Assembly (NCBI GenBank): GCA_965204755.1
Contig: OZ242011.1
Span: 256,001-320,000, forward strand
Source of the DNA: Candidatus Marinacidobacterium sp.
Lineage (GTDB): Bacteria; Acidobacteriota; Vicinamibacteria; Marinacidobacterales; Marinacidobacteraceae
Reading direction: 5' to 3'
DNA length: 64,000 nucleotides
Shown: one piece after another, positions 1-64,000 of the stretch
Position numbering within the stretch: position 1 is the stretch's first letter
Layout: every line of letters starts with the position of its first letter
Translations under genes and position numbers: made by a program
Notes under the pieces: model-generated
What the model was told of the DNA's origin: nothing
Seen by the model: the letters and a program-made list of their open reading frames with translations, nothing else
Database searches by the model: none

Positions 1-837
1 CCGGCTCTCGGTCTCGTCGAAGGGGGAGCCGGCGTGCATCGCCGAGCGATTGTCCCAGACCGCCACCCACCCCGGCCGCCACGGCTGCAGCAGCGCGAAG
101 TCCGGGCCGGTCGCGTGCTCGCGGAGTTCGGCGAGCAGCGCCCGGCCTTCCTCCGCGTCGAGCCCGCTCACCGTCTCGATGTGGCACTCGGGAATGCAGA
201 GCGCCCTCCTCCCGGTCTCCGGGTGGCGGACGACCAGCGGCCGGACCACCGGCGGGTGGGCGCGGCGGACTTCCGGGGGGAGCGGCGGGCGGTGCTCGTT
301 CGTCTCCCGCAGGCGCCGATCCAGGTAGGCGTAGGAATGGACCGCGTAGCGCCCCTCGGCGCGGCGGCGGAGCGAAGGCGGGAGCGCCTCCCAGGCCTCG
401 GCCATCCCGGCGAACCAGGTGCCGCCGCCGTCTTCCGGATGGGTGATGCAGCGGAAGATGGAGCCGGCGGGCTGGGGACAGCGGAAACTGTCGTCGGCGT
501 GCCAGAGCACGGCGTCCTCGTCGGCCCGGACGAACAGCGACCGCAGCCGACCGTCCTCGCGCAGGTTGCCCAGTCGGAGGATCTCCGGGTGTTCCGGGTG
601 GAGGAAATCCGGGTCGTACTTCTCGTTCTTCTCCAGCGGCCCGAAGACCTCGCAGAACCGGAGGAAGTCCGCCGCGGAGAGGTCCTCCTGCCCGGTGAGG
701 ACGAGGAGGCCGCCGGACGAGAGCCACCGGTCGCGGAGGGAGCGGAGTTCCTCCCCGGAGGTCTCGGCGAGGCGGACGCCGTCGAGCCGGACGCCGAACC
801 CGGACCGGGTGAGCGGCGTCGCCCGGCGCTGGGTCAC
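1..837 (-). CDS. TauD/TfdA-family Fe(II)/2-oxoglutarate dioxygenase (3' end runs off the window)
   Basis: Manual minus-strand translation from GTG at 837 (not in ORF track): WHADDSF (HxD), GGGTWFA, HPPVVRPLVVRHPETGRRAL, VAVWDNRSAMH. Confidence 0.85.
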   Translation of the reverse strand, partial: MTQRRATPLTRSGFGVRLDGVRLAETSGEELRSLRDRWLSSGGLLVLTGQEDLSAADFLRFCEVFGPLEKNEKYDPDFLHPEHPEILRLGNLREDGRLRSLFVRADEDAVLWHADDSFRCPQPAGSIFRCITHPEDGGGTWFAGMAEAWEALPPSLRRRAEGRYAVHSYAYLDRRLRETNEHRPPLPPEVRRAHPPVVRPLVVRHPETGRRALCIPECHIETVSGLDAEEGRALLAELREHATGPDFALLQPWRPGWVAVWDNRSAMHAGSPFDETESR

Positions 838-974
838 CGGGCGGCGGGCGCGAGGCGCGCGGGCGGGAAGCCGGGGGGGAGCGGGTTCCGGAGCATGCAA
901 GTGGATTCCGGGCGAATTCTACGGAGCGGCGGCGCGTCGGACGCCCTTCCCGGCCGGCGCCCCCGCGTCCTCCG

Positions 975-980
975 TAGAAT
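975..980 (+). promoter_or_regulatory. -10 box TAGAAT, 6 nt before ATG 987 (possible leaderless transcript)
   Basis: AT-rich hexamer in a very GC-rich context at canonical distance from the start codon. Confidence 0.45.
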
Positions 981-986
981 CGGGAA

Positions 987-2030
987 ATGCCTCTTCCGCC
1001 TCCGCCCGAGTCCTCCCGCCGCCCGCTTCGGAAGCGGGCGGCCCGACGCCCCCTCCCCGCGGGCACCCTGGCCGCGGGCCTCCTCGCCCTCTCCCTCGGC
1101 GCCCCGGCCGCCGCCGCGGGCGCCCAGGGACGGACGCACACCTACCGGCCGGAGCGGGGCGTGGACAGTTTCGGCGTCCGCGAACCGGTGCTCCGGCTCG
1201 CCCCCGGCGACCGGCTGGTCAGCGAGACGATGAACCCGGCATTCGTCCCGGAGGGCGGCGGACCGGCGGGCGAAGTGGGCCCGATCTTCGTCGAGGGGGC
1301 GGAGCGGGGCGACGCCCTCCTCGTCCGGGTGGAGCGGCTGGAACTGAACCGGGACCGGGCGTACTCCGGCACTTCGCGCGGGTTCGCGGCGCTCACCATG
1401 ACCCCCCAGACGCCGATGCTCCACGAACCGGTCCCCGAGCGCCGGTTCGAGTGGATCCTCGACCGGGAAGCCGGGACCGGGACGCTGGCGCTGCCGGCGA
1501 GCGGCAAGGAACCGGTCACCGTGGCGCTCGCGCCGATGCTGGGCCGGATGGCGGTCGCCCCCGACCGGGGCGAAGTCATCTGGAACGCCGCGCCGGGGAA
1601 CTTCGGCGGCAACATGGACACGCCGGAGATCCGCGAAGGCGTGGTGGTGTGGCTCCCGGTGTTCGAGCCCGGCGCCTACTTCTACTTCGGCGATGTCCAC
1701 GCGCTCCAGGGGGAGGGCGAGATCACCGGCACCGGCCTCGAGACGACCGCCGAAGTCACCTTCGGGTTCGACCTGGCGAAGGGGGAGACCATCGCCTGGC
1801 CGCGGATCGAAAGCGACGAGTACCTGATGGTGGCCGGTTCGGTGCGCCCGCTGATGGACGCCTTCCGCATCGCCCACACCGAGATCGTGCTCTGGCTGGA
1901 GCGGGACTACGGCTACGACCGCTGGGAGGCGCTGCAGTTGCTCTCCCAGGTGGGCAGCGCCCGCATCGGCAATGTGGTGGACCCGAACTACACGGTCGTC
2001 GCCCGTTTCCCCAAGCGATACCTGCGATAA
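987..2030 (+). CDS. Acetamidase/formamidase-family protein with signal peptide
   Basis: GPIFVEGAERGD, PGNFGGNMD, GDVHALQGEGEITGTGLET motifs; N-terminal hydrophobic stretch ending AGAQ. Confidence 0.85.
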   Translation: MPLPPPPESSRRPLRKRAARRPLPAGTLAAGLLALSLGAPAAAAGAQGRTHTYRPERGVDSFGVREPVLRLAPGDRLVSETMNPAFVPEGGGPAGEVGPIFVEGAERGDALLVRVERLELNRDRAYSGTSRGFAALTMTPQTPMLHEPVPERRFEWILDREAGTGTLALPASGKEPVTVALAPMLGRMAVAPDRGEVIWNAAPGNFGGNMDTPEIREGVVVWLPVFEPGAYFYFGDVHALQGEGEITGTGLETTAEVTFGFDLAKGETIAWPRIESDEYLMVAGSVRPLMDAFRIAHTEIVLWLERDYGYDRWEALQLLSQVGSARIGNVVDPNYTVVARFPKRYLR

Positions 2031-2068
2031 CGCGGGGCGGCGGCGGCGACCGTACGGGGCTGCAGGGT

Positions 2069-2866
2069 ATGGACGCCTCGGAGCGCGGGGTCTCCATCGT
2101 CGTTCCGACCTGGCGCGAAGCGGCGAACCTCGCCCCGCTCGCCGAACGGGTGTCCGCGGCGATGTCCGCCGGGTCGTCCGCCGGGTCGTCCGCCGAGTCG
2201 TCCGCCGGTCCGGTCCCCTGGGAACTGGTCTTCGTGGACGACGACTCGCAGGACGGCAGCGAGGGAATCGCGGCGGACCTGGCACGGCGCTTTCCCGTGC
2301 GCCTGGAATCCCGGCGCGAAGGGCCGCGCGACCTCTCGCTCGCCGTCCTGGAGGGGGTCCGCCTGAGCCGCTACGACCGCATCGTGGTGATGGACGCCGA
2401 CCTCTCGCACCCGCCGGAGAGCATTCCGGCGCTCCTCGCGGAACTCGAGCGCGGCGGGTGCGACCTGGTCGTGGGGAGCCGATACGCACCGGGGAGCCGC
2501 ATCGCTCCCGGCTGGAGCCGGTGGCGGCTCTTCGGGTCGCGGCTGGCGACGCGGCTCGCGCAGCCGCTCGCGCCGGTCTCGGACCCGCTGTCGGGATTCC
2601 TCGCGATGGATCGGCGTTCCCTGCCGGACCTGGGGCCGCCGCGGCCGCTCGGTTACAAGATCGGGCTGGAGTGGATGGTTCGCGGGCGGCTGAGGGTCCG
2701 CGAAGTCCCGATCGGCTTCGCCGAGCGGAACCTGGGCGCGAGCAAGATGACCTGGCGGCAGCAGGTCGCCTACCTGTCGCAGTTGCTCCGGCTCTACTTC
2801 GCGGCCTTCCGGGTCTCCGATCGGGCCGGGCGCCCTCGCGCCCGGCCGCCGGAGCCCGGACGATGA
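2069..2866 (+). CDS. Polyprenol-monophosphomannose synthase (DPM1-like GT2)
   Basis: SIVVPTWREAANL, VDDDSQDGS, VVMDADLSHPPE, VVGSRY, SDPLSGF, GYKIGLE, EVPIGFAERNLGASK; ATG at 2069. Confidence 0.88.
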   Translation: MDASERGVSIVVPTWREAANLAPLAERVSAAMSAGSSAGSSAESSAGPVPWELVFVDDDSQDGSEGIAADLARRFPVRLESRREGPRDLSLAVLEGVRLSRYDRIVVMDADLSHPPESIPALLAELERGGCDLVVGSRYAPGSRIAPGWSRWRLFGSRLATRLAQPLAPVSDPLSGFLAMDRRSLPDLGPPRPLGYKIGLEWMVRGRLRVREVPIGFAERNLGASKMTWRQQVAYLSQLLRLYFAAFRVSDRAGRPRARPPEPGR

Positions 2867-5058
2867 CCGCCCCGAAACGGCCGGGACGGCGGAGGGACCG
2901 GGACCGGAGCGACGGCCGCCCGGGACGGCGCCGGCGCGAGCGGGAGCGCCGCCGCGCGGCGGCGCGGCGCGACGGACGAACCGGCAACGCGGACCGGCCG
3001 CGCGACGGGCGAACCGACGGCCCCACCGACGGCCCGACCGACGGGGCGACCGACGGGGCGAACCGGCGGCGGCGCCGGCTCGCCGCCCTGGCGCTCGGCC
3101 TCCTGTGCCTCGTCATCTACCTCCCCGCGGCGGACGGCGAGTTCCTCTGGGACGACGCCGTCTTCACCGACGCGGCGCCGGTGAGCGACCCCTCCGGCCT
3201 CGCGGACATCTGGTTCTCCCCCTCGTCCATCCCGAACGAAGGCCACTACTGGCCGCTGGTGTACACCTCGTTCTGGCTGGAGCACGCCCTGTGGGGTTTC
3301 GAGAGTTCGATTCCCTTCCACCTGACGAACATCCTCCTGCACCTCGTCAATACCCTGCTGCTGTGGGGTCTCCTGCGCCGCTTTTCGGTTCCCGGCGCCT
3401 TCGCCACCGCGGCGGTGTTCGCCGTCCATCCGGTGCATGTCGAGGCGGTCGCCTGGGTCATCGAGCGCAAGGATGTGCTCTCGGGCCTCTTCTACCTGAC
3501 GGCGGCCGGGGCCTGGTTCCGGTTCGTCGAAAGGCCCCGGAAGCGGACCTACGCGCTGTCGCTCGGGCTGTTCGCCGCCGGGCTCCTCTCCAAGTCCATC
3601 GTGGTGACCCTGCCGGTCGCGCTGTTGATCGCGCAGTGGTGGCGGCGCGGCCGGATCCTCGCCTCCGACCTGCGGCGGCTCGCGCCGTTCGCGCTGGTCG
3701 CGGTCGTCATCACGCTGGCCGACCTTTCCTACTACGCCGGGCGGGAGCCGGTCGCCTTCGACTACTCGTTCGTCGAACGCTCACTCCTCGCTTCCCGCGC
3801 CCTCTGGTCGTACGCGCTGAAACTCCTGTGGCCGTCGCCGCTCCCGGTGATCTACCCGCGGTGGGAAGTCACCGCCGCCGATCTCCTCGGCTGGGCGGCG
3901 CTCGTCGGCGCGGTCGCGGTCGCCGCGGCGCTCTGGTTCGCCCGCGAACGGATCGGCCGCGGCCCGCTGGCCGGCGCGGCGCTGTTCGCGGTGACCCTCT
4001 CGCCGGTCCTGGGTTTCGTCGACAATGTTTACATGGAGTTCTCCTTCGTGGCCGACCGCTACCAGTACCTGGCGAGCATCGGCCTCGCGACGGCGCTGGT
4101 CGCCGCCGGCGCCTCGTTCGCCGCGAAGCGGCCCGGCGCCGTGCTCGTCGGTTCGCGCTGGCTGGCCGGCGCGATCGTCGCGGCGCTCGGCCTCCTGACC
4201 TGGCGCCAGGCCGGCATCTACCGCGACGAAGTCACCTTCTTCCGCCACATCGTGGCCGCGAATCCCGATGCGCACGGCGCCCACGGCAACCTGACCATCG
4301 CCCTGCTGGACGCCGACCGGCCGGAGGAAGCGCTGGCCACCGGGCTCGTCGCCCTCGAAGGGGAACCGGACGATGTGGACCACCTGAACAGCCTCGGCCT
4401 CGCCCTGTTGCGGCTGGAGCGGCTGCCCGAGGCGGCCGAGTACTTCGAACGCGCCCGCGCGAGCGATCCCGACGCCGTGCAGCCGGCGCAGAACCTGGCC
4501 GAGGCGCGCCGCAAGCAGGGGCGCTACGAGGAGGCGGTCGAGGCCTACGGCGAGGCCCTGGAGATGGACGGCGAGTTCGCGCTGGCGCACGCCGGCCTGG
4601 GGGAGACGCTCTACCACCTCGGCCGCCACGAGGAGTCGCTGGCGGCGCTCCGCCGGGCGCTCACGCTCGACCCCGCCCTGCCGATGGCGCCGACGCTCCA
4701 CCGGCTGATGGGCCGCTCGGCGCAGGCGCTCGGCCGGCCCGACGCCGCGGAGTTCTACGAACTCACCCTGGCGGCCGACCCGCGGGACACCGAAGCGCTG
4801 AACCTGCTGGCGGTCGCGCGATTCGGGGAGGAGCGGTTCGAGGACGCGCTCGCGCTCTACCGGACGCTGCTGGAAATCGTTCCCGAAGACGCGCAGACGC
4901 ACACCAACCTGGGCGCCACGCTCTTCCACCTGGACCGGCTGGAAGAGGCCGCGCGGAGTTTCGAGCGCGCCGCCGCCCTCGACCCTTCCGCCGAAACGCC
5001 GCGCGCCTACCTGGAGGAAGTACGCGCCATCCAGCGGCAGCGGACCGCGAACCCGTGA
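2863..5058 (+). CDS. TMTC-like GT-C membrane glycosyltransferase with C-terminal TPR repeats
   Basis: FLWDD, YWPLVYTSF, FHLTNILLH, HPVHVEAVAWVIERKDVL, ADRYQYL; many TM segments then TPRs; ATGA overlap with upstream gene. Confidence 0.85.
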   Translation: MTAPKRPGRRRDRDRSDGRPGRRRRERERRRAAARRDGRTGNADRPRDGRTDGPTDGPTDGATDGANRRRRRLAALALGLLCLVIYLPAADGEFLWDDAVFTDAAPVSDPSGLADIWFSPSSIPNEGHYWPLVYTSFWLEHALWGFESSIPFHLTNILLHLVNTLLLWGLLRRFSVPGAFATAAVFAVHPVHVEAVAWVIERKDVLSGLFYLTAAGAWFRFVERPRKRTYALSLGLFAAGLLSKSIVVTLPVALLIAQWWRRGRILASDLRRLAPFALVAVVITLADLSYYAGREPVAFDYSFVERSLLASRALWSYALKLLWPSPLPVIYPRWEVTAADLLGWAALVGAVAVAAALWFARERIGRGPLAGAALFAVTLSPVLGFVDNVYMEFSFVADRYQYLASIGLATALVAAGASFAAKRPGAVLVGSRWLAGAIVAALGLLTWRQAGIYRDEVTFFRHIVAANPDAHGAHGNLTIALLDADRPEEALATGLVALEGEPDDVDHLNSLGLALLRLERLPEAAEYFERARASDPDAVQPAQNLAEARRKQGRYEEAVEAYGEALEMDGEFALAHAGLGETLYHLGRHEESLAALRRALTLDPALPMAPTLHRLMGRSAQALGRPDAAEFYELTLAADPRDTEALNLLAVARFGEERFEDALALYRTLLEIVPEDAQTHTNLGATLFHLDRLEEAARSFERAAALDPSAETPRAYLEEVRAIQRQRTANP

Positions 5059-5186
5059 TGGAGCCGGCGACGCCCGGGATCGCCGCCGAGGCCCCGCAAA
5101 CGCCGGTAGACGCTGCTCCTTGTCAAATCCGTGATGCGATCACCGAAATGACATCGCCCCGGCCCGCGACGGCGGAACGCCCCCCG

Positions 5187-6386
5187 ATGATCGCCCGCCA
5201 CCTGACGCCGGCGCTCCGCCGCGCCGCAACCCGGAGCCCGGTCGTCCTGCTGTCCGGCGCCCGGCAGTCGGGGAAGACGACGCTGGCGCGGGCGGTCTTC
5301 CCGGAGCACCGCTACCTGCCTCTGGAGATGCCGGATGTCCTCGAAGCGGCGATCGAGGATCCGCGGACCTTCCTCGCGCAGCACGACCGGTTGCTGCTGG
5401 ACGAAGTCCAGCGGGCGCCGGCGCTCCTGTCGTACATCCAGGGTCTCGTGGACGACGACCGGACGCCCGGACGATTCGTCCTGACCGCCTCGCAGAACCT
5501 GCTCCGCATGGAGTCGGTGACGCAGACGCTCGCGGGCCGCGTCGCGCGGCTTCGCCTCGATCCGTTCTCGCTGGCGGAAATCCGCGGGCGCCCGCCACTC
5601 GACCCGAATCTCCTCGACGCCTCCGTGACCGAGGCGCCCGCTTCGGCGCCGCCCGAACGCGGCCTGTGGGAAACCCTGTTCCGGGGCTTCTACCCGCCGC
5701 TCCACGCCGGGGGCGAGGAGCCGCGCGAATGGTTCGCGGACTACACGCGCACTTATGTGGACCGGGACCTGCGCGAAGTCATGACTGTCTCGGCCCCCTA
5801 TGCGTTCTTCCACTTTCTCCCGCTGGCCGCCGGCCGCACGGGGGCCGGACTCAACCTCACCGGATTGGCCGACGACGCCGACATCACCCGGCAGACGGCG
5901 CGCCGCTGGCTCTCCGCGTTGGAGACCGGTTTCCTCGCGACCACGCTGCATCCGCACTTCCGGAACTACGGGAAGCGGCAAAGGAAACGCCCTCGCCTGC
6001 ACTTCCTCGACAGCGGTCTCCTCTGCTATCTCCTCGGGATCCGAGACGCCGACACCCTCTCCCTCCACCCGCTCCGGGGAGCGGTCTTCGAGTCGTTCGT
6101 TGCGTCCGAACTCGTCAAGGCGTTCTCCGCTCGCCGCGAGGAGCCCCTCCTCTACTTCTTCGGCGATACGACCGGACACGAAGTGGACTTCCTCGTTGAT
6201 CTCGGAGACCGAGTCGCGCCGCTGGAAGTGAAGTCGGGCGCGACCTTTGCCGGGTACGCAACCCGGCGACTCAGGCGTTGGACTTCCCTCCCCGGTAACC
6301 CGAACGAAGGCGGCGTGCTGGTTACCGGCGGCGATCGCAGTTTCGACTTCGAGGGCTGCCGCGTTCGCCCCTGGTTCCTTTCCTGA
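5187..6386 (+). CDS. AAA_14 ATPase with DUF4143 domain
   Basis: GARQSGKTT Walker A, LLDEVQ Walker B, QTLAGR, FESFVASEL, EVDFLV..PLEVK. Confidence 0.88.
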   Translation: MIARHLTPALRRAATRSPVVLLSGARQSGKTTLARAVFPEHRYLPLEMPDVLEAAIEDPRTFLAQHDRLLLDEVQRAPALLSYIQGLVDDDRTPGRFVLTASQNLLRMESVTQTLAGRVARLRLDPFSLAEIRGRPPLDPNLLDASVTEAPASAPPERGLWETLFRGFYPPLHAGGEEPREWFADYTRTYVDRDLREVMTVSAPYAFFHFLPLAAGRTGAGLNLTGLADDADITRQTARRWLSALETGFLATTLHPHFRNYGKRQRKRPRLHFLDSGLLCYLLGIRDADTLSLHPLRGAVFESFVASELVKAFSARREEPLLYFFGDTTGHEVDFLVDLGDRVAPLEVKSGATFAGYATRRLRRWTSLPGNPNEGGVLVTGGDRSFDFEGCRVRPWFLS

Positions 6387-6424
6387 ACGCCTGACGCGTG
6401 ACCGCCGTCCGTCGGCGGCGCCGG

Positions 6425-6625
6425 TCAGCGCAGGCTGGCGGAGAGGTAGAGGCCGATCCCGGCGAGCAGCGGGAGGGCGCCGAGCGTGAGGAACGAGAAC
6501 AGCGAGACCGGGTGGTTCCAGAACAGGGTGAGCGCTTCGACGGACAGCCCGAAGGCGATCAACGCCGCCGCCGCGCGGAGCCGTTTCGGCCGGCCGCCGA
6601 GCGCCGCCCGGATCCGCGAAGTCAC
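6425..6625 (-). CDS. Small two-TM membrane protein coupled to the cytochrome c operon
   Basis: GTG at 6625 overlaps TGA of upstream cytochrome; product ...AAALIAFGLSVEALTLFWNHPVSLFSFLTLGALPLLAGIGLYL. Confidence 0.65.
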   Translation of the reverse strand: MTSRIRAALGGRPKRLRAAAALIAFGLSVEALTLFWNHPVSLFSFLTLGALPLLAGIGLYLSASLR

Positions 6626-7236
6626 GACGGCCGGGCCGGCCATCGCCCGTACCGGTCGAGCGTGTCCACCTCGTGCGCCAGGTTGTGGCACATCAGGCAG
6701 GTTCTCGCGCCGCTTTCGAGGTCCCGGAGGAACGGCGCATGGGGAGGCGATTCCAGGTAGGACCGGCCGCCGCGGTGGCATTCCAGACAAGTCCCGTTCC
6801 CGAAGGGACGGTAGAGGCGCACCGGGTCGGACACGGTTCCGGTAACCGAGCGCCACACATGGAGCGCGCCGCGCATCTTGTCGTCGACACCGCCGAACAT
6901 CGTGTAGTTCGCATGGCAGGTGAAACACGCCCGCTCCGCCGGGATCCTCCCGTTCTGGACATGCGCCGCCGGGAGGAAGGCCGGGTGGTCGATCTCCAGA
7001 CTCTCCCCGTACGCCGCCATGCCGTGGCAGGAAAGGCACCAGGTCGTCGTCTGCGCCTGCTCGTAGTGCCGGGAAACCCCTCCCAGGAGCGCGAGACCCG
7101 GCAGCGCGACGAACGCCACGAAGCCGACCGCCCGCGCGCCCGGCGCGCCGGAGAGCGCCGGCCGGCGCAGCAGGACCGCGATCAATGCGACGGAAGCGGC
7201 GGCCAAGCCCGCCAGCAGGAGATCGGAACCCGCCAC
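6622..7236 (-). CDS. NapC/NirT-family membrane-anchored tetraheme cytochrome c
   Basis: Four CxxCH (CLSCH, CFTCH, CLECH, CLMCH) after two N-terminal TM helices. Confidence 0.85.
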   Translation of the reverse strand: MAGSDLLLAGLAAASVALIAVLLRRPALSGAPGARAVGFVAFVALPGLALLGGVSRHYEQAQTTTWCLSCHGMAAYGESLEIDHPAFLPAAHVQNGRIPAERACFTCHANYTMFGGVDDKMRGALHVWRSVTGTVSDPVRLYRPFGNGTCLECHRGGRSYLESPPHAPFLRDLESGARTCLMCHNLAHEVDTLDRYGRWPARPS

Positions 7237-7240
7237 CGGT

Positions 7241-7332
7241 CAGCCCGCGGAAGGGGAGCGCCGCCCCGCGGCGCCCCTCCCCGGTCGGCGCTTCGCGCCG
7301 ACAGGCGCTCCCCGGACTTCCTCCACCGGCCG
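7241..7332. mobile_element. Short degenerate copy of the 222-bp MITE/REP-like element found at 60624-61511
   Basis: 7274-7332 aligns by eye to the reverse complement of the first ~59 bp of the 222-bp unit with 6-7 mismatches; begins directly after the TGA at 7333-7335. Confidence 0.75.
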
Positions 7333-8709
7333 TCAGTGGACGCGGTCCCGCGCGGGGCTCGCGCGGCGAACACGCAGGTCCTCGGCGAGGTGGCGGATCT
7401 CGGTGAGGGACTGCACCATCTCGCTCCAGCCGTACCAGAGCGCGTAGTCCGGGTTGTTGTGGAACACCCCCTGGAAGGCGCGCATCCGGTGTTCGAGGTG
7501 CATCTTGAACAGCCGCTGTTCGATCACCGTCGGGGCGTCGTGGAAGGCGAGCAGGTCCGGGTAGTCGGAGGCGTAACCCTCCGGCCGGGTCAGCACGCCG
7601 TCCCGGTAGAGGCCGGCCACGATGCCGATCGCTTCGGCGAGCAGCCGATCCGCCTGCCGGATCATCTCGTCGCCCTTTTCGAGTTCCGCCCGCGCGAAGT
7701 TCCCGGAATGGCAGTCTTCGCAGACGGCGATCATCCGGTCGCGTTCGCGTTGCCAGTCCTCTTCGGTCAGCCGCGCCGCGTCCACCGCCCGCACCGCGTC
7801 CAGCCGGGCCGTGGGTTCCCCTTCGGGGTCGAGCACGCCGAGCGCCTTGAGGATCGCCACCCGGTCCGCCGCCCACTGTTCGTCTTCCGGCAGCGGCAGC
7901 CGCACCGCGAGGAATCCCCAGGCCGTCCGCACCCCGTGGTGGCCGTCGGGCATGTGGCAGCGCTGGCAGGTGGGCGCCGCCGCCTCTTCCGGCAGCGCGC
8001 CGGTCTGCTTCAACATATGGCGGACGCCGTGTTTCGACGAGGAATACATCTCCCACTGCGGGTGGTCGATCCCCATGTGGCAGGTGCGGCAGGCCTGCGG
8101 CTCCCGGGCTTCCCGGACCGAGAACAGGTGGCGGGTATGGCAGGAGTCGCAGGAAGCGAGGCCGAACATGACCCCCTCGGCGCGCAGGGCGCGGATCTCT
8201 TCCTCGGTCTTGAGCCCCAGTCGGTGGCACCCGCCGCAACCCTTCATCCCCTCCGTCAGCGCCATCGGCAACTGGTGCGTCGTCGGCATGGCGTTCATGC
8301 TCGCCCAGGCCAGCGCGTGCTTGCCGCCGGCGAACTGGTCGGTCTGGATGGGATGGCAGGTCCCGCAGACCTCCGGCGTCGCCGTCCCGACGAGATGCAG
8401 GTCGTCCGCGCCCCGGTGCCCGTCCCCGTGGCACATCGAGCAGTCCACGCCGTCGGCGGCGTGCCGGCTGAGTTCCCAGTCGGTGACGATGGACGGCGTC
8501 TCCGTCCGGTGGCACCCCACGCACCCCGCCGGGTCCGCCGGCGGCGGCTCGCTCGCCTGCCCGCAGCCGGCGGCCGCCCCCGCCGCGAGGCCGGCGAACA
8601 GCCCCGCTGCGAGGCCGGCGGACCGCGCGGCCCGGAGGATCACCCGGAAACCTCCCGAGAGCGAGCGCGTCCCGGTACCGGCGCGTCCCGTCTCCACGAA
8701 GACCATCAC
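7333..8709 (-). CDS. Octaheme HAO-family multiheme cytochrome c (likely lipoprotein; start uncertain)
   Basis: Eight CxxCH (CVGCH, CSMCH, CGTCH, CGGCH, CDSCH, CRTCH, CQRCH, CEDCH); CDSCHTRHLFS and CHMGIDHPQWEMY HAO-type motifs; AAAGC lipobox-like. Confidence 0.88.
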   Translation of the reverse strand: MMVFVETGRAGTGTRSLSGGFRVILRAARSAGLAAGLFAGLAAGAAAGCGQASEPPPADPAGCVGCHRTETPSIVTDWELSRHAADGVDCSMCHGDGHRGADDLHLVGTATPEVCGTCHPIQTDQFAGGKHALAWASMNAMPTTHQLPMALTEGMKGCGGCHRLGLKTEEEIRALRAEGVMFGLASCDSCHTRHLFSVREAREPQACRTCHMGIDHPQWEMYSSSKHGVRHMLKQTGALPEEAAAPTCQRCHMPDGHHGVRTAWGFLAVRLPLPEDEQWAADRVAILKALGVLDPEGEPTARLDAVRAVDAARLTEEDWQRERDRMIAVCEDCHSGNFARAELEKGDEMIRQADRLLAEAIGIVAGLYRDGVLTRPEGYASDYPDLLAFHDAPTVIEQRLFKMHLEHRMRAFQGVFHNNPDYALWYGWSEMVQSLTEIRHLAEDLRVRRASPARDRVH

Positions 8710-8788
8710 TGCGAGCGCCTATTCTCGCCCGCCGTCCGGCGGCGCGCCACTCGGCCGGGGAAGGCGAGGACGCCCTCCCCGCGGCCCC

Positions 8789-10459
8789 CTAACGGTTCCC
8801 GGGTTTCGGCCAGTCGTGGTCCGGGGAGTCCTCGAGGAAGAGCGGCATCGGCGGCGGGGGGAGGCCCTGCTCGGCGCGGGCGGCGCGGACCGTCTCGCGC
8901 ACATCGGTGAGCAGTTTCCGCGCGTCGTACACGATGCCGTCCTTGACCACATAGCGGATCGAGCCGATGCGCTCCGTGCGTCCGGTCTCGTGGTTCAGCC
9001 GGATCGTGCCGGTGCCGTAGAGCACCTTCAGGTTCTGCAGCGGGTTCTCTTCGAGGATCACGAAGTCCGCCAACTTCTCTTCCTCCACGCTGCCGAGCCG
9101 GTCTTCGATCCCGAGCACTTCCGCGCCCTTGAGCGTGGCCGACTGGATGACTTCGAGCGGGTGGAAGCCGGCTTCCTGGAACAGTTCGAGTTCCTGGACG
9201 AAGCCGAAACCGTAGAGGTTGAAGGTGTACCCGGAATCACTGCCGACGGAGACGCGCCCGCCCCGGTTCTTGAACTCGTTCACGAAGGCCATCCACAGCC
9301 GGTAGTTCTCCTTCCAATTCAGTTCCACCTGCGTCGTCCAGTCGAAGAAGTACGAGGCGTGGTTCTCCGCGTTCGGGCGGTAGAACTCCCACAGGTTCGG
9401 ATGGGTATAGACCGAATGCCATTCGTTCCGCTGCTGGCGCATCAGGTCGCGGGTGCCGATGTAGGCGACCCAAGTCGGGTGGATCGAGAAGTCGAGTTCC
9501 AGCAACTCGTTCATCACCGCGTTCCAGTGGTCGGAGAACGGCGGCGCGGCCTGCGCCCAGAGCCGGCCCGCTTCGGTGAAGCGGTGGTACTCGTTGTAGT
9601 AGTTGTATTCCGTCGGATAGTGCTGGATGCGCCGGTCGGTGAAGAGCGCCTCCGGCAACCCGTACCAGTGGGTCATCGAAGTGAGCCCGGCGCGCGCGGT
9701 TTCGAGCGCGTTCATTCCCGCCACATCGAGTTGGGCGTGGTGCGCCGTGGAAAGGAGCCCCTGGGTCGCCGCCTCGTCGAGCGCCGCCCGGAAGATGCGC
9801 GGCGCCGCGCCGAAGAACTTGATGCCGTCCGCGCCCTGTTCCTTCACCCACTGCACCCAGCGCCGGGCGGCATCCGGATTCGTCACCGGTTCCTCGCCGT
9901 CCCGGCCGAACACCACGAAGGTCTGCATCCGGGGCGAGGTGATCTCGTTGTTCCAGGCGCGGCGCGCGTGGTGGATCAGCCATTTCGTGTTGAAGTTGCC
10001 CACATCGCCGCCGGCGGTGATCCCGTGCGCCATCCACAGTTTGTGGATGTACTCGGTCGGCACTCCCTGCCCTTCGCCCTCGTTGTGCTGGTGGAGGTGC
10101 GTGTCGACGAAACCGGGCAGGAGGTAGTGCCCGGAGAGGTCCATCTCGTGGTCACCCGGTCGGGCGCGCGGCCGGTCCTCTTCGTGGATGGGAGTCACCG
10201 GGGTCCCCACCACCCGGATCTCCCGGATGATGTTCCCCTCGACGATGATGTCGGCCGGGCCGTACGGAGGCGCCCCGGTGCCGTCTATGACGGTGACGCC
10301 GCGCAGGATGAGCCGGTCCCAGGGGCCTTCCCCGTCGGTGCGGTCGGGCACCGGGAACGGCATCTCCTCGGTCTCCTGCGCGAAGAGCGGCGAAGCGGCG
10401 AGGGCGAGTCCCGCGAAGAGGAACGGGGCGACGGTGAGGGCGGTTCGGGCGAAGCGCAT
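8789..10459 (-). CDS. Secreted metal-dependent amidohydrolase
   Basis: ATG 10459; signal peptide ending LFAQ; LLPGFVDTHLH, VGSDSG, ATLKGAEVLG, GSVEEEKLADFVIL. Confidence 0.85.
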   Translation of the reverse strand: MRFARTALTVAPFLFAGLALAASPLFAQETEEMPFPVPDRTDGEGPWDRLILRGVTVIDGTGAPPYGPADIIVEGNIIREIRVVGTPVTPIHEEDRPRARPGDHEMDLSGHYLLPGFVDTHLHQHNEGEGQGVPTEYIHKLWMAHGITAGGDVGNFNTKWLIHHARRAWNNEITSPRMQTFVVFGRDGEEPVTNPDAARRWVQWVKEQGADGIKFFGAAPRIFRAALDEAATQGLLSTAHHAQLDVAGMNALETARAGLTSMTHWYGLPEALFTDRRIQHYPTEYNYYNEYHRFTEAGRLWAQAAPPFSDHWNAVMNELLELDFSIHPTWVAYIGTRDLMRQQRNEWHSVYTHPNLWEFYRPNAENHASYFFDWTTQVELNWKENYRLWMAFVNEFKNRGGRVSVGSDSGYTFNLYGFGFVQELELFQEAGFHPLEVIQSATLKGAEVLGIEDRLGSVEEEKLADFVILEENPLQNLKVLYGTGTIRLNHETGRTERIGSIRYVVKDGIVYDARKLLTDVRETVRAARAEQGLPPPPMPLFLEDSPDHDWPKPGNR

Positions 10460-10542
10460 GTTCGGTGTCCTCCGTGAACGATCCGAGGGAAGGCAGCCGG
10501 GCAGTATCCCATACGCCCGGCGGCCCGGCGCCGGCGCCGGAC

Positions 10543-11331
10543 TCATGCGGCCAGCCGGTCGAGGCGCAGGCGGTGGCGGTCGTCGAAGAGCCGCCGGGCG
10601 ACCACCCGGACCGCGAGCAACACGCCGAACCCGGTTCCGGCGGCGATCAGGAACAGGATCAGGACTTGGTAGCGCACCGCTTCGAGCGGCGCCGCGCCGG
10701 CGAGGATCTGCCCGGTCATCATGCCGGGCAGGCTGACGATCCCGGCGGCGGCCATGGCGTTCAGGATGGGGATCAGGCCCGCCCGCGCCGCCTCGCGCCG
10801 AAGGTCGGAGGCCGCCTCCTCCCGGGTCTCGCCCAGCAGGAGCCGCTGTTCGATGACTTCCCGCTCGCGGACGAGGCTCTCGGTGAGCCGCTCGACCGAG
10901 AGCGCGATCCCGTTCATGGTGTTCCCGAGCACCATGCCGAGCAGGGGGACGGCGAGGCGGGGCTCCCACCAGGGCGAGGGGCCGAGCAGCAGGGCGAGGG
11001 CGAACAGGGTCACCGTGAACGAGGAGACGAACATCGCCCCCGCCCCGACGAGGTAACCCCAGCGCCCCCGGAGCGGACGGGGTTGGCGGCGCCGCACCTC
11101 CCGCGCCGCCACCGCCAGCATGACCGCCGCCGCCGCCGCCACCCACCAGCCGCTCTCCACCGCGAAGAGCAGCCGCAGAACGAGGCCGAGGAGCAGCAAC
11201 TGCCCGCCGCTCCGGACCGCGAGCCACGCCAAACTCCGGGAGACCCCGAGCCGCTCCCGCCAGGCCGCGGCGGCGAGCAGGAGGACCAGGCCGGCCGCCG
11301 CCAGCAGGTCGAACGCGGTGAGCGGGATCAC
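10543..11331 (-). CDS. fetB: Iron-export ABC permease FetB/YbbM (UPF0014)
   Basis: QLLLLGLVL, PLLGMVLGNTMN, IEQRLLLGET, GIVSLPGMMTGQILAGAAPLEAVRYQ; GTG overlaps upstream TGA. Confidence 0.85.
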   Translation of the reverse strand: MIPLTAFDLLAAAGLVLLLAAAAWRERLGVSRSLAWLAVRSGGQLLLLGLVLRLLFAVESGWWVAAAAAVMLAVAAREVRRRQPRPLRGRWGYLVGAGAMFVSSFTVTLFALALLLGPSPWWEPRLAVPLLGMVLGNTMNGIALSVERLTESLVREREVIEQRLLLGETREEAASDLRREAARAGLIPILNAMAAAGIVSLPGMMTGQILAGAAPLEAVRYQVLILFLIAAGTGFGVLLAVRVVARRLFDDRHRLRLDRLAA

Positions 11332-11966
11332 GGCGCGCCCGACGCCCGCGTCCCGTCCGACGCCCGTATCGCGCGGTCCCCGGCGGCGGCCACCCTCCCC
11401 TCCGGGAGCAGCAGCGTCCGGCGGGCGAGCCCCCCGGCGGCCTCGTCGTGCGACGCCCAGACCGCGGCGCCGCCCCGCTCGCGCAGGAACGCCTCCACCC
11501 GCCGCCGCAGCCGCTCCCGGTTCTCCCGGTCCAGGTTCGCCCCGGGCTCGTCGAGCAGCAGCGCCTCCGGCCCGCGGGCCAGCAGGCGCAGGAAGGCGAC
11601 GCGGGCCTTCTCCCCGGTGGAGAGCCGGGCGGGCGGCGCGTCCGCGATCCCCGGGTCGAGTCCGAGCGCGGCGAACTCGGCCGGCGCCGGCGGCGCCGGG
11701 AAGTGCGACGCCACCGTCGGGCCCCAAAAGCGCGGCTCCGCCGGGAGGAGTCCCACCCGCCGGCGCCACTCCGGCGCCGGAACCGCGGCCCGCGGCTCAC
11801 CCCCGAGCCGGACCGCGCCCTCCGCGGGGTCGAGGTCGGCGAGCGCCCTCAGCAGCCGGGTCTTCCCGGCGCCGGACGGCCCGGAAACGGCCAGCGCCTC
11901 CCCGGGCGCGACCTCGAAGTCGAGCGGCGGCAGCCCCGGAATCCGCAGGTCCCGAACGACCAACAC
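11328..11966 (-). CDS. fetA: ABC transporter ATP-binding protein (FetA/YbbL-like)
   Basis: GPSGAGKT, LSTGEK, LLLDEP, SHD; adjacent to fetB. Confidence 0.8.
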   Translation of the reverse strand: MLVVRDLRIPGLPPLDFEVAPGEALAVSGPSGAGKTRLLRALADLDPAEGAVRLGGEPRAAVPAPEWRRRVGLLPAEPRFWGPTVASHFPAPPAPAEFAALGLDPGIADAPPARLSTGEKARVAFLRLLARGPEALLLDEPGANLDRENRERLRRRVEAFLRERGGAAVWASHDEAAGGLARRTLLLPEGRVAAAGDRAIRASDGTRASGAP

Positions 11967-12064
11967 GACAGCGGGATCGCGCGCGACCCGGCGGCCCGCC
12001 GGAGCCGCTCTCCCGCTGCCCCGCCGCCGCCCGCCCGCGGCGGAAGGCCGGGGCCCCGGGCGGC

Positions 12065-12867
12065 TCAGAGCCGCCAGATGACGAGCAACTGGACGGTGTT
12101 TTCCGTGTTCTTCGTGGAGAGTTTGTTGCCCCAGAACTGGTACTCGATCCGAGGAACAGGTTGTTTCCTTCGCCGTTCAGCGCCTTGCTCACATCCCAGG
12201 TGAGTTGCGGCTGCGTGAAGAACCACGCCTCCTGCGCGGCGCCGGCCGCGTTCGTCGTCGGGCCGGTGTATTCGGCGTGACCGGTGAACAGGAAGGTCTG
12301 GCTGCCGAGGTCGAAACTCGCCCCCCAGTTCACATCGAAGACGAACGCCGGGTCGTTCTTCGGGACGATCCCGCCGTCGGTATCGAACGCCACCATGAAG
12401 TCGGTGTTCACGAAGAAGAAGCCCGGCACATCCCAGGACGCGCGGACGCCGGGGAGCACCTTGAGGATGTCCGAATCCGTCTCCAGGTTGAAACCGCCGA
12501 TCAACTGGATGTCGCGGATCGGGCCGCCGCCGACCGTGGTCCCGGTCAACTTGGAGAGGCTCAGCGTGGGATACCACTCGCCGTAGATCGTCCGGTCGTT
12601 GAAACCGTCGCGGAGGTCGTCGCCGAGGATGTCGAGGAAGAAGAAACTCTCGCCGTGCGACCAGAACGCGGCCTGCTGGATGGTCAGGATGCGGGTGGTG
12701 GTCTCCTCGCCGGAGAACGGGTTGAGGAGGCGCCCGTACTGGAACTGGAACTCGGTCTGCGCGGCGGCGCCGACCGGGAGGGCGAGCGCGGCGGCGGCGA
12801 ACAGGAGGGCCGCCGCGCGCGGCGCGGCCCGCCTCGGGCGGGGGTCTTCGTGGGGGAACGGGGCCAT
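12065..12867 (-). pseudogene. Tsx/OmpK-like outer-membrane nucleoside channel, frameshifted near 12150
   Basis: Frame 1 gives signal peptide + QYGRLLNPF...YGEWYPTLS...FFTQPQLTWDV..LFLG; another frame gives IEYQFWGNKL...VQLLVIWRL*; CTC GG ATC lacks one base. Confidence 0.75.
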
Positions 12868-12974
12868 CGGCGGAGCGCCTCCTCGGAGCCCCTATTGTAG
12901 GAATTTTTCGCCCCGGCGCCCGCCCCGCGCGGCGGCGTTCGGCCCCCGCCCCCCGCCGTACACTGCCCGGCGCC

Positions 12975-13936
12975 GTGGGCCCCGTCGAACTCCTCCGCTG
13001 CGCCGCCGGCGGAGTCCTCGCCGGGCTCGCCAACCTGGCGCCGGGAGTGAGCGGCGGCACCATGATCCTGGCGGTCGGGATCTACCCCCGGATCATCGCC
13101 GCCGCCGCGGAAGTGGCCGCCTTCCGGTTCCGGCGTTCCTCGCTCCTCCCGCTCGGGGCGGTGGTCGGCGGCGCGCTGTGCATGGTGGTCCTGCTGGCCG
13201 GGGCGATCCGGGACCTGTTCCTCGCCCGGCCGACGCCGCTGTTCAGCCTGTTCGCCGGGCTCACCCTCGGCGGAGCGCCGCTCCTTTGGAGGATGGCCGG
13301 GCCGGAGCGCCGTCCGATCTACTTCGTTGCCGCCGGCGCCGGCTTCCTCGCCGCCGCGCTTCCCACGCTCGCCGCGGCCGGCGCCCCGGAGGCGGGCGCC
13401 GCCGGCGTGGAGGCGTCCGCGGGAGCGCTGCTGCTCGGAGGCGCCGCCGCCGCCTTCGCGATGGTCCTGCCCGGGATCAGCGGCAGTTACCTGCTGCTCC
13501 TGCTCGGCCTCTACCTCCCCTACCTCGACGCCATGGACGGCGTCCGGGCGGCCCTCGCTTCGGGTTTCCGGCCGGCGGAACTCCTGGCCGCCGGGCTCCG
13601 CGCCGCGCCGTTCTTCGTCGGCGTCGCGCTCGGCGTCGCCGCCGCCGCCCGGCTCGTGCGACACTTCCTCACCCGTCGGCGGCAGCCGACCCTCGGGCTC
13701 CTGCTCGGGTTGCTCCTCGGCGCGGTAGTCGGGCTCTGGCCCTTCCGTTCGGCGAGCGGCCTCCGCTTCGACCCGGACGGCGGTGACCTCGCCGCCGCCG
13801 GGGCGTTCACCGCCCTCGGTTTCGCGCTCGCTTGGGCCCTCGGACGGCTGCAGCCGGAGAACGCGCCGCCCGACCGGGACCATTCCCCCCGCATTCCCGA
13901 CCGCCCGAACGGCGGAGAAAGGCCCCGCACCCCTTC

Positions 13937-13940
<4 letters not shown>
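12975..13940 (+). CDS. DUF368 membrane protein (undecaprenyl-phosphate translocase family)
   Basis: [21 protein letters not shown] and [19 protein letters not shown] re-entrant motifs. Confidence 0.88.
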
Positions 13941-15427
<1,487 letters not shown>

Positions 15428-15437
15428 GTCCGCTCCG

Positions 15438-16646
15438 GTGGCGAACGAAGAGCCGGCGGCGCCGCCGGTCCGGGAAGAGCCGGGCGGCGCCGAAACGCCG
15501 GGGGCGGGCGACCCGCCCTCCGGGCCGCGCCCCGGCGCCGCTTCCTCCGGAGCGCCGGCGACGGCGCTCGTCATCCTCTCCACCGCGGTCATCGCCGGGG
15601 CGGTCGGCGGCGCGCTCTACCTCCTCTACCGGTTCGTCGCCGCGTTCTCGCTGGTCCTGCTGCCGCTCGCCGTCGGGGCGCTGGCGGCGATGGTCTTCCG
15701 CCCCTGGTTCCTCGCCTTCCGCCACCGGCTGCGGCTGCCGGCCTGGGCGGCGCTCGTCGCGGTGTACCTCTCCGTGGGGGCGCTCGCCGCCGGTTTCCTC
15801 TATGTCTTCGGGCGGCTGATCACCGCGCAACTCGGCGACCTCCTGCGGCAGGCGCCGGAGGCGATCGCCGCCGCGTACCGCTGGATCGTCGCCGAGGCCC
15901 CCGGCGCGGTGGAGTTCCTCGAGAACCACCCCGCCGGCCGGCGCCTCCGCGACCTGGTCCTGAGCCGCCAGGACGCCATCCTCGAGGGGGTCGCCCGGCT
16001 CGGCGAAACCGTCTTCGCCGCCGGCGCCGGAATCGTGCGCGGCGTCGTGCACCTGCTCGCCTGGGCGGTGCTGCCGCTGTACTTCAGTTACTTCCTGGTG
16101 GCCGATCCCAAACAGGTGAAGTCGGAAGTCTTCCTCCCGTTCCTGAAACCCCGGACGCGGGAAACGGTGGAACTGCTCGTCCGCACCTTCGTGCGCAAAC
16201 TGGTGACCTTCTTCCGCGCCCAGTTGGTCGTGGCGGCGCTTCAGGGCCTGTTGCTCGCGATCGGGTTCACCGTGATCGGTCTCGACTACGGGTTCGTCAT
16301 CGGCCTGTTCCTGGGTTTCCTCACGATCATTCCCTACCTGGGGAGCGTGGTGGGTTTCCTGCTCGCCGTTCCGCTCGCGCTCTCGCAGGCGGACGGCGGG
16401 CTCTGGCTCGCCGCGCTCGCCGCCGGCGTCCTCGCCGCCGTGCAACTCATCGAGGGTTGGGTGCTCACCCCGCGCATCATGGGCAGCCAGACCGGACTCC
16501 ACTGGATGACCATCATCGTCGCGGTCCTGTTCTGGAGCAGCGCGCTCGGCGGCCTGACCGGCGCGCTGCTCGCCATACCCCTGACCGCCTTCGCCGAAGC
16601 CGCCTGGGAACAGGTCCGCAAACGCCACCTCGCCCCGGCGGCGTAA
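15438..16646 (+). CDS. AI-2E family transporter (UPF0118)
   Basis: Multi-TM; IIPYLG, QLIEGWVLTPRIMG, GALLAIPL. Confidence 0.88.
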   Translation: MANEEPAAPPVREEPGGAETPGAGDPPSGPRPGAASSGAPATALVILSTAVIAGAVGGALYLLYRFVAAFSLVLLPLAVGALAAMVFRPWFLAFRHRLRLPAWAALVAVYLSVGALAAGFLYVFGRLITAQLGDLLRQAPEAIAAAYRWIVAEAPGAVEFLENHPAGRRLRDLVLSRQDAILEGVARLGETVFAAGAGIVRGVVHLLAWAVLPLYFSYFLVADPKQVKSEVFLPFLKPRTRETVELLVRTFVRKLVTFFRAQLVVAALQGLLLAIGFTVIGLDYGFVIGLFLGFLTIIPYLGSVVGFLLAVPLALSQADGGLWLAALAAGVLAAVQLIEGWVLTPRIMGSQTGLHWMTIIVAVLFWSSALGGLTGALLAIPLTAFAEAAWEQVRKRHLAPAA

Positions 16647-16684
16647 ACCGACTCCCCCGATCCCGACCTCCGGGACCCGGGGAA

Positions 16685-18043
16685 TCAGGAGCCGAGGACT
16701 TCCGAAACCGCCCCGGAAACCGCGTCCACGATCCGGTCGAGGTCCTCCGGCGTGGAGCAGACCGGCGGCGCGCAGACGAAGACATCCCCGCGCACCCGGC
16801 TGAACACGCCGCGCCGGTCCACCGCGGCGAGCAGGCGCGGCCCGACCTTCTCCTCCGGAGGGAAGAGTTCGCGGGTCGCGCGGTCGCGGACGATCTCGAC
16901 GCCGGCCATGAGCCCCTTGCCGCGCACTTCGCCCACCTGCGGGTGGCCGGACAGCGCTTCGGTCAGGTTCCGCAGCAGGGTTTCCCCCTTCTCCGCCGCG
17001 CGCTCCACCAAACCCTCCTCCGCGATGATGCGGAGGTTTTCGAGCGCGACCGCGCAGGTGACCGGGTGGCCGCTGTAGGTATAGGCGTGCATCCATACCG
17101 GGTCGCCGGCGAGCACCGTCTCCGCCACGCGGTCGGAGAGGCCGATGCCGCCGAGCGGGAGGTATCCCGAAGTGATTCCCTTGGCGAACTGGAAGATGTC
17201 CGGCTCGACCCCCCAGTGCTCGAGTCCGAACATGGTTCCGGTCCGGCCGAAGCCGGTGATGACCTCGTCCGAGACCAGGAGGACTTCGTGGCGGTCGCAG
17301 ACTTCGCGGACGAGCGGGAAGTAGTCGTCCGGGGGAACGATGACGCCGCCCGCGCCCTGCACCGGCTCGGCGAGGAACATGGCGACCGTGGACGGCCCTT
17401 CCTCCCGGATCGCGAGGTCGAGTTCGTCGGCGGCGGCTTCGCCCGGAGTCCTGCCTTCCGGCGGGTCGCGGAAGTACGGGTACGGCGAGGGGATGTGCCG
17501 GAAACCGGGAACGCGCGGCTCGAACATCGGCCAGTAGGCGCTCATGCCCGTCGCGCTCATCGCGGCGAGGGTGACCCCGTGGTAACCCCATACCCGCGAG
17601 ATCACCTTCACTTTCTCCGGTTTCCCGACCGCCTTCCAGTAGTAGCGCGCGGTCTTGATGCTGGAGTCGGTGGCTTCGCCGCCGCCGGAGGTGAAGAAGA
17701 ACCGGTTCACCGAGGGGTAGGCGATCTCCGCCAGGGTTTCGGCGAGCCGGATGGCGTTCGGGTTCGTGCTCCCGGCGTACCCGGAGGCGTACGGCAACTC
17801 GCGCATCTGCTCCGCCGCCCGGTCGGCGAGTTCCCGGCGCCCGTGCCCGACGAAGACATTCCAAAGCCCGGAGAGCGCGTCCACATACTCCCGCCCGTCG
17901 GCGTCGTAGAGGCGCGCCCCCTCGCCGCGCACCCAGCAGTGCCCGCCGGCGACCGCGGGGACGCTGTGGATCGGGTGGATCAGGTGCTCGGCGTCCCGCG
18001 CCAGCAACGCCGCCTTGGCGGATTCGGTCATGGATTCGGTCAT
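16685..18043 (-). CDS. Class-III PLP aminotransferase (omega-amine:pyruvate type)
   Basis: YVDALSGLWN, SGGGEA, GYHG, AEPVQGAGG, DEVITGFGRTG, AKGITSGY, YTYSGHP. Confidence 0.92.
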   Translation of the reverse strand: MTESMTESAKAALLARDAEHLIHPIHSVPAVAGGHCWVRGEGARLYDADGREYVDALSGLWNVFVGHGRRELADRAAEQMRELPYASGYAGSTNPNAIRLAETLAEIAYPSVNRFFFTSGGGEATDSSIKTARYYWKAVGKPEKVKVISRVWGYHGVTLAAMSATGMSAYWPMFEPRVPGFRHIPSPYPYFRDPPEGRTPGEAAADELDLAIREEGPSTVAMFLAEPVQGAGGVIVPPDDYFPLVREVCDRHEVLLVSDEVITGFGRTGTMFGLEHWGVEPDIFQFAKGITSGYLPLGGIGLSDRVAETVLAGDPVWMHAYTYSGHPVTCAVALENLRIIAEEGLVERAAEKGETLLRNLTEALSGHPQVGEVRGKGLMAGVEIVRDRATRELFPPEEKVGPRLLAAVDRRGVFSRVRGDVFVCAPPVCSTPEDLDRIVDAVSGAVSEVLGS

Positions 18044-18067
18044 GGGGCGCTCCTTCCGCGCGGGGCG

Positions 18068-19048
18068 TCAGCGGCCCGCGGCCGCGCGCCCGACCGGGAG
18101 CGCGTCCGGCGAAGTCACGATGAACACCCGGAACCCCTGCTCGATGCGCCCGGCGATGTCGTCCGGCCCGGCGGTGATGCCGCAGGGGACGCCGGCCTCG
18201 AGACAGGCCGCGAGAACCCGCTGGATGGCCTCTTCCACCGCCTCCGGGTCGCCGTCGTAGGCCCGCCGCAGGTCCCCGGGCCCCGGGAAGGCCACGCCCA
18301 CGCCCGGCGCGGACACGATCTCCAAGGCGTTCTCGACGCCCACCCGGTCTTCGATCAGGATCATGCTGACGAGTTCGCCGTCCCCGGCGAGCGGCCAGAG
18401 GTCCGCCCGCGCCTCGTACTCCTCCGGGGAGACGCCGAACACCCGCGCCGCCTCCGGCGAGGGCGCCGGCCTCGACCCGCCGACCCGGGCCGGCCGCATG
18501 GAAGCCACCGCGTGCCGGGCCTCGTCCGCGGTTTCCACATGCGGGAACACGATGGCGTAGGCGCCGGCGTCGAGCCCGGCCGCCGTCCGCTCCCGGGCCT
18601 CCTCCCGCCCGTCTCGGATCGGCGGGATGCGCAGCGCCACCGGATGGGGATTCACGGCGCCCCGGCCCGCCGGAGGCGAGAGCGCCTCCTGGTAGGCCGA
18701 CATGGCGGGCAGGTCGAAGGGCCCGGTCTCCAGGGAGTAGAAGACGAAGTCGGCGAGCGCTTGCCCGGCCATCCGCCGCGCGCTCTCCTCGGTGCGCTCC
18801 CCGGAGAAGATGCCGAACACGACTTCCCCTTCGGCGAGCAGGGCGGCGATCCGGTTCCACTGCGGGCCGGCCCCGCCGGGCGCGGAGGCGGAAGACGCAT
18901 CCGAAGCCGGCGCCGGGGACTGCGCCTCCCCGCCGCCCGGCGCGCCGCAGCCCGCCGCGGCGAGGGCGGCGAGCATGGCCGCCGCCGGACGCAACCGGTC
19001 GGGGACGCGGAACGGGCCGGGATTCGCGGTCTGCATTCGGTGGTTCAC
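18068..19048 (-). CDS. HpcH/HpaI aldolase/citrate-lyase family protein, probable lipoprotein
   Basis: LDAGAYAIVFPHVETADEA, ILIEDRVGVEN, FPGPGDL; LAAAGC lipobox. Confidence 0.8.
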   Translation of the reverse strand: MNHRMQTANPGPFRVPDRLRPAAAMLAALAAAGCGAPGGGEAQSPAPASDASSASAPGGAGPQWNRIAALLAEGEVVFGIFSGERTEESARRMAGQALADFVFYSLETGPFDLPAMSAYQEALSPPAGRGAVNPHPVALRIPPIRDGREEARERTAAGLDAGAYAIVFPHVETADEARHAVASMRPARVGGSRPAPSPEAARVFGVSPEEYEARADLWPLAGDGELVSMILIEDRVGVENALEIVSAPGVGVAFPGPGDLRRAYDGDPEAVEEAIQRVLAACLEAGVPCGITAGPDDIAGRIEQGFRVFIVTSPDALPVGRAAAGR

Positions 19049-19389
19049 GGGGCGCCTCGAGGCCGGGTGGAGGGGCGCCCGACCGCTGCTATCGTACCCG
19101 GCTCGCCCGCGCCGGAACGGCTGAAGAAGAGCGCGTCACGCGTTCCGGAAACGGGCGCCCGGAGGAGTCCGGGAGCCGCCGGAGCGGCCCCGCCCGGGAG
19201 TTCGCGGGCGAGGCGGAAACCGCCTCCCGGCGGCGCGGGAGGCCGGCCGGCGCCGCCCGGTCCGCTTCGTCGGCGCCCCTCCCCGCTCCCTCTCCCGCTT
19301 CGCGCGGTCGGCCCGCTCCGACCGGCGATTCGGGGCACACCGGTTCGTTTCGATCCGCCCACCCGTCCTTCGACAAGGAGACACCTCCC

Positions 19390-19890
19390 ATGGCCACCGT
19401 CAACCTCCACGGCGACCCCTGCGCCATTTCCGGCGACCTTCCCCGCGTCGGCGAGCCCGCGCCGTCCTTCAGCCTCACCGGCAGCGACCTCGCCGACCTC
19501 ACGCTGGCCGACTTCGCCGGCAAGCGCCTCGTGCTGAACATCTTCCCCAGCGTGGACACGCCGGTCTGCGCGACTTCCGTCCGGCGTTTCAACGAAGAGG
19601 CCGCCGCGCTCCCCGATACGGAAGTCCTCTGCGTCTCCCGCGACCTGCCGTTCGCGCAGGCGCGGTTCTGCGCCGCCGAGGAACTCGAGCGGGTGCGGTG
19701 CGCCTCGGAGATGCGCAGCGGCGCGTTCGGCGAGGCCTACGGCGTCCGCATCGTGAACGGCCCGCTGGCCGGACTCTTCGCCCGCGCCATCGTGGTGGTG
19801 GACGCCTCCGGCGCCGTCGCGCACTCGCAACTCGTTCCCGAAATCGCCGAAGAACCGGACTACGCCGCCGCCCTGGCCGCCGGCGCCTGA
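19390..19890 (+). CDS. tpx: Thiol peroxidase (atypical 2-Cys peroxiredoxin)
   Basis: FPSVDTPVCA, SRDLPFAQARFC, EEPDY; AAGGAG RBS upstream. Confidence 0.95.
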   Translation: MATVNLHGDPCAISGDLPRVGEPAPSFSLTGSDLADLTLADFAGKRLVLNIFPSVDTPVCATSVRRFNEEAAALPDTEVLCVSRDLPFAQARFCAAEELERVRCASEMRSGAFGEAYGVRIVNGPLAGLFARAIVVVDASGAVAHSQLVPEIAEEPDYAAALAAGA

Positions 19891-20167
19891 CAGCCCGCCT
19901 CGAACCCGACGGACCGCTCGGCGTTCGCCCCTCGGCGTTCGCCGCTCGCCGTTCGCCGCCGCCGCTCCACCCGGCGGAGGCGGTATCCTTTTCGATCCGC
20001 CGCCGCCCGGGGACGGGCCGGCCCGACCGCTCCGCCGCGACCCGCTCCACCGCTCCCGCGGGGCCGGCCGTCCCTCGAACCTTCCCAGACAGTCGAGACA
20101 TCATGCGCCGCCCAGACACCGCACCGCACCGGGCCTCCGAGAGCCGCGAGTCCCTCGCCGAGAAACC

Positions 20168-21001
20168 TTGACCGCCGAAGGAAGCGGAACGGCGGCGCTC
20201 GCGGAAACGGAAGCGGACGAGCAGGAGCCGGCGCCGGAGGACGCCCCCCCGGCCGCGGCGTCCGAACCCCCGGCGGAGCCGGCGTCCCCGGCGGAGCCGC
20301 TGTCCGCAGCGGAGCCGCTGTCCCCGGCAGAGCCGCCGTCCCCGGCAGAGCCGCCGTCCGATACCGCCGAAGAAGCGCCGGCCCCGCCTCCCTACGAGCC
20401 CGACGACCTGGTCTTCTACCCGCAGATCGGTCACTGCGAGGTCGGCGCCGTCATCTCCGACGAGCAGACCGGACTCGACCTGCTGGAACTGACGCCGCGG
20501 GAATCCAGCGTCGCCGGCGCGGCGGCGAACCGCATCCTGGTCCCGCTCGACCAACTCGAACGGCGCGGCATCCGACGGTCCGGCGACGCCCCCGGCGTGA
20601 TCGAAGAGATCCTCGGTTCCGACTTCGAGCCGACGATCGAGGACGCCGCCGAGCGGCTCGACCTCATCACCGCGCAGGAGCGCGAAGGAACGGTCGGCAG
20701 CCTGGCGCTGGCCCTGAAGCGCCTCCACCTCCGCCGGGAGACCAAGGTGATCACCCGCGAAGAGGAGAAGCGCCGCGTGCGGATCCGCAAGTGGCTGGTC
20801 GCCGACTACATGGCCGAGGAGGAAGGCCGCACCGGCGGCCAGGCGCAGTCCGCGGTCACCGGCTTCCTCGCCCGCACCATGAAGGCGGTCCGCGCCCGCG
20901 AGGAAGCGGAGGCGATCGAGCGGAGACTGCGCGAGCGCGCCGAGCGCAAGGCCGAAGCCGCCAAGAAGAAGGCGCTCCGCAGGAAGGCCGAACGGGCCTG
21001 A
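20168..21001 (+). CDS. Divergent CarD-family RNA-polymerase-binding regulator with acidic Pro-rich N-terminus
   Basis: YEPDDLVFYPQIGHCEV...RILVPLDQLERRGIR resembles the CarD RID; helical C-terminal domain. Confidence 0.65.
   Translation: MTAEGSGTAALAETEADEQEPAPEDAPPAAASEPPAEPASPAEPLSAAEPLSPAEPPSPAEPPSDTAEEAPAPPPYEPDDLVFYPQIGHCEVGAVISDEQTGLDLLELTPRESSVAGAAANRILVPLDQLERRGIRRSGDAPGVIEEILGSDFEPTIEDAAERLDLITAQEREGTVGSLALALKRLHLRRETKVITREEEKRRVRIRKWLVADYMAEEEGRTGGQAQSAVTGFLARTMKAVRAREEAEAIERRLRERAERKAEAAKKKALRRKAERA
20267..20359 (+). repeat. In-frame 18-bp tandem repeat x5 (PAEPxS)
   Basis: ccccggcggagccggcgt / ccccggcggagccgctgt / ccgcagcggagccgctgt / ccccggcagagccgccgt x2. Confidence 0.85.
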
Positions 21002-21102
21002 ATCCGGCGGGGAACACCCTCCTCCGGAGACGCGGCGTTCCGGTCGGAGACCCGGACCGAGATGGGGCCCGCCGCCGAAACCGCGCCTCGAGAAACGCCT
21101 CG

Positions 21103-22734
21103 ATGAGCGCCTCCCGCCCGCTCTTCCCGCCCGGCGGGCCGAAACCGGCGACCGGCTGGCGGGCGCCCCGCCCCGCGCCGCCGCCCCGGCCCGCGCCCCG
21201 CGCCGAGGGGAACGGGGGAGGCGCCGAACCCGGCAGCGCCGACCGGCCCTACTCCGTGGTCGAGTTGAGCCGCCTGATCCGGAAGACGCTCGAAGACGGT
21301 TTCGGGCATCCCGTCTGGCTGGAGGGCGAGATCTCGGCGATCGGCGGGAGGGACCACCTCTTCCTGACCTTCCGGCAGGACGGCGCCGTCCTCGCCGCCA
21401 TCATCTGGGGGAGCGACGCGCGGAGACTCGATTTCCGCCCGGCGCAGGGCGACCGCGTGCGCGCGCGGGGCCGGATCAGCGCCTACGCCGGCGACAGCAA
21501 GTACCAGTTCCACATCAAGAACCTCCAGCCGGTCGGCCGGGGCGCGCTGCTCCTCGAACTCCGGGAGCGGGAGGAGCGCCTGCGGGCCGAGGGCCTGTTC
21601 GACGACGCCCGGAAGAAGCCCCTGCCCTACCTGCCCCTGCGGATCGGCCTCCTCACCGCGGCGGGCTCCAACGCGTACAACGACTTCGTCCAAACCGCCC
21701 ACCGGAGGTTCCCCGGCCTCCGCATCGTCGTCCGCGCCGCCACGGTCCAGGGCGTACGGGCCCCGGACGAACTCCGCGCCGGGATCCGGGCGCTCGACCG
21801 GCGGGGACTCGACCTCATCGTCGTAACCCGGGGCGGCGGGAGTTTCGAGCAACTCCTCCCGTTCAGCGAAGAAGCGGTGGTTCGCGCGGCCGCGGCCTGC
21901 TCCACCCCGCTGGTGAGCGCCGTCGGCCACGAGGACGACCGGCCCCTCCTCGACTTCGCCGCCGACTACCGGGCCAAGACCCCCACCGCCGCCGCCGAGG
22001 AAGTGATCCGCAACCGCGGGGAACTCCGGCAGGAACTCGCCTCCCGCGAGCGGGACGCGCGGTTGTCGGCGCGCGCCGCCCTGGGCGCCGCGGCGCAGCG
22101 GCTGGCCGCCCTCGCGGAACACCGCGGCCGGACCGCGCTGCCGCACCACCTGCGCCGGCAGGCGGACGCCCTGCGCCTCCTCGGCAACCGCGCGAAGAGC
22201 GCCTTCCGCGCCGCCGCCGACGCCCGCCGCGAGCGCGCCGAACGGCTGCGCGCTTCCGCGGCGACGGGACATCCGGCGCGCCAACTCGCCGCCCGGAGCG
22301 ACGCGCTCGCCGCCCTGCGCCGCCGCCTCGCCGCGACCGCGCCGTTCGCCGCGCGGGAGCGGCGGCTCCTCGGGGCGGCCGCCCGGCTCTCGCCGGAACC
22401 GCTCCGGGAGAGGGTCGCCGCGGCGCGGGAGGACTGCCGCCGGCGCCTCGCCCGGGCCGGCCGCGCCGTCGGGAACCGCCTGGCCTCGGCGGCGGCCCGC
22501 GCCGCCGGGCGCGCCGAAGCGCTCGCCGCCCTCGATCCGACAGCGGTGCTCCGGCGGGGATACAGCGTCACCCTCGACCGGGACGGACGCGCCCTCCGTT
22601 CCGCCGAAGAGGTCCGGCCGGGCGAACCGGTGCGGATCACCCTCGCCCGCGGCGCACTCGGCGCGCGGGTCGAGGAAGTCATCCTGAACCGCGCCCCCGG
22701 CGAGCCGAACCGATCCCCCGGCGAGACCCCGTGA
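21103..22734 (+). CDS. xseA: Exodeoxyribonuclease VII large subunit
   Basis: VWLEGEIS, EGLFDDARKKPLP, VQG, RGGGSFEQLLPFSEE, VSAVGHEDD, TPTAAAE, DPTAVLRRGYS. Confidence 0.93.
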   Translation: MSASRPLFPPGGPKPATGWRAPRPAPPPRPAPRAEGNGGGAEPGSADRPYSVVELSRLIRKTLEDGFGHPVWLEGEISAIGGRDHLFLTFRQDGAVLAAIIWGSDARRLDFRPAQGDRVRARGRISAYAGDSKYQFHIKNLQPVGRGALLLELREREERLRAEGLFDDARKKPLPYLPLRIGLLTAAGSNAYNDFVQTAHRRFPGLRIVVRAATVQGVRAPDELRAGIRALDRRGLDLIVVTRGGGSFEQLLPFSEEAVVRAAAACSTPLVSAVGHEDDRPLLDFAADYRAKTPTAAAEEVIRNRGELRQELASRERDARLSARAALGAAAQRLAALAEHRGRTALPHHLRRQADALRLLGNRAKSAFRAAADARRERAERLRASAATGHPARQLAARSDALAALRRRLAATAPFAARERRLLGAAARLSPEPLRERVAAAREDCRRRLARAGRAVGNRLASAAARAAGRAEALAALDPTAVLRRGYSVTLDRDGRALRSAEEVRPGEPVRITLARGALGARVEEVILNRAPGEPNRSPGETP

Positions 22735-23249
22735 GCGGGACCGACGAGGCCCGGAAGGCCGAAGGGTCCCCGCCGGGTCTCGGGGACTACGAGCGCCTCG
22801 AAACCGGCCTGCGGCAGGCCGTCGAGCGGCTGGGCGCCGAGGAGTTGCCGCTCGAAAAGCGGCTCGCGCTCCACGGCCGGGCGGTTCGACTGCAGGGCCG
22901 GGCGGAGGAGTTGCTCCGGGCCGCCCGGCGGAAGACGGAGGCCGTCGAGCAGGCCGCCGAGGAAGACTCCGCGCCGGACGAGCCGGCGGCGGACACCCCC
23001 GGCGCGGAAGAGACCGAGCCCTACGAGTCCCTCCACGAGCGCCTGGAACAAGCCGTCCGCCGGCTCGAGGAAAGCGGGGACGACCTCCCTCTCGAGGAAG
23101 TCGTCCGCCTCCACGCGGAAGCGCACGAACTCGCCGCCCGCTGCAACGCGATCCTGAAGGCCGCGCATGGCCGGATCGAAACCTTGGAGGCGAGCCGGGA
23201 AGGCGTCGGGGACCCGCCGGCGGACGAGGACGACGGTGTCCCGTCCTGA
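22731..23249 (+). CDS. xseB: Exodeoxyribonuclease VII small subunit, tandem two-domain form
   Basis: Two XseB-like units: YERLETGLRQAVERLGAEELPLE... and YESLHERLEQAVRRLEESGDDLPLEE...C...L..A..RI; between xseA and ispA. Confidence 0.75.
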   Translation: MSGTDEARKAEGSPPGLGDYERLETGLRQAVERLGAEELPLEKRLALHGRAVRLQGRAEELLRAARRKTEAVEQAAEEDSAPDEPAADTPGAEETEPYESLHERLEQAVRRLEESGDDLPLEEVVRLHAEAHELAARCNAILKAAHGRIETLEASREGVGDPPADEDDGVPS

Positions 23250-24201
23250 GCCCCCGGCGGACGACGAGCCTGCCCCGGCGCCCGCGGGCGGCGGTGAACT
23301 CGACGCCTTCCTCCGGGAGTCCGCCGACCGGGTCGAAGACTTCCTCGACCGCCTCCTCCCGTCAGCGGGAGCGAACCCGGCCGGCCCGGCCCTCCCCGCC
23401 GCCATGCGGCACGCGGCCCTCGGCGGGGGCAAACGGATCCGGCCGGCGGTGGCGATGGCCGCCTCGGTAACCGTCGGCGGGAGGGCTCTGGACGCGCTCC
23501 ACCCCGCCGGCGCGGTGGAGATGATCCACACCTATTCCCTCATCCACGACGACCTCCCCTGCATGGACGACGACGAGTTGCGGCGCGGCCGGCCGACCGT
23601 CCATGTGGCCTACGGCGAAGCGATGGCGGTGCTGGCGGGGGACGCCCTCCACGCGCTCGCCTTCGAGACCCTCGCCGGCCCTTCGCCGGCGAACGGGTTG
23701 CCCCCGGCCCGGCGCGCGGAAGCCGTCCGGCGGCTCGCCGCCGCCGGCGGGCACGCCGGAATGGCCGGCGGCCAAGCCCTGGACATCGAGGCGGAGACGC
23801 GCCCGCCGGACGCCTCCGGCCTGGAGGCGATCCACCGCCGGAAGACCGGGGCGCTGCTCGGGGCGGCGGCGGCGCTCGGCGCGCTCGCCGGCGGGGGCTC
23901 GGCGGAGCAGGTCGAGGCGCTCGACCGGGCGGGCCGGGAACTGGGGCTGGTCTTCCAGATCGTGGACGACCTCCTGGACGAGGAAGCAACCACCGAGGCC
24001 CTCGGCAAGTCGGCGGGGAAGGACCGCGCCGCCGGCAAGGCCACCTACCCCGCCCTCCACGGGCTCGCCGCCGCGCGGGACGAGGCCCGGCGGCGCACCG
24101 GGAGCGTCCGGCAACGGATCGCCGCCGTCCCGGACGCCTCCCGGACCGGCGTACGCCTCCTGCAGGGACTCGCCGCCCGTATCCTCCACCGGGGCGCCTG
24201 A
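23236..24201 (+). CDS. ispA: Polyprenyl (farnesyl/geranylgeranyl) diphosphate synthase
   Basis: GGKRIRP, SLIHDDLPCMDDDELRRGRPT, GQALD, KTG, FQIVDDLLD, GKSAGKD. Confidence 0.93.
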   Translation: MSRPEPPADDEPAPAPAGGGELDAFLRESADRVEDFLDRLLPSAGANPAGPALPAAMRHAALGGGKRIRPAVAMAASVTVGGRALDALHPAGAVEMIHTYSLIHDDLPCMDDDELRRGRPTVHVAYGEAMAVLAGDALHALAFETLAGPSPANGLPPARRAEAVRRLAAAGGHAGMAGGQALDIEAETRPPDASGLEAIHRRKTGALLGAAAALGALAGGGSAEQVEALDRAGRELGLVFQIVDDLLDEEATTEALGKSAGKDRAAGKATYPALHGLAAARDEARRRTGSVRQRIAAVPDASRTGVRLLQGLAARILHRGA

Positions 24202-24231
24202 CCGCCCCCCTCCCCTCCCCCGGAGACCGCC

Positions 24232-25272
24232 GTGGCCGAGACCAGGAAAGCGCGCCGCCCCGGCCGGCCGCGCCGCGCCCGCGCGGAGGAAGCGTCCCGC
24301 CGCTTCGTCCTCCCCGAGGGCCGCGCCCCCCGGATCGGGCTCGCGGCGAAAGTCGCCGCCCCGGAAGCGGCGGAGACCGCTGGGCTCCTCTCCCGCTGGC
24401 TCGCCGGGCGCGGCGTGGAACTCCGAGTCGAAGCCGGCCTCGCCGACGCCGCCGGCTGGCGCGGGGACGCCGCGCCCCTCGAGCGCCTGGGGGACGGCCG
24501 CGACCTGATGGTGGTGCTCGGCGGGGACGGGACGATGCTCTCCGCCGCCCGGGCCATCGGCGCCGCGCAGGTCCCCATCTTCGGGGTGAACCTGGGCAGT
24601 CTGGGATTCCTCACCAAGGCGCCGCTCGACCAGTTGTATCCCGCGGTCGAGGCGATCCTCGACGGGCAGGCGCTCCGCGACGAACGGACCACGCTGGCGG
24701 TCACGCTGCGGAGGAACGGCGAGACGCTCCGCGAGGACAATGTCCTGAACGATGTGGTGGTTACCGGGGGAGCGATCGCCCGCGTCCTGGAAGTGCGCAT
24801 CCGCACCAGCCGCGGCTTCGTGGCGACGGTGCTCGGCGACGGCGTCATCGTGGCGACGCCCACCGGCTCCACCGCCTACAACCTGGGCGCCGGCGGCCCG
24901 GTGGTGCACCCGGCGGTGGAGGCGATCGTCCTGGTGCCCATCGTGCCGCTGACCCTGACCCAGCGCCCGGTGGTGTTCCCGGACTCCGAGGAGTTGACCC
25001 TCGAACTCCGGGGCCGGCAGCAGCCGGTGCATGTGACCTTCGACGGCCAGGCGAGCCAGCCGCTCCTCCCCGGGGACTCCCTGCGGCTCGCCAAGTCCCC
25101 GGTGCGCGTGAGCCTGCTCAGCCTCCCCGACCACGACTACTTCCGGGTCCTCCGCCGGAAACTCCTCTGGAGCGCCCTCCCCCCGAAGCGCGCCCGCCGC
25201 CCGGTCCCCGCGCCGCCGGGAGACGCGCCGGAAGACCCCGAGGAGCCGCCGCCGGTTCGCTCGGGACAGTGA
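24232..25272 (+). CDS. nadK: NAD(+) kinase
   Basis: LGGDGTML, GVNLGSLGFL, LND, DGVIVATPTGSTAYNL.AGGP. Confidence 0.93.
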   Translation: MAETRKARRPGRPRRARAEEASRRFVLPEGRAPRIGLAAKVAAPEAAETAGLLSRWLAGRGVELRVEAGLADAAGWRGDAAPLERLGDGRDLMVVLGGDGTMLSAARAIGAAQVPIFGVNLGSLGFLTKAPLDQLYPAVEAILDGQALRDERTTLAVTLRRNGETLREDNVLNDVVVTGGAIARVLEVRIRTSRGFVATVLGDGVIVATPTGSTAYNLGAGGPVVHPAVEAIVLVPIVPLTLTQRPVVFPDSEELTLELRGRQQPVHVTFDGQASQPLLPGDSLRLAKSPVRVSLLSLPDHDYFRVLRRKLLWSALPPKRARRPVPAPPGDAPEDPEEPPPVRSGQ

Positions 25273-25461
25273 CGACCGGCGCGTCGCCGACTCCTCCCCG
25301 GACCTCCGGGAACCCCGCCGCCGGAGAGGGATGACGGCCCTGCCGGCGTCTCCGGCGCCCTCCGATCGCGGCCCGCGCGCCGCCGCGGCTCAAGGCGGTT
25401 CGAGTCCGTGAAGGGCGTCGTTCCCGGTTTCCTCCGCCGCTCGCGGCGCTCGATCGCCGCG

Positions 25462-28400
25462 ATGACCGGCAGCCGGACCCTTCCGGGCGGCCCCGCGGCG
25501 TACCTCGCCGTCGTTTCCGCGCTGGCCGCGGCCCTGGTGACGGCGCGCCTGTTCACTTGGGGAGCGGGCTGGCACTGGGACTCCGTCCGCTACCTCGCCG
25601 CGGCGCGCTCGCTGCTGGCCGGAAGCGGGTTCCTGGACGCCGACTCCGCGCCCGGATACCACCTCTGGCCTCCGCTCTATCCGCTGCTGCTGGCCGCGGG
25701 CGGCCTCTTCGTCGACCCCGTCGAAATCCCCGGCCCGCTGAACGCAGCCGCCTTCGCGCTGACGATCTTCTGCTTCGGCCGCTACCTGTGGACCCGCCTG
25801 GACTCGCCCTTCCTCCGGGTCTGGGCGCCGCTCGCCTGCGCGCTCTCCCTCCCGCTCGCGGAGAACGCCCGCTGGGCGATGACCGAGACGATCTTCATCC
25901 TGCTGGTGACGCTCGCGCTCATGGGCGTCGACGAGTACCGGGCGAACGGCTCGTCGAAGGCCCTCGTCTTCGCCGCGGCGTTCTCCGCCCTGGCCTGGCA
26001 AACCAGACACGCCGGAGCGGCGCTGGTCGTGGCCGCGGGGCTCCTGATCCTGTCGGACCGGCGGCGGCCGTTCCGCGAACGGTTGGGGCACTCGGCGATC
26101 TTCGGCGCCATAACCGGCGCGCCCATGGCGCTGTGGCTCTGGCGGACTCACCGCCTCCTCGGGACGCCGATCACGACCGTCCGCCCGGAAACGGCGCTCG
26201 GCTGGCGAGAGATCTTCGACGGCACGGTCAGCCGCCTGGCGAGTTGGACCGACTTCGATACCGGGCCCGCGACGCTCGCCGTCGTCTCGTCCCTGGCGCT
26301 CGCCGCGGTTCTCGCCCGGAAGCGGCTCCGGACGACCGGCCTCCTGACGAGCGGCCGCCCGACGAGCGGCCGCGCCGTAACCGGCCCGAACTGGCTGGCG
26401 GCGTGGGGGCTCTTCTGGCTCCTGTATCTCGTCCTCGTAGTGGTCGCGCTGCGTACGGGATCCACCTGGCACGGCGTGCAGGGCCGTCACCTCACGCCGC
26501 TGTTTGTCCCGACGGTGGCCGTCGTGGCCGGCCTGTGCGACCGGTTCTTCGCCCGTACGCGAAACCGCCGCGCGGTCGCAGCCGCCGTTGGAGCAGCGGG
26601 ACCCTTTCGTCGGGCCGGCAACGGTCTCCGCCGCCTGTCGGGCCCGGCCTCCCGGATCGCCGCAGTGACCCTGCTGTCCTGCTGGTTGGTCGGACAGGCC
26701 GGCCCCGCCGTCGAGGCCGTCGCCATCGAGAACTCGGGGGATTCCACCCGGACCGGTTACGGCTCGGCTCGATGGGCCGACTCGGAGATGCTGCGCGCCC
26801 TTCGCCCGTCCGCCGCGGCGCCGCGCCCCGACGCCAGGCTGTATTCCAATGTCCGGTCGGCCGTGTCGTTGTATGCAGGCGCGCTCGGCATGTTCTACAT
26901 ACCGCCGAGTCGCGAACTCGCCGTAGAAGCGGTACGGGCCCGGTGGCTCGACCGAGTGCCCGACGGGAGCCGCATCGCCTGGTTTCGGCGATGGGAGCAG
27001 GGCCGGGAGCGCTTCGCCCCGACGCCGTTCTCGCTGCGGGTATCGCCGAGTCTCGTTCCGGTCGGCGAGTTCGCCGACGGAACGATCTTCGAAGTCGATC
27101 GGACTCCTTCGCCGGCGATGCCTTCCCCGCTGACGATCCACTTCGACTCGGTGGTCGCCGACTCGCCGGACGCGCTGCGGGCGGGCGAGGTGTTCGACCT
27201 GTACATCGAGGGAGGCAACCTCTGGTACCACCGGCAACCCTGCGTTCCCGGCGATGTGGAGGAACGATTCCGACTGGCCCTCACGGGCTCGACCCTCGAG
27301 GACCCGGACGGGCGCCGCCGAAAGAACCTGGACTTCGACTTCGCCGATTACGGGGTCCTGTCGAACGGCCGGTGCCTGGCCGTCGTCCCGCTTCGCGCGG
27401 ACGGCCACTCGAAGTTCGAGACCGGCCAGCGGTCCGGGCCGACCCCGTGGCGGGCCTCGGGGCTGCTCGATCCGGAGGGACATCGGGAGGCGCTTCGTTC
27501 GCTGACGGCGGGGGAGTGGGGTGAACCCGAGGCGCGGGCCGCCTTCGATGTCTATCTCGACGGAAACGAGATCCGGTACTTCCGGGAACCGTGCGACGCC
27601 CGCGATGCGGAGGCCCGATTCTTCTTGCACTTCTACGGCCCGCCGACCGAGTGGACGCCCGGTTCGCCGGCGGATGCGGCCCGGAGGCGGGTGTTCGCAA
27701 ACCGGGACTTCGCTTTCTTCGAATACGGCGTCATCCTCGGCGACCGTTGCCTGGCGATGGTTCCGGCGGCGGACCCGGCCGCCTACCGCGTCTCGACCGG
27801 CCAGTTCGCGGCGGGGGAAACGCCGGACTGGAGCGTCGACCTGTGGCCCGGGAAGCGCCTGCTCGAATCGCAACTCGAATCCATCTCCTCCGGCCGGCTC
27901 GGCGAGCCGCAGGCCCGCTCCGCTTTCGATCTCTACTTCCGCGAAGACGAGATCCTCTACTACCGGGCGCCCTGTTCCGCGGCCGACCTGGAAGGGAGAT
28001 TCGCCCTCTCCCTCCACCCGGCCGCCGGCCTCGCGCCCGGAGGCGAACCGCTGAACCGGGACTTCGACTTCCACGCCCACGGCATCCTCGAGGACGGGAG
28101 ATGCCTCGCGCTCGTCCCCCTTCCGGAGGGGCGTTTCGGAAGAGTGGAGACCGGCCAGTGGGCCGGCGCCGGGCCCTGGCGGGTCTCGCGGCGGCTCGAC
28201 CTCGACCGCTACCGCGCCGCGCTCGCTTCGTGGACGGAAGGGGAATGGGGCGAACCCGAGGTCCGGGCCGCGTTCGACCTCTACGACCGAGAGGGGGAAA
28301 TCCGCTATGTCAGGAAGCCCTGCGCGGCCGGGGACACGGAGGCGCGGTTCTACCTCCACTTCCACCGGGTCGGGGACCCGGCGGCCGAGAACCGGGACTT

Positions 28401-28932
28401 CGACTTCGAGGAGTACGGCGTGAGGCTGGGCGACGCCTGCCTGGCGATCGCGCCGCAGCCGCAGGGGGACTTCCGTCGGATCGCGACCGGTCAATTCATC
28501 GGCGGGAGCGCCCCGATCTGGCGGGCGGAACTCCGACCGGAGAGGCGGCGGCGCGAATCGCTTCTCGAATCCATCGCCGCCGGCCGCCGAGGCCCGCCGG
28601 CGGCGCGTTCCAACTTCGACCTCCACCTCATCGACTCGGCGCTGGTGTTCCATCGGGCGGACTGCTCGGCGGACGATGCGGAAGCGCGTTTCTTCCTCCA
28701 CCTCTACGCGGAAGACGCCGCGGACCTCCCGCCGGCGCGGAGGAACGACGGCTTCGAGAATCGGGACTTCGACTTCGGCGACTTCGGCGACTCGCTCGCC
28801 GGCGCCTGTATCGCGCGCGTCCCGCTTCCCGACTACCCGATCTCGCGGATTCGAACCGGGCAATTCCGCCCCGGCGGCGAAACCCTCTGGAGCGCCGAAC
28901 CGCGACTCCGCCCTGCGGGCCCCCCGCGCTGA
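25462..28932 (+). CDS. GT-C (ArnT/PMT-like) membrane glycosyltransferase fused to five ~120-aa Cys-containing extracytoplasmic repeats
   Basis: WDSVRYLAAARSL, WPPLYPLLLA, MTE, RHLTP; C-terminal 5x FDLY...YxRxPC...EARFFLH...NRDFDF...CLA...TGQF. Confidence 0.75.
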   Translation: MTGSRTLPGGPAAYLAVVSALAAALVTARLFTWGAGWHWDSVRYLAAARSLLAGSGFLDADSAPGYHLWPPLYPLLLAAGGLFVDPVEIPGPLNAAAFALTIFCFGRYLWTRLDSPFLRVWAPLACALSLPLAENARWAMTETIFILLVTLALMGVDEYRANGSSKALVFAAAFSALAWQTRHAGAALVVAAGLLILSDRRRPFRERLGHSAIFGAITGAPMALWLWRTHRLLGTPITTVRPETALGWREIFDGTVSRLASWTDFDTGPATLAVVSSLALAAVLARKRLRTTGLLTSGRPTSGRAVTGPNWLAAWGLFWLLYLVLVVVALRTGSTWHGVQGRHLTPLFVPTVAVVAGLCDRFFARTRNRRAVAAAVGAAGPFRRAGNGLRRLSGPASRIAAVTLLSCWLVGQAGPAVEAVAIENSGDSTRTGYGSARWADSEMLRALRPSAAAPRPDARLYSNVRSAVSLYAGALGMFYIPPSRELAVEAVRARWLDRVPDGSRIAWFRRWEQGRERFAPTPFSLRVSPSLVPVGEFADGTIFEVDRTPSPAMPSPLTIHFDSVVADSPDALRAGEVFDLYIEGGNLWYHRQPCVPGDVEERFRLALTGSTLEDPDGRRRKNLDFDFADYGVLSNGRCLAVVPLRADGHSKFETGQRSGPTPWRASGLLDPEGHREALRSLTAGEWGEPEARAAFDVYLDGNEIRYFREPCDARDAEARFFLHFYGPPTEWTPGSPADAARRRVFANRDFAFFEYGVILGDRCLAMVPAADPAAYRVSTGQFAAGETPDWSVDLWPGKRLLESQLESISSGRLGEPQARSAFDLYFREDEILYYRAPCSAADLEGRFALSLHPAAGLAPGGEPLNRDFDFHAHGILEDGRCLALVPLPEGRFGRVETGQWAGAGPWRVSRRLDLDRYRAALASWTEGEWGEPEVRAAFDLYDREGEIRYVRKPCAAGDTEARFYLHFHRVGDPAAENRDFDFEEYGVRLGDACLAIAPQPQGDFRRIATGQFIGGSAPIWRAELRPERRRRESLLESIAAGRRGPPAARSNFDLHLIDSALVFHRADCSADDAEARFFLHLYAEDAADLPPARRNDGFENRDFDFGDFGDSLAGACIARVPLPDYPISRIRTGQFRPGGETLWSAEPRLRPAGPPR

Positions 28933-28968
28933 GCCGCCCGTCGAGAAAGTCCGGAAGCCAATTCGACG

Positions 28969-28996
28969 CCCGGCCGCGCGGGTTGGCGCGGCCGGG
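28969..28996. terminator. Hairpin between convergent genes (putative bidirectional terminator)
   Basis: cccggccgcgc-N6-gcgcggccggg, perfect 11-bp stem; no U tract. Confidence 0.45.
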
Positions 28997-29014
28997 TTCA
29001 CCGCCGGAGCGAAC

Positions 29015-30211
29015 TCAGTGCTGCAGGCGGTTGACGACCCGGAAGACCCCCGGAGTGCTCCGGGCGATGGACTCGAGCACCCGCGCCTCCACCGGGCTGC
29101 GCACGACGCCGGTGAGCGCCACCACGCCCCGCGACACCACGATGTGGATCGGCGGATTCACCCGGTTCGCGCGGTCGGAGAATCTCGAGTCGCGGTAGAT
29201 CCGGTAGTAGAGCGCCCGCCGCAGGTCCTGGTCGTTCGGCGAGAGCGGCAGCACCTCGATCCGGTTGTCCACGCCGCTGACGCCGAAGACCTTCGACACC
29301 CGCTCTTCGACTTCGTCCTTCTTGAACGGCTCGGTAACCGCGCCGAGCAGGACGATCCGGTTCCCGTCCTCGAGGGAGAAGTTGAGGTCGTCGAAGACCG
29401 TGTAGTACGAGTAGCGAAGGATCGCCCGGCGGACGCCGTCCACCAGGTCGTCCCGGCTTTCGGGCGCCGCGACCTCGAGGTCCGGGTCCACCGCCGCCAC
29501 GCCGGCCACCGACTCCGCCCGCTCGTTCACTTCCCGCCAGTCCCGGAAGTGCGCCACCTGTCCGGTCAGGCGGACGACGCCGTCCTCGACCGCGACCTGC
29601 GGAGCGCCGATTTCGAGGTCCGCGTCCTCGAGAGCCGCCACCACATCGGAGCGGACGGCCTCGTCGGGACGGCGGGCCGCCGCCGGCCCGACGCCGCCCT
29701 CCGCGGGGGAGGCCCGGTCGGCGCGCCGGTCGGCGGGTCGGGCCGCCGCCGCCGGGGTCGGCGCTTCCGACCCGGCGGCGGCGGTCCGCCCGGACGACTC
29801 CTCCCCTTCCCCGCGTTCGGACTCGTCCTCCTCGGCGTTCGGCTCCAGCACGGTGAGGTCGGTCTCGACGGCGACCACCCCCTCGACGAACAGCGCCAGT
29901 TCCACCACGCGGGCGCGGGTGGACTCCCGCAGGACTTCGCCCTCCAGGTAGGCCACCCCGTCGCGCACGGTGACTTCGAAGAGACCGATCGGCAGGTCGG
30001 CCTCCTCGATGGCCGCCGTGACCTCTTCGGTCAGCACGGTGTCCGACCGGGGCTGGGCGGGCGCGGGAACCGCGGCGAACGCCGCGACCGGCGCGGCGAC
30101 CGACAGGGCGAAAAGCAGGGCGAAAAGCAGGGCGGGAAACAGGGTGCGAGGCAGGACGCGCGCCGGAGTCCCGAACGCCGGGCGCCGTTCCGAGTAGAGC
30201 ATCGAAGTCAT
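29015..30211 (-). CDS. Secreted protein with four BON domains
   Basis: ATG 30211 with GGAG RBS; signal peptide; four units of type V.V.DGVV.L.G.V...A..V.GV..V.N.L. Confidence 0.85.
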   Translation of the reverse strand: MTSMLYSERRPAFGTPARVLPRTLFPALLFALLFALSVAAPVAAFAAVPAPAQPRSDTVLTEEVTAAIEEADLPIGLFEVTVRDGVAYLEGEVLRESTRARVVELALFVEGVVAVETDLTVLEPNAEEDESERGEGEESSGRTAAAGSEAPTPAAAARPADRRADRASPAEGGVGPAAARRPDEAVRSDVVAALEDADLEIGAPQVAVEDGVVRLTGQVAHFRDWREVNERAESVAGVAAVDPDLEVAAPESRDDLVDGVRRAILRYSYYTVFDDLNFSLEDGNRIVLLGAVTEPFKKDEVEERVSKVFGVSGVDNRIEVLPLSPNDQDLRRALYYRIYRDSRFSDRANRVNPPIHIVVSRGVVALTGVVRSPVEARVLESIARSTPGVFRVVNRLQH

Positions 30212-30308
30212 GGGTTCTCCTTCCACTCCCGGATTTTTGCAACCCGCGTGCCCCCGCCGGGCGCCCCGCGGCCTGGCCACCGCCGTCACCCCGGGGGCGA
30301 AACCCCGA

Positions 30309-30794
30309 TCAAAGCGGATCTTCCGCGAGACCGGCGAGGCCGAGCACCACCCGCCAGTGCTCGGGAGTCACCGGCTGGACCGAGAGCCGCTGTCCCCGCT
30401 TCAGCAGCGCCATCCCCTCGAGTTCGGGCTGCCCGCGAAGGAAAGGCAGCGGGAGTTCCTCCGCCAGCCGGGCGACGAATTCGATGTCCACCATGTACCA
30501 CCACGGCTTCTCCTCGGTGGCCCGGGGGTCGTGGTAGTGCGATTCCGGATCGAACTGGGTGAAGTCCGGGTACGCCAGCCGGCAGACCCGCGCCAGCCCG
30601 GCGATCCCCGGCGGCTTGGCGTTCGAGTGGTAGAAGAGCACGCCGTCCCCGATCTCCATGCTCTTCATGAGGTTCCTCGCCTTGAAGTTCCGCACCCCGT
30701 CCCAGTGCGTCCGCCCGTCGCGCTCCAGATCGGAGATCCCATAGACCTCCGGTTCACTCTTCATCAGCCAGTAGCGCCGCCCGGTCCCGCTCAC
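30309..30794 (-). CDS. EVE domain protein
   Basis: YWLMKSEP, WDGVRNFKARN, FYHS, YPDFTQFDP, RLSVQPV. Confidence 0.92.
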   Translation of the reverse strand: MSGTGRRYWLMKSEPEVYGISDLERDGRTHWDGVRNFKARNLMKSMEIGDGVLFYHSNAKPPGIAGLARVCRLAYPDFTQFDPESHYHDPRATEEKPWWYMVDIEFVARLAEELPLPFLRGQPELEGMALLKRGQRLSVQPVTPEHWRVVLGLAGLAEDPL

Positions 30795-30861
30795 GGAACG
30801 GAGACTAGCAGCCGGCGTCCGCTCGGTACACTCGGTGGCCCTCGAGAGGAGATCTCCTGCG

Positions 30862-32175
30862 ATGAATCGTCCCGCCACCACCCCGCTTCTCGCTTCGCTG
30901 CTCCTGGCCTCCACCGCCGCAGCCGCCGCCGCGCAGCAGCCCGGCGACTGGGACGACCGCATCCGCGAAGCGGTCGCCGTCCACGAAGAGGAGACCGTGG
31001 CCTTCCGCGAGCACATCCACGAGTTCCCCGAACTGGGGAACCGGGAATTCGAGACCGCGCGGAGGGTCGCGGAGCACCTGCGGGCGCTCGGCTTCGACGA
31101 AGTGCGGGAGAAGGTCGCGCACACCGGCGTCGTCGGCGTGCTGCGCGGCGGCCGTCCGGGGCCGGTGGTCGCGGTGCGCGCCGACATGGACGCCCTCCCG
31201 GTGACCGAAGACACCGACCTGCCCTTCGCCTCCAAGGTGCGCACCACCTACAACGACCAGGAAGTCGGCGTGATGCACGCCTGCGGACACGATGTCCACA
31301 CCGCGGTGCAATACGGCGTCGCGTCGGTGCTCGCCGGGCTCCGCAGCGAACTCCCCGGCACGGTGCTCTTCATCTTCCAGCCGGCGGAGGAAGGCCCGCC
31401 CCCGGGAGAGAGGGGCGGCGCCGAACTCATGCTCGAAGAAGGCGCCTTCGCCGACCCCCGTCCGCAGGCGATCTTCGGGCTCCACACGCTCTCCGGGCTC
31501 CCGCTGGGGACGATCGGCTACACCTCCGGGCCGGCGCTCGCGGCGGTGGACCACTTCCAGGCGACGATCACCGGCGTGCAGACCCACGGCGCGCAGCCGC
31601 AGGCCGGGGTGGATCCGGTGGTGATGGCGGCGCAGGCGATCCTCGGCATCCAGACCATCGCCTCGAGGAATGTGCACCCGCTGAAGCCGGTGGTCGTAAC
31701 CGTGGGCATGGTGCACGGCGGCCAGCGCTTCAACATCATTCCCGACACCGTGGACATCGAAGGCACCGTGCGCACCTACGACCCGGAGGTGCGCGACCTG
31801 GTGGAGGCGCGGATGGCGGAGGTCCTCGACGGCGTCACCGCCTCCGGCGGGGGCTCGTACTCGCTCGACTACCGCCGGGGAATGCCGGCGACGATCAACG
31901 ACCCGGAACTCACCGACGAGAGCCTGCCCTCCGTCACCCGCGTGGTCGGAGCGGAGAACACCGAAGAACTCGACCCGACCATGGGCGGCGAGGACTTCTC
32001 CTTCTTCGCCAACGAGGTTCCCGGCTTCTTCTACCGGCTGGGCGTCCACCGGGAGGGCACGCGGACCGGCCCGCACCACTCGCCGTTCTTCCGGGCGGAC
32101 AACGCCTCCGTCGCGATCGGGATGCGGGTCATGTCCACCATCCTCACCGACTACCTGTTCCGGAACGCGCCGTAG
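30862..32175 (+). CDS. Secreted M20-family amidohydrolase
   Basis: HEFPELGNREFET, RADMDALP, MHACGHD, FQPAEEG, GGEDF, HH; signal peptide. Confidence 0.9.
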   Translation: MNRPATTPLLASLLLASTAAAAAAQQPGDWDDRIREAVAVHEEETVAFREHIHEFPELGNREFETARRVAEHLRALGFDEVREKVAHTGVVGVLRGGRPGPVVAVRADMDALPVTEDTDLPFASKVRTTYNDQEVGVMHACGHDVHTAVQYGVASVLAGLRSELPGTVLFIFQPAEEGPPPGERGGAELMLEEGAFADPRPQAIFGLHTLSGLPLGTIGYTSGPALAAVDHFQATITGVQTHGAQPQAGVDPVVMAAQAILGIQTIASRNVHPLKPVVVTVGMVHGGQRFNIIPDTVDIEGTVRTYDPEVRDLVEARMAEVLDGVTASGGGSYSLDYRRGMPATINDPELTDESLPSVTRVVGAENTEELDPTMGGEDFSFFANEVPGFFYRLGVHREGTRTGPHHSPFFRADNASVAIGMRVMSTILTDYLFRNAP

Positions 32176-32220
32176 TCCGCGACGGGCGGGCGCCCGCCGG
32201 GTTCCGCCCCCCGGCGGGGG

Positions 32221-33936
32221 TCAGCGGGGGGTCGGGACGAAGGGCAGGAGGGCGAGGCGGGCGCCGCGGAGGGCGGGGAGCAGCAGCCGGGAGCGGGAGC
32301 GGAACCCGCCGCCCGACAACTCCGCCTCCAGGCGGTCGAACAGGGTCGGCGGCCGCGGCAGGGTGACCACCTCCACCGGGTCGTCGGGATCGAACCCGGC
32401 GGCGACGGCGGCGGCGCGAACCGCCCGGTCGAGCCCGCCGAGTTCGTCCACGAGGCCGGCGCCGACCGCCTGCCCGCCGGTGAACACCCGGCCCTGCCCC
32501 ACCCGGTCCACTTCCTCCGGCGTCATCCCGCGCGCCCCGGAGACGCGGGTCAGGAACCTCTCGTACCCCTCGCCGACCATTTCCCGCAGGCGCTCCATCT
32601 CGGCTTCGTCGAGCGGGCGGGCCGGGTTCAGCCAGTTCGACTCCGCGCCGACTTCGACGGTCTCGACGGAGACCCCCACCTTCTCGAGCAGCCCGCCGAC
32701 GCTCGGGCGGATCACGAAGATGCCGATGGAGCCGGTGACGCTCAGCGGATCGGCCCAGACCTCGCGGGCCGCGGTGGCCACCCAGTAGCCGCCCGACGCC
32801 GCCACATCCCCGAAGGAAGCGAGCACCGGCTTGTCCTCGCCGGCGCGGCGGGCCGCCCGCCAGATGTCCTCCGAGGCGGTGTCCACCCCGCCCGGGCTGG
32901 AGACCCGGAGGACGACGGCGTCCACCGACTCCTCCTCTTCCGCCCACTCGATCGCCTCGACCACGGTGTCCGCGCCGGCGACGGTCCCGAACAGCAGGTC
33001 CAGACCGCTCTTCCCGGGAACGATCGCGCCGTGGATGTGGACGACCGCCACCCGCGCCCCGGCCCCGTCCGGCGCGCCCCGCGACCGCAGGTAGGACGCC
33101 GGGGAAACGCGCTCCCCGCCCAGCGCCTCGTCCACCTCGTCCGCGTAACTCACCCGGTCGGCCAAGCCCGTCCCGACCGCTTCCGAAGCGGTGTACGGCC
33201 CGCCGGAGGAGAGCCGTTCCGCCTCTTCCTCGCCGAGGCGCCGCCCTTCGGCGACGGCCCTCGTCACCTCCGCCCGGAAGTCCCGTCCGATCCCGGTGAG
33301 TTGCTCCCGGTGCTCCGCCGTCATCCGGGCCCGGGTCCAGGCCTGCGGCGCGGTCTTGTACCGGCCGACGGCCACGCTCTGCACCTCGACGCCGACCTTC
33401 TCGAACAGGTCGCCGTAGAGCGCCACCTCGAACACGATCCCGTGGAGCGCGAGTTGCCCGATCGGGTGGACATGGATCGTCTCCGCCGCGGTGGCCAGGT
33501 AGTAGTCCAGGAGGCCGGCGTAGGTGAGCGCGGCGGTCACCGGCTTCCCGGACTCGCGGAACGCCGCGGCGGCCTCGCGGAGGGTTCGCGCCCTCGCCCA
33601 GCCGAGCGAGGCGCCGTCCACTTCCAGGTGGAGCCCGCCGATGCGGGGATCCTCGGCGGCGAGGGTCACCGCCTCGACCAGTTCCCGGAAGGTGATCGCC
33701 GGCTCCGAGAAGGGGAGCGGCTCCTGCGCCAGCGCCTCGGGATAGGCCGCCGCGGCGTCCACCACCAGCACCGCCCCGTCCGGCGCCTCCGGGGCGGCCC
33801 GGAAGAGGACGAGGCCGAGCAGCGCCGCCAACAGGACGACGCATCCCGCGGCGGCGGCGAGGAAGAGGAGCGCGCACCCGCCGCGCCGACGGCGCGCGCC
33901 GGGCGGAGGAGGCGGTGGCGGGAGCGGGGTGTTCAT
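32221..33936 (-). CDS. sppA: Signal peptide peptidase SppA (protease IV)
   Basis: Two S49 domains; VGRYK, VLRVSSPGG, VAASGGYW, TGSIGIF, GRVFTG.QA. Confidence 0.92.
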   Translation of the reverse strand: MNTPLPPPPPPPGARRRRGGCALLFLAAAAGCVVLLAALLGLVLFRAAPEAPDGAVLVVDAAAAYPEALAQEPLPFSEPAITFRELVEAVTLAAEDPRIGGLHLEVDGASLGWARARTLREAAAAFRESGKPVTAALTYAGLLDYYLATAAETIHVHPIGQLALHGIVFEVALYGDLFEKVGVEVQSVAVGRYKTAPQAWTRARMTAEHREQLTGIGRDFRAEVTRAVAEGRRLGEEEAERLSSGGPYTASEAVGTGLADRVSYADEVDEALGGERVSPASYLRSRGAPDGAGARVAVVHIHGAIVPGKSGLDLLFGTVAGADTVVEAIEWAEEEESVDAVVLRVSSPGGVDTASEDIWRAARRAGEDKPVLASFGDVAASGGYWVATAAREVWADPLSVTGSIGIFVIRPSVGGLLEKVGVSVETVEVGAESNWLNPARPLDEAEMERLREMVGEGYERFLTRVSGARGMTPEEVDRVGQGRVFTGGQAVGAGLVDELGGLDRAVRAAAVAAGFDPDDPVEVVTLPRPPTLFDRLEAELSGGGFRSRSRLLLPALRGARLALLPFVPTPR

Positions 33937-34016
33937 GAGGGAAAGGGCCCGGAGGGTTCAGCGCCCGTCGGCGCGGGCGGAGGGGCGGGCCGCCGGCGGG
34001 GAGGCCGCGCCGCCGG

Positions 34017-34805
34017 TCAACCGGAAGCGCCGGGTTCGCTGCCGGAGGGCCGGTCGGGGGCGGCGGGCCCGGAACCGGGGTCGGAGCCGGCGGCGTCGGC
34101 GCCGGTCGCCGGCTCCCCCTCCCCGGCGGTCGGGAGCCGCTCCAGCCGGGCGTCGGCGAGCGGGCGGAACGCGGAGAACGGGAACTCCTCGGCCAGCCGC
34201 CGGTAGGAAGCGGCGGCGGCTTCCGGGCGGCCCTGTTCCTCTTCGAGGACGCCGAGTTCGAAGAGCACCGGGTCGAGCGGCAACTCGCCGCCTTCCTGCT
34301 CGACCAGGCCGCGGTAGGCCGCCGCGGCTTCTTCCCCCTGCCCCGCCCGGCGCTTGACCCCGGCGAAGTCCATGGTGGCCAGCGAATCCAGCAGGTCGCC
34401 GCGCCCGCGCACCCCGTCGAAGGCGGCCGCCGCGGAGGCGAGGTCCCCGAGCGCCCGGTGGCAGACGCCGGCGTAGTACCGGGCGGTGCGCCCTTCCACC
34501 GAGTTGCCGCGTTCGTCCGCGAGCGCGATCAGCCCGGTGAGCGAGGACTGGCAGGGTTCGCGCTGCCCGAGTTCCCCGTCCGCCGCCGACTGGATGTCCG
34601 CGAGCAGCGCCGCCAGCCGGACGCGGGCGGCGTCCCGCCGGGCGCCGCGCTGGACGAGGAGGCCCCCGATGAGGAGCGCCGCCCCGACGAGCGCCAGCAG
34701 GCCGGTCAGCACTGTCCGGCGGTGCTCCCGGACCCAGTCGCTCGCCTGCTCCACCCGGAGCAGGAGCGCGTCCGTCTCGAGTTGCCGCCGTTCTTCGCGC
34801 CGCAT
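34017..34805 (-). CDS. YfgM-like membrane-anchored TPR protein
   Basis: N-terminal R.E.R.L..D motif, single TM, TPR helices ending EFPFS. Confidence 0.7.
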   Translation of the reverse strand: MRREERRQLETDALLLRVEQASDWVREHRRTVLTGLLALVGAALLIGGLLVQRGARRDAARVRLAALLADIQSAADGELGQREPCQSSLTGLIALADERGNSVEGRTARYYAGVCHRALGDLASAAAAFDGVRGRGDLLDSLATMDFAGVKRRAGQGEEAAAAYRGLVEQEGGELPLDPVLFELGVLEEEQGRPEAAAASYRRLAEEFPFSAFRPLADARLERLPTAGEGEPATGADAAGSDPGSGPAAPDRPSGSEPGASG

Positions 34806-34830
34806 GGGGGAACCAGGAATTCTACGGCGT

Positions 34831-37464
34831 TCAGGCCGCTCCCCGGTCGGCGGCCGGCGGGGAGAGGCGGGCCAACTGCCGTCCCAGCCGGGTCCAGAGC
34901 CAGGGCGTCCGGCGGACGGAGAGGTCGAGCAGGTAGGCGACCAGCGCCAGCAGCGCCAGCAGCGGCCAGAGGTCCCGGGAGCGGACCACCCGGTCGCCGC
35001 CGGCGGCGAGCACTTCGCCGATGGTCGGCGCCACCGAGCCGCCGGTCTCCTCCGCCAGCGCGGCCAGCGCTTCGTCGGCGGGTGGGAGGAAGCGGTACTC
35101 GTCGGGGTAACTCAGGTGGATGGCGCGCTCCAGCGGAGGGCCGTTCGCGTCGGCGAGCAGCCCCGCCGGGAGGCTCTCCTCCAGCACGCGGAAGCGCGCC
35201 GCGCCGCCCGGCTCCAGGTCGAGCGGCGCCTCGGCCGCGAACCGGCCGGGGCCGGTCTGGCGCATCGGCGCCCGGGCCACCCGCCCGGACGAGTCGCGGA
35301 CTTCGAGTTCCGGCGCCACTCCGGTCGGGAACGCGCCGTCCTCCCCGATCAGGGAGAGGCGCGCCTCGGCGGCGCCGCCGGCGCGGACGACCTCGAAGTC
35401 GAGTTCCGGCCCGGCCCCGCGCCGCATGGCGTCGCGGACGACCTGCGTCCAGAACCGGCCGTACCCCTCCCAACCGATCCAGTCCGCCGCCCAGCGGTTC
35501 TTGCAGTCGGAAGCGAACAGCGCGGCGCGGCCGAGCCCGTATTGCCACCGCGCCAGCAGCGGCTCCTCTTCCGGACCCTCGAGCAGGACTTCCGCGGTGT
35601 CCTTGGCCATCGTGGCGACGAAACCCTTGAGTTCCGGCGCCTGCTCGAAGTCGAGCCCGTCGAGCACCCGGGCCTGTTGGCGCACCAGCGGACGGAACGG
35701 CTCTTCGACCAAAGTCGCGTCCAGCGCGATCTGGGTCTCCTCGACGAAGATCTGCTGCACCCGGGCGGCGTCCCGGATGAAGTAACTGCGGCCCTCGCCC
35801 CAGTCCGCGATGTCCGACAGCAGTTCCCGGTCGGCTTCCTCGCCCACCGCCACCGTCGAGATCGTGATCTCGTCCTCCTGCATCCGGCCGACCAACTCCT
35901 CGTAGTCGTCCGGATAGGTCTTGCCGTCGGAGAGCAGGATCACATGCTTGACCTTCGACGGGCTCTCGTTCAGTTGCTCGTAGGCCCGGTCGAGCGCCGG
36001 GTAGATGTTCGTCTGCGCGCTGGCCTGGATGCGGCTGATCCCTTCCTTGATCCAGTCCCGGTCGGCGACGACCTGGAGCGGGATGGTGGTGTACGGATTC
36101 CAGTCGAAGGTGACCACGCCGAAGCGGTGGGTGTCTTCGAGCAGGTCGAGCGCCGCCTTGGTCGCTTCCTTGGCGAGGGCGATCTTGCGTCCGTACATGC
36201 TGTAGGACTTGTCGAGCACGATGACCAGCGAGAGGTCCTTCCACTTCTCCTCGATGCGGAAGTCCACCGGGAGCGCCTCCTCGAGGACGGATTCGGAGTA
36301 CCCGTCCTCGCCGTAACTCGATTCGCCGGCGGCGAAGACCAGCCCGCCGCCGTCGTCGCGCACATAGCGGGCGATCCGGCCCATCGTCCGCTCGGGGATC
36401 TCGGTCGGGGGGATGTCGCTGAGCACCACCGCGTCCCAACGTTCGAGGTCGAGGAAGGCGAGCGCCGCCGGCGGGGCGGTCTCCACTTCGACCCCGCCCT
36501 CTTCGAGCGCCGCCCGGAGGTAGCGGGCGCTCTCCGGCTGCCCTTCCACATAGAGCACGCTCGCCGGCGCGGCGATCGGCGCCTCGACCGCGCGCCGGTC
36601 GTTGAGGGGCAGCCGGTCTCCCGCGACTTCGACTTCCGCTTCGAGGAGCGCCATCCCCGGCTCCTCGATCCGCACCGGCACCGGCACGGTGGAAACGCCC
36701 GGCGGGAGGGCCACGGAGATCCGCGTCAGCGGCTCGCCGGCGCGCAGCAGGCGGATGTTCGCCGGCCCGCCGGCCGCCGAGTGGACCTCGACTTCGACCC
36801 CCACCATCTCGCCGGCGCGGGCGCCGGGAGGCACCTCGATCCGGTTCACGGAGGCGCCGCCGTCGCTGCGGACGGCCGAGGGCGCGGGAAAGACCCGGAC
36901 GCCCGAGTCCCGGAGCAGCGAGAGCGCCCGGCCGAGGTCGCCGTCGGTCGCCCGGCCGTCGCTGAACAGGACCAGCCGCTTCAGCCGGTCCGGCGGGAAC
37001 CGGGAGGCGGCGTGGCGGAGCGCCGCCTCGATGTCGGTGCGCCCCTGGTCGAGCGCGCCCGGCGGCGCCCGGCCCGGCGTGGATCCGCTGTCGAACACCC
37101 GGACGCCGAGCAGGTCGGAAGCGCCGTCCACGGAGACCGGGCGGTCGGCGAAGGCGATGAAGTGGGCGTTCTCCGGGCCGAGCGTCCGGCCGGCCTCCTC
37201 CGCCCAGGCCACCGCCTCCCGAAGGGATTCCGGCGCCACGCTCCGGGACACATCGAGCAGGAAGGCCACGGAGACTTCGCCGGCGCCGGCCCGCACCACC
37301 GGGCGGCAGAGCGCGAAGAGCAGCAACCCGACCGCGGCCGCCCGCAGGACGAGCGAGGCCCGGAGCCGGGGCTTCGGCCACCGGAGCCCGGAGCGGAGCC
37401 CCACCCACAACACCACCCCGAGGAGGGGAAGGAGCAGGAGCGGCCAGGACGCCTGGAAGGCCAT
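34831..37464 (-). CDS. Membrane protein with two VWA domains and a GATase1-like domain
   Basis: BatA-like N-terminal TM; LLDVSRSV and VLDKSYSM MIDAS, LFSDG/LLSDG; PLLARWQYGLGR; C-terminal TM. Confidence 0.85.
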   Translation of the reverse strand: MAFQASWPLLLLPLLGVVLWVGLRSGLRWPKPRLRASLVLRAAAVGLLLFALCRPVVRAGAGEVSVAFLLDVSRSVAPESLREAVAWAEEAGRTLGPENAHFIAFADRPVSVDGASDLLGVRVFDSGSTPGRAPPGALDQGRTDIEAALRHAASRFPPDRLKRLVLFSDGRATDGDLGRALSLLRDSGVRVFPAPSAVRSDGGASVNRIEVPPGARAGEMVGVEVEVHSAAGGPANIRLLRAGEPLTRISVALPPGVSTVPVPVRIEEPGMALLEAEVEVAGDRLPLNDRRAVEAPIAAPASVLYVEGQPESARYLRAALEEGGVEVETAPPAALAFLDLERWDAVVLSDIPPTEIPERTMGRIARYVRDDGGGLVFAAGESSYGEDGYSESVLEEALPVDFRIEEKWKDLSLVIVLDKSYSMYGRKIALAKEATKAALDLLEDTHRFGVVTFDWNPYTTIPLQVVADRDWIKEGISRIQASAQTNIYPALDRAYEQLNESPSKVKHVILLSDGKTYPDDYEELVGRMQEDEITISTVAVGEEADRELLSDIADWGEGRSYFIRDAARVQQIFVEETQIALDATLVEEPFRPLVRQQARVLDGLDFEQAPELKGFVATMAKDTAEVLLEGPEEEPLLARWQYGLGRAALFASDCKNRWAADWIGWEGYGRFWTQVVRDAMRRGAGPELDFEVVRAGGAAEARLSLIGEDGAFPTGVAPELEVRDSSGRVARAPMRQTGPGRFAAEAPLDLEPGGAARFRVLEESLPAGLLADANGPPLERAIHLSYPDEYRFLPPADEALAALAEETGGSVAPTIGEVLAAGGDRVVRSRDLWPLLALLALVAYLLDLSVRRTPWLWTRLGRQLARLSPPAADRGAA

Positions 37465-37763
37465 GGGGGATCGGGTGGAGCGCCCCGGCCCGGTTCGGCC
37501 GGCCCGGGGGGGCCGGGCCGCCGGGCGGCGCGCAACCCGCTAATTTCGCACATTCCCGCCGGGGCGCCGCCGGCCCCGCTCCGGCCCCTCCCCGCCACCC
37601 CGGAAAACGACCCCGGAAGGGCGTCCCCTCTTCGAGTCCCGGCGGCGCCCGGCCCCTCCCCCCGGACTGCTACGCTCGCCGAAGGGCGCGCGCCCTCGGA
37701 ACGCGGCCCCAGGAGCGATCGAACGCCCGGCCCGGAACGGGGCCGGAACGAGGAGAAGGACGC

Positions 37764-39863
37764 ATGAACGCAACGGGCCCCTCCCCCCGCAACACCCTCG
37801 CCCGCCTCGCGCCGGCGGCGGCCTTCGCCGCCCTCGCCGCCTCGCCGGCGGCGGCCCAGGACGCCGCGCCGCGCCTCGTGGTCGAGCCGGCGGAGTTGAC
37901 GCTGGAAGTGGGCGAGTCGCGCCAACTCACCGCCCGGGTGATCGGGCCCGACGGGGAGGAAGTCGCCGACGCGCGGGTGGTGTTCTTCTCCGGGAACCGG
38001 CTGGCGCTCTCGGTGACGCCGAGCGGGTTCGTCACGGCGAACCGCCCCGGTGAGCACCGCGCCACCGCGCTCCTGCCCGACCGGCCGTTCGACGGCGCCT
38101 GGGACTCCTACAGCCGCCGCGACCCGGGGATCCGCGCCGCGGTCGCCGTCACCGTCCCGACGCCGGCGGTCGCGGAACTCTTCTTCGACGACCCGCCGAC
38201 GGAGGCGTGGGCCGGGACGGCGAGGCCGCTCTCCGTCTCCGGTCGGGACCGCGCCGGGGACTTCCGGCCGGCGCTCGAGGCCGAGTACGCGGTGAGCGAT
38301 CCGGCGGTCGCGGAAGTGGACGAATTCGGCGTCGCGTCCTTCCTCTCCCCCGGCGAGGTCGTCGTCACCGCCTCGAGCGGCGGGTTGAGCGTCACGCAGA
38401 CGATCCGGGTCGCGGAGAACCCGACCGCGCGGCTCGTCCTCGAAGCCCCGGAGCAGTCCGAAGTGCGCACCGGCGATGTGCTGAGGTTCCGGGCGGAGGC
38501 GCGGGACGCCGGGGGCGCGCCGCTTCCCGGGGCGCCGATCCGGTTCGCCCTCGAATCCCGCCCGGACGCCCACCGGCCCGAGTCGCTCGGCGCCGGCGCC
38601 CCGGCGCAGGTCACCGGGGACGGCCGGTTCGTGGCGGAGCAGTCGGGCCTCTACACGGTGGTGGCGATGAGCGGCGACCGGATCGCCCGGCGCGCGGTGC
38701 GGGCCGTTCCCCGGGGGGTCGGCCGCGAAGTGGAGTTCCTCGGCCACGCCCGGGTGTCGGACCGGGTGACCGCCGATCTTTGGGTCTGGGAGGGCGCGGA
38801 CGGGCGCGACTACGCGGTCCACGGCACCTGGAACGCCGAAGGCCACGCCTATTTCTACGATGTGACCGACCCCCGGAACATGGAACTCATCGACACGGTG
38901 CAGGTGGACGCCCGCACCGTGAACGATGTGAAGGTGTCCGCCGACGGGACGCTCTGCGTCCTCAGCCGGGAGGGCGCCTCCAACCGGCGGAACGGCTTCG
39001 TCCTGCTCGATGTGACGAACCCGCGCGAAGTGGAGATCCTGGCGAGTTTCGACCAGGGGCTCACCGGCGGCGTCCACAATGTGTTCCTCGACGAAAACCA
39101 TGTGTACGCGGTGAACAACGGCCGGCGGTGGGATGTGGTGAATGTGGAGGACCCGAGGAACCCCTTCCGGGTCTCCCGGTTCGAGACCGACACCCCGGGC
39201 CGCTCCGTCCACGATGTCTGGGTGCGCGACGGGATCGCCTACCAGGCCGGGCGCACCGACGGCCTGATCCTGGTGGATGTGGGCGGCGGCGGCCTCGGCG
39301 GCAGCCCGAACACCCCGGTGGAGATCGGGCGGTTCCCGCAGATCACCGGCTGGAACCACGCGGTCTGGCCGTTCCGCAGCCCTTCGACCGGCCGGCTGTA
39401 TGTGATCGGCGGGGACGAGGCCTTCCACCTGAGCCCCCGGCGGCCCGACGCCGGCGGCATCCTCTGGCGGGAGGGCATCCCCTCCCGCGCCAAGGGCTGG
39501 CTCCACTTCGTGGACTTCACCGACCCGGGCAACCCGGAGGAAGTGGCCCGGTTCCAACTCGCCGACTCCGGCCCCCACAACCTCTGGGTGGACTGGGAGG
39601 AAGAGGTCATGTATGTCGGCTACTACGACGCCGGGCTGCGGGTGGTGGACCTCTCCGGCGAGTTGCTGGGCGACCTCTACCGCCAGGGCCGGGAGATCGC
39701 CCGGTTCTTCCCCGAGGACAACGAGGGCTTCCTGGCGAACGCCGCGTTCACTTGGGGGCCGCAGCCCCACAAGGGGACGATCTTCCTCGCCGACTTCAAC
39801 AGCGGTCTCTGGGCGGTGCGCCTGAAACCGCCCGCGGACCCCGCCCCGACCGGCGGGCGCTAG
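37764..39863 (+). CDS. Secreted Ig-like + LVIVD-repeat beta-propeller protein (paralogue 1)
   Basis: Signal peptide; Ig-like N-terminus; DLWVWEG, VNDVKV, GGVHN, SVHDVW, LRVVDLSG, WGPQPHKG. Confidence 0.82.
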   Translation: MNATGPSPRNTLARLAPAAAFAALAASPAAAQDAAPRLVVEPAELTLEVGESRQLTARVIGPDGEEVADARVVFFSGNRLALSVTPSGFVTANRPGEHRATALLPDRPFDGAWDSYSRRDPGIRAAVAVTVPTPAVAELFFDDPPTEAWAGTARPLSVSGRDRAGDFRPALEAEYAVSDPAVAEVDEFGVASFLSPGEVVVTASSGGLSVTQTIRVAENPTARLVLEAPEQSEVRTGDVLRFRAEARDAGGAPLPGAPIRFALESRPDAHRPESLGAGAPAQVTGDGRFVAEQSGLYTVVAMSGDRIARRAVRAVPRGVGREVEFLGHARVSDRVTADLWVWEGADGRDYAVHGTWNAEGHAYFYDVTDPRNMELIDTVQVDARTVNDVKVSADGTLCVLSREGASNRRNGFVLLDVTNPREVEILASFDQGLTGGVHNVFLDENHVYAVNNGRRWDVVNVEDPRNPFRVSRFETDTPGRSVHDVWVRDGIAYQAGRTDGLILVDVGGGGLGGSPNTPVEIGRFPQITGWNHAVWPFRSPSTGRLYVIGGDEAFHLSPRRPDAGGILWREGIPSRAKGWLHFVDFTDPGNPEEVARFQLADSGPHNLWVDWEEEVMYVGYYDAGLRVVDLSGELLGDLYRQGREIARFFPEDNEGFLANAAFTWGPQPHKGTIFLADFNSGLWAVRLKPPADPAPTGGR

Positions 39864-39963
39864 TCGGCGGCGGGCGAGCCGCGCCCCGGAGGGCGGGGCG
39901 GAGAGTTGGCGATAATGTCTATTCGAGTTATCTTAAATAGGCCATAAGAAGGTTGAAACTAAC

Positions 39964-40302
39964 ATGATGAACTCTCCCGCCGTCCGGAGCCCTCCCGCCG
40001 TCGTCGAAGAAGCGCTCGCGCGGCTCGGTGGTCGGCTGCGGATCGCGCGCCTGCGCCGGAACCTGACCACCGAGGAACTCGCCTCCCGGATCGGGCTCTC
40101 CCGCCAGACCGTCTCGGCGGTGGAGCGCGGCCGACCCGGCGTCTCCGCCGCCGCGGTGTTCGGAGCGCTCTGGGCGCTGCGGCTGCTCGACCATCTCGAG
40201 CCGGTCGCCGACCCGGCGCGCGACGCCGAAGGGGCGGCGCTGGAACTGGCCCGCGGCCGGCGGCGGGCGCGCCGGCCGGCGGCGCTCGACGATGACTTCT
40301 GA
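39964..40302 (+). CDS. XRE-family HTH antitoxin (HipB-like)
   Basis: LGGRLRIARLRRNLT.EELASRIGLSRQTVSAVERG; overlaps HipA gene; AT-rich upstream region 39905-39963. Confidence 0.85.
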   Translation: MMNSPAVRSPPAVVEEALARLGGRLRIARLRRNLTTEELASRIGLSRQTVSAVERGRPGVSAAAVFGALWALRLLDHLEPVADPARDAEGAALELARGRRRARRPAALDDDF

Positions 40303-41596
40303 GGCGCGGCCCCCGGAATCGAACCGACCCCGATCCGACCGGCCGCGCCCGGGCGGAGGCCGCGCCTGCTTCGTCCACATCGTCCTGCCCGGGGAGACCG
40401 GGTTCACGGTCGCCGGGCGGTTCCGCGCCTCCCGAACGCCGGACGGGACGCCGATCGGTGAATTCGTCTATGGCCGCTCCTACCTCGAGCGGCGCGGCGC
40501 CGTGGAACTCGACCCCCGGGAATTGACGCTCGGCCGCGGGCAGCGGCGGACCGCGCGGCTCGGCGGCATGTTCGGCGCCCTGCGCGACTCCATGCCGGAC
40601 GCCTGGGGGCGCCGCCTCGTCGAGCGGCGGCTCGGCCGAACCGACCTCGACGAATTCGACTACCTGACCGCCGGAAGCCGGGATCGGGCCGGAGCGCTCG
40701 GCTTCAGCGACGATCCGCCGCCGCCCGCCGCGGAGGCCCCCCGCTCGACCCCGACGCTCGAACGCCTCGCTACCGAAGCGGCCATCCTCGCCGGGGATCC
40801 GGCGGCGGCCGTGCCGCCCGCGCGCGACCTCCTCTTCCCCGGCACTTCGCTCGGCGGCGCCCGCCCCAAGGCCACGGTGCTCGACGGAGACCGGTTGTGG
40901 CTGGCCAAGTTCGGCCTGCCCGGAGACCGCTGGGACGAATCCCGAGTGGAGCACGCGATGCTCCGCCTCGCCGCCCGGTGCGGCATCCGCGCCGCCGAGA
41001 GCCGCGTCGAAGCCGTGGGCGGCGGCCGGTCCGTGTTGCTCGTCCGGCGGTTCGACCGCGCCCGGAGCGGAACCGGATTCCTCCGCCATCGCCAAGTCAG
41101 CGCGCTCACGCTGCTCGGAGCCGACGACTCGCCGACGGACCGCCGGGGCTGGTCGTACCTGGAACTCGCCGACGAACTCCGCCGCACCAGCGTCCGCAAC
41201 CGGGAGGACCTCCGCCAACTCTTCCTCCGCATGGGCTTCAACGCCGCGACCCGCAACACCGACGACCATCCGCGCAACCACTGCCTGACCGCGGACGCCC
41301 GCGGTTGGCGGCTCGGCCCGGCCTACGACCTGACCCCGACGCCGGGCGCTTCCGCCGAGCCGCCGGACCTCGCCATGACCTGCGGCCGCCACGGACGGCG
41401 CGGCAGCCGCGAGAACCTGCTGAGCGGCGCCCCGCGGTTCCTGCTCGACCGAACGGACGCCGAGTCGCTGCTCGACGGCGTCTTCCGCGCCGTCGCCGCC
41501 GGCTGGCGCGAGGCCCTGGCCGAAGCCGGCGTGAGCCTTCGGGACGCGGAAACGGTCGCGCCCGCGTTTTCCCCTTCGGTAGTCTCCGCCGAATGA
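40292..41596 (+). CDS. hipA: HipA-family Ser/Thr kinase toxin
   Basis: DSMPDAWG, GTSLGGARPKA, LAKF, RRFDR, NTDDHPRNH, PAYDL. Confidence 0.9.
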   Translation: MTSEARPPESNRPRSDRPRPGGGRACFVHIVLPGETGFTVAGRFRASRTPDGTPIGEFVYGRSYLERRGAVELDPRELTLGRGQRRTARLGGMFGALRDSMPDAWGRRLVERRLGRTDLDEFDYLTAGSRDRAGALGFSDDPPPPAAEAPRSTPTLERLATEAAILAGDPAAAVPPARDLLFPGTSLGGARPKATVLDGDRLWLAKFGLPGDRWDESRVEHAMLRLAARCGIRAAESRVEAVGGGRSVLLVRRFDRARSGTGFLRHRQVSALTLLGADDSPTDRRGWSYLELADELRRTSVRNREDLRQLFLRMGFNAATRNTDDHPRNHCLTADARGWRLGPAYDLTPTPGASAEPPDLAMTCGRHGRRGSRENLLSGAPRFLLDRTDAESLLDGVFRAVAAGWREALAEAGVSLRDAETVAPAFSPSVVSAE

Positions 41597-43767
41597 CCGA
41601 AGGCACGCGGAACCGGCTCCTCCTTACCGCGGCGCTCGCGCTCGCGGGCGCCCTCCCGGCGGCGGCGCAGGAGCGGCGCCTCGCGGTGACGCCGGAGGAA
41701 ATCGAACTCCGGGTGGGCGAGACCGCCGACCTCGCGGCCGAGGTTCTCGGCCCGGACGGACGCGCGGAGGCGGGCGTGCGCGTCCTGTTCTTCTCCCTCG
41801 ACCCGGCCGATGTGAGCGTGAGCCACACCGGACTGGTCACGGCCCACCGGGCGGGCGAACACACGGTCGTCGCGCTCGCGCCCGACGCCGGAACGACCCC
41901 GGGGTTCACCCGCCCCGACGACCCGGGGATCCGGGTGGAAGTCCCGGTCCGCGCCCTCCCCTCCGAACTCGCCCGCCTCGCCTTCCACGACCTCCCGGAG
42001 CGGGTGTTCGTCGGGGCGAGCGTCCCGCTGCGGCTTCGCGCCGAGGACTCCGGCGCGGAACCGCGCGATGTGCGCGCCGAGATCACCGCCTCCCCGGAGG
42101 AAACGGCCGCCGCGGCCGCGTTCGGGCCGCTCTTCGAAGGGACCTACCACGCCCACCCGTTCTACGACCGGCCGCGCCCGCCGGTGGTCGCCGGGGACGC
42201 CGCCGGCGTGCTGCGCGCGCTGGCGCCGGGAACCGTGACCGTTACCGCCCGCCTCGGGGACCTCACCGCCGAAGCGGAGGTCGAGGTGCTGCCGAACCCG
42301 GCGGCGGAGATCGACCTCGCGGCGTCGTTCGGAGGCGAACCCCTCGCCGGCGCGATCCGGACCGGCGATGTCGCGCGCCTTTCGGCGTCGGTCCTGGACT
42401 CCGGCGGGAGCGCGGTTCCCGGCGCCCCGGTGCGGTTCCGGCTGGAGTCCCATCCCGACCCCAGCCGCGCCGAGACCGTCGGCGCCGGCGCCCCGGCCCA
42501 GGTGGCGGTCTCGGAGGACGGCGCGTCGGCGCGCTTCGTCGCGGAGCAGCCCGGCCTCTACCTCGTCTCCGCCGCTTCCGGGGCGGCGTTCGCCGAAGCC
42601 GCCGTCCGGGTCGTCCCCCGGGAAGTGGCGCAGACCCTCCAGTTCGTGGGACACGCCCCGGTGCGGGACCGGGGCACCTCCGATCTCTGGGTCTGGGAGG
42701 GGCCGGACGGGCGCGACTACGCCGCGCTCGGCACCTGGAACGCCGAAGGCCATGTCTATTTCTTCGATGTGACCGACCCCGCGGCGATGCGGCGGATCTC
42801 CGAAGTCCGGGTGGACGCCCGCACCGTGAACGATGTGAAGGTCTCCGCCGACGGGCGGATCGCGGTCATCACCCGCGAAGGGGCCTCGAACCGCCGCAAC
42901 GGGCTGGTCATCCTGGACATCGCCGACCCGGCGAACCCGGAAATCCTCTCCCGGTTCGACGACGAACTCACCGGCGGCGTCCACAATGTCTTCCTCCACG
43001 AGCGGCACATCTACGCGATCAACAACGGGCGCCGCTGGGATGTCATCAACGCCGAGGACCCCGAGAACCCGTTCCGGGTGGCGCGGTTCGAGGACCTGCG
43101 CCCCGGGCGCAGCGTCCACGATGTCTGGATCGAGGACGGCATCGCCTTCCAGGCGGGCAACACCGACGGGCTGGTGGTGGTGGATGTCGGCGGCGGCGGG
43201 CTCGGCGGCTCGCCCCGGAACCCGGTGGAGATGGGCCGCCTCTACCAACTCACCGGCTGGAACCACGCGGTCTGGCCGTTCCGCAGCCGGTCGGCGGGGA
43301 AGTTCTATGTGGTCACCGGCGACGAGTCCCACCCGGTGAACCCGCGGATCCCGGGCCCGATCATCTCCTGGGAAGAGCGGATGCCGTCCCGCGCCATGGG
43401 CTGGCTCCACTTCAACGAGTTCGACGACCCGGAGCGTCCGAAGGAAGTCGCCCGGTACCGCGTCCCCGACGCCGGGCCGCACAACCTCTGGATCGACACC
43501 GAGCGCGACCTGCTCTACGCCGCCTTCTTCAACGGCGGCCTGCGCGTGGTGGATGTCTCCGGCGAGTTGCTGGGCGACCTCTACCGGCAAGGCCGGGAAG
43601 TGGCGAAGTTCTACCCGGACGACCCGGAGGGCTTCGTCGCCAACGCGCCGTTCGTCTGGGGGCCGCAGCCCCACAAGGGCGTGGTCTTCTTCTCGGACTT
43701 CAACAGCGGCCTCTGGGCGGTCCGCCTCGCCCCCGCCGAAGACCGCTCCCCCCGCCCGGCGCCCTGA
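41593..43767 (+). CDS. Secreted Ig-like + LVIVD-repeat protein (paralogue 2)
   Basis: ATG overlaps hipA TGA (ATGA); signal peptide; long identical peptides shared with 37764-39863 (e.g. VDARTVNDVKVSADG, WGPQPHKG). Confidence 0.82.
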   Translation: MTEGTRNRLLLTAALALAGALPAAAQERRLAVTPEEIELRVGETADLAAEVLGPDGRAEAGVRVLFFSLDPADVSVSHTGLVTAHRAGEHTVVALAPDAGTTPGFTRPDDPGIRVEVPVRALPSELARLAFHDLPERVFVGASVPLRLRAEDSGAEPRDVRAEITASPEETAAAAAFGPLFEGTYHAHPFYDRPRPPVVAGDAAGVLRALAPGTVTVTARLGDLTAEAEVEVLPNPAAEIDLAASFGGEPLAGAIRTGDVARLSASVLDSGGSAVPGAPVRFRLESHPDPSRAETVGAGAPAQVAVSEDGASARFVAEQPGLYLVSAASGAAFAEAAVRVVPREVAQTLQFVGHAPVRDRGTSDLWVWEGPDGRDYAALGTWNAEGHVYFFDVTDPAAMRRISEVRVDARTVNDVKVSADGRIAVITREGASNRRNGLVILDIADPANPEILSRFDDELTGGVHNVFLHERHIYAINNGRRWDVINAEDPENPFRVARFEDLRPGRSVHDVWIEDGIAFQAGNTDGLVVVDVGGGGLGGSPRNPVEMGRLYQLTGWNHAVWPFRSRSAGKFYVVTGDESHPVNPRIPGPIISWEERMPSRAMGWLHFNEFDDPERPKEVARYRVPDAGPHNLWIDTERDLLYAAFFNGGLRVVDVSGELLGDLYRQGREVAKFYPDDPEGFVANAPFVWGPQPHKGVVFFSDFNSGLWAVRLAPAEDRSPRPAP

Positions 43768-43846
43768 ACCGGCGGCCTTCGCCGGCGCGCTCGACCGGCG
43801 CCGCGGCCGGTTCACCAACCGGGCCCGGCCCGGGTGGCAGATACCG

Positions 43847-43916
43847 TGTGTCAGAAAATATGTAGCAATTGGTCTGACACAGACGATTTGACATCTGAAC
43901 TGAGACACACCATAAT
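43847..43916 (+). promoter_or_regulatory. Sigma70 promoter with upstream inverted repeat (putative operator) for the vapBC-like module
   Basis: TTGACA 43888-43893, 17-bp spacer, CATAAT 43911-43916, ATG at 43923; TGTGTCAGA-N17-TCTGACACA at 43847-43881. Confidence 0.75.
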
Positions 43917-43922
43917 CCCGTC

Positions 43923-44246
43923 ATGCCGAAACACAAGGTTCAGGTGACTCTCGCCCCCTACGACTACGAGGCTGTCCGGCGCGCTGCAGAACGGCGGGGG
44001 CAAACGCTCGCCTATGTCGTGCGGGAAGCCGTGGTCGAGTACTGCGTGAAGCCGGACTCGAAGGAGCGCCGGCTCCGGGCGATCGACGAGATCGTCGCGG
44101 CGGAACCCGTCGACGCGCCCGAAGATCTGGAAGCCTGGGAACGCGAGTACAGCGCGATGAAGGCCGGCGGGGACTGCGGCGGAATCTCCCGCGAAGAGTT
44201 CCTTCGCATCACGAGCCCGCCGGACGACTCGTCCGATCCGGAATGA
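43923..44246 (+). CDS. CopG/RHH antitoxin
   Basis: KVQVTL...YEAVRRAAERRGQTLAYVVREAV; ATGA overlap with PIN gene. Confidence 0.8.
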   Translation: MPKHKVQVTLAPYDYEAVRRAAERRGQTLAYVVREAVVEYCVKPDSKERRLRAIDEIVAAEPVDAPEDLEAWEREYSAMKAGGDCGGISREEFLRITSPPDDSSDPE

Positions 44247-44704
44247 CCCTCCCCGACGAAATGGACGGCGCCGCCCGGTCGGAGGCGATCTTCGTGGACG
44301 CGAACATCCCCATGTATGCGGCCGGGAGGGACCCGAAAGCGCGGCAAGCGGTTGCGGCCGCCGTTCGCCACGCCGTGCAGAACGACATCCCGCTGGTCAC
44401 GAGCGCCGAAGTCTTCCAGGAGGTCCTCCACCGCTATTCCGCGCAGAGGGAGATGGAGACCGGGCGAACCGCGTACCGCTTCCTCGCGCGCATCTGCAGC
44501 GAGGTCCTGCCGGTGGAGGAACGGCACACCGCGCTGGCGCTCGAGTTGCTCCGGATCCATCAGCGCATCTCCGCCCGGGACGCCTTGCATGCGGCCGTCA
44601 TGGAGGTTGCGGGCATCCATTCGATCCTCACCGAGGATCGCCACTTCGACCAGATCCCGGGAATTCGCCGGGTGGCTCCGGCCGAACTGGCTTCGGAACG
44701 GTGA
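44243..44704 (+). CDS. vapC: PIN-domain (VapC) toxin
   Basis: FVDANIPMY, EVFQE, RDALHAA, ILTEDRHFD. Confidence 0.88.
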   Translation: MTLPDEMDGAARSEAIFVDANIPMYAAGRDPKARQAVAAAVRHAVQNDIPLVTSAEVFQEVLHRYSAQREMETGRTAYRFLARICSEVLPVEERHTALALELLRIHQRISARDALHAAVMEVAGIHSILTEDRHFDQIPGIRRVAPAELASER

Positions 44705-44780
44705 CCTCGCGACCGGCCGAATCCGCCGAAGCCCCTTCGACGCCGTGCGGCCACACTCCCGTTACGCCTGAGGCCCTTCC

Positions 44781-45293
44781 ATGCGCACTGCCCTACCCTT
44801 CGTCTTCGCCCTGGTGACCGCCTTGGCCTGGGGCCTCTACGGCCCGACCCTCGGCCAAGCCCGGCTGGCCGACGCGGCGGCGAGCCCGTTCAAGCCCTAC
44901 TTCGCCATCGGCATCGCCTACCTGGTGGTGGCGATCAGCGGCGGACTGCTCGGAATGTGGCTGCGCGGCGACACCTTCTCGTTCGGCGCCTCCGGCGCCG
45001 GCGCCCTGGGCTGGGGTTTCCTCGCCGGGCTCCTCGGCGCCGCCGGGGCCTTCGGCCTCACGATGGCGATGTTCACCGGCGGCGCCCGCATCCCCCACGC
45101 CGTGATGCCGGTGGTCTTCGGCGGCGCGGTAACCGTGAGCGCCCTCTACGGTTTCTTCACCTCCACCGCCGAATCCCGCGGCGGCCCCCTCCTCTGGCTC
45201 GGCGTCGCCCTCATGCTCGCCTCCACCATCCTCATCACCGCCAACACCCCCCATCCACCACCCCCGCCCGCCGCGGGATCGAGTGCCCGATAG
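44781..45293 (+). CDS. Five-TM membrane protein (DMT/EamA-like half)
   Basis: Five hydrophobic segments; WGLYGP, VMPVVFGGA. Confidence 0.65.
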   Translation: MRTALPFVFALVTALAWGLYGPTLGQARLADAAASPFKPYFAIGIAYLVVAISGGLLGMWLRGDTFSFGASGAGALGWGFLAGLLGAAGAFGLTMAMFTGGARIPHAVMPVVFGGAVTVSALYGFFTSTAESRGGPLLWLGVALMLASTILITANTPHPPPPPAAGSSAR

Positions 45294-45711
45294 CGTCGTC
45301 CTTCGCGGCCCTGACCGGCTCGCGCGAACGCTCACCCGGGACGCGAGAGCGGAGTTGCGGCGTCGGCTTCGGAGTTATCTCGATCTTCCCGAGGACTTGG
45401 GGCCGCCGGATATGGCGGGCAATCCCGTGGTGAAGCCGACGAGCGCCGCGGTAAACGAGGCGCTTCGATTCCTCGACGCCCTGCCGGCCGGCGTCCTGTC
45501 ACCATCGGTGAGTTGGGCTGAAGACGGCGAGGTCGGCTTCTATTGGGGCGGCGAAGGCATCTATGTGGATGTCGGCTTCTACGGCGACGGGAACATCGGT
45601 TACTACGCCAGTGTCGCGGCGGCGGGTATCGACCACGACGGAGACGAGGACTTCGCCGACGGGGCGCTGCCGCAGCCCTTGGTTTCGGCGATCGCCGCGC
45701 TGTCTCCCTGA
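45283..45711 (+). CDS. Hypothetical protein
   Basis: Protein-like composition; ALRFLDALP...DGEVGFYW...VDVGFYGDG. Confidence 0.6.
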   Translation: MPDSVVLRGPDRLARTLTRDARAELRRRLRSYLDLPEDLGPPDMAGNPVVKPTSAAVNEALRFLDALPAGVLSPSVSWAEDGEVGFYWGGEGIYVDVGFYGDGNIGYYASVAAAGIDHDGDEDFADGALPQPLVSAIAALSP

Positions 45712-45744
45712 GTCCGCCGGCCGCCGCCTCCCGGAGCCGGCGAG

Positions 45745-46821
45745 TCAGTCTTCCAGCAGCAATCGCAGGCCGGCGCGGGTGATTCCGGCGCCGCTGATTA
45801 CGAGGGCGGCGCGGCGGCGGCCTTCGCCGAGGTCGAGGTGGGAGAGGGCGGCCACGGGGAGGGCGGCGGAGCCTTCCACTACCGCGAACCGCTCCCGGAA
45901 GACGCGGCGCATCGCGTCGGCGATCTCCTCCTCGGACACCAGGATCCAGTCGTCGAGGAGGCGGGCGCAGAGGTCGAGGGTGATCGAGTCGGTCTCCACT
46001 CCGCCGGCGACGCCGTCGGCCAGGGTCGGCTCGAAGGGGACTTCCGTCCCCGACTCCAGGATGCGGCCGGCTTCGACGGAGGCGGCCAGCACCGCCGACG
46101 CCCGGGGCTGGCAGCCGACCAGGCGGAGGTCCGGGCGGCGGTGGCGCAGCCAGCCGGCGACGCCGGCGGCGAGCCCGCCCCCGCCCACCGGGATGAGCGC
46201 GGCGTCGAGCGGCTCGCCGCCGAGGGCGCGGTCCATCTCCAGCCCCGCCGTCCCCTGCCCGGCCACGATGTCCGGGTCGTTGTAGGGCGAGACGAAGGGG
46301 CGCCCGCCGCGCTCGGCCTCGGCGCGGGCGGCGCGCTCCGCTTCGATGGCGTCCTCCCCGACCAGCCGCAACTCCACGACCCCGGAGTAGCGCTCGGCCA
46401 GCGCGGCCCGCTTCGACTCCGCCACCGTCCGGGGGAGGAAGACGACTCCCCGTCCGCCGAGGCGCGAGAGCGCCCAGGCCACGGCGCGGGCGTGGTTCCC
46501 GGAGGAGGCGGTGACCACCCCCTCGCGGAGCGCCGCCGCGCCGCCGGTCTCCCGGAGCCGGAGCAGTTTGTTCAGCGCCCCCCGCGCCTTGAACGAGCCG
46601 GTGGTCTGGAAGCACTCCCACTTGGCGAACACCTCCCACCCCGGGCCGGGGGCGAGTCCCGGCGCCGGCTCGAACGGCGTTTCGGAGAGATACGGCGCGA
46701 GCCGCTCCGACGCCGCGCGGATCTCCTCCGGCAGCCTCTCCGCGAACCCCCCGGAAGCGGCCGCCTCCTCAGCCGGACCGCGCCGCCGACCCGCGCCGGA
46801 AGCGGGCGCCGGGCGGCTCAC
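45745..46821 (-). CDS. Threonine/serine dehydratase (PLP, fold II)
   Basis: KWECFQTTGSFKARGA, SSGNHA, PYND..AGQGT, PVGGGGL, TLADGVAG, VVEGSAA. Confidence 0.9.
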   Translation of the reverse strand: MSRPAPASGAGRRRGPAEEAAASGGFAERLPEEIRAASERLAPYLSETPFEPAPGLAPGPGWEVFAKWECFQTTGSFKARGALNKLLRLRETGGAAALREGVVTASSGNHARAVAWALSRLGGRGVVFLPRTVAESKRAALAERYSGVVELRLVGEDAIEAERAARAEAERGGRPFVSPYNDPDIVAGQGTAGLEMDRALGGEPLDAALIPVGGGGLAAGVAGWLRHRRPDLRLVGCQPRASAVLAASVEAGRILESGTEVPFEPTLADGVAGGVETDSITLDLCARLLDDWILVSEEEIADAMRRVFRERFAVVEGSAALPVAALSHLDLGEGRRRAALVISGAGITRAGLRLLLED

Positions 46822-46910
46822 CCCGAAGGCCCGGACGCCCGGAGGTCAGTTAGCATTTCCGGTTCCCCCGCGCCCCGCGCCGCCGAGCCGATCTCCATGG
46901 AGAAGAGTCT

Positions 46911-48545
46911 ATGAGTCAAGGCATCCAGTCCGTCCCCCGCCCCGCCAACGAGCCGGTCCTCGGCTACGAGGCCGGGAGCCCCGAACGCGCCGCCCTCCAG
47001 GCGGAACTCGAACGCCAGTCCGGGGAGACCCTCGAGATCCCCGCCATCATCGGCGGGAAGGAAGTCCGCACCGGCCGACTCGCCGAAGTGCGCTCCCCCC
47101 ACGACCACGGGAAACTGCTCGCCCGCTACCACGAGTCCACTCCGGAAGTCGTGGAGCAGGCGGTCGCGGCGTCGGCCGCCGCCTGGAACGAGTGGTCGGA
47201 ACTCGACTACCGGGCGCGGGCCAGCCTCTACCTGCGGATCGCCGACCTGCTCGCCGGCCCCTGGCGGGCGCGGATGAACGCCGCCACCATGCTCGGGCAG
47301 TCCAAGACCTGCCACCAGGCGGAGATCGACGCGGCGTGCGAGTTCGCGGACATGCTCCGCTTCAACGCCTACTTCCTCGACCGGTTGGTGCGCCAGCAGC
47401 CGGCCGGCGAGAACGACCCCGGCATCTGGAACTACCTGGAGTACCGGGCGCTCGAGGGTTTCATCTTCGCGGTCAGCCCGTTCAACTTCACCGCCATCGG
47501 CGGAAACCTCCCCACCGCGGCGGCGATCATGGGGAACACCGTCGTCTGGAAGCCGGCGGAAGCGCAGATGCTCTCCGCCTGGTACCTGATGCAGATGTAC
47601 CGGGAAGCCGGTCTGCCGGACGGCGTCATCAACATGGTTCCCGGCAACGGCCCGGTCATCGGCGGGGCGGCGCTCACCCGGGAAAACCTCGCCGGGGTGC
47701 ACTTCACCGGCTCCACCGCCACCTTCCAGCACATCTGGAAGACCATCGGCGAGAACATCTCCGGCTACCGCTCCTATCCCCGCATCGTCGGGGAAACCGG
47801 CGGCAAGAACTTCGTCGTCGCGCACGAGAGCGCGGACACCGGGGCGCTGGTCGCCGGACTCATCCGGGGCGCTTACGAGTACCAGGGGCAGAAGTGTTCG
47901 GCCGCTTCGCGGGCCTATCTGCCGGAGAGCCTTCGCGGCGAGTTCCTGGATCGTTTCCGCGAGGAAGCGAAGACGGTCCGGATGGGCGATGTCGCGGACT
48001 TCTCGAACTTCATGGGCGCGGTGATCCACGAGAGATCGTTCGACAAGGTGTCCGGTTACCTCGACCACGCGAAGAGCGATCCGCACTCCGAGGTCGTCAC
48101 GGGCGGAGGCGCCGACCGTTCCGACGGCTGGTTCGTCGAGCCCACGCTGGTGGTGACCGACGATCCCGCGAACAAGTTGATGACCGAGGAGATCTTCGGC
48201 CCGGTGCTCACCGTGTTCTTCTATCCCGACGACCGGTACGGCGAGACGCTCGACCTCTGCCGCGACACCTCCCCCTACGGGCTCACCGGGGCGGTGTTCG
48301 CGAACGACCGGCTGGCGGTGGAGCAGGCGTACGGCGCGCTCCGCCACGCCGCCGGCAACTTCTACATCAACGACAAGCCCACCGGCGCGGTCATCGGGCA
48401 GCAGCCCTTCGGCGGCGGCCGCGCTTCCGGCACGAACGACAAGACCGGCGCCGGCTCCCACCTGCTGCGCTGGACGAGCATGCGCACCGTCAAGGAGAAC
48501 TTCGCCCCGGCGAAGGACTACCGCTACTCCTTCCTCGACTCCTGA
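46911..48545 (+). CDS. pruA: L-glutamate gamma-semialdehyde (P5C) dehydrogenase
   Basis: NEPVLGY, QAEIDAACE, PFNFTAI, FTGST, GETGGKNF, EYQGQKCSA, EEIFGP, GQQPFGG. Confidence 0.95.
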   Translation: MSQGIQSVPRPANEPVLGYEAGSPERAALQAELERQSGETLEIPAIIGGKEVRTGRLAEVRSPHDHGKLLARYHESTPEVVEQAVAASAAAWNEWSELDYRARASLYLRIADLLAGPWRARMNAATMLGQSKTCHQAEIDAACEFADMLRFNAYFLDRLVRQQPAGENDPGIWNYLEYRALEGFIFAVSPFNFTAIGGNLPTAAAIMGNTVVWKPAEAQMLSAWYLMQMYREAGLPDGVINMVPGNGPVIGGAALTRENLAGVHFTGSTATFQHIWKTIGENISGYRSYPRIVGETGGKNFVVAHESADTGALVAGLIRGAYEYQGQKCSAASRAYLPESLRGEFLDRFREEAKTVRMGDVADFSNFMGAVIHERSFDKVSGYLDHAKSDPHSEVVTGGGADRSDGWFVEPTLVVTDDPANKLMTEEIFGPVLTVFFYPDDRYGETLDLCRDTSPYGLTGAVFANDRLAVEQAYGALRHAAGNFYINDKPTGAVIGQQPFGGGRASGTNDKTGAGSHLLRWTSMRTVKENFAPAKDYRYSFLDS

Positions 48546-48617
48546 CCCGCCGCGCGGGCGGCCGGTTTCCGCAACCGCCCGCGCCTCCCCCGGCGGCGAA
48601 ACGCCGTCACTGCTCCG

Positions 48618-49847
48618 TCAGGGCAGGCGCAGCACCACGATCCGGTTGGTGTTGGTTCCGGAGCGGTTGTTCTCGACGCCCCAGGTGTTGGAGGTCTTGG
48701 TGAACTCCTGTTCGTTCACGACGAAACAGACGAGGGCCCAAGCGCTGTCGCGCGCCACCTCCGCCACGACCCGATCCAGCAGCAACGAACCCTTGCGGAC
48801 TTCGCCGACCTCGAAGGCGAAGACGCTGCCGCTTTCCGAGATCGCCGCCACATTGTCGAGCGCGGCGCGCACCAGCGCTTTCCATTCGTCGAGTTTCCCG
48901 GTCTGGGTGATCCCGACGCGGGCCGGTTCGATACCGGCGAACCAGCAGCGCATCCAGTTGTCCGCGCGGTAGTTCACGATGTCCAGGAACGGCGGCGAAG
49001 TCACCGCCAGCCGCACCGGCGGGCCGTCGTAGCGGAACGGTTGGAGAACGGACTGTCCGAAGAAACCGCGGGAAGTCCCCGAAGGCGCCCGCAACGGAAG
49101 GTCGCGCAGCAGGGAGCGGGTCTTCCGCAGGATGAGCGCGGGGACTTCCCGATACTCCGGCGCCTGTCCCAACCGCTCGTTGTTCTTCCGTTGCCGTTCC
49201 AGGGACGCCGCCTGGTTCGGGGGCAGCGTATAGACCGAGAAGAACCCCCTGGAGTGGCCGGTCAACCGGTTGAGCGCCACCATCCGGATCCAGCGATCGA
49301 CCGCGTCTTCCGATCCGTCCGCGCGGCGCGCGGCGAGGTAGCCGCGTAACCGGCAGATCTCGTTCAGGGTCTCCGGGTGGAAGAAGACCCGGAGGTCCTC
49401 CGGGCAGTCCGCGGGTTCGTCCAGCGCGAGCGCCGCCAGCCGCGCCTCGACGGCTTCCGGGGGCGGCGGGTCGAGACGCGGTTCGATCATCAGCCGGGCG
49501 AGCGGATTCACATCGTTGCCCAGGGTGTCCCGTCCGGAAAGCGACGCTTCGAGCAAGGTGGTGCCGCGCCCCATGAACGGGTCGAACACCAGGTCGCCCG
49601 GCGCGGTCAACCGGCGGATGAAGAACGCCGGCAGTTGCGGCTTGAAGCAGGCGCGGTAGGAGACTTCGTGGAGGGAATGCCCCGCCCGCTGTTTCGCCGT
49701 CCAGTATTCGTTGGCGAATACCGGAGCGCCGCCGTACTCGGAAACGGCGGTCGGTTTCCCGAAACGACGCCATCCTTCGAGTTCGCCGAGGAACTCGTCG
49801 GGCGCGCGCCGCCTCTCCGTCTCGAAGAGCGGCGCTACCGCGGCCAC
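48618..49847 (-). CDS. Orphan amino (N4-C/N6-A) DNA methyltransferase
   Basis: SAM-binding FDPFMGRGTT precedes catalytic VTSPPF; no adjacent endonuclease. Confidence 0.82.
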   Translation of the reverse strand: MAAVAPLFETERRRAPDEFLGELEGWRRFGKPTAVSEYGGAPVFANEYWTAKQRAGHSLHEVSYRACFKPQLPAFFIRRLTAPGDLVFDPFMGRGTTLLEASLSGRDTLGNDVNPLARLMIEPRLDPPPPEAVEARLAALALDEPADCPEDLRVFFHPETLNEICRLRGYLAARRADGSEDAVDRWIRMVALNRLTGHSRGFFSVYTLPPNQAASLERQRKNNERLGQAPEYREVPALILRKTRSLLRDLPLRAPSGTSRGFFGQSVLQPFRYDGPPVRLAVTSPPFLDIVNYRADNWMRCWFAGIEPARVGITQTGKLDEWKALVRAALDNVAAISESGSVFAFEVGEVRKGSLLLDRVVAEVARDSAWALVCFVVNEQEFTKTSNTWGVENNRSGTNTNRIVVLRLP

Positions 49848-49890
49848 TGCGCCCCGGGGAACCGACGAACGACCGAGACCCCGCGCGGCC

Positions 49891-51171
49891 TCAGGTAACG
49901 GCTTCCCGCCGGGCGAAGCGGGGGTTTCGGTACTCGCCGCTCGCGAGGATTTCGCGGAGCGACTCCACCGCGGCGCCGATGTCCCGGTACCGCAGGTAGA
50001 GCGGTGCGAAACCGAAGCGCATCAGGTCCGGCTCGCGGAAGTCGCCGACGACGCCCCGGGCGATGAGCGCCTGCACCACCGGGAAACCGTGTTCGTGGCG
50101 GAGCGAGACCTGGCTGCCGCGCTCCGCCGCGTTTCGCGGACTGGCCACTTCGACGCCGAACGGGGACAGCCGCTCGTCGGCCAGCCGGATGAAGAGGTCG
50201 CCGAGCGCGCGGCTCTTCGCTTCGAGTTCCGCGAGGGACACGCCGTCGAAACTCCGGAGGCCCTCTTCGAGCGCGGCGAGCGCGAGGATCGGCGGGGTCC
50301 CCGTGAGGAAACGCCGCATTCCCGGCGCCGGCCGGTACTCCGCGGGAAAGTCGAACGGACGGGCGTGGCCCATCCAGCCGCAGAGCGGTGTTTCCAACTC
50401 TTCCTGCCGCTCCCGGGCGACGAACAGGAACCCGGGGGCGCCCGGCCCGCCGTTCAGGTACTTGTAACCGCAGCCCACGGCGAACTCGGCGCCCGCGTCC
50501 CGGAGATCCACCGGGAACGCGCCGGCGCTGTGGCTCAGGTCCCAGACCACCGGGACGCCGACGCCCGCGGCGGCCTCCGTGAACCCCCGCAGACCGCGCT
50601 TCCGTCCGGTGCGGAAGTCCACCTGGGTGACGACCGCCGCGGCCACCGACGAGTCGAGGGAACCCTCCAACTCCTCCGGTTCCACCAGCCGCAACTCGGC
50701 GCGCTCCTCGCCGAGCAGCCGCGCGAGTCCCTCGGCCATGTAGAGGTCCGTGGGGAAGTTGCCCAGGTCGGACAGGAGGACCCGGCGCGGCGCCGAGCGG
50801 CGAAGGAGCGCCGCCAGCAGTTTGTAGAGGTTCAGCGAAACCGAATCGGCGGCGATGACTTCGTCTTCCGCCGCGCCGACCAGCGGGGCGATCCGGGCGC
50901 CCACCCGTTCGGGCAGACGGAACCACCCCCGGCGGTTCCAGGCGCCGATCAGGTCCCCGCCCCACTCGGCGGAGATCCGCCGGGACACTTCCCGCTCGAC
51001 CGTCCGCGGCGGCGGGCCGAGGGAGTTGCCGTCGAGGTAGGTCACCCCCTCCGGCAGGACGAAGCGCTCCCGGAAACGCGCCAGCGGATCGCGGCGGTCG
51101 CGCTCTTCCCACTCGGCGCTCCCCGCCAGGACGGCGGAGACGGCGGAGGACGCCGGCGCCGTTTCGAGCAC
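49891..51171 (-). CDS. kynU: Kynureninase
   Basis: YLDGNSLG, NFPTDLY, WDLSHSAG, GCGYKYLNGGPG, GWMGH, RGSQVS, DFREPD. Confidence 0.95.
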   Translation of the reverse strand: MLETAPASSAVSAVLAGSAEWEERDRRDPLARFRERFVLPEGVTYLDGNSLGPPPRTVEREVSRRISAEWGGDLIGAWNRRGWFRLPERVGARIAPLVGAAEDEVIAADSVSLNLYKLLAALLRRSAPRRVLLSDLGNFPTDLYMAEGLARLLGEERAELRLVEPEELEGSLDSSVAAAVVTQVDFRTGRKRGLRGFTEAAAGVGVPVVWDLSHSAGAFPVDLRDAGAEFAVGCGYKYLNGGPGAPGFLFVARERQEELETPLCGWMGHARPFDFPAEYRPAPGMRRFLTGTPPILALAALEEGLRSFDGVSLAELEAKSRALGDLFIRLADERLSPFGVEVASPRNAAERGSQVSLRHEHGFPVVQALIARGVVGDFREPDLMRFGFAPLYLRYRDIGAAVESLREILASGEYRNPRFARREAVT

Positions 51172-51177
51172 GATCCG

Positions 51178-51183
51178 ATTATA
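51178..51183 (-). promoter_or_regulatory. -10 box TATAAT, 6 nt before the kynU GTG (possible leaderless transcript)
   Basis: attata on + strand; perfect consensus at leaderless spacing. Confidence 0.55.
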
Positions 51184-51313
51184 GGAACGCCCCTCCCCGA
51201 CGCGCCCGCCGATACCCCCCTCCGACGCCCCCGCCGACCCTCCCGCCTCTTACACTGACTCCCCGGCCTCCGCGCGGCCGGCGCGCCCGAAACCACCCGA
51301 CCGCCCGACCCCG

Positions 51314-54300
51314 TTGCCCCCGACCGCCGCCGCCGGAACCCCTTCCCCGCTCGCCGGGTTCCACCCGGTCGTCCGGGACTGGTTCCTCGACCGGTTCGAC
51401 TCCCCCACCGAGCCCCAGCGCGAGGGCTGGCCGCCCATCGCCGCCGGGCGCGATGTCCTCATCACCGCGCCCACCGGCTCCGGCAAGACCCTCGCGGCCT
51501 TCCTCTCCGCGATCGACGCCGCGGCGCGGGACGCCTCGGCCGGCCGGCTCCGGGACGAGACCCGCGTCGTCTATGTCTCGCCGCTGCGGGCGCTCAGCGC
51601 GGACATCCGCGCCAACCTGGAAACGCCGCTCGCCGAGATCCGGGAACGAGCGGCCCGGCCCGGCGCGCCGCCCCTTCCCGAAATCCGCGCCGCGCTCCGC
51701 ACCGGCGACACCCCGGCGGCGGAACGCGCCCGGATGACCCGCCGGCCGCCGCATCTCCTCATCACCACCCCCGAATCGCTCTACCTGCTGCTGACCTCCC
51801 GGCGCGGACGCGAACTGCTCGCCCCGGCGCGGACGGTGATCGTGGACGAAATCCACTCCCTCGCCCGGGACAAGCGGGGCAGCCACCTGGCGCTGACCCT
51901 GGAGCGCCTCGACCGCGCCGCCGGACGAAGGCTGCAGCGCATCGGGCTCTCGGCGACGGTGAAACCCGTCGCGGAGATCGCGGCCTTCCTCAGCCCGCGC
52001 GCCCCCGGCCCGGAAGTGGTCGCGGTCGGCGGGCGGCGGCGGTTCGACCTCGGCGTCGAGGTCCCCGGAACCGAGTTGGGCGCGGTCGCCTCCCACGAAG
52101 TCATGGAGGACATCCGCAACCGGATCGCCGACCTGATCGGGGAGCACCGGACCACCCTGGTCTTCGTGAACACCCGCCGCATGGCGGAGCGGCTGACCCA
52201 CGAACTGCGCGAGCGGCTCGGCGCCGACGCCGCGCTCGCCCACCACGGCAGCCTCGCCCGGGACGCGCGCCTCGAAGCCGAGCGGCGCCTGAGGGCCGGC
52301 GAAGTCCGGGCGATGGTGGCCACGGCCTCGCTGGAGTTGGGGATCGACATCGGGACGATCGAACTCGTCTGCCAACTGGGTTCGCCCCGGTCGCTCTCCG
52401 CCGCCGTCCAGCGGATCGGCCGGTCCGGCCACTGGCGCGGCGCCACCCCGAAGGGCCGGCTCTTCCCGACCACCCGCGACGAACTCGTCGAGTGCGGCGC
52501 CCTCGCCGAAGGCCTCCTCGAAGGGGAACTCGACGCCTTGCGCCTGCCGAAGGCCCCGCTCGACATCCTGGCGCAGCAGGTCGTCGCCGAAGCCGGCGCG
52601 ACCGCCGACGAACCTTGGCCGCTCGACGACCTGTTCGCCTTCGTCCGGCGCGCCCACCCCTACCGCGGCCTCGACCGCGCCGCCTTCGACGAAGTCATCG
52701 CCATGCTCGCGGAAGGGGTGGCCACGACCCGGGGCCGGCGAACCGCCTTCCTCCACCGGGACGGCGTGAACGGGACGGTGCGCGGCCGGCGCGGCGCCCG
52801 GCTCGCCGCCACGCTGAACGGCGGCGCGATCCCCGAAACCGCCCAGTACCAGGTGGTCGCCGAACCGGAGGACCGGGTCGTCGGGCAGGTGGACGAGGAC
52901 TTCGCGGTGGAGAGTTACCGGGGCGATGTGTTCCTGCTCGGCACGACCGCCTGGCGGATCCGCCGCATCGCCCAAGGGCAGGTGCGGGTGGAGGACGCCC
53001 GCGGCGCCGCGCCCACCATCCCCTTCTGGCGGGGCGAAGCGCCGGGCCGGACCGCCGAACTGAGCGAGCGGGTCGGCCGGCTCCGGGAAGAGGTCGCGGA
53101 GGCCGACGAAGCGGCCGCCCGCCGCCGGCTCGTTGACGAATGCCGCCTGTCGGAATCGGGCGCCGACCAGGTGGTCCGCTACCTCGCCGCCGGGCGGGCG
53201 GTCCTCGGCGCCGTCCCCGGCCGGAGCACGGTGGTCGCCGAGCGATTCTTCGACGAGTCGGGCGGGATGCAACTCGTCATCCACGCGCCGTTCGGAAGCC
53301 GGGTGAACCGCGCCTGGGGCCTCGCCCTCCGGAAGCGGTTCTGCCGCTCCTTCGACCTGGAACTCCAGGCCGCCGCCACCGACGACGGCGTGAACCTGTC
53401 GCTCACCGACCTCCACTCCTTCGAACTCGCCTCGGTCTTCCGCTTCCTGAACCCCGACACGCTGACGCACACCCTCACCCAGGCGGTGCTGGGCGCGCCG
53501 CTCTTCGAGATCCGCTGGCGCCATGCGGTGTCCCGCGCGCTCGCCGTCCCCCGGCGGCGCGGCGGCGGGAAAGTGCCGCCGCCGATCCAGCGGATGCTCG
53601 CGGACGACCTGCTCGCGGCGGTCTTTCCCGACCAGGCCGCCTGCGCGGAGAACCTCTCCGGCGAAGTGCGCGTCCCGAAGCACCCGCTGGTGGACGAGGC
53701 CCTCGCCGAAGCGCTCGAAGCGACCCTCGACCGGGACGGGCTCGCCGAGGTCCTCCGCGCCATCGCCGCCGGGGAGATCCGGACGCTGGCGGTGGACTCG
53801 GCGGAAGCCTCCCCGTTCGCCGCCGAGATCCTGAACGCCAACCCCTTCGCCTTCCTCGACCCGGCGCCGCTGGAAGAGCGCCGCGCGCGGGCGGTGCGGA
53901 TGCGGCGCGCGCTGCCGCCGGAACTCGACGCCGAGGCGGTGCTCGACCCGGAGGCCGTCGCGCGGGCCGAGGCGGAGGCCCGCCTGCCGATGCGCGACCC
54001 GGACGAGGCGCACGACGCGCTGCTCACGCTCGGCGCCCTCCGCGAAGACGCCGGGGAACCGGGGTGGCCGGAGCGGGAGGCGCTGCTCCGGCAACTCGAA
54101 GGGGACAGCCGGGCCTTCCGTTTCTCCGTCGCCGGCGCCGCTTTCTGGACGGCCGCGGAACGGGCGCCGCTGGTCGCGAGGGTCTGGCCGGACGCCGACC
54201 TGCCGGAGGAGCGCGGGTCGGACCCGTTCCCGCCGGCGAAGGGGATCCCGGACTCGCGCGCCGGCGCGGCGGCGGAGGCGCTGCGCGGCTCACTGGACTG

Positions 54301-55738
54301 CTGCGGCCCCCGGACGGCCTCCGAACTGGCGGCGGGGCTGGCGATACCGGAGAGGACGGTCGCCGACGCGCTGGCGCTGCTCGAAGCCGAGGGAACGGTG
54401 CTGCGCGGCTCGTTCCGCCCGACCGACCACGGCGCTACCGGCCCCGGCGCGACCGGCGCGACCGACCACGGCGCGACCGACCATGGCGCGATCGGGGCGG
54501 CGCCGCCGACCGAGGAGTGGTGCCACCGCCGGGTGCTCGCCCGCATCCACCGCCTGACCCTGGCCGGCCTGCGGCGCGAGTCGGCGCCGGTGAGCGCCGC
54601 CCGGTTCCTCGACTTCCTCGTCTCCTGGCAGCGCGCCGCGCCCGCGACCCGGCGCCGCGGCCCGGCCGGGGTCTCCGAGGCGCTCACCCAACTCCAGGGC
54701 CTCGAAGCGCCGGCGGCCGCCTGGGAGTCGCAGTTGCTGCCCCTCCGCGTGGCCGGGTACCGGCGCGACTGGCTGGATTACCACTGCCTCTCCGGCGAGA
54801 TGGTCTGGGGCCGGGTCTCCCCGCCGGCCGCCGCGCCCGCCCCGGAGGACGCGCCCCGCGCCGCCCGGCCCACGCGCTCCGCGCCGATCGCGCTCCTGCC
54901 ACGGAGCGCCCTGGCCCTGTGGCTCCGGCTCGGCCGCGCCTCCGGGGCGGCGGTTCCGCCGAGCGCCGCCGCTCGGACGGTGCTCTCCCTGCTCGAACGG
55001 CGGGGCGCCTCCTTCTTCGCCGACCTGGAGAGCGCTTCGGGCCTGGTTCCGGCCGAGGTCGAGGACGCGCTCTGGGAACTCGCCGCCTCCGGGCGGGTCA
55101 CCGCCGACGGCTTCGACAACCTGCGCGCCCTCATGGACCCCCGGCGGCGGAGCGCGTTCGGCCGGTACCGGCGGCGGAAGGCGCGCTACTCGCCGGGCCG
55201 CTGGGCGCTCCTCGGCCCGGCGGGGCCGCCGCCGGAAGGGAACGGCGCAGCGCCCTCGGACGCGGACCTCGACGAGGAAGCCGCGCGGCGGCTGCTCGAC
55301 CGCTGGGGCGTCCTGTTCCGGGAGTTGCTGAAACGGGAGCGGCTCGAAGGCCGGTGGCGCCCGCTGCAACTGGCGCTCCGGCGGCTGGAGATGCGCGGCG
55401 AAGCGGTGGGCGGGCAGTTCGTCTCCACCTTCCCCGGCGAGCAGTTCGCGCTGCCGGCGGCGGTGGAGGCTCTCCGCCGCCTCCGGCGCGACGGGGAGGG
55501 CGCCGCCGCCGGGGAACCGCTCACGATCGGCCCCGCCGACCCGCTCAACCTCTCCGGGATCCTGCTCCCGGGCCCGCGGATCCCGGCTTCCTCGCGGGGA
55601 CTCCTCCGGCTCTTCCGGGGGGCCGTCACCCCGGCGCCCCCCGGCGCTTCGCTCTCCGGTCTCCCGGCCCGGCCGCCGGCCGCCCTCGCCGGCGGACGGC
55701 CCGGCGCCGCCGCCGCCGCGGTCGGCCCACCCGCCTGA
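51314..55738 (+). CDS. lhr: Lhr-family ATP-dependent DEAD/DEAH helicase with C-terminal winged-helix domain
   Basis: APTGSGKT, TTPESL, DEIH, LSAT, ATASLELGID, QRIGRSGH, LP.RV..Y...WLD. Confidence 0.92.
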   Translation: MPPTAAAGTPSPLAGFHPVVRDWFLDRFDSPTEPQREGWPPIAAGRDVLITAPTGSGKTLAAFLSAIDAAARDASAGRLRDETRVVYVSPLRALSADIRANLETPLAEIRERAARPGAPPLPEIRAALRTGDTPAAERARMTRRPPHLLITTPESLYLLLTSRRGRELLAPARTVIVDEIHSLARDKRGSHLALTLERLDRAAGRRLQRIGLSATVKPVAEIAAFLSPRAPGPEVVAVGGRRRFDLGVEVPGTELGAVASHEVMEDIRNRIADLIGEHRTTLVFVNTRRMAERLTHELRERLGADAALAHHGSLARDARLEAERRLRAGEVRAMVATASLELGIDIGTIELVCQLGSPRSLSAAVQRIGRSGHWRGATPKGRLFPTTRDELVECGALAEGLLEGELDALRLPKAPLDILAQQVVAEAGATADEPWPLDDLFAFVRRAHPYRGLDRAAFDEVIAMLAEGVATTRGRRTAFLHRDGVNGTVRGRRGARLAATLNGGAIPETAQYQVVAEPEDRVVGQVDEDFAVESYRGDVFLLGTTAWRIRRIAQGQVRVEDARGAAPTIPFWRGEAPGRTAELSERVGRLREEVAEADEAAARRRLVDECRLSESGADQVVRYLAAGRAVLGAVPGRSTVVAERFFDESGGMQLVIHAPFGSRVNRAWGLALRKRFCRSFDLELQAAATDDGVNLSLTDLHSFELASVFRFLNPDTLTHTLTQAVLGAPLFEIRWRHAVSRALAVPRRRGGGKVPPPIQRMLADDLLAAVFPDQAACAENLSGEVRVPKHPLVDEALAEALEATLDRDGLAEVLRAIAAGEIRTLAVDSAEASPFAAEILNANPFAFLDPAPLEERRARAVRMRRALPPELDAEAVLDPEAVARAEAEARLPMRDPDEAHDALLTLGALREDAGEPGWPEREALLRQLEGDSRAFRFSVAGAAFWTAAERAPLVARVWPDADLPEERGSDPFPPAKGIPDSRAGAAAEALRGSLDCCGPRTASELAAGLAIPERTVADALALLEAEGTVLRGSFRPTDHGATGPGATGATDHGATDHGAIGAAPPTEEWCHRRVLARIHRLTLAGLRRESAPVSAARFLDFLVSWQRAAPATRRRGPAGVSEALTQLQGLEAPAAAWESQLLPLRVAGYRRDWLDYHCLSGEMVWGRVSPPAAAPAPEDAPRAARPTRSAPIALLPRSALALWLRLGRASGAAVPPSAAARTVLSLLERRGASFFADLESASGLVPAEVEDALWELAASGRVTADGFDNLRALMDPRRRSAFGRYRRRKARYSPGRWALLGPAGPPPEGNGAAPSDADLDEEAARRLLDRWGVLFRELLKRERLEGRWRPLQLALRRLEMRGEAVGGQFVSTFPGEQFALPAAVEALRRLRRDGEGAAAGEPLTIGPADPLNLSGILLPGPRIPASSRGLLRLFRGAVTPAPPGASLSGLPARPPAALAGGRPGAAAAAVGPPA

Positions 55739-55756
55739 GCGGGGCTCGACCAGCGG

Positions 55757-57118
55757 ATGGCGCCGACCGGCGGCGACCCGGTCCGGGAGGCCGTCCGGGA
55801 GGCCGTCCGGGAGGCCGCCGCCGGGTTCGCCCGGCAGTACGGAGCGCCCCCGGAGGCCGTCGTCTTCGCGCCCGGCCGGGTGAACCTGATCGGCGAGCAC
55901 CTCGACTACTGCGGGCTCCCGGTCCTCCCGGCGGCGCTTTCGCGGGGGCTCGCGCTGGCGGTCCGGCGAAGGGACGGCCCCCGGGTCCGCTGCGCGACGA
56001 CCGAGCCGGGCCACGACCCGGTGGACTTCACGCCCGCCCCGCCCGAATCGTCCGCCGGCGGCCCGGGGGAAGCGCGGGCGGGGGCGGGATTCGGGCGATA
56101 CCTGGCCGCTTCCGTCGAGGGACTCCGCCTCGGCGGCCGGCTGCCCGACGGCGGCGCCGCGGGTTTCGACGGCTTCCTGGCGTCCTCCCTGCCGGCCGCC
56201 TCCGGGCTCTCCTCTTCGTCGGCGCTGGTGGTGGCCGGCGCGCTGGCGCTCCTGTTCGCGAACGGCCGCCTCGCCCCCGGGGACGAACTCGACCTGCCGG
56301 AGCGGATGCGCCTCGCCGCCGACCTGGCGGCGGCGGAGCGCGGCGCGGCCATCCGGGGCGGGGCCATGGATCAGTCGGTCTGCCTCGGGGCCGCCGCCGG
56401 CCACGCTCTCCTGATCACCTCCGAACCGGCGCGGTGGACTCCCGTCGCCGTTCCCCCGGCCCGCTTCGCCTTCCTCGCGGCGTTCACCGGGGAGCGCGCC
56501 GAGAAGGGCGGGGCGGCGAAGGAGACCTACAACGCGCGGGTCGTCGAAGCGGCGGCCGCCCTCGCCGAACTGTGGAAACTCCTCGGGGCGCGCGGCAGCC
56601 ACCGGACCCTGATCGATCGATACCCGGAAGCGGTGCTCCTGGAAGCGGTCCGGCGGCTCCCCCCGCCGCTCGACCGGCGGATGCGGCACCTCGTCACCGA
56701 GACGCACCGGGTTGGCCGGGCGGTCCGCTGCCTACGCGAAGGCGCCGCCGAGGAACTCGGCGCGCTGCTCGACGCCTCCCACCGCAGTCTGCGGGAGGAC
56801 TACCGGGTCAGCGCCCCGGCGCTCGACGCCCTGGTGGACGAGGCCCGGGGCGCGGGCGCGCTCGGCGCCCGCCTCACCGGCGCCGGCCTCGGCGGCTCGG
56901 TCGTCGTCCTCACCCGCCCCGAAGACCGCGAAGCCGTCGCCGCGCGCCTCCGCGACCGGTTCTACCTTCCCCGCGGCATCCGGGAACCGTCACGGAAGCA
57001 CCTCCTCGACGGAACCCCCTCCGGCCCCGCCGCGCTGCTCCCCCGCTCGCGGCGCCGAGCGCCGGCCGGCCGGGCCGACGCAGGCCGCCGCGCCCCGCCG
57101 CGCCGGACCGCGCGGTGA
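55757..57118 (+). CDS. galK: Galactokinase (GHMP kinase)
   Basis: APGRVNLIGEHLDY, P.ASGLSSSSA, MDQ, GARLTGAGLGG. Confidence 0.88.
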   Translation: MAPTGGDPVREAVREAVREAAAGFARQYGAPPEAVVFAPGRVNLIGEHLDYCGLPVLPAALSRGLALAVRRRDGPRVRCATTEPGHDPVDFTPAPPESSAGGPGEARAGAGFGRYLAASVEGLRLGGRLPDGGAAGFDGFLASSLPAASGLSSSSALVVAGALALLFANGRLAPGDELDLPERMRLAADLAAAERGAAIRGGAMDQSVCLGAAAGHALLITSEPARWTPVAVPPARFAFLAAFTGERAEKGGAAKETYNARVVEAAAALAELWKLLGARGSHRTLIDRYPEAVLLEAVRRLPPPLDRRMRHLVTETHRVGRAVRCLREGAAEELGALLDASHRSLREDYRVSAPALDALVDEARGAGALGARLTGAGLGGSVVVLTRPEDREAVAARLRDRFYLPRGIREPSRKHLLDGTPSGPAALLPRSRRRAPAGRADAGRRAPPRRTAR

Positions 57119-57304
57119 CGGCTGCGCCTCCGGGCAGTCCCGGACCGCCTCGGCCGCCCGCCGATGCCGCCGATGAATTCCTGCCGGGCCGCTACCGGGA
57201 TCCCGCGCCCGCCGGGACTCTCATCGGGGCCTCCCGCGCCGCGCCGAAGTCGTAGTCCGGCAGGAGAACCGGGCGCGATTCGTCTCGAGCCGCGCGCGCG
57301 CCCC

Positions 57305-58608
57305 TCATCGCGCTTCCGCCGACCCGCACGGCGGCGGATGCTCCTCCAGGTATCGCCACAGCGCCTCCGCGGCCAGGCGATGCCCCTTCGGGGTCCAATG
57401 CCGGTCCCGGGAGGAGAACCAGGTGTCGCCGCCCTTCTCCCCGAGCCCGTCGATCCCGTCGCGCGCGCTGACGACCGGAATGCCGAGTCGTTCGGCCAAC
57501 CGCCGCATCGCCACCGATTCGGGGGATTCGTCATAGTCGGCCAACAGCAGGAGCAACTCGAAACCGTCGCGCCGCCCGCGCCTCCGGAACTCGGCGAGGG
57601 CGAAGGAAGTGGAGTCGTACGCCTCCCGGATGACCGGCGCCATCGCGGCTCCGTAGGTTTCGGCGTGGTCTATGGAATACGCGGCGAACGCGCGAACGAT
57701 CGACGCGGGAGGCCGCCACCCGGACAGGACCGGCCAGGCGGAACGGAGCCGCCGCCAACTGTCGCGGCGCGCCGCCTGGATTCGCTCCGGCGCGCCGGCG
57801 ACGACTCTCCGAACCTGCCGGGCCAGGGCGCTCGAAAGCGCCGCGCGCCCGGCCCCGGTCCCGACTCCGGCGCGACTCGGCCGATCGACGCGGCCGGACG
57901 ACTGGCCGGACGATTGGGAGGACGACCGGCATGACGACCGGTATGACGACCGGGGCAGTCGCAACCGGTAACTTCCGTCCTCGCCCCGAACCGCGGAGGC
58001 CCAGGAGGTGCACCCCGGCGCCCGCCGGTGGAGCACGGCGCGAAGAAGCCGGGAGTTTTCCGCGAAGTCGTTTCGGCGGGTGACGAGGACGACGACCGCC
58101 GGGCTCATCCTCCGGATGTAGGCGTCATGGAACGGGACCTGTTGGACCTGACCGGTTCCCCCTCGTCCGAACGCCGAAGTCGTGAGGTTCCAGTCCGGCC
58201 GGTCGCGCGCCGCCAGCGCCTCCAGTCGGACCTGCAACTTGTCGGCCACCTCGACCTCCCGCGCCTCGACGAAGGAATCCCCGACCAGAGCGACATGGCA
58301 ACCCGATGCCGCCCGCCGCGGCGAGATCGGTTCCCGGTCGAGGAAGCCGAGCCGGTTCGCCCTCGAGATCGTCCAGAAATCGCGGAGGTTCGTATGCCGC
58401 ACTTCCTCGTGCGGTTGCCACAGGACGCCCACTTCCGGAACGAAGCGACCCGGAATCGAACTGTCGACGAACGGAAACGACCGGTCCGGCGACACCGCGG
58501 CGGCGAGCGCGAGAGCCCCCACGCCGAGGAGCGGGAGGAAGAACGGAACCCGCCCGAATCGCCCGGTTCGAGTTGCCCCCCCCCCCCCCCCCCCCCCCTA
58601 TCGGTCAT
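57305..58608 (-). CDS. SGNH/GDSL (AlgX/AlgJ-like) hydrolase/acetyltransferase; ATG 58608 is out of frame with the gene body across a G23 tract
   Basis: NRLGFLD, LVGDSFVEA, NDF, DRHWT..GH; in-frame hydrophobic N-terminal segment lies just downstream of the poly-G. Confidence 0.72.
58576..58598. repeat. C23/G23 homopolymer
   Basis: Direct count 5+10+8 C; coding strand reads ATG ACC GAT A(G)23 CAACT. Confidence 0.9.
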
Positions 58609-58796
58609 CGCCGGGCCGGAGCCGACGGCGCCGGCAGCGCCGGCGGCGCCGGAAGCCGAGCCGCGCGGGACTCCGCGAGTCCTCGCCGCCGCCGAAGCGC
58701 CCGCTGCCTTCGCCTCGGTCCCGCCGGCTCGCGCGGCGGCGGGCGCTTCTTCCATCGCCACGGTCACGCCGAGTCGCGCGGCGGTACGGGGTTTCG

Positions 58797-60620
58797 TCAA
58801 ACCACGCGCTGACGGATGAGGGCGACGCACTCCTCCGGGGACCGCGCCGCCGTGTCCAGGCGGATGTCGGGACTCTCCGGCGGTTCGTAGGCGCTCCCGA
58901 CGCCGGTGAAGTTCTTCAACTCGCCGCTCCGGGCCCGCGCGTAGAGCCCCTTCGGGTCGCGCTCCTCGCAGGTTTCGAGCGGCGCGTCCACGAAGATCTC
59001 GAGGAAACTCCCCGGGGCGAACAACTCCCGGGCCAGGGCCCGCTCCGCGCGGTAGGGACTGATGAAGGAGACGATGACGATCAGGCCGGCGTCCACCATC
59101 AGGCGCGCCACTTCGGCGACCCGGCGGATGTTCTCCACGCGGTCCGCCTCGGTGAAACCCAGGTCGCGGTTCAGCCCCAGCCGCACATTGTCCCCGTCCA
59201 GCACATAGGTATGGCGGCCCTCCGCGGCGAGCCGCTTCTCCAGCAGGTTGGCGATCGTGGACTTCCCCGCGCCGGAGAGCCCGGTGAGCCAGAGACACCG
59301 CGGCTGCTGCGACAGCGCGGCGGCCCGCGTCTCCCGGGTGACTTCGAAGTCCTGCCGACGGACGCTGGCCGACCGCATCAGCGGGAAGCGGATCATGCCG
59401 GCGCCCAGCGTCGCGCGGGTAACCCGGTCCGTCAGGATGAAACCGCCGAGGGTCCGGCTCTGTTCGTACCGGGCGTAGGGAAGCGGCCGGTCGGTGACCA
59501 GGTTCACGGCGCCGATGTCGTTGAGCGCGAGCGTCGGCGCCGGGCGGGTTCGACCGTCGGTCACATCCAGCCGGTGCCGGATCCGCGTCACCGCGGCCCC
59601 GGTTTCCATCGTATGGATCTTCAACCGGTACGGGCGACCGACGACCAGCGGCTCGTCCCCCATCCAGAGCAACTCCGCCCGGAACTGCTCCGCGGTGTCC
59701 ACCGGGCGGTCCGCGGCCGCGATCACATCGCCGCGGCCCGCATCCACCTCGTCCTTGAGCGTGAGCGTGACGGACTCCCCTTCCCCGGCGCGCGGCAGGG
59801 CGCCCCGGAAGACGACCACTTCGTCCACTTCGGTTTCGATACCAGAAGGCGCGACCGCGACCCGGTCGCCGGGCGCGACCGAACCGGAGGCGACGCGCCC
59901 CTGGTACCCGCGAAACCCCTCGCTCGGACGGTTCACATACTGGACCGGCATCCGGAACGGCGCTTCGCCGGAGGAGGACTCGACCTCCACCGTCTCGAGG
60001 TGGTCGAGCAGGGTCGGGCCCGAGTACCAGTTCCCCGACTCGCCGCGAACGGTCAGGTTCTCGCCGCTGACCGCCGAGACCGGAATCAACGCCGGCTCGG
60101 CCACGCCGATCCCTTCGGCGAGGGCCCGGTAGTCCCGGCCGATCTCCTCGAACCGGGTCCGGCTCCAGTCCACCAGGTCCATCTTGTTCACCGCGGCCAC
60201 CAGGAAGCGGACGCCGAACATGGCCGCGATCCGGGTATGCCGGGCGGTTTGGGGAAGGACTCCCTTCCGCGCGTCGAGGAGCACGACCGCCAGGTCGGAG
60301 ACCGAGGCCCCGGTCGCCATGTTCCGGGTGTACTGCTCGTGGCCGGGGGCGTCGGCGACGAAGAACTGCCGGCGCGGGGTCTCGAACCGGCGGTAGGCCA
60401 CATCGATGGTGATCCCCTGTTCCCGCTCGGCGGCGAGGCCGTCCATGAGCAGCGCCAGGTCGGCTTCGGCGCCGCGCGTGCCGAAACGTTTCGAGGCGCG
60501 CTCCACCGCGCCGAACTCGTCCTCGAAGACCGCGCGGCAGTCGTGGAGCAGCCGGCCGATGAGGCTGCTCTTGCCGTCGTCCACGCTGCCGCAGAGGACC
60601 AGGCGGAGCGGGGGGAGCAC
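58797..60620 (-). CDS. cysNC: Bifunctional sulfate adenylyltransferase subunit 1 / adenylylsulfate kinase
   Basis: [39 protein letters not shown]; then [24 protein letters not shown]. Confidence 0.93.
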
Positions 60621-60623
60621 TAG

Positions 60624-61511
60624 CAACCGGTGGACAAAGTCCGGGGAGGGCCCGTCGGCGCGAAGCGACGACCGGGGAGGGGTGCGGGGAGGGGGTGTCC
60701 CCCTCCCTGCGATAGACGGCGGAGGGAATCGCGCAGCGATTCGCGCCGCCTGCCCGTGGAGAGAGCGCCCCGCCGGGAAACGCGGCGGGGAATTCGCATC
60801 CTCCGGTCGAAGGGCGGAGGGCGGGGCGCTTTCTCCACGGGATGTCAGCCGGTGGACAAAGTCCGGGGACGGCCCGTCGGCGCGAAGCGACGACCGGGGA
60901 GGGGTGCGGGGAGGGGGTGTCCCCCTCCCCGCGATAGACGGCGGAGGGAATCGCGCAGCGATTCGCGCCGCCTGCCCGTGGAGAGAGCGCCCCGCCGGGA
61001 AACGCGGCGGGGACTTCGCATCCTCCGGTCGAAGGGCGGAGGGCGGGGCGCTTTCTCCACGGGATGTCAGCCGGTGGACAAAGTCCGGGGAGGGCCCGTC
61101 GGCGCGAAGCGACGACCGGGGAGGGGTGCGGGGAGGGGGTGTCCCCCTCCCCGCGATAGACGGCGGAGGGAATCGCGCAGCGATTCGCGCCGCCTGCCCG
61201 TGGAGAGAGCGCCCCGCCGGGAAACGCGGCGGGGACTTCGCATCCTCCGGTCGAAGGGCGGAGGGCGGGGCGCTTTCTCCACGGGATGTCAGCCGGTGGA
61301 CAAAGTCCGGGGACGGCCCGTCGGCGCGAAGCGACGACCGGGGAGGGGTGCGGGGAGGGGGTGTCCCCCTCCCCGCGATAGACGGCGGAGGGAATCGCGC
61401 AGCGATTCGCGCCGCCTGCCCGTGGAGAGAGCGCCCCGCCGGGAAACGCGGCGGGGACTTCGCATCCTCCGGTCGAAGGGCGGAGGGCGGGGCGCTTTCT
61501 CCACGGGCAGT
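60624..61511. mobile_element. Tandem array of four 222-bp hairpin-rich MITE/REP-like units
   Basis: Unit starts 60624, 60846, 61068, 61290; imperfect terminal IRs (cagccggtggacaaag / ctttctccacgggcag); flanked by CTAG and TTAA; no transposase. Confidence 0.85.
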
Positions 61512-62461
61512 TAAAAATACCCCTCGCGTTTCTTGCGCTCCATCGAGCCGTCGCCGTCGTGGTCGATCAGGCGGCCCTCCCGTTCCGACCGGTTCGCCCG
61601 CAGCGTCTCTTCGAGGATGGCCGGGATCGTGGCCGCGCCGCTCTCCGTCGCCGCGGTGAGCGGCCAGCATCCCAGCGTCCGGAAGCGCACGCGGCGGGGT
61701 TTCGTTTCCTCTCCCGGAAGGAACCGCATCCGCTCGCGGTCGTCCACCACGAGCAGCCGGCCGTCGCGCTCCACCACCGGACGCTCCTTCGCGAAGTAGA
61801 GCGGAACCACGGGTATGTCCTCTTCGGCGAGGTAACGCCAGACATCGCCCTCGGTCCAGTTGGACAGCGGCGAGACGCGCAGCGATTCCCCGGGCTGGAA
61901 CCGGGTGTTGTAGAGGTTCCACAACTCCGGGCGCTGTTTCCGGGGCTCCCACCGGTGGGCGGCGTTCCGCAGGGAGAAGACGCGCTCCTTGGCGCGCGAC
62001 CGCTCCTCGTCCCGCCGGGCGCCGCCGAAGATGATGTCGTACCGGCCGGCGTCGAGCGCCTGGCGGAGGGCCTGCGTCTTCATGACATCCGTGTAGTGCT
62101 CCGAACCGTCGTCGAAGGGGTTCACGCCGGCCGCGCGTCCTTCCTCGTTGGTGTGGACCCGGAGTTCCACTTCGACTTCCGCCGCGATCCGGTCGCGGAA
62201 CGCGATCATCTCCCGGAACTTCCACCCGGTATCGATGTGGAGCAGCGGGAACGGCGGCGGCGCCGGCCAGAAGGCCTTCCGCGCCAGGTGCAGCATCACC
62301 GCGGAGTCCTTGCCGATGGAGTAGAGCATCACCGGCCGCTCCGCCGTCGCGGCGCCCTCGCGCAGGATCTCGATCGCCTCCGACTCGAGGCCCGCCAGCG
62401 ACGGCGCCGGGTTCCGGCCCTCCGGCCCCGGGCGCGACTCGCCGCCCGACCCGGCCGTCAC
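61511..62461 (-). CDS. cysD: Sulfate adenylyltransferase subunit 2
   Basis: [55 protein letters not shown]. Confidence 0.95.
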
Positions 62462-63558
62462 GCCGGGACCCGGTTGTCGTAGCCGAGCAGTTCCTGCCCC
62501 GGCGCGCAGGCCTCCGCCAGCCGGGCGTGCTCGCCGGGGGCGAGGCGCAGCCGGCTCGGCGGCCGCTTCCGGGGCATCGCGGCCACCTCGCGGAGCCACC
62601 CTTCGTCCACGAACTCTTCCCCGACGAACTCGATGAACCGGCGCATTTCCTCCAGGGGCGACTCCACCGCCGTCTCGAACCGCATGGAGAGCACCCGCTC
62701 CGGCGGCAACTCCCCGAGATAGCGGACCCCCTGCTCGATCATGCCGCTCCAGAACCGCCCGAACGCCTCCAGCGGGAACCGGATCCGGTCGTAGAGCCGG
62801 CGGGAGAACAGGCGGAACCGCACGCGTTCGAAGGCGGGCAGCCACGGACTCGTCCCCACCCAGTTGTTCGGGTGGAAGGGGTCGAGCCCCAACTTGCGCA
62901 TCAGCCAGGCGGCCTGGACGCGGACGCGGAAGAAGTGGTGTCCCTGCATGGACATCGCCGTGTCGCGGCCGTCCCGGTAGATATGGACGAAGCGGGCGTC
63001 GGGAAAGAGCCGCGCCAGCGTGGGAACGAACAGGAGGGACGCGCCCGAGCGCTCGATCCAGGCGCGTTTCCCGAACCGCCGCGCCAGCCATTCGAAGACG
63101 AAGCGGTAGTGGTTTCCCAGGGAATCCTCGCCGCGGCTGCGCACCACCGGGGCGAACTCGTCCCACAGCCGTTCGTGGTCGTCGGTCAGGTGCGGCAGGG
63201 TGACGCACAGGATCGGGGGCACTTCCTCCGGCCGGTACCGGGCGCCCTCGCCGAGCGGGTAGAGGAACTCGTCGATGATGAGGTCGTTCTTCATGAGCGC
63301 CCGGCCGGCCGGCGGCAGGACGCCGAGCCGCCGGTACACCTGTTCGCCGGTCAACCGGTCGCCCCGGAGCGCCGAACTCGACATCACCGGCCAGAACTCG
63401 GAGAGGCTCAGCAGGTCGGGGTGCCGCCGCACCATGTTGGAGAGCATGGTGGAGCCGCATCGTCCGGTGCTCACGATGAACACCGGGGCGGCGGCGGGCC
63501 CGGGCCCGCCCTCCGCCTCCGGGGCGGCCGCCGCCGGGGGAGCGGAAGCCGCGTTCAC
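62458..63558 (-). CDS. PAPS-dependent sulfotransferase (Sulfotransfer_3-like)
   Basis: [14 protein letters not shown] (5'-PSB), [14 protein letters not shown] (3'-PB), RFE, LLGY; GTGA overlaps on both sides. Confidence 0.85.
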
Positions 63559-64000
63559 CACGGGCTCGCCTCCCGAGCCTCCACCCGGTCGGGCAGGCGG
63601 TAACTGAGGTCGGGGATCGAGGAAGCGTCGAGCAGGAAGACGAAGTTGCTGCCCCGCCAACGGGAGGCGAGGGAGGGGGACAGGCGGTGGAGGGCGGCGT
63701 GGGCGGACCTCTTCCACCGGAGCCAGGCCAGCAGGCCCAGCGTGGGCTTCTTGGGGAACCCGAGCCGGTCCGATACCTCGCGTCCGAGCAGGGCGCGCGA
63801 AACCTGGTAGGCGTTTTCGACGAACGCCTTCTTCTCCTTGGGATCGGTCATCCGCGCCACTTCGGGGAGCGCCCGGACCAGGGCGTTCGCGATCACCGCC
63901 GACTCTTCGCCGGGGGGCGGCTCGAGCAGGGTCGCGATCCGGTGCAGTTCGTTCGTCTTCGCCTCGTCACCTTCGAACAGGAGTTCTTCGGGCGTGCCGA
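63555..64000 (-). CDS. MpaB/DUF2236 (Lcp-like) oxygenase family protein, C-terminal part only
   Basis: G.PEELL...EPPP..ES..IANAL...SRALLG.EV.D.LGFP pattern typical of this family's C-terminus; 5' end outside window. Confidence 0.55.

Follow-up and report, generated by a model that had tools for sequence, protein, structure and literature searches.

The DNA analysed here, a window of 64,000 nt from a Candidatus Marinacidobacterium genome, raises the question of why two short palindromes, AGCT and ACGT, are nearly missing from it. AluI cuts AGCT, and MaeII/HpyCH4IV cut ACGT. A second-order Markov model predicts 112 copies of AGCT and 95 of ACGT in the window, where 0 and 2 are observed. When synonymous codons were permuted within each gene 300 times (30 ORFs, 48.6 kb), 95.1 +/- 6.8 copies of AGCT (minimum over shuffles, 76) and 82.4 +/- 5.6 of ACGT (minimum, 67) were expected against the same 0 and 2. 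An initial annotation had proposed the avoidance by reading the sequence and had named this codon-preserving shuffle beforehand as the test that could refute it; the avoidance stands and is larger than was thought. The words TCGA, GATC, GTAC and CATG are common, as had been stated (503, 346, 97 and 123 copies), and AGCT is indeed absent, but the claim of a single ACGT, at 60486-60489, missed a second one. Both residual sites lie in the frame NNA-CGT (hyphens mark codon boundaries), where the depletion amounts to about 9-fold instead of about 50-fold. The quoted codon examples were found in frame, including AGT TAC near 13485 and 16086 and the string listed last below.

36439-36442: residual ACGT site, read GAA-CGT, in a VWA-domain gene (34831-37464, minus strand)
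60486-60489: residual ACGT site, read AAA-CGT, in a sulfate adenylyltransferase/APS kinase gene (58797-62225, minus strand)
15191-15214, plus strand: escape codons AGT TTC GTG ATG AGT TCC AGT TTC in an S-adenosylhomocysteine hydrolase gene; before T, Ser is AGT and not AGC

The window is a typical piece of a depletion that covers the whole genome (3.98 Mb). By the Markov model 332 copies of AGCT are observed versus 7,446 expected (O/E 0.045), and 265 of ACGT versus 7,147 (O/E 0.037); 20 codon shuffles of 1,830 ORFs (2.65 Mb) gave 6,086 and 4,880 copies, with 115 and 110 observed. These are the two lowest ratios among the 256 tetramers, followed by CTAG at 0.13, and all three words are short palindromes of the kind recognised by Type II enzymes. 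Close non-palindromic neighbours are not depleted (O/E 2.0 for TGCT/AGCA), while GTCGAC, a six-base palindrome, is also avoided (O/E 0.20). The lowest O/E values across 72 high-GC loci of other phyla were 0.32 for AGCT and 0.70 for ACGT. The depletion acts on DNA as such, affecting non-coding gaps and every frame: 633 short intergenic gaps include 14 of 122 expected AGCT and 4 of 120 expected ACGT, and the O/E in the three reading frames ranges from 0.012 to 0.106. The odds ratios for NNA-GCT and NNA-CGT are 0.13 and 0.11, versus 0.9-2.2 in six control boxes.

Within genes the words are removed by alternative codons and even by alternative amino acids. AGC accounts for 0.4% of the serine codons before T and AGT for 21.1%, compared to 22-28% and 1-6% before other bases. 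The xAC codons make up 1.3-1.8% before Val versus 84-93% elsewhere, and 98.5% of the Asn, Asp, His and Tyr codons in that position end in T, overriding a strong GC3 preference. Leucine after Glu, Gln or Lys is written as xAG-CTN in 0.5-1.3% of the pairs; after xAG it is TTG 1,944 times and CTN just 55. For Thr before T, ACC (72%) and ACT (24%) take the place of ACG, with ACA, the deamination product, at 3.9%. The dipeptides DV, HV, NV and YV are found at 0.50, 0.52, 0.62 and 0.67 of expectation, versus 0.85-1.05 in non-avoiding genomes of the family. These Val dipeptides would be about halved because the sole synonymous way out is a codon that the genome disfavours, and the change is partly made at the amino acid level. 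Phenylalanine does not gain (EF 0.90, QF 1.07, KF 0.84), as xAG-CTC becomes xAA-CTC and never a Phe codon, and other predicted non-synonymous deamination products are not enriched either (odds ratios of 0.92 for A-GTT and 1.12 for A-ACT; DI 0.96, DM 0.60).

As far as the sampled genomes tell, the avoidance is lineage-specific and old, and common to the genus members. The only other genome of the genus in the sample (G001, 440 kb sampled), which in syntenic DNA shares about 81-87% identity with the genome analysed here (G000), has O/E values of 0.093 for AGCT, 0.121 for ACGT and 0.18 for GTCGAC, and its DV dipeptides are at 0.36 of expectation. Two genomes of the family, G005 and G007, are depleted in ACGT only, with AGCT near expectation; the 410-contig assembly of G007 has 26 ACGT versus 151 expected. 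In 34 other sampled relatives from the order both words are near expectation. Closer still, three studies contributed contigs that are 98.2-98.8% like the window, from runs with the label sponge or marine metagenome, and none of 40 listed differences between them and the window creates an AGCT or ACGT site. The contigs of a further run, X13, which may be the source sample, differ from 19.7 kb of the window by 0 substitutions and a 1-base insertion at 12148 that is common to all four runs.

Genome-wide, 597 sites persist, and they are located at the rRNA operon, within nine repeat arrays and on islands of low GC. A 5.6-kb cluster covering the only rRNA operon found includes 25 AGCT and 6 ACGT, the conserved repeat arrays hold 69 AGCT, and 225 sites are located in ordinary ORFs. 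Genome segments below 64% GC have O/E values of 0.18-0.39, versus 0.016-0.037 in the core; acquired DNA is purged less than the core. Residual sites are transient, in that only 6 of 68 from G001 that were aligned to G000 are sites there too. The G000 counterparts of the G001 AGCT sites (n=38) are most often AGTT (10) or AACT (5), and those of the ACGT sites (n=30) ACAT (8) or ATGT (6).

We consider that these observations are best explained, with a probability of about 0.7, by a long selection, still acting on the DNA itself, against AGCT and ACGT, the source of which would most probably be self-damage from resident restriction-modification (R-M) systems that recognise these sites. The role of nucleases as selective agent and the identity of their genes are both inferred. 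A four-base site would have about 7,000 expected copies in this genome, each needing methylation after every replication and each thereby a self-cleavage hazard; if the mark is 5-methylcytosine, each would be a mutation hot spot as well. Site-destroying mutations would therefore be favoured, and within genes they would be fixed mainly as synonymous changes by the routes AGC-T to AGT-T, xAC-GTx to xAT-GTx, ACG-T to ACC-T or ACT-T and, at Leu, xAG-CTN to xAA-CTN or xAG-TTG. R-M systems normally protect the sites of their host, and hence this argument leaves the 25-50-fold depth of the depletion unaccounted for. The long-term selection suggested in the initial annotation is supported by a depletion that is specific to the exact palindromes, is found in non-coding DNA and in the frame where deamination is non-synonymous, and is common to the same-genus genome.

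The alternative that survives best, although we regard it as improbable, is a purely mutational erosion, in which C5-methylated AGCT and ACGT are lost by deamination of 5-methylcytosine (C to T) faster than they are gained, without selection on the words. The genome has six C5 methyltransferase genes, the products ATGT/ACAT are over-represented 1.65-fold genome-wide, AGT-T takes over from AGC-T one-for-one, and the G000 counterparts of the G001 residual sites are most often deamination products. However, the frame in which both products are non-synonymous is still 8- to 9-fold depleted and those products are not enriched, Thr turns to ACC and ACT rather than ACA, and Vsr, an endonuclease that repairs exactly such damage, is encoded at four of the six C5 methyltransferase loci. 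Deamination products replace the lost sites where they are the sole synonymous route (xAT-GTx, AGT-T) and not at Thr, and a long-term equilibrium could hide the original path. Erosion of methylated sites, as had been proposed, is insufficient alone, but many, and perhaps most, of the site-destroying mutations retained by selection may stem from deamination.

A distinction of self from non-self by site absence, also raised by the initial annotation, is somewhat less probable again. A nuclease or DNA-modifying toxin would attack unprotected AGCT and ACGT, and the genome would survive by shedding its sites. The purge of core DNA is near-total and extends to the protein sequence, which a very high cost per site would predict, and a loss of AGCT for which no methylase was found is described in pandoraviruses (Poirot et al., bioRxiv 10.1101/712018). 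The 597 sites left, among them those of the rRNA cluster and the repeat arrays, speak against it, as a four-base nuclease without a partner methyltransferase would break up the chromosome there, and the cassettes that track the trait (see below) each include a C5 methyltransferase. Selection on RNA or translation, for example by an endoribonuclease toxin with AGCU and ACGU as its targets, or by a codon-pair effect, is very improbable. The genome is mostly transcribed, and strand symmetry cannot tell DNA- from RNA-level selection on palindromic words, but short intergenic gaps are equally depleted, as are all three frames, the three lowest tetramers are all palindromes, which is a signature of dimeric DNA-binding enzymes, and the avoidance extends to six-base palindromes, GTCGAC for one. 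An assembly or base-calling artefact, in which methylated sites are systematically miscalled and vanish from the consensus, can hardly be credited: the single-contig assemblies of G000 and G001 suggest long-read data, and miscalled 5-methylcytosine would give AGTT/AACT and ATGT/ACAT, but the replacements follow the genetic code in every frame (xAA-CTC and never a Phe codon, ACC or ACT for ACG-T, neither Val nor Thr in excess after NNA), the 410-contig G007 has the same ACGT loss, the X13 contigs show 0 substitutions, and none of the 40 differences in the other three studies creates a site.

Turning to the genes behind the preferred reading, selection by resident R-M systems, the methyltransferase repertoire is very large: there are 6 matches to PF00145, 26 to PF01555 and 14 to PF02384, and 41 ORFs were tabulated. 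At five loci a C5 methyltransferase gene adjoins one for a protein with Bergerat ATPase motifs (GHKL), often with Vsr. Three loci are considered here, the last two lying outside the window (genome coordinates).

48618-49847, minus strand: orphan Type II DNA methyltransferase; a nuclease gene is absent from its neighbourhood
about 1,259,155-1,263,828: candidate AGCT cassette, with a C5 methyltransferase, PDC-M33A (GHKL ATPase), PDC-M33B and DUF6339
about 1,516,107-1,521,781: candidate ACGT cassette, with a 627-aa GHKL protein, a 345-aa protein, a 726-aa C5 methyltransferase and a Vsr-like gene

The methyltransferase in the window matches PADLOC MTase_II PDLC03325 over its full length (E 1.4e-143) and Pfam PF01555 in part. 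It was ruled out as the cause of the avoidance, since 18 of the 24 genomes of the family have homologs (E <= 1e-80), and some of these avoid neither word. Toxin-antitoxin modules, to which the avoidance had been said to extend, were not recognised: their families are absent from the 45 window ORFs of at least 55 aa scanned against Pfam. Any such modules in the window would also be without the words, since it holds just two sites.

The C5 methyltransferase gene at 1,262,827 is followed downstream by the adjacent PDC-M33A (E 8e-93) and PDC-M33B (E 2.5e-40), so that both PADLOC markers are present. Among 55 genomes of the order PDC-M33A has matches in two, G000 and G001, which are the two with AGCT depletion, and the gene order of the cassette is conserved and syntenic between them. 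The 627-aa GHKL protein has matches in four of the 55 (G000, G005, G007 and G001), the four with ACGT depletion, although the G001 match is just 26% identical. The two cassettes are only remotely alike. The link between cassettes and trait is confounded by phylogeny, the family backbone being unresolved in the Lhr tree, and elsewhere in the phylum four genomes with cassette homologs at 30-46% identity (G312, G403, G435 and G203) lack the avoidance (O/E 0.91-1.13). In PDC-M33B a nuclease fold was not found, the predicted model (pLDDT 85.8) giving only a generic beta-sandwich. We tentatively propose, as a possibility that we hold rather unlikely in its full form, that both cassettes, PDC-M33 directed at AGCT and the 627-aa/345-aa/methyltransferase/Vsr one at ACGT, are ATP-dependent 5-methylcytosine restriction systems of the GHKL type with four-base specificity, the self-toxicity of which would have driven near-complete site loss, with about 14,000 positions rewritten and the proteome shifted. 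A resident EcoRII-like system is not accompanied by avoidance (CCWGG O/E 0.94). A single locus matches the BbrUII/HgiDII family of restriction enzymes (NCBIfam NF050001), full length and beside a PF00145 gene, at 351 bits, below the cut-off of 550. GTCGAC is the site recognised by M.HgiDII (PMC5867850), and the avoidance of that word is consistent with such a locus.

That prokaryotic genomes avoid Type II restriction sites was reportedly described by Gelfand and Koonin in 1997 and by Rocha et al. in 2001, and the purge seen here is probably an extreme case of such avoidance. According to Rusinov et al. (2015, BMC Genomics 16:1084, PMC4687349), it is stronger for long-resident systems, can persist as a trace of lost ones and was found for 'orthodox' R-M pairs. 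The present case resembles this avoidance in that short palindromes are under-represented versus composition in a lineage-specific manner; it differs in that two four-base words are at 2-4% of expectation with about 14,000 sites missing, in that the loss extends to dipeptide composition, and in that the candidates are GHKL-ATPase cassettes. In the A-clade pandoraviruses (Poirot et al. 2019), as far as the cited sections go, AGCT was likewise eliminated genome-wide, clade-specifically and with non-directed replacements; those are eukaryotic giant viruses with no methylase or nuclease candidate and with normal ACGT (5,822-6,165 copies), whereas this is a bacterium that lost both words and has about 40 ORFs with methyltransferase domain matches and candidate cassettes. 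The five loci with a C5 methyltransferase beside a Bergerat-motif protein are like the GHKL (MORC/paraMORC) ATPase R-M systems of Iyer, Abhiman and Aravind (2008, PMC2292703). PDC-M33 is listed in PADLOC-DB v2 as a candidate defence system without description, and its putative link to AGCT is new.

The genome shows how far site avoidance can go in a cellular genome, with two four-base words down 25- to 50-fold, and offers a comparative route by which specificities could be assigned to two uncharacterised methyltransferase/GHKL cassettes, one of them PDC-M33, in an uncultured lineage. If the cassette reading were true, an uncharacterised defence candidate, PDC-M33, would gain a function and a specificity, and this would be, as far as a literature search shows, the first restriction-site avoidance that measurably reshapes amino acid sequence. 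In practice, genomes of this kind will mislead models of codon usage, of codon pairs and of k-mer binning. In the sections of PMC5099237 and PMC5649159 cited here, on defence-rich sponge symbionts, site avoidance is unmentioned; the likeness to those symbionts includes many R-M genes together with ankyrin repeats, and the 98-99% similarity to contigs from sponge and marine runs.

The word AGCT is absent from the window (64 kb, 73% G+C) and ACGT occurs only twice, at 36439 and 60486, where a second-order Markov model predicts 112 and 95 occurrences, respectively. The window-wide avoidance claimed in the initial annotation is thus borne out, as is the abundance of TCGA, GATC, GTAC and CATG (503, 346, 97 and 123 copies), and the cited AGT TTC, AGT TCC and AGT TAC examples are in frame as described. 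The avoidance also withstands a codon-preserving shuffle, the analysis that had been named as able to refute it: when synonymous codons were permuted 300 times within each of 30 ORFs, AGCT reached 95.1 ± 6.8 copies (minimum 76) versus 0 observed and ACGT 82.4 ± 5.6 (minimum 67) versus 2 observed. The further claim that the avoidance extends into toxin-antitoxin modules was not confirmed: a Pfam scan of 45 window ORFs of at least 55 aa showed no toxin-antitoxin family.

The depletion is a property of the whole genome, not of the window. The studied Candidatus Marinacidobacterium sp. genome (G000) is a single contig of 3,975,858 bp, with the window at positions 256,001-320,000, in which AGCT and ACGT are the two lowest of the 256 tetramers, followed by CTAG at an observed/expected (O/E) ratio of 0.13, all others lying above 0.28.

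Observed and expected counts of the two words in G000.
Second-order Markov model, whole genome: AGCT 332 of 7,446 expected (0.045); ACGT 265 of 7,147 (0.037)
Codon shuffle, 1,830 ORFs, 2.65 Mb: AGCT 115 of 6,086; ACGT 110 of 4,880

The 1,830 ORFs were called by a simple GC3-based rule and represent 67% of the genome, the other genes being outside all codon counts. Both words are also scarce between genes: 633 short gaps totalling 85 kb hold 14 AGCT and 4 ACGT for 122 and 120 expected, while CTAG is only reduced to 0.52 there. Among 72 high-GC loci of at least 10 kb each from other phyla, O/E was 0.32-1.48 for AGCT (median 1.17) and 0.70-1.39 for ACGT (median 1.06). Other palindromes avoided in the genome are CTATAG (0.14), GTCGAC (0.20), GCATGC (0.48) and CTCGAG (0.50). 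The non-palindromic hexamer GTAGAC/GTCTAC (0.18) and GGWCC (0.63) are depleted as well, possibly as footprints of further systems.

When 20-kb stretches from 38 of 40 relatives were sampled (G033 and G027 were left out), loss of both words was found only in the same-genus genome G001, with the same codon signature as in G000. Most other samples were near expectation, the lowest AGCT values being 29/59 and 35/69 in the relatives G014 and G024; CTAG depletion was common to the whole family. Larger samples gave the following values.

O/E ratios in relatives that avoid one or both words.
G001, same genus, 440-kb sample: AGCT 0.093; ACGT 0.121
G005, same family, 92-kb sample: AGCT 0.81; ACGT 0.15 (18 of 124)
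G007, same family, 410 contigs, 100-kb sample: AGCT 0.91; ACGT 0.17 (26 of 151)

G001 and G000 share about 81-87% DNA identity in one syntenic block, and their Lhr proteins are 79% identical. A tree of the Lhr protein (20 rows, 820 columns) did not resolve the family backbone, so that one and several acquisitions of ACGT avoidance in genera g1, g5 and g7 are not separable.

The division among synonymous escape routes follows the genetic code (a hyphen marks the codon border).

Codon choice in G000 where one of the words would arise.
Ser before T: AGC 0.4% versus 22-28% elsewhere; AGT 21.1% instead (1-6% elsewhere)
Thr before T: ACG 0.6% versus 28-57% elsewhere; instead ACC 72%, ACT 24%, ACA 4%
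Asn, Asp, His or Tyr before Val: xAC 1.3-1.8% versus 84-93% elsewhere; xAT 98-99% instead
Glu, Gln or Lys before Leu: xAG-CTN 0.5-1.3%; instead xAA-CTN 64-72% and xAG-TTR 25-34%

After xAG, Leu is coded by TTG in 1,944 cases and by CTN in just 55, all CTC-type Leu codons being found behind xAA. In the third frame, where every deamination product is non-synonymous, 2x2 odds ratios were 0.13 for A-GCT and 0.11 for A-CGT versus 0.92-2.24 for the six control boxes A-GGT, A-GTT, A-CCT, A-ACT, A-TCT and A-CTT; the third-frame claim rests on these odds ratios since the codon shuffle over all word-frame cells had a wide spread (first percentile 0.09). T-ending codons are generally favored in G000 before T-starting codons or TC, with enrichments over the shuffle of 2.7-fold for GCT-T, 2.6-fold for GGT-T, 5.0-fold for xCT-TCx and 3.2-fold for xxT-TCG, a preference that exceeds what escape from AGCT and ACGT explains.

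The avoidance extends to the proteins. No dipeptide of the G000 proteome is more depleted than Asp-Val (O/E 0.50), and His-Val (0.52), Asn-Val (0.62) and Tyr-Val (0.67) are also reduced, while these four dipeptides are at 0.85-1.05 in non-avoiding family genomes (18 pooled samples, 73,368 residues). Lys-Leu is at 0.74 versus 1.13 and Glu-Leu at 0.75 versus 0.87 in the same comparison, and Asp-Val falls to 0.36 in G001. The xAC-GTx dipeptides are likely reduced because their sole synonymous escape, xAT, is a disfavored codon in a GC-rich genome. Our searches of open-access text found no report of site avoidance shifting dipeptide composition.

The initial annotation had suggested long-term selection against the two words, which is supported by the extension of the avoidance to genome, genus and proteome. 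We consider restriction-modification (R-M) systems to be the general explanation of the avoidance with a probability of about 0.7. Mutational erosion of methylated sites had been offered as an alternative. Central-cytosine transitions are indeed the largest single class of differences when G001 sites are compared with G000 (29 of 68), and deamination of 5-methylcytosine probably feeds the process of site loss; alone, however, it leaves unexplained the depletion in the third frame, the pattern of Thr replacements, and the presence of Vsr genes. Very-short-patch repair was itself rejected as the cause, because Vsr acts to bring back the methylated word instead of eliminating it, and because the depletion is confined to the exact palindromes and spares NGCT and NCGT.

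Discrimination of self from non-self by absence of the site, also proposed initially, conflicts with the survival of 597 sites, 31 of which (25 AGCT and 6 ACGT) lie in a single cluster covering the rRNA operon (16S, two tRNAs, 23S and 5S). The residual sites are unevenly distributed: 49 clusters, with a total span of 146 kb and mostly 58-66% G+C, hold 367 of the 597, and O/E is 0.016-0.037 where windows have at least 68% G+C but 0.18-0.39 where they have less than 64%. DNA of atypical composition, probably acquired, has therefore been purged less, although it too is depleted. The residual sites are transient, as 140 sites were counted in the G001 sample, 68 of which could be aligned to G000, and only 6 of these are also sites in G000. 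Of the residual AGCT, 69 sit in an AT-rich 12-mer core that, in 100 copies, forms nine paired intergenic arrays, all outside the window, at G000 contig positions 357894, 756031, 1207950, 1659955, 2045499, 2895447, 2970772, 3119130 and 3494175. Each locus has two arrays in the same orientation (9-14 copies per locus, about 20 bp spacing), one on either side of a GC-rich spacer of about 200 bp, and several loci adjoin a shared GC-rich sequence. The core ends in AGCT in 69 of the 100 copies and in AGGT in 22. A search of 476 kb of G001 samples found none of these arrays, which may serve for protein binding or represent the ends of a small mobile element.

Three findings contradict a base-calling artefact at methylated motifs: the replacements are code-aware, the predicted non-synonymous products are not in excess (dipeptides EF 0.90, QF 1.07, KF 0.84, DI 0.96, DM 0.60), and independent contigs match the assembly. 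Runs labelled as sponge or marine metagenome, from three studies apart from the one that may be the source, hold contigs with 98.2-98.8% similarity to the window. None of the 40 strain differences listed (533 further) creates a site, versus 1.2 expected, a comparison of no statistical power; 2.9% of possible substitutions would create one. Both the depletion in intergenic DNA and the fact that all targets are palindromes contradict selection at the RNA level.

Avoidance of restriction sites has long been known, and G000 would be an extreme example of it. In the available text of Rusinov et al. 2015 (PMC4687349), roughly half of the 1,774 orthodox Type II cases show avoidance, which is more frequent for long-resident systems and leaves traces after systems are lost. 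Searches of open-access text yielded no bacterial genome in which the two words are jointly this low, and the supplementary tables of Rusinov et al. may list comparable values. The nearest match in magnitude is the loss of AGCT in pandoraviruses, unexplained in the available text of that preprint (Poirot et al. 2019, bioRxiv 10.1101/712018).

With selection by R-M systems as the preferred reading, two loci that combine a C5 methyltransferase with a GHKL-ATPase protein are candidates, cassette A for AGCT and cassette B for ACGT.

Candidate loci in G000, outside the window.
About 1,259,155-1,263,828: cassette A, with a C5 methyltransferase, PDC-M33A (E 8e-93) and PDC-M33B (E 2.5e-40) of the PADLOC-DB v2 candidate defence system PDC-M33, and DUF6339
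1,262,788-1,263,828, minus strand: C5 methyltransferase of cassette A
About 1,516,107-1,521,781: cassette B, with a 627-aa protein, a 345-aa protein, a 726-aa C5 methyltransferase and a Vsr-like gene
1,518,891-1,521,071, plus strand: C5 methyltransferase of cassette B

Cassette A is found in G001 in the same order and chromosomal context (72%, 57%, 54% and 76% identity), and among the 55 genomes of the order PDC-M33A is matched only in the two AGCT avoiders, G000 and G001. Cassette B is found in G005 in the same order but in another chromosomal context (50%, 44% and 62% identity). The 627-aa protein is matched in 4 of the 55, namely G000, G005 (55%), G007 (53%) and G001 (26% only), which are the four ACGT avoiders; both tallies count G033 as a non-match. 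Alignments show Bergerat ATPase motifs in both large cassette proteins, and R-M systems with such a GHKL/Bergerat ATPase arrangement are described in Iyer et al. 2008 (PMC2292703). The relation between the two cassettes is remote. An alignment-based cross-phylum search for related loci gave G005 only. Phylum scans (401 genomes each) detected cassette homologs at 30-46% identity in G312, G403, G435 and G203, where neither word is avoided (O/E 0.91-1.13), and gave the cassettes no independent support. A PDC-M33B model (pLDDT 85.8) had no Foldseek match at E ≤ 0.001, and its best VIA-align hit (Z 8.0) was a generic beta-sandwich; no nuclease fold was recognized in these structure searches, which mainly probed the part ahead of the C-terminal helical half. 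All 71 PDC-M33B homologs in the protein database are unnamed and without Pfam domain. Trait and cassettes occur only in a small number of deep lineages within a single family, the backbone of which the Lhr tree did not resolve, and therefore their co-occurrence may reflect one or two events. That each cassette is the cause of the loss of its word is an attribution we make tentatively, at less than even odds. The avoidance provides a testable lead to two uncharacterized defence cassettes.

The methyltransferase repertoire is large. Pfam families PF00145, PF01555 and PF02384 have 6, 26 and 14 matches in G000, some of them weak or partial, and 3, 33 and 12 in G001; 41 DNA-methyltransferase ORFs were tabulated in G000. 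One C5 methyltransferase, at 2,393,071, lies beside a protein that matches the BbrUII/HgiDII restriction-enzyme family along its whole length, with a score of 351 bits where the cut-off is 550. M.HgiDII has GTCGAC as its recognition sequence (PMC5867850), and GTCGAC is at 0.20 in G000 and 0.18 in G001, a case that serves as an internal calibration. An EcoRII-like system is also present in G000, yet CCWGG is not avoided (0.94). Two dense defence islands were noted.

Defence islands in G000.
About 2,383,000-2,403,000: C5 methyltransferase with the BbrUII/HgiDII-family enzyme, GmrSD, and an N4/N6 methyltransferase
About 2,897,000-2,917,000: BPTD_3080-family restriction endonuclease (1,229 bits), 995-aa methyltransferase, GHKL/histidine-kinase-like protein, C5 methyltransferase, Vsr fusion, and RelA/SpoT-domain protein

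The window has a methyltransferase of its own.

48618-49847, minus strand: orphan Type II DNA methyltransferase (PADLOC MTase_II PDLC03325, E 1.4e-143)

Located between aldehyde dehydrogenase and kynureninase genes, it is conserved (53-75% identity) in 18 of the 24 genomes of the family, non-avoiders included, and was therefore rejected as the cause of the avoidance; it is a candidate regulatory methylase. The window also includes adjacent NapC/NirT-type and multi-haem cytochrome c genes (6622-8709, minus strand), which are ordinary respiratory equipment.
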